Under the pieces are notes generated by a model. The model was not told the origin of the DNA. It did no database searches and saw nothing but the letters and a program-made list of their open reading frames with translations. Of a stretch of DNA of 23,946 nt, positions 1 through 23,946 are shown piece after piece (position 1 is the first letter of the stretch; the number at the start of each line of letters is the position of its first letter). Source of the stretch: Promethearchaeota archaeon (GTDB lineage Archaea > Asgardarchaeota > Thorarchaeia > Thorarchaeales > Thorarchaeaceae); contig JALVPN010000040.1 of NCBI GenBank assembly GCA_027031765.1, positions 153,546 to 177,491 of the forward strand. Reading direction: 5' to 3'. The position numbers were made by a program, and so were the translations under genes.

Positions 1-240
1 TCTTCAACCTTTGTCTGGTGGTTTCTTGCCGACCTGTCCATTGTAAATGCAGCCCAAGGACTGGGTGCTCCGGCATTTGCTTCTTCGCTGGCCTGTGCGG
101 TCTGCGTTGCAGCCATTCCACCATTGCGCCGCTTTTACCTAGTTGGATGACCCCATTCTCGCATCCAGCTGCAGATGTGTCAATGATACAATGGATACCT
201 TCCCAATGGTGATGGAACGTGTCCCAGAAGGCGAAAGGTG

Positions 241-318
241 TGGTGCCCCGGCCGGGATTCGAACCCGGGTCAGGGGATCGAGAGTCCCCTATGCTGGGCC
301 GGACTACACTACCGGGGC
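241..318 (-). tRNA. tRNA-Glu(CTC), intronless, CCA encoded
   Basis: Reverse complement folds as a cloverleaf: acceptor GCCCCGG/CCGGGGC, anticodon arm GGGGA-CT-CTC-GA-TCCCC, T-loop TTCGAAT, 3' ACCA. Confidence 0.97.
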
Positions 319-423
319 CACATCGCGTCCACCCGGAGCACCCTTTCACGTTCCAGACCACAAATAAGGCTTTCCATCAGCCCAGTGCCCGAGTGTGTCC
401 AGCCACCAACAACACTGGACGCC

Positions 424-1245
424 CTACACCTGAGAACCTACCCGTCCGCCCCGTACAATCCGTGTGCACACTGTTTCCTTGTGGGCCAGCAGTTGACGGA
501 GCCGCCCGGGTACACACAGATTGAACACTACAATCTCTTCCACATATTTTGAGGCTTCGATAACGGCCCTCACTTTGTTGCCCATCCCTCCGGTCACGTC
601 CGGAGATGCTGAGGGCCCGGCTTGGAACTCCCAGCCACCCCTGTGGGGCAAATCAATCAACGGTATGTGTTGTGCATCTGGGCATGTCTTCGGATTGCAG
701 TCATAAATCCCATCCACATCGGTGCCCAGTAGTACTCTTCTTGCGTGAAGCATGTGTGCCAGGTGCGTCACAATCGTATCGCCGCTGAGGATTGAAGCGC
801 CGTACACTGTGTCGAAGCAGACATCACCGTGTGTGATAACAAGCAGGCTGGCATCCATTGCCATTTGGATGATGCGGAGTGGGAACTCTACAATCTGCCT
901 TTCAGTCAGGATGGTCGACGAGAAGGGCGTGACTACGACTGCAGGGAGACCTGCATTCCTGAAGCATGCTTCTACTTCGGTTGCCAACACTGTCATGTTG
1001 TGACGTATTGCTGGTACTCCTCTGAGCAACTGTGCCCGGGGTGTTTCCGGGTTATCATACCCGTACTCCTTTGCAGCTTGGTGGCCGTGAGCACCTCCAC
1101 CAAGTACTACAACAAGACGTTCCGAGTACGGCACTATCTCTTCGACTATGCGCCTTACTGCTCTCTCATTCACCATTGGGGGTGTACGGCCCTTGAATGT
1201 TATAACCGACCCGCCAAGCTTCAATATTGTGATGTCTTGTCCCAC
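424..1245 (-). CDS. ipk: Isopentenyl phosphate kinase (amino-acid kinase fold, archaeal mevalonate pathway)
   Basis: Motifs LKLGGSVIT, GGGAHGH (IPK-type His kept), HGDV, SGD, LGTDVDGIY and DVTGGMGNK; 273 aa. Confidence 0.9.
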   Translation of the reverse strand: MGQDITILKLGGSVITFKGRTPPMVNERAVRRIVEEIVPYSERLVVVLGGGAHGHQAAKEYGYDNPETPRAQLLRGVPAIRHNMTVLATEVEACFRNAGLPAVVVTPFSSTILTERQIVEFPLRIIQMAMDASLLVITHGDVCFDTVYGASILSGDTIVTHLAHMLHARRVLLGTDVDGIYDCNPKTCPDAQHIPLIDLPHRGGWEFQAGPSASPDVTGGMGNKVRAVIEASKYVEEIVVFNLCVPGRLRQLLAHKETVCTRIVRGGRVGSQV

Positions 1246-1327
1246 ATCTCTTCACCATCATTACTGGGACGCAGTCCTAGGTCGTTGTCCACGACGCAAC
1301 CGGCTTCGTGGGGGCTTATATTCATTC

Positions 1328-1567
1328 ATGTGGACTCGCTTCCGAGGTGTCCCTACACTGAGTCCGTCTGAACGTGACATCATTGCTGATGAACGTGGTG
1401 GGCCTCTTGTTGAGGAGAGCTTGCTCCTTGGCCTAGCCGTTGTCACTGTTTCGATAATAATTGCAGTAATTCTCCAGGCCACGGGATGGGCACAGGATGT
1501 GATAAACTCACTTCTCCAGTTCCTCGAAGACAGCTGGGCCAATCTGACATCCGTCATGAACCCATGA
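1328..1567 (+). CDS. Small type IV pilin-like protein with class III signal peptide (Flp-like), 79 aa
   Basis: 3' part of the 1148..1567 ORF from ATG 1328: charged leader ending DERG, then GPLVE (Glu at +5), hydrophobic SLLLGLAVVTVSIIIAVIL, short amphipathic tail with an NLT sequon. Confidence 0.65.
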   Translation: MWTRFRGVPTLSPSERDIIADERGGPLVEESLLLGLAVVTVSIIIAVILQATGWAQDVINSLLQFLEDSWANLTSVMNP

Positions 1568-1626
1568 CAATCAGTACGGTTTCTCACAGGACATGCCCAC
1601 GAAGCGCCAGTTTCATTTCGACATGT

Positions 1627-1989
1627 CTAGGCTATGGCTAGGTAGAAGACGCCCTTCTCAAGTATCTCAGTCATGAAGGGGATTGGCTCTGCAAATATGA
1701 GGATTACCCTCAGTCCGCCGACACTGCCGACTATCTCATTGGTGTGAGTGCCCTTTCTCCTGAACACGGTGCCCCTTACATACAGTCTTGTCCCCTCAGC
1801 ATCGGCACTCCCGTCGGTTTCTATGGTGACCTCTATTTCCTGATTCTCTCCAATCGACTCGCACAACGCCTCAGGGAGCTCCATGAGAACGGTCATGCCA
1901 CCATCCCGTGAAACAATCTTTATCCGCTTCAATCGGCGCGTTTCGGTTTCATCAATGGACTCTACTACCGCCCGGACTTTCAATCCCAT
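1627..1989 (-). CDS. rpo8: RNA polymerase subunit Rpo8 (RpoG / Rpb8 homolog), about 120 aa
   Basis: From ATG 1989 (MGLKVRAVV). YVRGTVFR and SVGGLRV resemble the Rpb8 motifs YVMxGKVYR and SxGGLLM; OB-fold-like beta pattern and size fit. The ORF-track extension to 2211 looks non-coding. Confidence 0.7.
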   Translation of the reverse strand: MGLKVRAVVESIDETETRRLKRIKIVSRDGGMTVLMELPEALCESIGENQEIEVTIETDGSADAEGTRLYVRGTVFRRKGTHTNEIVGSVGGLRVILIFAEPIPFMTEILEKGVFYLAIA

Positions 1990-2172
1990 AGGCTCGGCAT
2001 CTCCATAAGTGATTGGCATGGTTCTTGGTGCTCCCGAATTAAACCTGTCGCTGTCGGGCCCAAGATGGCTGGGTCTTTCGTTTGTGTTCTCAGCAGCTAT
2101 CGGGCGGTTCGCATTACTGTTCAGGCCGCAATAGCACGGCCTTGAGTCCTGTCCGGTTGTAATTGTGGGCCG

Positions 2173-2180
2173 TTTTTTAA
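2173..2180 (+). promoter_or_regulatory. Putative TATA box of the large secreted-protein gene
   Basis: TTTTTTAA ends 23 nt before GTG 2203 and 32 nt before ATG 2212. Confidence 0.5.
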
Positions 2181-2202
2181 CCGTGATGAGAACTTCACCC
2201 GT

Positions 2203-4938
2203 GTGAAACACATGGATTCCCGTTGTGCTGTCGTATCTGTACTTGCTGGAGCCATGTTCCTGCTATACATGACGGTTCCCGTCTATGCATACTACTTCGA
2301 CTTCTACTACTTCGAAACCGACAAGACGACATACGAAGTCGGCGAAACAATCGAAATGGTCGCAAAGGTTGCCGCCGACTATGGAGATGGTGGGCGGTGC
2401 TATGTGTCATTCACGGTTTCTAGCAACAGTTCAGTCTTATACGCAGACGAGTACGCGCTGCCGCCTGCCCCGAACATTCGGTACCTGACCTCCTCCTATA
2501 CGATTTCTCCAGAGGATGTAGCACCAGGCAACGGGACTACTACCCTCCATGTGATGTTCAATATTGAAATCTTTGACAATGGATATGGCGATGGTGCAAG
2601 CGAAACAGTGACCGTGAACGTGACCCGTGGCCCCCTAACAACTGAGCCGGCATCCCAGCTCATGTGTTACTATGGCCGCAACACCACTGTTTCGTTCAGG
2701 GTACATAGCATCCATAATGACAATGTCTTGTATTCTGGGGGGCCAGTGTCGGTTTCTGTCGTGAACAGTACACAACACACCGTCCTTGACCTTCTTCTCT
2801 CAACCAACTCCTCTGGGATGGTGGAGTTTGATTGGACCCCTGATATTGGCGGGCCTGGGACTTATGACATTGACATTGGCATTCCGGACTCTCCCGCCTT
2901 TCTATCAACCTCCGCATCGTATCAGTTCCGAGTTGCTCCAGGTCACTCCAACATTACTATTGCCTCGCTGCCTGAGAGCGTCTATTGCCAACCCGCAAAT
3001 GCGTCCGACGTAGAGTTTTGCGAGATTGTGGTCAACCACACAGATTCCCAAGGCCAGCCAATAGCTCGGAGCGCTGTCACCTGGAGTGTTGCCAACTCCA
3101 GTGGCTCCTTCATCGAAACAAGTCCGGGTACGTATTCCGCATCAGTACCAGTTGTGGTGTCGCCTGGACTCATGTCGGTCAATATCAGTGTTTCAAATCC
3201 CTACTATGAACCTATTTGGACTTCAGTAGTTGTACCAGTCAAGAAACGACCGGTCATGGTGGACGCCGACATCCACGAACCCCTCATCACAGGAAAGAGC
3301 GTCTTGGTGACGGTTGCTGTCACTGACAAGCGGGCACTCCACTCAGTTTCAGACTACCCGGTCACTGTGTCCATTGTTATGAACAACACAGTGCTAGACA
3401 AATGCGCTGCCGTGACAAACAGCACTGGTACTCTCTCGGCCTGGTTGTCAATACCACCACAGATGTGGGGTTCTGCCAGCGTAGTAGTTTCCTCACAGAA
3501 CGCGTCGGATCTGTATGAGTCCTGTTATTCGTCATATCCTGTAAGTGTGTTGTTTGTGCCAATTGTTCACTACAACCTGTCCGACATACCTCTTATGGGC
3601 AACACAACAGTTCTCATCGTCAGTACGCACGATCCTAGTGGTGCCCCACTTGCCGGTCTCGATCTCTCTCTTTGTAACGAATCTGGTGCGGTCATCGCAT
3701 CCGGGACTACCAACTCCAGCGGCATTACACTACTTGACTGGATCATTGCACCAAGTGCTACTGGAAACCTCACATACTCCCTGACATGTGCTGCAAACCA
3801 GTCGCTCTACGTCTGTCAGGCAACGACCAAAGTGGTCGTCCCAGTATACTGCCCTGTGTTCATCTCCAGCACCAACAGTTCATTATCTGCACTCCGTGGA
3901 ACCACTGCCCATGTCAACATTACTCTTGTTTCGCCTTATGCTGACAACATGACGCTTGTAGTGGCACTGGTTGACTCGCGTAGTGAGCTCTCCGTACTCA
4001 CACTGCTAGGCCTGAACAGATCCGCTTCAATCCCCATCCCTCTCTCCGCCAATGCTTCCCTCGGCACTCACACTTTCTCAATATCGGTTCTGAACAATTC
4101 ATATCGTATCGTTGACGCGCCTCAAATCCGCGTCATCGTGTTTGGCATAATGAGCCTCAACGCCAACGTATCCGATGTGCTCTATCCCTCAGACCTCACC
4201 TGTCGGGTAGCACTATCTGACGCATCATCGTCAGCGCCACTTCACAATGCATCACTCTACTTCTTTCTCGACGACGATGTATTGCCTTTCGCCAAGACTA
4301 ATAGTACCAATTCTCCATCCACTGTCTTCCTCCGTCTGCCCCCACACTGCACCCCTGGGATACATACCCTTCACGTTGCAGGTGAGAGCAAGTGGTTTCT
4401 CACAGCTTCAATTTCAAGGACATTCGTCCTATGGGTGAAGACCTCTATGGTATTCCTCAACACTAGCAGCTCGGGAACGTCAAGTGCCTCCTCAGCTACC
4501 ACTCAACACTCTTCAATGGCCTCCAATAGTTCCTCCGGCTCTATCAACCTACCCCCGCCTATCCTGTTGAGAGGTATTACCTCTCTTCTCCCTGAAACCG
4601 CACGCTCAACCTCTCTTGAGAGTTGTCCTAGGTTGAGCTCTGGTACTAGAATCCATTCCACGGTTTCAGCAAAACGCCGCACCCTCCTGTCAGGAAACGG
4701 CCAGACCGTACGTAGTCGCAGCGAACGCACAGATGCACCCTCCTGCCCCTCGACAATCTCCTCCACGGTACGTGAAACTGCCCCCATGGACACTATTCCA
4801 CAGGATGCTCTCGGCGGCCCGCTTTCAATCACATCCTCAAGAATGTGCGCATGCGCCTCGACCTTGCGCCTGATTCGCCGCACGAGCCGGTCATGCACCT
4901 CTGCATCTGCAGTTTTCCTGAAGCCCCGCTCGTCATGA
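2203..4938 (+). CDS. Large secreted/cell-surface protein with tandem Ig-like beta-sandwich domains; last ~145 codons overlap korA antisense
   Basis: Signal peptide (AVVSVLAGAMFLLYMTVPVYA), TDKTTYEVGETI start typical of Ig-like modules, repeated TNSSG/TNSTG beta motifs, about 30 N-x-S/T sequons by manual count. Start may be ATG 2212. The true functional C-terminus is uncertain. Confidence 0.75.
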   Translation: MKHMDSRCAVVSVLAGAMFLLYMTVPVYAYYFDFYYFETDKTTYEVGETIEMVAKVAADYGDGGRCYVSFTVSSNSSVLYADEYALPPAPNIRYLTSSYTISPEDVAPGNGTTTLHVMFNIEIFDNGYGDGASETVTVNVTRGPLTTEPASQLMCYYGRNTTVSFRVHSIHNDNVLYSGGPVSVSVVNSTQHTVLDLLLSTNSSGMVEFDWTPDIGGPGTYDIDIGIPDSPAFLSTSASYQFRVAPGHSNITIASLPESVYCQPANASDVEFCEIVVNHTDSQGQPIARSAVTWSVANSSGSFIETSPGTYSASVPVVVSPGLMSVNISVSNPYYEPIWTSVVVPVKKRPVMVDADIHEPLITGKSVLVTVAVTDKRALHSVSDYPVTVSIVMNNTVLDKCAAVTNSTGTLSAWLSIPPQMWGSASVVVSSQNASDLYESCYSSYPVSVLFVPIVHYNLSDIPLMGNTTVLIVSTHDPSGAPLAGLDLSLCNESGAVIASGTTNSSGITLLDWIIAPSATGNLTYSLTCAANQSLYVCQATTKVVVPVYCPVFISSTNSSLSALRGTTAHVNITLVSPYADNMTLVVALVDSRSELSVLTLLGLNRSASIPIPLSANASLGTHTFSISVLNNSYRIVDAPQIRVIVFGIMSLNANVSDVLYPSDLTCRVALSDASSSAPLHNASLYFFLDDDVLPFAKTNSTNSPSTVFLRLPPHCTPGIHTLHVAGESKWFLTASISRTFVLWVKTSMVFLNTSSSGTSSASSATTQHSSMASNSSSGSINLPPPILLRGITSLLPETARSTSLESCPRLSSGTRIHSTVSAKRRTLLSGNGQTVRSRSERTDAPSCPSTISSTVRETAPMDTIPQDALGGPLSITSSRMCACASTLRLIRRTSRSCTSASAVFLKPRSS

Positions 4939-5639
4939 GTCGACCCGGTGATGAGGAGGTTGTGTCCATCGCCAAACCGTGGCATGAGTGCATGTCCACT
5001 ATCGTCCACCTCCCCATATGGTTTCCGACCAGTTGGTGTAAAGTGTCTTCGTACTGGACTTGGCCCGTTTCCCGTAGTCACTCGCTCTCGTGTGTGTGCT
5101 ACGACTTCATCGGATAGGAGAATCACTGGGTGGCGCAACAGCTCCGACAGCTCGAATGCTCTTAGTGTGAGCTCGTATGTTTCCTGTGCTGAGTTTGGTG
5201 AAAGCACTACACTTGTCGAGTCCCCATGCGTACCCCACCTTGCCTGCATGATATCCCCTTGGGCCGCCTTCGTCGCCTGTCCGGTACTGGGCCCGGCCCT
5301 CTGAACATCCACCACGACGCATGGCGTTTCTGTCATCACGGCGTATCCAATCCCCTCTTGCATCAGGCTGAAGCCAGGCCCCGATGTTGCAGTCATAGCA
5401 AGACTGCCTCCCCACGATGCACCGATTACAGCTGAGATGGCCGCGATTTCGTCCTCCATCTGCATGAAGACTCCTTCACTACGTGGGAACCGTTCAGCCA
5501 CGAGTTCGGCTATCTCTGAGGCTGGCGTAATCGGATAACCAGCAAAGAACCTGCAGCCGGCCCTAATCGCTGCCTCCGCACACGCTTGGTTTCCCTGCCA
5601 GAAGTGCACGGTGGATCTGTTGTCGGGGTCGTCGCCCAT
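4503..5639 (-). CDS. korA: 2-oxoacid:ferredoxin oxidoreductase alpha subunit (KorA/OorA type), about 378 aa
   Basis: QGNQACAEAAIRAGCRFFAGYPITPASEI, QMEDEIAA, TATSGPGFSLMQE, QRAGPSTGQAT, QARWGTHGD, VPELNLGQL. Start moved to ATG 5639 where homology begins. Substrate cannot be assigned. Confidence 0.92.
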   Translation of the reverse strand: MGDDPDNRSTVHFWQGNQACAEAAIRAGCRFFAGYPITPASEIAELVAERFPRSEGVFMQMEDEIAAISAVIGASWGGSLAMTATSGPGFSLMQEGIGYAVMTETPCVVVDVQRAGPSTGQATKAAQGDIMQARWGTHGDSTSVVLSPNSAQETYELTLRAFELSELLRHPVILLSDEVVAHTRERVTTGNGPSPVRRHFTPTGRKPYGEVDDSGHALMPRFGDGHNLLITGSTHDERGFRKTADAEVHDRLVRRIRRKVEAHAHILEDVIESGPPRASCGIVSMGAVSRTVEEIVEGQEGASVRSLRLRTVWPFPDRRVRRFAETVEWILVPELNLGQLSREVERAVSGRREVIPLNRIGGGRLIEPEELLEAIEEC

Positions 5640-5978
5640 TGTATCACACAGGGGGCTGAGCGCCACATACCAAGATAAGCCTACTCGTCTGTACAGACCC
5701 TCTTGCTGCACTGGTGTGTCTAGGTATCTGTAGCACTCGCGCGTCGCACCACTGTGTCGGCCGGCGACCCGGTCGGTACTCTCAGCAATACCACTTGCTG
5801 AAGATGTCATATCGGTACGGACACCCATCCTGGCAGATGCGATAGAGCTGGCACATCCTCACGACTAACATCGCATACTATCACGCTATCTGTGTAGTCG
5901 CGGATTAGCCATTTGGACAGAGGTGCTCATGCTGCCTCGTACAAGGTTTCTTGAGAGGGACTTCATGTTCCGATACTC

Positions 5979-5985
5979 TTTTAAT
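5979..5985 (+). promoter_or_regulatory. Putative TATA box of tRNA-Gly
   Basis: TTTTAAT at -30 to -24 from the tRNA 5' end. Confidence 0.6.
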
Positions 5986-6008
5986 CTGTCCACATATCTT
6001 AGTATCAA

Positions 6009-6103
6009 GCGACCGTGGTCTAGTCGGTTAGGACGGAAGCCTCCCAAGCTTCCAACCCGAGTCGATTGACATCGCGGGAATTCGAATCTCGGCGGTCGCA
6101 CCA
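6009..6103 (+). tRNA. tRNA-Gly(CCC) with a 19-nt intron at position 53/54 (6062..6080), CCA encoded
   Basis: Acceptor GCGACCG/CGGTCGC, anticodon arm GAAGC-CT-CCC-AA-GCTTC, T-stem CCGAG/CTCGG. Removing 6062..6080 restores TTCGAAT and a 76-nt tRNA. BHB: central helix CCCG/CGGG, bulges AG|T and AA|T, intron stem CGAT/ATCG. Confidence 0.93.
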
Positions 6104-6158
6104 CTCTTGTTCTTGTATCACTTGACATCCTCGAAACCCGTCGTCCTCATACTCATTG

Positions 6159-6165
6159 TTTAAAG
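6159..6165 (+). promoter_or_regulatory. Putative TATA box of the box C/D sRNA
   Basis: TTTAAAG at -28 to -22 from the sRNA terminal stem at 6187. Confidence 0.6.
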
Positions 6166-6186
6166 CCAAATGGTCTGTGCGTTCTG

Positions 6187-6268
6187 ATGTGGCGAGTGAT
6201 GAATGCAATGACCCCTCTGAGCTCTATTATGGCGATGACTGGGATCTTGAGTTATGAGCTCGCCACAT
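6187..6268 (+). ncRNA. Box C/D methylation guide sRNA; predicted D-guide target tRNA-Leu(CAA) C34
   Basis: 10-bp terminal stem ATGTGGCGAG/CTCGCCACAT; box C GTGATGA 6196-6202; D' CTGA 6217-6220; C' GCGATGA 6232-6238; degenerate D ATGA 6254-6257; 14- and 15-nt guides; upstream TATA. Confidence 0.8.
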
Positions 6269-6324
6269 TACTTTCGGTGACCCCCGCCCCCGTTGTACGT
6301 TCTATCGAACAATCCGCGCAATGC

Positions 6325-6331
6325 TTTTAAA
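6325..6331 (+). promoter_or_regulatory. Putative TATA box of cdc6
   Basis: TTTTAAA ends 31 nt before ATG 6362, consistent with a near-leaderless mRNA. Confidence 0.55.
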
Positions 6332-6361
6332 CTTGCCGTCGGATTGACATTTGGGTTGTAG

Positions 6362-7561
6362 ATGTTTCACGATTTCATAGAAGACGAACTGAGCCGTCAG
6401 AGTATATTCAGAGCTGAAGAGTTTCTGTCTATCGACTATGTACCTGAGCATCTACCCCACCGTGAAGAGGAGCTACGAACACTTCTCCGTGGTTTCAAGA
6501 CCCTTATCTCTGCTCCCGGACGTACAAGTCCGCGCTTCGTAATCGAGGGCCCCGTCGGGACTGGTAAAACGGCTGTTGCAAAGCGTTTTTCTGAAGAGCT
6601 TGTCACAGCTGCACGGAAACGTGGAGTGCGGCTGCACGGAATCCACATAAACTGCCGCGTCAACAAGAGTCCCTTCCTTGTATACCTCCGCGTCCTCAGA
6701 GAGTTCAGACCAGACTTTCCCCGGCGCGGACACTCCCCTGAGGAGCTCTTGCAGATTATCCTCGACACTCTTGATGAACAAGACCGGTATGTCCTGTTGA
6801 TACTGGACGAATTCGACTATTTCATTATCAACCCGCGAGGGCAAGAGATACTATATGCATTGACCCGGCTGGTCGATGACCGTCTGAACGAACAGCAGCG
6901 GATTTCTTTGCTCCTCATTGGACGCGACTTGCAGTCCAGCTTGGGTACACTTGACTATAGCACCCTCAGCACACTCCAACACAATTCGCTTCGCTTTCAG
7001 AAATACAGTGCAGTAGCCTTGTATGACATCCTACACGAACGTGTCGCACTGGCATTTCAAGACGGCGTTGTACTGGATGACACACTGCACCTAATCTGCG
7101 ATATTGCTGCCGAGTACGGTGACGCACGATATGCGATTGAACTGCTCTGTCGAGCCGGCAAACAGGCCGAACAGGTCGGGTCTGATTACGTGGTGCCTGA
7201 GTTTGTGCGCAAGGCAAAGGCAGACACACATCCCGAGCTCCGAAAAGAAGTATTCGAATCACTACCACTCCACAACAAACTGCTCCTCTTAGCAGCAGCG
7301 AGGCAGCTACGGGGTGTCCAAGATGCATATGTCACAATGGGCGATGTGGAAGACATGTATCGTACTGTTTGCGAGGAGTACAACCAGGCACCACGTGCCC
7401 ACACGCAGATATGGGAGTGGGTTCAAGATTTTGCAGCCCACGGCATTCTTGACACAAAGAAGTCCGGCCCTGGGCAACGTGGGCAGACAACTCTAATTGG
7501 ACTTTCCGACTTGCCGGCAGAGATGCTTGAACAGTTCCTATTGCAGCTCATTGAGGAGTGA
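6362..7561 (+). CDS. cdc6: Orc1/Cdc6 replication initiator
   Basis: DYVPEHLPHREEEL, Walker A GPVGTGKT, Walker B LILDEFD, GDARYAIELL, C-terminal winged helix ending GQRGQTTLI. Confidence 0.97.
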   Translation: MFHDFIEDELSRQSIFRAEEFLSIDYVPEHLPHREEELRTLLRGFKTLISAPGRTSPRFVIEGPVGTGKTAVAKRFSEELVTAARKRGVRLHGIHINCRVNKSPFLVYLRVLREFRPDFPRRGHSPEELLQIILDTLDEQDRYVLLILDEFDYFIINPRGQEILYALTRLVDDRLNEQQRISLLLIGRDLQSSLGTLDYSTLSTLQHNSLRFQKYSAVALYDILHERVALAFQDGVVLDDTLHLICDIAAEYGDARYAIELLCRAGKQAEQVGSDYVVPEFVRKAKADTHPELRKEVFESLPLHNKLLLLAAARQLRGVQDAYVTMGDVEDMYRTVCEEYNQAPRAHTQIWEWVQDFAAHGILDTKKSGPGQRGQTTLIGLSDLPAEMLEQFLLQLIEE

Positions 7562-7848
7562 TGAGGATGTCTGAAACTGTATTCTTGGTGCCCATTGAAG
7601 AGGTGTTTTCGTCAAAGGGCCGCACAAGAGTCCTCAAGGAGCTTGCACTTGCTGGTGAGCTTAACGTTTCCGAACTGTGCAGACGCGCCGGCCTCAATCA
7701 CAGTACCACCAAAGCACACCTTCACGTTCTGATTTCTGCGGGCCTAGTGGAAGAGAAGTGTTTTGGACGTATCCGGATCTACCGTTACCGACTGGAGGAT
7801 GTCCGTGCCCGTGCTATCAAGAGCCTCCTTGAACTCTGGATTGTGTGA
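7558..7848 (+). CDS. Small winged-helix (ArsR-like) DNA-binding protein
   Basis: VFSSKGRTRVLKEL...ELNVSELCRRAGLNHSTTKAHLHVLISAGLVEEKCFGRIRIY is an HTH plus wing pattern. Overlaps the cdc6 stop (GTGA); start may be ATG 7561 or 7567. Confidence 0.85.
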   Translation: MMRMSETVFLVPIEEVFSSKGRTRVLKELALAGELNVSELCRRAGLNHSTTKAHLHVLISAGLVEEKCFGRIRIYRYRLEDVRARAIKSLLELWIV

Positions 7849-7868
7849 GTCTACCGTGGTGACCCAAC

Positions 7869-8681
7869 TTGAATACGTTCCTTGTCCGTGTCTTCTACCT
7901 CGGACACCGATACTACGGGTCACAGTGTCAACCCGGACTCCCCACAGTACAGGGAGAGCTGATTGCTGCGCTGACACGCGCCACAGGCGAACCACACTCC
8001 CCCGCTACAGTGCATCTCTCTGGAAGAACCGACCGTGGAGTCCACAGCTTTGGCCAAGTTGCTCTGATAAAGACCAACGGGGCCCTGAATATTGGTCGAG
8101 TCAACCATCACCTGCCGGATGACATAACCATCTGGGCTCATGCTCCGGTCTCGCCTGACTTCAATGTCCGCAATGATGTGCTGATGCGCCACTATCGCTA
8201 CTACCTCTCCCAGCCATCGGGTCTGGATATCTACACAATGCGTACTGCAGCTCGTATCCTCATTGGCACAAATGACTACACGCTACTTGCAAGACGCGAT
8301 GGTGACCGCGACAGGACTACAACCCTTCTGAACATCTCCATCACAACACACGGCGACAGCATCGTGTTGGACTTCTACGGCGTCAGCTTTCTCTGGCACC
8401 TCGTCCGAAAAATCGTCTCTCTCTTGACTGCCATCGGCCAACACGAATATCCGCCGGAGTTCACAATACAGCTCCTCTCCCATAAGAGAACAATCCGTGG
8501 CGGCATCCCCCCTGCTCCACCAGAATGCCTCGTCCTTGTCGAGACCATTGTGCCCTTTCACATGCAGAAGGACAAGTACGCACTCCGACGCATTAGGAAT
8601 ACACTTGTCCGGGAAGGGGGCGTCCATTTTCGGTCATTCAAGACGCTTTCATTCCTCACCCGCGACTTCTTTATCCACTGA
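7869..8681 (+). CDS. truA: tRNA pseudouridine(38-40) synthase TruA
   Basis: YLGHRYYGSQCQPGLPTVQGEL, catalytic SGRTDRGVH, RHYRY, SFLWHLVRKIV, APPECLVL; TTG start. Confidence 0.93.
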   Translation: MNTFLVRVFYLGHRYYGSQCQPGLPTVQGELIAALTRATGEPHSPATVHLSGRTDRGVHSFGQVALIKTNGALNIGRVNHHLPDDITIWAHAPVSPDFNVRNDVLMRHYRYYLSQPSGLDIYTMRTAARILIGTNDYTLLARRDGDRDRTTTLLNISITTHGDSIVLDFYGVSFLWHLVRKIVSLLTAIGQHEYPPEFTIQLLSHKRTIRGGIPPAPPECLVLVETIVPFHMQKDKYALRRIRNTLVREGGVHFRSFKTLSFLTRDFFIH

Positions 8682-8693
8682 CACCAAGGTCTT

Positions 8694-9884
8694 CTAGTCG
8701 AACCGTTCTGCAATCCTCCTCTCTACATCTGGATTCCTCTCCACTATCTTCTCCAGGCCTTCATATGCGACTCTGCCAACGCGCCCCTGTGAAACCCGCG
8801 TGTATTTGGCAAGTCTGGCAAACAGGCCGCTCCTCTTGTTTCTCGTCCTGCTCCCCCGCCATACGAGCAGCGGCCACGATGGTTCCCGGTATGTCTTGTT
8901 CCGATACGGTGTGGTCATCCGTCCACTCGCAACACCCGCACCGGCAAGGTCGTATACATAACTGAGGAGCGACCAGTTATTCGTCAACCATATCCGCCCT
9001 AGGCTCATGTCAGCAAGCGATAGTGCTTCCATTCCCCAGTCGAGCTCTTCTGCAGTCGAGAGGTGCAGGTGCATGTTCTCTTCCAACCACAGTACGAGCT
9101 GGTCGTGATCGATATCGGTTTCGGAAAGCACCCTTCTGGCACTGGCAAAGTCCACGCCCATGAACAGGGCCTTCAGACCATCCACAAGCCCTCTCTCCCG
9201 GTCGCGCATCCATGTCCTCATATCCGAGGTGTCCGTCCCGCTCCTCACAAGCACTTCCAAGTCCGAGATGGCCGCTCTCAAGTCCCCACCACTCCTTGCT
9301 GCAATGTATTTCGCAGTCCCATCGTCAATATCAACGCCCTCGGCTGCCGCAATACTCTTGACCACCGCGGCGACCTCCGCTCTCCCCAATGGCTCAAAGG
9401 TGAAAACACGGCAGACCTTCTTGAGATCCTTGATTCTCGGACTACGTGGGTCATTGGCTGTCATCACGATTGGATGCACCGCCACCTGCACCACCTTTAG
9501 AATTGCAGCAACGCCACCACGGTCTCTAGTCCCAGATAGGCCATCTACTTCATCAAGGAGTATTACTCTCATTGCCCCGTCCAGTGTCTGTTGTGTTGCT
9601 GCCCTCCATACATTGCGCTCAATCGTAGCCCTGTTGCGCTGGTCGCTGGCATTGAACTCCACAAGCTCTGCACCTATGGTGTTCGCAATTGCATATACTG
9701 CAGATGTCTTTCCCACTCCCGGAGGGCCCACAACCAGTGCAGCCCCCTCGTGGGAGGTTCCTGTCTGCCATGCACGAATCCACTCATATAGTGCCTGCAC
9801 CTGCTCTCTGTTTCCCACGAGCTCGCCGAGCGACTTTGGGCGAAATGCTTCAGTCCACGGTAACGTTTCACCATGTGGTATCAT
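8694..9884 (-). CDS. rfcL: Replication factor C large subunit
   Basis: LPWTEAFRPKSL, GPPGVGKTS, EFNASDQR, LLDEVDGL, GDLRAAISDL; coupled to rfcS by an ATGA overlap. Confidence 0.95.
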   Translation of the reverse strand: MIPHGETLPWTEAFRPKSLGELVGNREQVQALYEWIRAWQTGTSHEGAALVVGPPGVGKTSAVYAIANTIGAELVEFNASDQRNRATIERNVWRAATQQTLDGAMRVILLDEVDGLSGTRDRGGVAAILKVVQVAVHPIVMTANDPRSPRIKDLKKVCRVFTFEPLGRAEVAAVVKSIAAAEGVDIDDGTAKYIAARSGGDLRAAISDLEVLVRSGTDTSDMRTWMRDRERGLVDGLKALFMGVDFASARRVLSETDIDHDQLVLWLEENMHLHLSTAEELDWGMEALSLADMSLGRIWLTNNWSLLSYVYDLAGAGVASGRMTTPYRNKTYREPSWPLLVWRGSRTRNKRSGLFARLAKYTRVSQGRVGRVAYEGLEKIVERNPDVERRIAERFD

Positions 9885-10834
9885 CGCATCAACCCACCAA
9901 ACTGGCTCAGCAGGGTCGTGATCTGGAGCTCACCATTTGCCCCCTCTGTTATCCTAAACTCTGTTTCGGCTGTCATCTCAAGCATCTGCATTCTCAATCT
10001 TTCTGTGGTGTCGTACCGGAGGATTGCGCGGTGGAGCTGTCTTACAAGATCTGTGGCCGATATCCCCTCGCCGTAGAGGATTGAGTGTAGTAGCTCCAGC
10101 ACCCGTCCAAAAGACCCCCCTACTGCCATCTCCAGCATTTGTGTCACCTTGCGCGGATCCGCACGTCCTGCAACTGCATACACATCCTGTTCGGTCACAT
10201 CCCTCCCAACCGATGACACAGCTTGTAGCAGGTTGATAGATGCACGCATGTCCCCCTCTGCTATATATAGGATTGCTCCAATGGCCGCGTCGTCAATCTT
10301 GAGTCCTTCCTGTCCTGCTATGTAGCGGAGCCGACTTGCAATCTCGTCGTCGCTCAACCTCGTGAACTTGAACACTGCGCACCTGGACTGGATGGGTGGT
10401 ATGATTCGACTGGAGTAGTTACAGATTAGTATCATCCTGCATGAAGACGCAAATGCCTCCATTGTCCTCCTCAGTGCGTGTTGTGCATCTGCAGTGAGAT
10501 GGTCTGCCTCGTCCAGGACAAGGATCTTGAAGGGCGCCCCTCCGGCCGGGACCGCTCTTGCAAAGTTCTTGATCTGGTTGCGTACCACATCTATGCCACG
10601 CTCATCACTTGCATTGAGCTCCATGAAGTTCCTGTCGAACCACTCTCCGAACAGGTCTCTTGCAAGTGCCATTGCAGCCGTTGTCTTTGCAGTGCCGGGC
10701 GGCCCTGCAAAGAGGCAGTGCGGGACAGACTTTGTTTCCACGAACCTCACGAGCCGTCGTACTACGGCCTCCTGTCCGACTATTTCTCGTAGTGTCCTTG
10801 GACGGTGCTTTTCTGTCCACAAGTCAGTTTCCAT
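9881..10834 (-). CDS. rfcS: Replication factor C small subunit
   Basis: LWTEKHRPRTL, GPPGTAKTT, MELNASDERGIDVVR, LDEADHLT, ALRRTME, PIQSRC, GDMRASINLLQ. Confidence 0.97.
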   Translation of the reverse strand: METDLWTEKHRPRTLREIVGQEAVVRRLVRFVETKSVPHCLFAGPPGTAKTTAAMALARDLFGEWFDRNFMELNASDERGIDVVRNQIKNFARAVPAGGAPFKILVLDEADHLTADAQHALRRTMEAFASSCRMILICNYSSRIIPPIQSRCAVFKFTRLSDDEIASRLRYIAGQEGLKIDDAAIGAILYIAEGDMRASINLLQAVSSVGRDVTEQDVYAVAGRADPRKVTQMLEMAVGGSFGRVLELLHSILYGEGISATDLVRQLHRAILRYDTTERLRMQMLEMTAETEFRITEGANGELQITTLLSQFGGLMR

Positions 10835-10959
10835 GCGACCACATCCTCCCAGAGCGGGGTGCAGGACTTACATAACCCTTTCTGGCGAGGATTAAAAAGG
10901 GCTGCACGCGTCATCATCTATGATTCCGGTGTAGACCAGAACCATGCAAGGGGCGGACT

Positions 10960-11523
10960 GTGAAGTACATGATTGTTGAGGAAAATCCCCGGTCAATTAC
11001 ACGGAGGGCAGAGATACTCCAACTGGTCGAGAACTGCGACTGCACATTTCTCACCGATGTACCGGCCATCCGCCTCAGCAACACCTCGATTGGCCCCTTC
11101 AAATCGGGTCAGACTGTTTTGCTGCCAAACTGGATTGCTGAAGTCCTGCACGACCAAGGCTTGGTCAAGATTTCTGGTGGTGGTGTTGTTGAGTGGATGT
11201 CCAGACTGCAAGCGTTGGTCAGTGACGAAAAGAACAAGGGTGCCCTGCAGGCATGCCCACCCCTCCTATATGCAACATCTCATCGTGTAGTCCTTAGTAT
11301 GAAACGTGACCGCACATCCATTGACCCAAGACAACACGACGCAATCGAGAGGGTTCTAATGATGTTGCAGACCATTGGTCAGAGCCGCTTAGGAAAAGTA
11401 ATCCGTCTGGCAAAGTCTGGTGGGTGTGCTGAACACCGTACCCGGATGACTTTCGAGGAGCGGTGGCTCTGTGACATTGTTTCCGAGCTTGTTTCCGCCT
11501 GGTATGATGCCGTTGTCTGCTGA
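10960..11523 (+). CDS. gins23: GINS complex subunit Gins23 (Psf2/Psf3-type, B-domain before A-domain)
   Basis: N-terminal beta domain FLTDVPAI...IGPFKSGQTVLLPNWIAEVL, then a helical domain with RLGKVIRLA and MTFEERWL. Start may be ATG 10969. Confidence 0.75.
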   Translation: MKYMIVEENPRSITRRAEILQLVENCDCTFLTDVPAIRLSNTSIGPFKSGQTVLLPNWIAEVLHDQGLVKISGGGVVEWMSRLQALVSDEKNKGALQACPPLLYATSHRVVLSMKRDRTSIDPRQHDAIERVLMMLQTIGQSRLGKVIRLAKSGGCAEHRTRMTFEERWLCDIVSELVSAWYDAVVC

Positions 11524-11571
11524 CCCGATTATGACTGTCTATGTGGACTGGCTCCAAGTAGGTGATGCTTA

Positions 11572-12630
11572 TTGATTACGAGCGTCGTCTTCCATGAACG
11601 GTTCCTTGACCATGTCCTCAGTCCGGGTCATCCTGAATCGCCAGCCCGACTACAGGTGGTGTTGGAACAGTTAGAAACGTCTGGTCTGATGGACAACCCG
11701 TCCATCAGGCTGATCCAGCCATCCCCAGCCGAACAACAGTATGTAACTAGAGTGCATGCGGAGGAGTACATCGAACGGCTCCGATTGGCATCGAGTGCAG
11801 GGGGTGCTATGTTCACCCTCGATACCACGTCAAATCAGCATACATACGAGGCCGCGATGCTTGCAGCTGGCGGGGGCGTGATGGCTGTCGATGAGGTGCT
11901 GTCGCACAAGGGGGAGAATGCGTTCCTACTCTGTAGGCCCCCTGGTCATCATGCAGAGTATGCACATGCCTTGGGGTTTTGTTTCGTCAACAACATTGCG
12001 GTAGCAGCAAGCCATCTGACTCATGACTGTGGCCTCCAACGTGTGATGATTGTCGACTATGATGCCCACCACGGAAATGGCACACAGGCTGCCTTCTACT
12101 CGTCGAAGGAAGTCCTCTACTTGGGAATCCATCAGGACGGCAGGACACTGTTCCCGGGGACTGGTTTTGAGGACGAGATTGGCACGGAAGATGGGACTGG
12201 CTACAATGTCAATGTACCGCTGTATCCTGGTGCGGGAGACGTGTCATATGAGGTCGTTCTTGATGAAGTGGTCGGGCCAGTAGCAGATGCCTTCAGGCCC
12301 GAGTTCGTCCTCGTTTCAGCCGGGTTCGACTGCCACTTTGCTGACCCGCTCACAAACTTGGGGCTGTCATTGCAGGGGATTGCATTGATTAACCATCGTC
12401 TGGTGCAGATTGCAGATAGACATGCTCATGGCCGGATTGTCTTCTTCTTGGAGGGCGGCTACAACCTCGTTGTTGTGGCACGCGGTGCCCAGAACTTGGT
12501 CGAAGAACTCGCACGGATTGAGGTCACACCATTTGAGGATGAAGTCCACGAGTCCGGCGCCTCCATCGACCATACGAAGTCCCTTGTACAGCGGATTGTT
12601 GACCGCCTCTCCTCAACCCTCCTCTACTGA
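11572..12630 (+). CDS. Zn-dependent histone deacetylase family protein (HDAC/AcuC superfamily)
   Basis: HPESPARL, RPPGHHA, GFCFVNN, DYDAHHGNGTQ, SAGFD, LEGGY: all catalytic and Zn ligands present. GGTGA SD-like motif upstream of the TTG start. Confidence 0.95.
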   Translation: MITSVVFHERFLDHVLSPGHPESPARLQVVLEQLETSGLMDNPSIRLIQPSPAEQQYVTRVHAEEYIERLRLASSAGGAMFTLDTTSNQHTYEAAMLAAGGGVMAVDEVLSHKGENAFLLCRPPGHHAEYAHALGFCFVNNIAVAASHLTHDCGLQRVMIVDYDAHHGNGTQAAFYSSKEVLYLGIHQDGRTLFPGTGFEDEIGTEDGTGYNVNVPLYPGAGDVSYEVVLDEVVGPVADAFRPEFVLVSAGFDCHFADPLTNLGLSLQGIALINHRLVQIADRHAHGRIVFFLEGGYNLVVVARGAQNLVEELARIEVTPFEDEVHESGASIDHTKSLVQRIVDRLSSTLLY

Positions 12631-12642
12631 ACTGAGGGCATG

Positions 12643-14880
12643 CTAGATGTAGCGGTCAAGCAGTGTCTGTATTGTGATGTCTTCCGTGTCCCTGTCGTCA
12701 GTCTGGTCAGCTACGTCTTCTGCTCCTAGAGTCCCACTGCTGCCGCCCACTTGTTTCTTGATGGACACTGCAATCTTCGTACCAATCTGTGGGAGTCCAC
12801 CTAGCTCCTCAAGTGAGGCCTCGACCAAGTCGTTTGGCGTCCTGAACCCGTGGTTGTACAGTACTCGTGCTCGTACCCGTCCCACTCCCCGTAGGCGGAC
12901 AAGACTCAGGAGCTCTGGCGCTATGCCGTACGCGACGCGTTTCTGCAATGTCCGGAGAGCCTGTGCTGTGTCGCTCGCCCCAAGGAGTCCTGCAATCTCG
13001 CTCGCAGCGTGGAGCAGCCATTTTGTCGAGTCGACGTATCTTTGGAGGTCTCCCAGACCAACATTGTGGTGTTCTGTGATTGACCTCTCCGGCGTTTCTA
13101 GAACCCAGTCCTCAAGTATCCTTGCAGTCTTCAGTTGTGAGAGGAACTCCAGATACTCTTCTCTCGCATCAAACGGGTCGGGCGGGTCGACTAGGAAGTC
13201 ATCCCAGTGACGTTCCATGGTCAGTGCATAGTCCTCAGAGTCCCCTGCAAGCACTCTTGCTTTTGGCTGGTCAACCGACGCACAGACCATGTGCAAGACG
13301 CCCAGATTTGTCAGGGGGCCCGCCCTACGAAGTGCATCGCGGAACAGCAGCGTAGTGCGGGGGTCTATGTACAGCATAGATGTCAGTCTACCCAGCTCTG
13401 TGGCCAGCAGTGTACCATCATCACTACTGTCTATCAGCTCCGAGTCATGTAGGAAGTCTAGAGCCGCAGCAATATACCTGTCAAGTCCCTCAACACCCAT
13501 CTGGTACGCAAAAAATGTGTGGCCCATCAGATGTCTAAGCCCGTCTGTGTCGTGTGCCTGTCCTGTCACGATGGCCGATAGGACATGTGACTGAATGGCC
13601 GTGACCGAGGCGAGTTGGGACTCGATTTCCTCCGGCTCCGAGAATACATAGCGGTCTAGCAGAAAGTCTCTCTCTGCCTCGGTGCGTGCAAGTAGGAGTG
13701 CCTCCCCATATTCGTCGTACTTTGGTCTGCCAGCCCGTCCTGCCATCTGCTTGTATTCGAGAACCGGTATTGCGTAGTATCCTCTGTCCGCACTGTACCG
13801 CCTATAGTCCCTGATCACTACCCTCCGCGCTGGAAGGTTGACCCCTGCAGCAAGTGTGGGTGTAGCCACTATGACCTTCACCAGGTTTCTCCTGAAGCAA
13901 TCTTCAACCAGTGCTCTCTCCATACTTGCCAGTCCTGCATGATGGAAGGCGACGCCACCCTTCAACACTACTGACAGAGTCCGGGTCATCTCCGGTACCG
14001 ATGGCATCGCGACAAGACGTTCCGCAATACCCGCAAGGGTTTCCAAGGCCTCACGAGTCAGGCTTGCACTGATTATTCTCGTCAGCTTTCTTGCAACTGC
14101 CATAGTCGAGCGACGGCTCGAAACAAAGACCAGCACCTGTCCGTCGTCCTCGATAATCTCACATACCAGCCTTGCCAGCTCATCGCCACCTCGACAACGT
14201 GGCACCCTCCGCGTGCCAAGGTTCTCGAATGTTATTCTGTCACCATACAGGACGCCCTCTGTCAGTGGGACGGGACGCCAGTCACTTGTGACTAGGTCTG
14301 CCCCCAACCACTCAGCCACCTCCCCTGCATTGGGTATTGTAGCGCTGAGCCCCACGACCTGGATGTGCGGGCTATCACAGCGTAGTTTTGCCAGCACCAT
14401 TTCAAGTGTGGGTCCCCTAGTCCCGTCATTTATCAGATGAATCTCGTCGACAACAACTGTTGCCACCTCTTCCAACCAAGGCTCCTCGTGTCTGATTAGC
14501 GAGTCGGCCCGTTCCGTTGTAAGAACCACAATGTCGGCGGTGGCAAGGTCCTCCTCACGCGTGTCATAGTCCCCTACCGACATCGCAGTGGCTATCCCTA
14601 TCTCTCGGTACTTCTGGAACTCCTGGTATTTCTCATGTGCAAGCGACCTCAGGGGGACAAGATAGAGTGCTTTCCCCCTGCCTGTGACTATGGCCTGGAG
14701 CATGGCGATTTCGGCCACAAGGGTCTTACCGGCACTTGTGGGGACCGCCATGATTAGGCTCCTACCGTCGAGCACCCCCGTTTTGAGTGCCTCCTCCTGT
14801 GGGGGGAACAACTCTGATATCCCACTGTTGCGGAGCACCTGTATCACTCGTTCATTCAGGGAAATCTCATCCACTTTCAA
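12643..14880 (-). CDS. hel308: Hel308/Hjm Ski2-like SF2 DNA helicase
   Basis: PTSAGKT, VVDEIH, GLSAT, WRPVPL, VAFHHAGL, ATPTLAAGVNLPA, QMAGRAGRP, C-terminal HhH GVGRVRAR. Confidence 0.97.
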   Translation of the reverse strand: MKVDEISLNERVIQVLRNSGISELFPPQEEALKTGVLDGRSLIMAVPTSAGKTLVAEIAMLQAIVTGRGKALYLVPLRSLAHEKYQEFQKYREIGIATAMSVGDYDTREEDLATADIVVLTTERADSLIRHEEPWLEEVATVVVDEIHLINDGTRGPTLEMVLAKLRCDSPHIQVVGLSATIPNAGEVAEWLGADLVTSDWRPVPLTEGVLYGDRITFENLGTRRVPRCRGGDELARLVCEIIEDDGQVLVFVSSRRSTMAVARKLTRIISASLTREALETLAGIAERLVAMPSVPEMTRTLSVVLKGGVAFHHAGLASMERALVEDCFRRNLVKVIVATPTLAAGVNLPARRVVIRDYRRYSADRGYYAIPVLEYKQMAGRAGRPKYDEYGEALLLARTEAERDFLLDRYVFSEPEEIESQLASVTAIQSHVLSAIVTGQAHDTDGLRHLMGHTFFAYQMGVEGLDRYIAAALDFLHDSELIDSSDDGTLLATELGRLTSMLYIDPRTTLLFRDALRRAGPLTNLGVLHMVCASVDQPKARVLAGDSEDYALTMERHWDDFLVDPPDPFDAREEYLEFLSQLKTARILEDWVLETPERSITEHHNVGLGDLQRYVDSTKWLLHAASEIAGLLGASDTAQALRTLQKRVAYGIAPELLSLVRLRGVGRVRARVLYNHGFRTPNDLVEASLEELGGLPQIGTKIAVSIKKQVGGSSGTLGAEDVADQTDDRDTEDITIQTLLDRYI

Positions 14881-14920
14881 CCAGTCATGCCACCATTGCT
14901 GTCGTTTGAGGCTGCTACTC

Positions 14921-16993
14921 CTAGCTCTGTATACGCCGTATCTTTCCGTCCCGGGGCTCGAATAAAACCCCCTCTGTAATCAGCTTCCTTATAATCTCAG
15001 CCGCCCTCTCAGCTGACAGTCCCATAGATGTTGCGCGTTCAATCAGTGCCTGTTCGCTGACCGTATTAATCCCTTCTGCCTCAAAGTCGCGCATTGCCTT
15101 GAGGATTATGTCTGATGAACTCCTCTGCGCAGCGCTCATTGTGGAGACCAGCCTGTCAATGTCCAGTTTCCCAGTCGTGCGGTCGAATGCCACCATCTTC
15201 AGTGACTCTTCCATCAGCCGTATTGCCGCCCTTGCATCCTCTTTTGTCACCTTTGTCCTGAGGGCCATCCGTGCGCGTGCCTCGGCAAGTCTGACAAGAG
15301 ACTCCAGTTGTCTCGCAGTGATAGGCACGGGTGCGGCCCCTCCCTCTGCGCTCTTCCTCAAGTCCACATAGAAGTCCTCAATCTCCTCAGCCGCCTCGGG
15401 TGTCAACTGTGGAATAACATACCTGTTGGCGTACCCGATGTACTTTTTCAGGAAGTCTGGCGGTATTGGCGGTGTCGTCCCCTCCCGTTCGACACGCTTC
15501 CTCTGGTGCATGTCCAGTATGAACCTGGCAAGCTCCCGGTCACGACTTGCCTCTACTGTATCGACCATTATCCATATGAGGTCGAACCTTGATAGAATAG
15601 TGAACGGGAGCTTGATATTGTCCTGTATCGAGAGTGATGGCTCGTAGCGACCAAGCGTGGGGTTTGCAGCAGCCAAGATGGATGTGCGTGCGTTCAGCGT
15701 CGCTACGATTCCGGCCTTGGCAATACTGACTGTGTGCTGTTCCATGGCCTCGTGGATTGCAGTACGGTCGTTAGGATCCATCTTGTCAAACTCATCGATA
15801 CACGCTATCCCTTGGTCTGCAAGCACCAGTGCGCCAGCCTCCAATGTCATCATCCCGGTTTCCGAGTCGTGCACAACTGCGGCTGTGAGGCCCGCCGCTG
15901 TCGTTCCTTTTCCTGAGGTGTACAGTGCACGGCCTCCCAACCCCGCAACAAACTTGAGGATCTGGCTCTTCCCAGTACCGGGGTCTCCTATCATAAGTAT
16001 GTTCGACCTGCCCCTCAGCCGCGTCCCGTCGGGCAATGTCTTCGGCACACCGCCGAAGAGGAGCAGCGCAATAGACTCCTTGATGTGCTCGTGGCCGTGT
16101 ATGGAGGGTGCAATCGATGCGAATATTCGCTCGTGGATGTACGGGTCTTCAGCAAGCTCCCTAATCTGTTTCTCATCCTCCTCGGTTATCTCAAGCTGTT
16201 CGTACTCTTTCTCTGTAATCTCGACACCATTTGCCTCAATGTATACTCTGAACGTGGCAAGCCGGCCGCCTCGGCGTGAGAAGTCCGGGCTGGTCTGGAG
16301 TATTCCGGTCACCTTCACGAGGTCTCCGGGCCTTGAGATGTCGACAATGTCCCCCCTCAGAATGACATCTACTGAGCGTGGCATCTGCCCGGGTGGGAGC
16401 TCCTCAGGGGCCTCCTGAATTCTTACCTTCTGCCAGTCAACAAACCGTGACTTGTCCGGCAAAAGCCTCATTGCAGTCTTCTTTCCACATACTGGACAGA
16501 GCGGGGGCTCCGTATACCTCCCTTCTTCTTGTTCCTGTGGGATTTCCTGCCCGCAAATCCTGCACATGAACACGGCATGGACAAGGAGCGGCTTGACCTC
16601 GCTCGCCCTCATGAGTATCCCACTGATGTGGATTAGCTTTCCAATATGCCTGGCTCTGATGGCCCTCAGTGCGACATGTTCGGGGTAGTTGACAATCCTC
16701 ACCTGTAGGACGCCCTCATCGACCGCACTGACATAGTCGGGGTCCTCAACACGCAGTATTGAGGTCAGTGCCTGGTTCATCACTGACAGGAGGCCTTGAG
16801 GGTCGTCGTGTGCAAGGGCAAGGAAAACGTTGTCGAATGTCATCAGGTCTTCAAAGTCGACTGTCAGAGACGTTTCATCGTTGATTGACATCTGCTGTAT
16901 CTTTGACCAGTATACGAGGTTTCCATTGGCGTCCCTATATGTCCGGAGGAACTCCTCAAAGCGTTCCTGCGGGGTGTCCATCTCAATTGACAT
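14921..16993 (-). CDS. mcm: MCM replicative helicase, about 690 aa
   Basis: Zn finger CRIC...CPVC, GQMPRS, Walker A GDPGTGKSQ, CIDEFDKM, IHEAMEQ, SRFD, ITARQLESLVRL. Start set to ATG 16993; no intein seen. Confidence 0.98.
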   Translation of the reverse strand: MSIEMDTPQERFEEFLRTYRDANGNLVYWSKIQQMSINDETSLTVDFEDLMTFDNVFLALAHDDPQGLLSVMNQALTSILRVEDPDYVSAVDEGVLQVRIVNYPEHVALRAIRARHIGKLIHISGILMRASEVKPLLVHAVFMCRICGQEIPQEQEEGRYTEPPLCPVCGKKTAMRLLPDKSRFVDWQKVRIQEAPEELPPGQMPRSVDVILRGDIVDISRPGDLVKVTGILQTSPDFSRRGGRLATFRVYIEANGVEITEKEYEQLEITEEDEKQIRELAEDPYIHERIFASIAPSIHGHEHIKESIALLLFGGVPKTLPDGTRLRGRSNILMIGDPGTGKSQILKFVAGLGGRALYTSGKGTTAAGLTAAVVHDSETGMMTLEAGALVLADQGIACIDEFDKMDPNDRTAIHEAMEQHTVSIAKAGIVATLNARTSILAAANPTLGRYEPSLSIQDNIKLPFTILSRFDLIWIMVDTVEASRDRELARFILDMHQRKRVEREGTTPPIPPDFLKKYIGYANRYVIPQLTPEAAEEIEDFYVDLRKSAEGGAAPVPITARQLESLVRLAEARARMALRTKVTKEDARAAIRLMEESLKMVAFDRTTGKLDIDRLVSTMSAAQRSSSDIILKAMRDFEAEGINTVSEQALIERATSMGLSAERAAEIIRKLITEGVLFEPRDGKIRRIQS

Positions 16994-17102
16994 AGCATCA
17001 CGCCTCAACCGGCATGCCGCACTTCCACGCGCAGCCACCATTCAGTACAGCCCAAGTGGATATGAACACAGCTCTCGCTGCCTTTGAGCTTTGTTCTGTG
17101 CC

Positions 17103-18194
17103 TCAGTATTGACCGGTTGCAGGCAGCCTGCCGCCCCATCTCCCGGACAACCTAGTCCCAAACAGCCCCATGATCTTCTCTTCATCTGGTCGTTCGATGA
17201 CCCCGCGGTCGGTGAATATTGCGGTCACAAGATCCGGGGGTGTAATATCGAACCCGGGGTTGTAGACCTTGACCGTTGGCACAGTGACATACTCGCCATT
17301 AATCTTGCGGATTTCGTCCCCATCTCTCTCCTCAATCACGACCTCTTCAGGACTGGTCTTGAAATCGAATGTGGATGTAGGTGCGGCAACATAGAACGGT
17401 ATGTTGTGGTATCTGGCAGCAATTGCCATGGTATATGTCCCTATCTTGTTGATCACATGGCCTGTCTTCAGGATCCTGTCCGCTCCGACAACGCAGCAGT
17501 CCACTCGTCCCTCGCGGAACACGGTTCCAATCATTCCGTCGGTTATCAGGGTCGTATCGATGTTGTCCTCCATCAGTTCGAACACTGTTAGACGAGCTCC
17601 CTGTTGACGCGGGCGCGTTTCAGCCGCATACACTCTAATGGCGCCGTCATATGCCTCGTGTGCGAGCCGAATCACTGCACCGACAGTCCCCAGATGAACC
17701 GTCGCGAGCGACCCAGCATTGCATATCGTCTGAATGGTGTAACCCGGTTTCATGTATGGGAGCGCGAACTCTCCAATACGCCTACACATCTGGACATCCT
17801 CTTCAGCGATGGTCTTTGCCTCTTTGACCAACCGCTCAACAATCTCGTCCGGGTTGCCACTGCTTGCACGGGCAACACGCAGCATCCTGTCCAGTGCCCA
17901 GGTCAGGTTCACAGCGGTAGGACGAGTGTTGAGGGTTCTGGCCGCCCCCTCAAGGAACTGCAGGAGCTCTTCCTTGCTTTTGGCATGGCTCTCGATTGCG
18001 GCCAGTGCCATCCCCATGGCTGCAGCAGCCCCAATTGCAGGGGCCCCTCGCACCTCCATGTCCTTGATTGCCCGTGCTATCCGCTCATGTCTGCGCGTCA
18101 CAATGTGCTCCACTACAAGGGGCAGTTTTGTCTGGTCGACAAGCCGCACCGAGTTGTCATCCAACCACTCAATCGTCCTGAACACTGTCCGCAC
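17103..18194 (-). CDS. mtnA: Methylthioribose-1-phosphate isomerase (eIF2B-like family)
   Basis: VDQTKLP, VRGAPAIG, RPTAVNL, CNAGSLAT, ETRPRQQGARLT, VGADRI, NKIGTY, NPGFDITP match MtnA rather than ribose-1,5-bisphosphate isomerase. Confidence 0.9.
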   Translation of the reverse strand: MRTVFRTIEWLDDNSVRLVDQTKLPLVVEHIVTRRHERIARAIKDMEVRGAPAIGAAAAMGMALAAIESHAKSKEELLQFLEGAARTLNTRPTAVNLTWALDRMLRVARASSGNPDEIVERLVKEAKTIAEEDVQMCRRIGEFALPYMKPGYTIQTICNAGSLATVHLGTVGAVIRLAHEAYDGAIRVYAAETRPRQQGARLTVFELMEDNIDTTLITDGMIGTVFREGRVDCCVVGADRILKTGHVINKIGTYTMAIAARYHNIPFYVAAPTSTFDFKTSPEEVVIEERDGDEIRKINGEYVTVPTVKVYNPGFDITPPDLVTAIFTDRGVIERPDEEKIMGLFGTRLSGRWGGRLPATGQY

Positions 18195-18687
18195 CTCCAG
18201 TCAGTCCTGTCAATATCGTCCTTAGTATACGTACCACATATTTGGCGGCGTCCTCCACTTCCACTGTCAGCCCCTCCCCAAACTCAATGCAACGCGGCTG
18301 GATTCCGAGCAACACCACCTGTGCACCACTCTCCTGCTCCAAGTACTCCATGAGGAATGAAAGTGGCATACTGTGGGTGCTGATTGCAACCCCTCCAATC
18401 CTGTCCTTTGACACCAGTTCGATGTGGCCCGGCTCCTTTCTCATGTCAGCTGCGTCAATGAGGATCACGCACTGTGCACCAAACTCAGCAAGTGGATGTG
18501 CAAAGGCCTCGGGGATTGAGCCTACATTCTCGACCATGATGTGCGGGTGTGTGATGTCCAAATGCGACACAACATACGGGCCAACACCATCATCCGTCCG
18601 CAGGTCGTTCCCAATGCCGAGCACTGCCACACGGCTTGCATGGCCAATGACCTTCCTCAGTTCATCCTCTATGTCTTGTTTCATCAC
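18169..18687 (-). CDS. hycI: Hydrogenase maturation protease (HycI type)
   Basis: VLGIGNDLRTDDGVG, LIDAADM, STHSMPL, LLGIQP, FGEGLT. Start GTG 18687 or ATG 18684. Confidence 0.92.
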   Translation of the reverse strand: MMKQDIEDELRKVIGHASRVAVLGIGNDLRTDDGVGPYVVSHLDITHPHIMVENVGSIPEAFAHPLAEFGAQCVILIDAADMRKEPGHIELVSKDRIGGVAISTHSMPLSFLMEYLEQESGAQVVLLGIQPRCIEFGEGLTVEVEDAAKYVVRILRTILTGLTGGADSVQDD

Positions 18688-18728
18688 ACGTCGCGTGCAC
18701 AGTACGTCCTATAGTTCTTGCTGTCCTG

Positions 18729-18756
18729 CACGACACGACACGACACGACACGACAC
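18729..18756. repeat. Perfect pentanucleotide tandem repeat (CACGA)x5.6
   Basis: CACGACACGACACGACACGACACGACAC, 42 nt upstream of hycI. Confidence 0.95.
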
Positions 18757-18997
18757 TCGATTGGGTCGGCGCCGTTCTGACACTGTTGTAGCCGTTCGAC
18801 CTGACAGGTGCGGACACCTCATCAGGGGCATGTCGAAGACTTTTTCATTGCTCCGGGCGCACTACCATCAAGACTACTGTGATGCAACTGTCGCTACTGG
18901 TACTGGGGCTCTCCCATGTACTTGTATCAGGGCGCTATCAGTGTCTAACCGCAATTCTGGCAGGTTGACAGAGTTGAGCAACGAAAGTGCAGACCAT

Positions 18998-19585
18998 GTG
19001 GACGATACTAGGGGTACTCCTGAGGGCGAGGCTGTAGATGTGCCGCCACCTCGTGTGGTCTATGTGGACGGCAAGGGGCTCGTTTCACCGGAGCATGCCG
19101 ACTCCGTTTCACAACAGGGCTTCTATGGTCTGCGTCTCGACGATGGGCGGCTCCTCTTGGAGCCTGTTGAGTTGCTCCACCTTCTAGAACGGAAACGCAT
19201 TGCAGTTGTCGACCCGGCGGGATGCTTGATGAGTGCCAAAGACATCGTGAATGACCGGCTGCCCCACGACCCGGATCTCTGGACAAGGTACCTTGTCTTT
19301 CGTGATTTGAGGAGTCGTGGTTATGCGGTACGTCAAGGGTTTGGCAAGGGGATTGACTTCCGGGTATACTCACGTGGCGAACGCCCTGGGACTACAACGG
19401 CCAGACAACTCGTGTACGTGCTGAAAGAGGGGATTCCTATCTCCCTCGTCGACCTCGACCGGGCCACCGAGACCGCCAGTGCCGCACGAAAGAAGCTGGT
19501 GTTTGCACTGGTCGACCAGAACGGTGAGGTGAGCTACTATCAGGTCGCCCAGACAGTCTTGCCCAATAGGAGTGGAGCGGTTTAG
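18998..19585 (+). CDS. endA: tRNA splicing endonuclease subunit, probably structural (beta-type, catalytic His absent)
   Basis: LEPVELLHLLE, YLVFRDLRSRGYAVRQG, DFRVY, ARKKLVFALVD...GEVSYY. Start GTG 18998 or TTG 18974. The ORF-track portion 18242-18973 is antisense hycI plus intergenic DNA. Confidence 0.88.
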   Translation: MDDTRGTPEGEAVDVPPPRVVYVDGKGLVSPEHADSVSQQGFYGLRLDDGRLLLEPVELLHLLERKRIAVVDPAGCLMSAKDIVNDRLPHDPDLWTRYLVFRDLRSRGYAVRQGFGKGIDFRVYSRGERPGTTTARQLVYVLKEGIPISLVDLDRATETASAARKKLVFALVDQNGEVSYYQVAQTVLPNRSGAV

Positions 19586-19586
19586 G

Positions 19587-20870
19587 ATGTTGGAACACGA
19601 CTCTTGGGACGATATAGATGACGAGGAAATCTGGAGGCTGCTCTCATACTTTGATGACCACACAATGAGTGTGCACCTAATTGAGAACAACCCTCCCCGG
19701 GCAAAGAGGGGGTCGCCTGGTGACTGGAACCTCGTCGAACTGTCTGAAGAGAAATTGACGCACGACGAGCTGGACATGCTCGCAACAGCAATACTGGAAA
19801 CCGCCCGCTACGACCGCCACTCCTTCATTGAAATTGAAGAGCACGGGGCCGCTGTCGTACAACTGAGGAACCTCCGGATTGCAATTGCCATGCGTCCCTT
19901 CGCGGACAAGACTGAGATTTCAGCAATCCGTCCCATTGTCAAGCTGAGCCTTGAGGACTACAGACTCAGCCCCAAGTTGATGAAACGGCTCGAGGCCCGC
20001 GCGGAGGGCATCCTTGTTTCGGGGGCACCAGGGTCGGGGAAGAGTACATTTGCTGCTGCCCTCGCAGAGTTCTACAGCCGGCGCGGGAACGTTGTCAAGA
20101 CCTTGGAGCAGCCGCGTGACCTCCAGGTGTCGGAAGAAATCGTCCAGTACTCACCGCTTGACGGGAGCATGGAGAAGGCAGCCGATGTCCTGTTGCTCGT
20201 ACGCCCTGACTTTGTGATTTATGACGAGTTGCGGAAGGACGCCGACTTTCAGGCCTATTCCGACCTGCGGTCGGCAGGTGTGGGGATGGTGGGCGTCGTC
20301 CATGCTGGCTCAGCCATTGATGCTATACAACGATTGATTCTCGGCGGCAGAGTGGAGCTCGGTCAGATTCCGAGCACGGTCGACACGGTCATTCAGATTG
20401 AGGCCGGCTCTGTGTCAAAAGTCGCCTCACTGAGCTTGAAGGTCAAGTTGCCCACTGGAATGAGCAGCTCTCAACGAGACCTGGCGCGTCCAGTTGTAGA
20501 GGTGCGTGACTTTGAGCGCGGCATTCTCGAATATGAGATGTTCTCGTTTGGGGGTGAGAGAGTGGTGGTGCCTGTTCGTGGTGCCATTCCGTCTTACCAG
20601 CCAGAAGTACGGCGGGCTCCCCCACGCGGCACACCGGGCGAAACTGTACCCATCTCCGTGAGCTACTCGAGGAAGAAGGTCACTATTCACGCAGGCCGAC
20701 GGTACGCTAAGCAGAGAATCGAGGTCTTTGCTGATAATGAATACCTCTTCACAACTGTGATAGGACGGAATGGCGAGAGCTCAATCCGCATCAAGACTCG
20801 GCAGGGGAGTGCTCTTGTCGATGCGATGGAAGAGGGCGCAGTCATCACAGCCCGAGTAGCACCGTACTAG
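19587..20870 (+). CDS. PINA-family (PilT/VirB11-like) ATPase lacking the N-terminal PIN domain, 427 aa
   Basis: YFDDHTMSVHL, GAPGSGKST, TLEQPRDLQ, RPDFVIYDELR, GMVGVVHA, DLARPVVEVRDF, YEMFSFG. ATG 19587 starts 1 nt after the endA stop. Confidence 0.88.
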   Translation: MLEHDSWDDIDDEEIWRLLSYFDDHTMSVHLIENNPPRAKRGSPGDWNLVELSEEKLTHDELDMLATAILETARYDRHSFIEIEEHGAAVVQLRNLRIAIAMRPFADKTEISAIRPIVKLSLEDYRLSPKLMKRLEARAEGILVSGAPGSGKSTFAAALAEFYSRRGNVVKTLEQPRDLQVSEEIVQYSPLDGSMEKAADVLLLVRPDFVIYDELRKDADFQAYSDLRSAGVGMVGVVHAGSAIDAIQRLILGGRVELGQIPSTVDTVIQIEAGSVSKVASLSLKVKLPTGMSSSQRDLARPVVEVRDFERGILEYEMFSFGGERVVVPVRGAIPSYQPEVRRAPPRGTPGETVPISVSYSRKKVTIHAGRRYAKQRIEVFADNEYLFTTVIGRNGESSIRIKTRQGSALVDAMEEGAVITARVAPY

Positions 20871-20955
20871 TCAGACTGAAGAAAAGAAACTGGGGCGTGC
20901 CAGGCTCCGGCTCAACTGTACCGGCGAATTAGAGCCGTGCTGGTCAGAGTGGAAC

Positions 20956-21082
20956 TGGCGGGCCCGCCCGGACTTTCCAACTGTGAGGGCCTCTCACAGT
21001 GCTTTGAACCGGGGATCGACAGCTATCTCTGGCTCTCCTGCCATAGGAGGCTGTCGCCCTATCCTGGCTAGGCAACGGGCCC
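20956..21082 (-). tRNA. tRNA-Arg(CCT) with two introns: 37/38 (21025..21043, 19 nt) and 59/60 (20973..21002, 30 nt); CCA encoded
   Basis: Acceptor GGGCCCG/CGGGCCC, anticodon stem ACAGC/GCTGT with CT-CCT-A|A loop, T-stem CCCGG/CCGGG. Removing both inserts gives a 78-nt cloverleaf with TTCAAAT. Both inserts form relaxed BHB motifs (3 of 4 central pairs). Confidence 0.92.
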
Positions 21083-21109
21083 TTGTTTGGCTGGCTACGG
21101 CCCACCGAG

Positions 21110-21115
21110 TTTAAA
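21110..21115 (-). promoter_or_regulatory. Putative TATA box of tRNA-Arg
   Basis: TTTAAA 28-33 nt upstream of the tRNA, preceded by purine-rich GAAA (BRE-like). Confidence 0.6.
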
Positions 21116-21267
21116 GATTTCGCCACCACCCAGAATGTGTGGGGCCGTCGGGCCGGGCAGTCCTCCAGTCCACGAAATCGGTAGACCCCCGCACAGTCCA
21201 CCACGGCCCTGCATTGCTGGGATGGTCTCACGTCTGGTGCCTTGTATACTGGACTGTTGTCCAGTCA

Positions 21268-21507
21268 TCACCGCCCACCATGAGCTCCCTTCTCCTCTGC
21301 GAGCCTCTTGCTCCATACCTCAATGAAGTACTCTAGAGACCTGTCATACGTCTTCTCGGCATCAGGGGGGAACAAGCATCCCGGTAGTTCTCTGTGCTGC
21401 CAATGGTAGTGTAGGCAGTCGCAACAGTAACCGTGTCTTGAACATCCTGGATATGTACATCCACATCGTTGCCGGTTCTTGTCCACATTGCAGATTCGTC
21501 CGGTCAT
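21268..21507 (-). CDS. Cys-rich conserved hypothetical protein (DUF6485-like), 79 aa
   Basis: CGCTYPGCSRHGYCCDCLHYH...ELPGCLFPPDAEKTYDRSLEYF, family recognised from memory; start set to ATG 21507. Confidence 0.75.
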   Translation of the reverse strand: MTGRICNVDKNRQRCGCTYPGCSRHGYCCDCLHYHWQHRELPGCLFPPDAEKTYDRSLEYFIEVWSKRLAEEKGAHGGR

Positions 21508-21625
21508 ACTCGGCTCTCCCATGTGTCTTATTACATGCACTATCCCATTATTGATAGACATTCCGGCGCTGTCTATGTTCATCTGTCTGATTACCGGATG
21601 ATACTGGGGTCAGAAGTAGGTTGAG

Positions 21626-21731
21626 TGGTCGGGACGGGGAGATCTGTCCCATTTCGGGGAGCCCCGAAATGTTTGAACTCCCAACCAACGGATCTACAGT
21701 CCGTTGCTCTGCCAGATTGAGCTACGTCCCG
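21626..21731 (-). tRNA. tRNA-Tyr(GTA) with a 29-nt intron at 58/59 (21644..21672); CCA encoded
   Basis: Acceptor CGGGACG/CGTCCCG (C1:G72 and A73, the archaeal Tyr identity elements), anticodon arm ACGGA-CT-GTA-GA-TCCGT, T-stem GGGAG/CTCCC; strict hBHBh' motif. Confidence 0.95.
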
Positions 21732-21756
21732 ATTGTTTTGCCCTCATGTGCATAGC

Positions 21757-21764
21757 AAATAAAA
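21757..21764 (-). promoter_or_regulatory. Putative TATA box of tRNA-Tyr
   Basis: TTTTATTT on the minus strand, 26-33 nt upstream of the tRNA. Confidence 0.55.
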
Positions 21765-22091
21765 GCATTGCTGCGTTTCCAGGGCGGCCTCAGCCCCGCT
21801 GGTGTCCTTGTGGCCTGAGCTACAGACGCACACACTCCATAGCTGATACCCGCTGCGGGTGTCCGGACTGGGCTGGTGTCCATCTCTTTCTCTGTGATTT
21901 TGGACTGCCATCATCGTTTCCCTGCTGACGCAGGGCTGTAGCGTCTTCCGTACCTCTGGCCGAAACACGGGCCTCCGTTCACAATGACTTGTTTTCCAAC
22001 CGGGGCTTCTGACCCTGATTCCTTCGGTCGCATCTGCCTTGATCCAGTCCCCACCCAGTGCTGGCGCATCACTTCACGTCACGTCAAAAGT

Positions 22092-22098
22092 TTTTTAT
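22092..22098 (+). promoter_or_regulatory. Putative BRE/TATA of rps3ae
   Basis: CAAAAG followed by TTTTTTAT, about 100 nt upstream of the start codon. Confidence 0.5.
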
Positions 22099-22201
22099 TC
22101 GCCTCGTAGGATGTGCGCGAAGTTCCAGCCCCACCACGATGGGTGCCATCCGACTTTCGGGGTGGTCACCTGTCCTGCCTTTGATGAGTGTGATGTCAAA
22201 A

Positions 22202-22843
22202 ATGTCTTCAAGAAGCAGACAGGCAGCAGCAAGGACTCGTGACAAGTGGCGAGAAAAGGTCTGGTATACTGTCGTTGCGCCAGACTACTTCGATAACAAA
22301 GAGATTGGTACCACTCCCGCGAGTGACCCTGCTCTCCTGATTGGGCGTACAATCCAGCCTACGCTGTACGACCTGACCGGTGACTTTGACAAAATCCATG
22401 TCAAGATCCGCTTCAAGATTGTCGAGGTCAACGGGCTTCAGGCGAAGACTGTCTTTCATGGGCATGAGTGGAGCTCGGACTACTTGCGTGGCCTCGTACG
22501 ACGTGGGACATCACGCATTGACTGGATTGGTCCAATACTGACAAAAGACGACTACCTGATGCGGATTTCAGTGATTGTCTTTACCACCACACGGTCAAAG
22601 ACAAGTCAGGACAGGGCAGTCCGTAAGGCAATAGAGCGTGTCATACGTGCACATGCCAAGAAACACACATTTGATGAGCTCGTGCAGAAGGTAGTCCTCG
22701 GTGAACTCGCCGCCGAGGTTCACGAAGAGGTCAAGAAGATTGTCCCGGTCCGACAGTGTGAAATCCGAAAGAGCAAGGTATTGAAGGGGCCAGCCGAAGT
22801 CAAGGCTCGTCGTGCACGCCTCAGACGTGGCTCGCGTCAGTGA
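22202..22843 (+). CDS. rps3ae: 30S ribosomal protein S3Ae (eS1)
   Basis: RDKWREKVWYTVVAP, LIGRTI, LYDLTGDF, YLRGLVRRGTSRID, KKIVPVRQCEIRKSKVL. Start ATG 22202 (alternative 22193). Confidence 0.97.
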   Translation: MSSRSRQAAARTRDKWREKVWYTVVAPDYFDNKEIGTTPASDPALLIGRTIQPTLYDLTGDFDKIHVKIRFKIVEVNGLQAKTVFHGHEWSSDYLRGLVRRGTSRIDWIGPILTKDDYLMRISVIVFTTTRSKTSQDRAVRKAIERVIRAHAKKHTFDELVQKVVLGELAAEVHEEVKKIVPVRQCEIRKSKVLKGPAEVKARRARLRRGSRQ

Positions 22844-22849
22844 GTCCCA

Positions 22850-23946
22850 CTAGCTGTCCCTCTGGTGACGACACTCCCCAAGGAGGTTGTCAACTACCCA
22901 CCTTGTTGTTTCCTTCAACCTCTTCAGGGCGTGTTCCGTCCTGGCCCCTATGTACATCCTGACCTTGGGTTCTGTGCCTGACGGACGTACCAGCACGTAT
23001 GAGCCATCATCACAGTCAATACGGATGCCGTCGTTTTCGATGACCTGTGATACTCCAGGAATGTCCGCAAGTAGTTTGTCCCGTACCCGCGTCATGACAC
23101 AGGCCTTCAAGTCGTCTGGGCAAGGCACAAAGTCGCGGAGGATTGGATACTCCGGGATGCGTTTCAGAAGACGCTTGCAACTCCCGTCGCCCTCGGTTTC
23201 GACCAACTGGGCGACACGTATCGCGCCTGCAATCCCGTCCATCCACATCCCAAGCTCCACGAAGACGGGCTTCCAAGGCTCCGATGCAAAGACAATACTC
23301 CTATCTTCACAGTCCCTGCGGAGTTCTTCCTGGAGTGTACCAAGTGGGACTCGCACCACTCGCCCACCGCTCTTCTCAACGACCTCGTCAATGACACTTG
23401 ATGTATCAATGGAGGTAACTACAGTCCCTCTGCCGTGTTTCTCTATCTCATCTTGTGCGAGGAGAGCTATTATCCTGTTCTGGTCTACAAACTGGCCTGC
23501 CTCGTCAATCACTGCAAGTCGGTCGCCATCACCATCATGGCACAGGCCAACTGAGAACTCTCCATCGCCAATGATGCGCATCGTTCCACCTAGGTTCCGC
23601 GGGGACGGCTCTGGGGCCCGGCCCGGAAAGTACCCGTCTTGGTGTGAGTTGATGGTGACCACAGAGAACCCAAGCTCCCGCATCATCTGTGGTGTATATG
23701 AACTGGCCGCACCGTTGGCCGCGTCTATGAGCACGCGCATGCCCTCCGACTGGCTGCCCCGTTCCAGTACGAATCGCAATACACGCTTCACGTATGCATC
23801 TCTCACCGAACTCTGTGAAACAACCCCGACGCCACTCCAGTTAGCAGTCACAACAGACTTGTCCCTGATGCACTTTTCGATGCGTTCCTCCTCGGCCCGC
23901 ACAAACTCCCGTCCGTCAACAAAGAACTTGAACCCGTTGTCTGTTG
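22850..23946 (-). CDS. Alpha-D-phosphohexomutase superfamily enzyme, probably archaeal phosphopentomutase-like; 5'-truncated by the window edge
   Basis: Frame open to 23946 (TDNGFKFF), DAANGAAS, FPGRAPEP, HDGDGDR metal loop, ASEPWK sugar loop, VRPSGTEPKVR. Confidence 0.85.
   Translation of the reverse strand, partial: TDNGFKFFVDGREFVRAEEERIEKCIRDKSVVTANWSGVGVVSQSSVRDAYVKRVLRFVLERGSQSEGMRVLIDAANGAASSYTPQMMRELGFSVVTINSHQDGYFPGRAPEPSPRNLGGTMRIIGDGEFSVGLCHDGDGDRLAVIDEAGQFVDQNRIIALLAQDEIEKHGRGTVVTSIDTSSVIDEVVEKSGGRVVRVPLGTLQEELRRDCEDRSIVFASEPWKPVFVELGMWMDGIAGAIRVAQLVETEGDGSCKRLLKRIPEYPILRDFVPCPDDLKACVMTRVRDKLLADIPGVSQVIENDGIRIDCDDGSYVLVRPSGTEPKVRMYIGARTEHALKRLKETTRWVVDNLLGECRHQRDS

Follow-up and report, generated by a model that had tools for sequence, protein, structure and literature searches.

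Asgard archaea combine an (αβ)2 tRNA-splicing endonuclease (EndA) carrying an L1 loop with disrupted tRNA genes (Kaneta 2018, PMC5829648), and their annotated introns are concentrated at position 37/38 and in the T-arm (Goswami 2026 preprint, bioRxiv 10.64898/2026.10.13.758758). The first-pass annotation of the DNA described here, which reported interrupted tRNA genes, anticipated that this pattern might already be documented, lowering its novelty; for Asgard archaea it is indeed published (PMC5829648; Valentin-Alvarado 2024, PMC11291895; bioRxiv 10.64898/2026.10.13.758758), Thorarchaeia not being named in the main text of the last of these sources. The window, meaning the whole stretch of 23,946 nucleotides that was analyzed, comes from a MAG of 229 contigs and 2.95 Mb. 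The proposed placement in Thorarchaeia is borne out by the MCM encoded in the window, which is at most 81% identical to those of Thorarchaeota MAGs. The inserts in the tRNA genes are most probably (a probability of about 0.9) protein-spliced introns of the ordinary archaeal kind, carried by a Thorarchaeote in which tRNA genes are widely interrupted, as seen in the gene structures, the junction motifs, the genes for the enzymes and the occurrence of the introns in related genomes. Each interrupted gene would be transcribed into a precursor, in which the RNA at the exon-intron junctions may fold into a bulge-helix-bulge (BHB), strict or relaxed. An (αβ)2 splicing endonuclease, a heterotetramer of a catalytic α subunit with a crenarchaeal-type specificity loop, encoded elsewhere, and the β subunit encoded in the window, would cut within both 3-nt bulges, and the exons would be joined by RtcB. 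The precursors are thereby presumably cleaved and ligated in the cell.

Four tRNA genes had been recognized in the window, with introns at 53/54 in tRNA-Gly(CCC), at 58/59 in tRNA-Tyr(GUA), at 37/38 and 59/60 in tRNA-Arg(CCU) and none in tRNA-Glu(CUC), and all of these assignments hold. The intronless tRNA-Glu(CUC) gene (241–318, minus strand), with encoded CCA, is called by ARAGORN, scores 60.5 bits against the Rfam model and forms a 30/30 cloverleaf in our scanner. The tRNA-Gly(CCC) gene (6009–6103, plus strand; encoded CCA; Rfam 48 bits) appears in the Rfam alignment with a 24-nt insert around the T-loop, and our BHB parse places a 19-nt intron at 53/54 (6062–6080, plus strand), whose removal leaves a 30/30 cloverleaf. 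C48–G51 pair with the intron bases CGGG as the central helix (4/4), flanked by bulges AG/U and AA/U, and the inner hairpin has 4 bp, the outer helix just 1 bp. The tRNA-Tyr(GUA) gene (21626–21731, minus strand), with a C1-G72 pair and encoded CCA, scores 31.5 bits in Rfam with the T-arm unaligned and a wrong 3′ end, and ARAGORN calls it as 21656–21730, again with a wrong 3′ end. Our parse restores a 30/30 cloverleaf by removing a 29-nt T-loop intron at 58/59 (21644–21672, minus strand), which has a strict hBHBh′ motif (central helix 4 bp, 4/4 paired; inner 9 bp; outer 4 bp).

The tRNA-Arg(CCU) gene (20956–21082, minus strand; two introns, encoded CCA) was found by our own parse and is called by neither ARAGORN nor the Rfam tRNA model, even at E ≤ 10; removal of 19 and 30 nt gives a 30/30 cloverleaf. 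The canonical 37/38 intron (19 nt; 21025–21043, minus strand) has a relaxed BHB with central, inner and outer helices of 3, 3 and 7 bp, the central helix being paired at 3/4 positions with one mismatch. The 59/60 intron in the T-loop (30 nt; 20973–21002, minus strand) is also relaxed: its 5-bp outer helix is the native T-stem, U54–A57 enter the central helix (3/4 paired, one A·G mismatch), and the inner hairpin has 7–8 bp. A register shifted by one base, giving bulges of 4 nt, is an alternative reading of this junction. The geometry of site 59/60 is that of 37/38, with a 5-bp stem as outer helix, a central helix made by loop bases 1–4 and the intron 3′ end, and a predicted cut after loop base 6 of 7; this shared stem-loop geometry offers a simple structural reason for a hot spot at 59/60.

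When the exons of the Gly, Tyr and Arg genes are joined, the stems are paired 7/4/5/5, and U33, the T-loop UUCRAAU and all conserved bases are intact. A BHB in a strict or an accepted relaxed form is present at the junctions of each of these introns, so that the earlier claim of a BHB in every intron stands in graded form: Tyr is strict, and the other three of the four window introns are relaxed, both Arg introns by a central mismatch and the Gly intron by an outer helix that is almost absent. Across the genome, the mean BHB score at called junctions was 14.4, as against 5.0 for placements of the same length elsewhere in the same precursors, and 32 of 34 introns fell in the top 5% of placements, a comparison that is partly circular because the BHB scores also helped to choose between boundaries a few bases apart. 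Minimum-free-energy folding of the precursors drew the exon stems and the intron hairpins and left out the 4-bp central helices, which were identified by direct pairing.

A whole-genome census revealed 47 tRNA genes, 28 of which are interrupted by a total of 34 introns (about 0.7 per gene), 14 of them in the T-arm. These introns are dispersed over many contigs, so the description of the window as an intron-rich locus gives way to a genome-wide trait. The census rests on our own scanner, which recognizes genes that encode CCA, have an acceptor stem of 7 bp and retain at least one of the two arms (D or T) uninterrupted, and is therefore blind to introns within the acceptor stem and to genes with introns in the D-arm and the T-arm together; the Cys and Sec tRNAs come from Rfam and ARAGORN. 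The final parse permitted long variable arms in Leu and Ser only and penalized extra introns. At a threshold of 25.5, 45 matches were obtained in the real genome and none in the reversed genome, where the best score was 25.0, a yield beyond what chance gives. ARAGORN with intron search was unsuited to the census, as it produced several spurious genes whose introns ran to hundreds of bases, and a false Val(GAC) on contig C91. About a third of the tRNA set is missed or mis-ended by ARAGORN or the Rfam model, in agreement with the earlier expectation that standard finders would overlook or misjudge such genes, as they do by missing Arg and mis-ending Tyr; such MAGs consequently seem to lack essential tRNAs.

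Regarding the splicing enzymes, the window encodes the structural β subunit of EndA (19040–19585, plus strand; about 181–195 aa), with Pfam domains tRNA_int_endo_N and tRNA_int_endo. Its start is a GTG at 19040 or at 18998. A 447-aa open reading frame from 18242 is a false extension of this gene, its upstream part running antisense to a HycI gene. In a single pairwise alignment with the Methanopyrus kandleri α unit, Thr replaces the catalytic His, the Tyr and Lys positions being kept, and the N- and C-terminal domains are both present. The α gene lies outside the window (contig C38, 6195–6584) and is truncated by the contig end, with about 40 N-terminal residues missing. It aligns over its whole length with residues 41–186 of the Aeropyrum pernix α subunit 3P1Z_B (E = 1.4e-33) with Tyr, His and Lys conserved, and its KPK aligns with K44-P-R46 of the A. 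pernix specificity loop. An RtcB ligase (590 bits) is also encoded outside the window, and the genome has genes for both splicing endonuclease and RNA ligase in the form of two EndA paralogues plus RtcB. Of the 31 family genomes searched, 29 have a β orthologue, aligned over about 180 residues, and both paralogues likewise gave matches in 29. The endonuclease is, as judged from these genes, heteromeric, with a predicted catalytic α subunit bearing the specificity loop and a predicted non-catalytic β subunit, in support of the first-pass interpretation, with the β gene in the window and the α gene elsewhere.

The T-arm introns of the window are of unequal age. Gly 53/54 is an old, family-wide intron: the site is occupied in 24 of 30 family loci (at L152, L155, L158 and L163, relatives' Gly loci with full-length BLAST matches, the scanner gave no parse), the central-helix strand CGGG is retained in 23 of the 24 intron-bearing loci, and the inner stem differs in sequence between relatives while pairing (3–7 bp) in all, a covariation indicative of motif maintenance. 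The Tyr 58/59 intron is common to this genome and one other genus, occurring at the equivalent position in two genus g5 genomes. In other family genomes tRNA-Tyr is intronless or is interrupted at 37/38, at 56/57 or within the D-loop, and seven distinct intron states were counted across 29 family loci, which illustrates fast intron turnover within a single Asgard family. The 59/60 intron of tRNA-Arg(CCU) is absent from all 13 family orthologues found, each of which has a 37/38 intron of 20–26 nt, and its sequence has no match in 85 other family genomes (≤3 mismatches in 25). It is seen in the present genome only and is the one datable recent gain. The 14 T-arm introns of this genome compare with at least six in the one genus g5 genome surveyed (the census of G004 started from Rfam hits and gives a minimum), roughly a twofold difference, and about eight to nine of them, including Arg(CCU) 59/60, are absent from that genome. 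A weak Rfam hit in G004, locus L236, proved to contain no tRNA. The first-pass proposal that this lineage underwent its own T-arm intron expansion is supported in part by these counts and by the unique Arg 59/60 intron, and does not extend to Gly 53/54, which is family-wide. It is conceivable, if rather doubtful, that the genus is currently undergoing a burst of T-loop intron gain, with landing positions matching the T-stem sequence; if so, paired strains could catch intron insertion in progress and could reveal the route by which archaeal tRNA genes acquire introns, which the 2026 Asgard census did not settle.

The least improbable alternative, still rather unlikely, holds that introns were copied between tRNA genes. 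The interiors of Tyr 58/59 and Pro(GGG) 58/59 are alike (score 20, p about 0.0003 per pair), and Arg(CCU) 59/60 and Lys(UUU) 59/60 are identical at 15 of 19 bases at equal offset. Intron position also tracks T-stem sequence, all three 58/59 introns lying in GGGAG/CTCCC stems and both 56/57 introns in GCCGG/CCGGC stems, the latter pairing being true in relatives as well. However, most introns are unrelated, with same-position interiors averaging 9.1 where shuffling gives a mean of 8.4; one interior pair only survives correction for 91 tests. The signals are weak, the best cross-tRNA pairs being short local matches (13/14 and 15/19), and similarity at the intron ends is partly forced by pairing with the conserved T-loop. 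No pair reaches 80% identity, the criterion for intron families in Thermoproteales; such families make up 1.5% of focal Asgard introns as against 28% in Thermoproteales (2026 census).

Far less probable is that the window forms a functional unit in which the EndA β gene and the neighboring intron-bearing tRNA genes are co-regulated or co-inherited. The reported distance of 1.4 kb between the β gene and tRNA-Arg(CCU) was measured as 1,370 nt from the gene end at 19585 to the tRNA 3′ end, and the order of EndA β, a gap of about 1.3–1.4 kb and tRNA-Arg(CCU) recurs in family genomes (e.g., G009, G023, G006 and G045). Nevertheless, common descent predicts shared gene order within one family, relatives with the same order have the canonical Arg(CCU) intron only, the introns are scattered over many contigs, and the catalytic α and RtcB genes are located elsewhere. 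Given 47 tRNA genes in 2.95 Mb, any one gene has a chance of about 4% of being placed no more than 1.4 kb from one of them. The proximity is a matter of family-wide gene order, and a functional link is unsupported.

It is very improbable that the interrupted genes are decaying pseudogenes, or that their inserts are retained (e.g., as extra arms) and decoding is supplied otherwise. In its favor, some motifs are relaxed; the exons, on the other hand, are intact with all conserved bases present, and the Gly intron has been kept across many genera with compensatory stem changes. The census comprises the complete standard complement, 46 anticodon species and tRNA-Sec, one gene each, with a single gene per anticodon except for three CAU genes. 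Because each anticodon species has a single gene, Gly(CCC), Tyr(GUA) and Arg(CCU) can be supplied by the interrupted genes only, and the set is complete only with them; intronless duplicates, which had been named as a finding that would undo the intron interpretation, are absent from the census. Retention is further disfavored because the contact between T-loop and D-loop in a functional tRNA does not tolerate a T-loop insert of 29–30 nt. That assembly, binning or scanning created the pattern, a concern raised by a 229-contig MAG and a home-made scanner, is of negligible probability in view of the reversed-genome control without matches, the independent detection by Rfam of Gly and the 5′ part of Tyr, the introns at equal sites in independent family genomes, and a public metagenome containing 99% of the stretch's sampled words, although the latter may be the source sample.

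The introns are therefore real and ordinary for the lineage, reflecting a genome-wide habit known from Asgard archaea and Thermoproteales, and the locus is not special; a documented example is added to a known phenomenon, and knowledge of tRNA splicing is unchanged. Like the EndA of A. pernix (PDB 3P1Z; Hirata 2011, PMC3241643) and the L1-loop EndA of Asgard and TACK archaea (PMC5829648), the predicted enzyme has two paralogous subunits, an α with Tyr, His, Lys and the putative equivalent of K44 and a β apparently devoid of the catalytic His. It differs in that its α gene is truncated by a contig end and that its β keeps Tyr, Lys and both domains. The likeness to Thermoproteales and other Crenarchaeota (Marck & Grosjean 2003, Sugahara 2008 and Fujishima 2010, cited through PMC4033280) lies in the interruption of most tRNA genes, in short BHB or relaxed introns in the D-loop, variable region, T-loop and at 37/38, here at most two per gene, and in a probable (αβ)2 EndA with specificity loop. 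Unlike Thermoproteales, the host belongs to the Asgard phylum, and its tRNA types share no intron families of at least 80% identity, the signature of proposed transposition. There is also agreement with the Asgard archaea of the 2026 preprint (10.64898/2026.10.13.758758), which likewise have many non-canonical positions, annotated introns clustering in the T-arm and at 37/38, repeated gains specific to lineages, introns that standard tools overlook and no general copying route. The burden of about 0.7 introns per gene lies close to the 0.86 given in the preprint as the median of non-focal families and is far lower than the 2.0–2.4 of Freyr-, Jordi- and Atabeyarchaeia.

The four tRNA genes of the window, with the intron positions given in the first-pass annotation, were confirmed by sequence reading and by our home-made tRNA/intron scanner, which requires an encoded CCA. 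They are tRNA-Glu(CUC) (241-318, minus strand), which is intronless, tRNA-Gly(CCC) (6009-6103, plus strand) with a 19-nt intron at 53/54, tRNA-Arg(CCU) (20956-21082, minus strand) with a 19-nt intron at 37/38 and a 30-nt intron at 59/60, and tRNA-Tyr(GUA) (21626-21731, minus strand) with a 29-nt intron at 58/59. Removal of the inserts gives a perfect cloverleaf for each gene, including U8, G18G19, U33, the T-loop UUCRAAU, and the encoded CCA. The scanner yielded 45 hits in the real genome and 0 in the reversed-genome control at the threshold of 25.5 (best control score, 25.0). ARAGORN and the Rfam tRNA model called an identical set of three genes in the window; the 3′ end of tRNA-Tyr lies at 21656, within the intron, in the ARAGORN call, and its T-arm is unaligned in the Rfam match. 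For tRNA-Arg(CCU), there was no ARAGORN call in the window and no Rfam match up to E ≤ 10. Spurious ORFs of 95 aa (20944-21231, minus strand) and 120 aa (2-361, minus strand) cover tRNA-Arg(CCU) and tRNA-Glu, respectively, and a gene caller could annotate these ORFs instead.

In the motif known as bulge-helix-bulge (BHB), four exon bases upstream of the 5′ cut form pairs with four bases of the intron upstream of the 3′ cut, and the cuts sit in 3-base bulges, after the second base. The Tyr 58/59 motif is strict, with G53-C56 paired to GGAC, an inner stem of 9 bp, and an outer helix of 4 bp formed from a slipped T-stem. In the Gly 53/54 motif, the central helix is perfect (C48-G51 paired to CGGG), the inner stem has 4 bp, and the outer helix only 1 bp. 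Both Arg motifs contain one central-helix mismatch and a good outer helix, which is the native anticodon stem at 37/38 and the native T-stem at 59/60. In our reading of the anatomy, the two sites share one geometry, with the cut placed after base 6 of a 7-nt loop on a 5-bp stem, and therefore the native stem serves as the outer helix. The junction score of the genome's 34 introns averaged 14.4 versus 5.0 at other same-length placements and was in the top 5% for 32 of them. This contrast is in part circular, since the score had a share in choosing between boundaries that differ by a few bases. For the window introns, whose splicing itself is predicted, the mechanism is as expected.

The genome (2.95 Mb, 229 contigs, 95% complete), to which the window belongs as part of contig 40, contains 47 tRNA genes, consisting of 45 detected by the scanner, Cys detected by Rfam, and Sec detected by ARAGORN. 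The standard archaeal set of 46 anticodons is complete with a single gene for each; therefore, the interrupted Gly(CCC), Tyr(GUA), and Arg(CCU) genes are the sole genes for their anticodons, and the whole-genome census revealed no intronless duplicates. As 28 of the 47 genes are interrupted by a total of 34 introns, the trait is genome-wide, and the proposal of a special intron-rich locus does not hold. The T-arm carries fourteen introns, eight of them at 59/60, the most frequent non-canonical site, three at 58/59, two at 56/57, and one at 53/54; the remainder are in the D-loop (6), in the variable region (4), and at or adjacent to 37/38 (10). The majority of the non-canonical introns are 29-31 nt in length. 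The 3′ CCA is encoded by all the tRNA genes examined in this genome, and the tRNA-Sec(UCA) candidate lies at C107:10649-10739 (minus strand). A BLAST search aligned the 3′ part of tRNA-Tyr (21626-21690), spanning the T-arm, intron, and acceptor strand, with that of tRNA-Trp on another contig (C217:23056-23120) at 78% across 65 nt. The two genes have the same T-arm sequence and agree at 6/7 positions of the acceptor 3′ strand, but their intron interiors are near random.

The three precursors were searched in 50 genomes of the same family, and the returned loci were parsed. Of 30 Gly(CCC) loci, 24 carry the 53/54 intron (18-29 nt), and five, from genera g3 and g6, are intronless. The intron stem varies in sequence by genus with pairing always kept, and CGGG is found in 23 of the 24; this intron is old and under structural constraint. 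In most relatives with the 53/54 intron (loci L139-L160), A52 stands opposite C62 and leaves the mature T-stem with a mismatch, whereas the pair is G52-C62 in intronless Gly(CCC) genes. In the 53/54 motif, the 5′ bulge begins with A52, and the intron may therefore constrain the Gly exon at this position. The Arg(CCU) 37/38 intron is present in all 13 orthologues found, none of which has a T-loop intron, and the 59/60 intron sequence was not found in the other family genomes (n = 85). Among 29 parsed Tyr(GUA) loci, 15 are intronless, three have the 58/59 intron (the present genome and two of the four genomes of genus g5), six have an intron at 37/38, one at 56/57, one at both 37/38 and 56/57, and two in the D-loop. 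A partial census of the g5 genome G004, seeded by Rfam hits and hence a lower bound, gave approximately 22 introns, six of them in the T-arm, of which 4-5 are common to the present genome. T-arm introns are therefore a trait of the whole family, and a dynamic one. The suggested lineage-specific expansion is supported, the present genus having approximately 8-9 more T-arm introns than G004, whose count is a lower bound. The Glu(CUC) gene of this g5 genome (L240, G004:C17:147284-147657) parses with a D-stem insert of 34 nt at 10/11, which is absent from the window Glu(CUC).

Regarding the origin of the introns, an all-against-all comparison showed a modest excess of similar pairs at the 99th percentile of shuffles (23 vs. 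5.6 expected), much of which sits in ends obliged to pair with the conserved T-loop. When the ends were trimmed, only Tyr 58/59 versus Pro(GGG) 58/59 stood out (p ~0.0003 per pair, 91 pairs), and the mean likeness of same-position pairs was no higher than that of shuffles. Intron position tracks T-stem sequence, 58/59 occurring with GGGAG and 56/57 with GCCGG (the latter also in relatives), an association that may reflect ancestry or structure. All intron pairs of this genome fall well short of the 80% identity seen in Thermoproteales intron families, in agreement with the 2026 census, in which no general copying route was found in Asgard archaea (bioRxiv 10.64898/2026.10.13.758758).

The genome encodes RtcB and two EndA paralogues. 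Of the 31 family genomes searched, 29 gave matches to both paralogues, and the other two (G017 and G041) gave only the weaker, alpha-like match. The contig 38 copy, whose N-terminus is missing at the contig end, aligns full-length to the A. pernix catalytic alpha subunit (E 1.4e-33) and keeps the catalytic Tyr, His, and Lys. Its K-P-K lines up with K44-P-R46 in the Crenarchaea-specific loop, where K44 is required to cut non-canonical introns. The window copy contains both EndA domains and carries Thr in place of the catalytic His in an alignment to the M. kandleri alpha unit, which marks it, on sequence grounds, as the structural beta subunit. A 447-aa ORF from 18242 was rejected for this gene, because a gene for a HycI-type hydrogenase maturation protease (18169-18687, minus strand; Pfam 4.3e-15) runs antisense to its first 150 codons and the frames of relatives are only 204-320 aa. 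The stretch 18242-19039 (plus strand) is therefore a false N-terminal extension, and translation probably begins at a GTG, either that at 19040 or that at 18998. False N-terminal ORF extensions are common in this genome of 59% GC.

The order EndA beta, P-loop ATPase, and tRNA-Arg(CCU) recurs in family genomes, in which Arg(CCU) has the canonical intron only; the proximity is a shared gene order, and no evidence of a functional link was seen. The tRNA adjoining DUF6485 in most relatives (L083-L107) is Arg(UCG), and in the present genome Arg(CCU) is found there instead; across genera, this Arg(UCG) is intronless or interrupted at 19/20, 37/38, 59/60, or 19/20 plus 37/38. A TruA-family tRNA pseudouridine synthase gene (7869-8681, plus strand) shares the window with the four tRNA genes and EndA beta, probably by coincidence. 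A dense replication cluster (6362-17041) encodes Orc1/Cdc6, RFC large and small subunits, a Hel308-type helicase, and MCM, and includes a weak GINS-like ORF (10960-11523). tRNA-Gly occupies a 530-nt gap upstream of cdc6, a plausible site for a replication origin.

The assignment to Thorarchaeia is supported by the window MCM, which shows up to 81% identity to MCM of many Thorarchaeota MAGs and <52% to other groups. The genome collection searched contains 85 other species genomes of the family and none of the genus, and the window DNA is present in a hydrothermal-vent metagenome, which may be its source. Thermoproteales are a classic case of non-canonical and multiple introns with a broad-specificity EndA (PMC4033280, PMC3241643). 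For Asgard archaea, as the first-pass annotation had anticipated might lessen novelty, non-canonical introns are already documented (PMC5829648, PMC11291895, bioRxiv 10.64898/2026.10.13.758758). Kaneta et al. (2018) gave the EndA type of four Asgard genomes, including one Thorarchaeota, and stated that undetected disrupted tRNA genes must exist (PMC5829648); the alpha and beta subunits found here agree with the (alpha-beta)2 EndA with the L1 loop described there. Valentin-Alvarado et al. (2024) reported that 92-95% of tRNA genes are interrupted in Atabeyarchaeia and Freyarchaeia (PMC11291895). In 90 Asgard genomes, Goswami et al. (2026) found that annotated introns cluster in the T-arm and at 37/38 and that lineage-specific gains recurred (bioRxiv 10.64898/2026.10.13.758758). 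The burden of approximately 0.7 introns per gene is close to the median of 0.86 for the non-focal families of that study, and the tRNA introns of this genome are a further instance of an already known phenomenon.

Follow-up and report, generated by a model that had tools for sequence, protein, structure and literature searches.

What is encoded between the tRNA-Gly(CCC) gene (6009–6103) and the orc1/cdc6-like open reading frame (6362–7561) of this archaeon, and on which RNAs would its product act? The original prediction was an unannotated box C/D sRNA at 6187–6268 that guides the 2'-O-methylation of the wobble nucleotide C34 in tRNA-Leu(CAA). The window, by which the whole analysed stretch of 23,946 nucleotides is meant, corresponds to C40:153546–177491 of a 2.95-Mb assembly (229 contigs, 59% G+C), and the related genomes are labelled Candidatus Thorarchaeota (Asgard archaea).

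Anatomy and conservation of the box C/D sRNA

The analysis confirmed that positions 6187–6268 (+) are a genuine, unannotated box C/D sRNA with two K-turn motifs and two guides. Its features are the following:

6159–6165 (+): TATA-like element TTTAAAG, about 25 nt 5' of 6187; a putative promoter element, judged from the sequence
6187–6268 (+): box C/D sRNA, bounded by the 11-bp terminal stem of the source genome; conserved core 6190–6265
6190–6197 (+): 5' strand of the terminal stem (conserved GGCGAGY), pairing with 6258–6265
6198–6202 (+): K-turn core of box C, GAUGA, made up of three loop bases and the sheared GA; UGA invariant
6206–6216 (+): D' guide CAATGACCCCT; core ATGACCCC (6208–6215) near-invariant, TGACCCC invariant
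6217–6220 (+): box D' CTGA; NUGA among relatives
6221–6233 (+): short D'-C' hairpin, 6221–6223 with 6231–6233; 93% paired
6234–6238 (+): box C' K-turn core GAUGA; UGA invariant, architecture like that of box C
6242–6253 (+): D guide GGATCTTGAGTT; core 6243–6252 invariant, G6249 being the fifth base upstream of box D
6254–6257 (+): box D ATGA; only GA is family-invariant, CTGA in some relatives
6258–6265 (+): 3' strand of the terminal stem (RCUCGCC plus A), pairing with 6190–6197

The terminal stem, the four boxes and the TATA element are all found where the original prediction had placed them. In the source genome the terminal stem comprises 11 bp (6187–6197 with 6258–6268), and the fold energy of the 82-nt stretch is −29.9 kcal/mol (z = −4.1 versus shuffles). 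The box C core (6198–6202) falls inside TGATGA (6197–6202) and directly abuts the terminal stem. The K-turn next to the closing stem, characteristic of C/D sRNAs, is conserved in its geometry, namely a covarying stem of 7–8 bp (7 bp for GGCGAGY/RCUCGCC), three loop bases and GA, opposite NNGA and the other stem strand; neither GA dinucleotide varies among the 58 copies. Since this geometry is found twice, the RNA is a two-K-turn C/D RNA. The internal boxes, NUGA at 6217–6220 and GAUGA at 6234–6238, are bridged by a covarying hairpin of 3–4 bp, in which both sides have changed at all four modelled pairs. If the K-turns are taken to include the three bases that follow each GA, 12 nt remain for the D spacer and 11 nt for the D' spacer, in keeping with guide spacers of about 12 nt. 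The D guide had originally been given as 6239–6253: the letters are as quoted and G6249 is indeed the fifth base from box D, but the guide proper consists only of the 12 nt from 6242 to 6253.

According to BLAST, 22 of the 24 genomes from the same family contain the element (75–84% identity). An alignment of 58 distinct Thorarchaeota copies was used for covariation analysis and for building a covariance model (R1). Conservation of the boxes in relatives, the lack of which was to count against the prediction, is evident from this alignment: no copy departs from UGA in boxes C, D' and C', from TGACCCC (D' guide), from GATCTTGAGT (D guide) or from the GA that ends box D, and variation is seen at the start of each spacer, in the loop of the hairpin and at the two leading positions of box D. 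Pairing amounts to 95% in the terminal stem and to 93% in the inner (D'-C') stem, with compensatory changes (in the terminal stem from G-C to A-U, the last pair being U:G, C-G or U-A). None of 500 shuffles reached the observed pairing, which dropped to 32–53% when the partner columns were shifted by 1–3 positions.

The covariance model scores the source copy with 82.7 bits (E = 7.7e-19) and matches all 26 sampled Thorarchaeota relatives plus the source genome with E = 1e-18 to 1e-24. In all, 87 of 151 sampled Asgard genomes have a match, one per genome, counts that overstate independence because the genomes are related and that come from a non-exhaustive sampling. The matches outside the Thorarchaeota carry GATCTTGAGT at an equal distance from box D, which is mostly a canonical CTGA, and keep the D' core as (U)CUGACCC(C). 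Box D is degenerate in the source genome (ATGA), and the CU is not conserved in Thorarchaeota, but CTGA is present in G001, G011, G016 and most other Asgard orthologues, with unchanged spacing. Because the D guide core and its spacing are kept together with a mostly canonical CTGA, the selection of C34 is independent of the degenerate box D of the source genome. Against the curated Rfam C/D families (e.g., sR12, sR1, sR2, and SNORD33) the best scores were 11–17.5 bits (E = 0.6–9) versus gathering thresholds of 38–45 bits; the sRNA belongs to no curated Rfam family.

The genomic setting is also conserved. A TTTAAG/TTTAAA-like motif lies at an equal distance upstream of the sRNA in 20 aligned relatives, and in 54 of 55 Thorarchaeota loci (L070–L124, retrieved via the Orc1 protein) the sRNA is located about 150 nt upstream of orc1/cdc6 on the same strand, the lone exception being a locus without upstream sequence. 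The linkage to orc1 was also seen in the Asgard families f3 and f21 (loci L238–L241 examined); in f13 an Orc1 paralogue is about 800 nt away from the sRNA, and the sRNA loci of f7 and f19 have no adjacent orc1. The sRNA/orc1 site may be near a replication origin. Directly behind the terminal stem, at 6269–6285 (+), the aligned Thorarchaeota relatives share a conserved motif consisting of (A/T)TACTTTCGG and then ACC(T/C)C, which may act as a terminator, be a piece of the 3' end, or contribute to the orc1 promoter or to an origin. One of the loci, L124 (JADWMG010000114.1), comes from a bin labelled Actinomycetota, although its contig carries the Thorarchaeota sRNA and the start of orc1, and this contig is probably mis-binned.

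The genome encodes the three proteins with which a box C/D sRNA would be expected to assemble. Fibrillarin and Nop5 are encoded by adjacent genes on C217 (PF01269, 295.6 bits; PF01798, 221.8 bits), and a gene for L7Ae is present (PF01248, 94.9 bits). Distinct from the C217 pair is a weak fibrillarin-family match (28.5 bits) at C40:116463–116726 (−), which lies in an open frame of 291 aa a few hundred bases from the gene for tRNA-Leu(UAA) and from another tRNA gene.

The D guide and the two leucine tRNAs

The predicted target was found with aragorn on C143 (23248–23356) as a tRNA-Leu(CAA) gene with a 23-nt intron at 37/38. Positions 6242–6253 of the sRNA pair with ACUCAAGAUCC of this tRNA (positions 30–41) by 11 Watson-Crick pairs and one G:U pair (position 30), and C34 is opposite G6249, the fifth base upstream of box D, as foreseen. 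The duplex of 12 bp has the length of a typical archaeal guide duplex and exceeds the antisense match of at least 9 bp, with the target opposite the fifth base, that is expected of a guide. What was not foreseen correctly is the anticodon stem, which had been predicted as UGGGA/UCCCA. The actual anticodon arm is GCGGA-CU-CAA-GA-UCCGC, so the 12th C of the string ACUCAAGAUCCC, the absence of which from tRNA-Leu(CAA) was to count against the prediction, is indeed missing; the duplex nevertheless remains 12 bp long.

In the 2.95 Mb of the assembly there are just two copies of the 10-nt target core ACTCAAGATC, one in tRNA-Leu(CAA) and one on the strand antisense to the sRNA gene itself, and, this antisense strand aside, there are only four sites assembly-wide that can form 12 bp with not more than one G:U. 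Among 37 tRNA genes, 12 contiguous pairs are possible only with tRNA-Leu(CAA) and tRNA-Leu(UAA), all others allowing nine at most. The comparison of guide and tRNA in relatives, suggested as a check at the outset, gave an invariant guide core in the 58 copies and the target sequence in every Thorarchaeota tRNA-Leu(CAA) gene read, and the target is also present in other Asgard families. The 37/38 introns of Thorarchaeota tRNA-Leu(CAA) start with AUC (AUG in G010) and thus copy positions 38–40; because of this mimicry the complement of the D guide is identical before and after splicing. Taken from the sequence evidence, the sRNA is supported as a guide predicted to 2'-O-methylate C34 of tRNA-Leu(CAA) to Cm34.

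On tRNA-Leu(UAA) the D guide also forms 12 bp, of which three are G:U pairs, with G6249 opposite U34 in one of these. The duplex energy is −13.8 kcal/mol, versus −17.7 kcal/mol on tRNA-Leu(CAA). In vitro studies of guide duplexes have shown that a G:U pair at the methylation site is poorly tolerated, which makes Um34 on tRNA-Leu(UAA) doubtful. A second sRNA with an A at the site facing position 34 was not found in the assembly, where the sole occurrence of ATCTTAAGT lies antisense to the gene for tRNA-Leu(UAA). The single sRNA is the only candidate guide for both leucine tRNAs in the assembly.

The tRNA-Leu(UAA) gene of the source genome is located at C40:115915–116035 (−) (locus L066), about 37.5 kb before the window. 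It is without an anticodon-loop intron, and its T loop is instead enlarged by about 29 inserted nt. The form in G004 and G019 is similar, the genes of G007 and G017 are intronless, and in most relatives tRNA-Leu(UAA) contains an intron at 37/38.

The D' guide and the introns of tRNA-Leu(UAA)

What, then, does the second guide pair with? In the pre-tRNA-Leu(UAA) of 23 Thorarchaeota genomes, the 37/38 intron contains a GGGGUCA that hardly varies and that is the complement of the guide core ATGACCCC, GGGGUCA(U) being located 11–14 nt past the 5' splice site. All 23 genome-matched pairs of guide and intron form 6–11 contiguous pairs, most commonly nine. Energies computed for the D' guide on the intron are −15 to −16.5 kcal/mol. 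The heptamer GGGGTCA is present in 18 of 20 distinct, otherwise dissimilar introns, and the next unrelated 7-mer in six. A search with the intron pattern gave matches in 20 of 26 genomes of the family and only one more in the phylum (f5), as compared to three matches in 151 genomes for a reversed-pattern control. The base nearest box D' is paired in 10 of the 23 Thorarchaeota guide-intron pairs, which is about chance. Covariation between D' guide and intron within the Thorarchaeota is thus weak, and the support for the pairing there is the conservation of both partners.

In other Asgard families the complement of the D' guide, GGGUCAGA, is found in the D arm of tRNA-Leu(UAA), about 16–20 nt upstream of the anticodon stem. 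There the D loop is separated from the 3' strand of the D stem by some 24 inserted nt, a non-canonical intron, and the complement lies within them. A pattern search in tRNA-Leu context revealed GGGUCAG(A) in this D-arm insertion of tRNA-Leu(UAA) in f2, f4, f6, f7, f19, and f24, f4 having it in tRNA-Leu(CAA) as well; the control gave two matches in 151 genomes. When the introns of f4, f7, and f19 were compared with the guide of the same genome, duplexes of 8–12 bp were obtained, the base nearest box D' pairing as U-A, A-U or G:U in three.

The D' guide is not always accompanied by such a site. The tRNA-Leu(UAA) of the source genome, G004, G019, G007, and G017 is without an anticodon-loop intron and no anchor was found in these genomes, yet the D' guide is kept; nor was an anchor found in f3 or f13, where the guide is also retained. 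Methylation directed by the D' guide would be without obvious use, because the selected base lies in the intron.

Other targets of the D' guide were looked for and no mature-RNA target was found. The rRNAs were scanned in the complete 16S and 23S sequences of G009, G019, G026, G036, and G060 and in the partial rRNAs of the source genome. The only match, of 8 bp, is to a variable hairpin of the LSU rRNA of G026 and G060, which is absent from G036 and from Thorarchaeota, and rRNA was rejected as the target on these grounds. Among the 37 tRNA genes of the source genome the best match (9 bp with one G:U) is to the D loop of tRNA-Gly(UCC); the base that the guide would select there is a D-loop G, which to our knowledge is not a methylation site. 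The matches in the source assembly at C210:1258, C110:105447, and C40:131590 look like coding sequence (at C40:131590 aragorn also found no tRNA; the other two were judged by sequence context only). The same holds for the long exact targets in the genomes of f3 and f13, the antisense strand of the sRNA aside, in which aragorn also found no tRNA. The combined pattern ACTYAAGATC...GGGTCAG matched only the antisense strand of sRNA genes.

Possible functions and relation to known guide RNAs

The reading that we favor, and that we consider probable, is that the sRNA is a Cm34 guide for tRNA-Leu(CAA) which in addition engages pre-tRNA-Leu(UAA) at two sites, one of them by docking to the intron. We infer that the sRNA is independently transcribed, and it would be expected to assemble with L7Ae, Nop5, and fibrillarin. 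The D guide of the resulting sRNP would pair with tRNA-Leu(CAA) along its anticodon loop and the 3' side of its anticodon stem, bringing C34 into the methylation position, and the same guide would pair with tRNA-Leu(UAA) with a G:U at 34. Recognition of pre-tRNA-Leu(UAA) would be bipartite, by the D guide and by the D' guide on the intron, and the docking site in the intron (about −15 kcal/mol) could compensate for the weaker, wobble-containing D duplex. Methylation of position 34, or at least binding of the sRNP, would thereby be tied to the unspliced precursor. Somewhat more doubtful, with slightly less than an even chance of being correct, is the more specific proposal that the introns of pre-tRNA-Leu(UAA) carry a docking site dedicated to the D' guide, that wobble methylation or an sRNP-assisted maturation depends on the intron, and that the site was kept while the intron moved from the D arm to the anticodon loop.

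It is also conceivable, but in our view unlikely, that Cm34 is formed on tRNA-Leu(CAA) only and that the two-site pairing with pre-tRNA-Leu(UAA) is non-catalytic, the sRNP acting as a chaperone of folding or splicing or in timing, with no methylation of U34. The G:U pair at position 34 and the intronic location of the D' site would fit such a role, as would the D-arm anchor, which lies directly beside a putative bulge-helix-bulge strand, as read from the sequence. It has to be set against this that the assembly contains no separate guide for U34. Moreover, both bacteria (with TrmL) and eukaryotes (with Trm7) 2'-O-methylate position 34 of tRNA-Leu(UAA), which makes a need for the modification plausible. 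Less likely again by a good deal is that the D' guide has another methylation target, in rRNA or in another small RNA, and that the matches to introns are incidental or secondary. No conserved site was found in the complete 16S and 23S rRNAs of five Asgard genomes, and in several families a complement of 7–9 nt appears repeatedly in the introns of one and the same tRNA, which occupy two different positions. In favor of this alternative are the retention of the D' core across the phylum, genomes lacking any anchor among them, and the incomplete rRNA of the source assembly.

Scarcely to be expected, finally, is that the element is not a trans guide at all but a cis-acting leader or an L7Ae-binding regulatory structure of orc1/cdc6. 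This idea is suggested by the place of the element on the orc1 strand, some 150 nt upstream of that gene, in 54 of the 55 Thorarchaeota loci and likewise in f3 and f21. But the element is conserved in f7 and f19 without an adjacent orc1, a TATA-like element of its own precedes it, its terminal stem is closed, and its invariant stretches are exactly the two guides, which match tRNA-Leu.

The sRNA is a known kind of RNA, wobble C/D guides having been described from Pyrococcus, Haloferax, and Pyrobaculum, in a new Asgard lineage. The variant feature appears to be that a separate second guide is devoted to a site inside the intron, a site that has been kept through a change in the position of the intron. 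A link between a tRNA intron and C/D-guided methylation of the anticodon arm is familiar from archaeal pre-tRNA-Trp, the intron of which is itself a box C/D RNA guiding Cm34 and Um39. In tRNA-Trp, however, the intron is the guide, whereas in the Asgard case it would be the target or docking site of a separately encoded guide. Bacterial TrmL and eukaryotic Trm7/FTSJ1 are protein-only enzymes for the ribose methylation of position 34 of tRNA-Leu. For eukaryotic tRNA-Leu(CAA) it has been reported that the modification of C34 by Trm4 needs the intron (PMC4090602). TrmL, Trm7/FTSJ1, and Trm4 act on the same tRNAs and the same nucleotide as the Asgard sRNA would, but without a guide RNA, so that the analogy is functional only.

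In Pyrococcus, four C/D sRNAs were predicted for position 34 of the CAA- and UAA-anticodon forms of tRNA-Leu, of tRNA-Met, and of tRNA-Trp, one for each (Clouet d'Orval et al., 2001, as cited in PMC7994747 and PMC7668247). The prediction for C34 of P. furiosus tRNA-Leu(CAA) is listed in PMC7668247, in which Cm34 was not detected in the tRNAs analysed. Like these guides, as they are portrayed in the two later papers, the Asgard sRNA would be a trans-acting C/D RNA with the wobble nucleotide of UUR-reading leucine tRNAs at the methylation position. Unlike them, in a comparison by these descriptions, a single Asgard sRNA would serve both leucine tRNAs and has a second guide that pairs with an intron.

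Also related in kind are sR-tMet of Haloferax volcanii and sR49 of Pyrococcus, trans guides for Cm34 of elongator pre-tRNA-Met that pair partly with the intron (PMC2584109). In the haloarchaeal pre-tRNA-Met the pairing includes intron sequence, and methylation must therefore precede splicing (PMC2584109). The Asgard sRNA, too, is a predicted trans-acting C/D sRNA whose pairing includes intron sequence. However, one guide of sR-tMet spans the exon-intron junction, whereas the Asgard D guide pairs with the exon (and the three bases that open the intron), and the D' guide separately addresses a site within the intron, about 11–20 nt away, in introns that differ between lineages. In Sulfolobales, an H/ACA sRNA directs the formation of pseudouridine 35 in intron-containing pre-tRNA-Tyr (PMC2651775); here as there a guide RNP is predicted to act in trans on the anticodon of an intron-containing pre-tRNA, but the class of RNP and the chemistry differ.

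In the literature searched, no paper on such guide RNAs in Asgard archaea was found. In a survey of Pyrobaculum only mature tRNAs were scanned, and most of the tRNA-targeting sRNAs had one guide without a target. In the case described here the second guide, an apparent orphan, has its conserved complement inside tRNA introns, which occupy two positions and come from several Asgard families. If the pairing with the intron is functional, it would provide a concrete and testable role for tRNA introns, would make it worthwhile to screen orphan guides once more on precursors, and would link guide-RNA modification to tRNA splicing in the closest archaeal relatives of eukaryotes. If docking to the intron is true, there would be a selective reason to retain introns in tRNA-Leu(UAA), and archaea would have a counterpart to the eukaryotic tRNA-Leu(CAA), in which modification of C34 depends on the intron.

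Insertions at unusual positions were also observed in several other tRNA genes. The tRNA-Gly(CCC) gene (6009–6103, +) contains a non-canonical intron, an insertion of about 19–24 nt in the T arm; both Rfam and aragorn called the gene and skipped the insert. In other Asgard families, a leucine tRNA gene of G093 (locus L283) has two insertions before the anticodon, and leucine tRNA genes of G036 (loci L206 and L213) have insertions in the variable arm and in the T loop. Within such an insertion, tRNA-Leu(UAA) of G036 carries GGGGUUCAGA, which is one extra U away from the complement of the D' guide of this genome.
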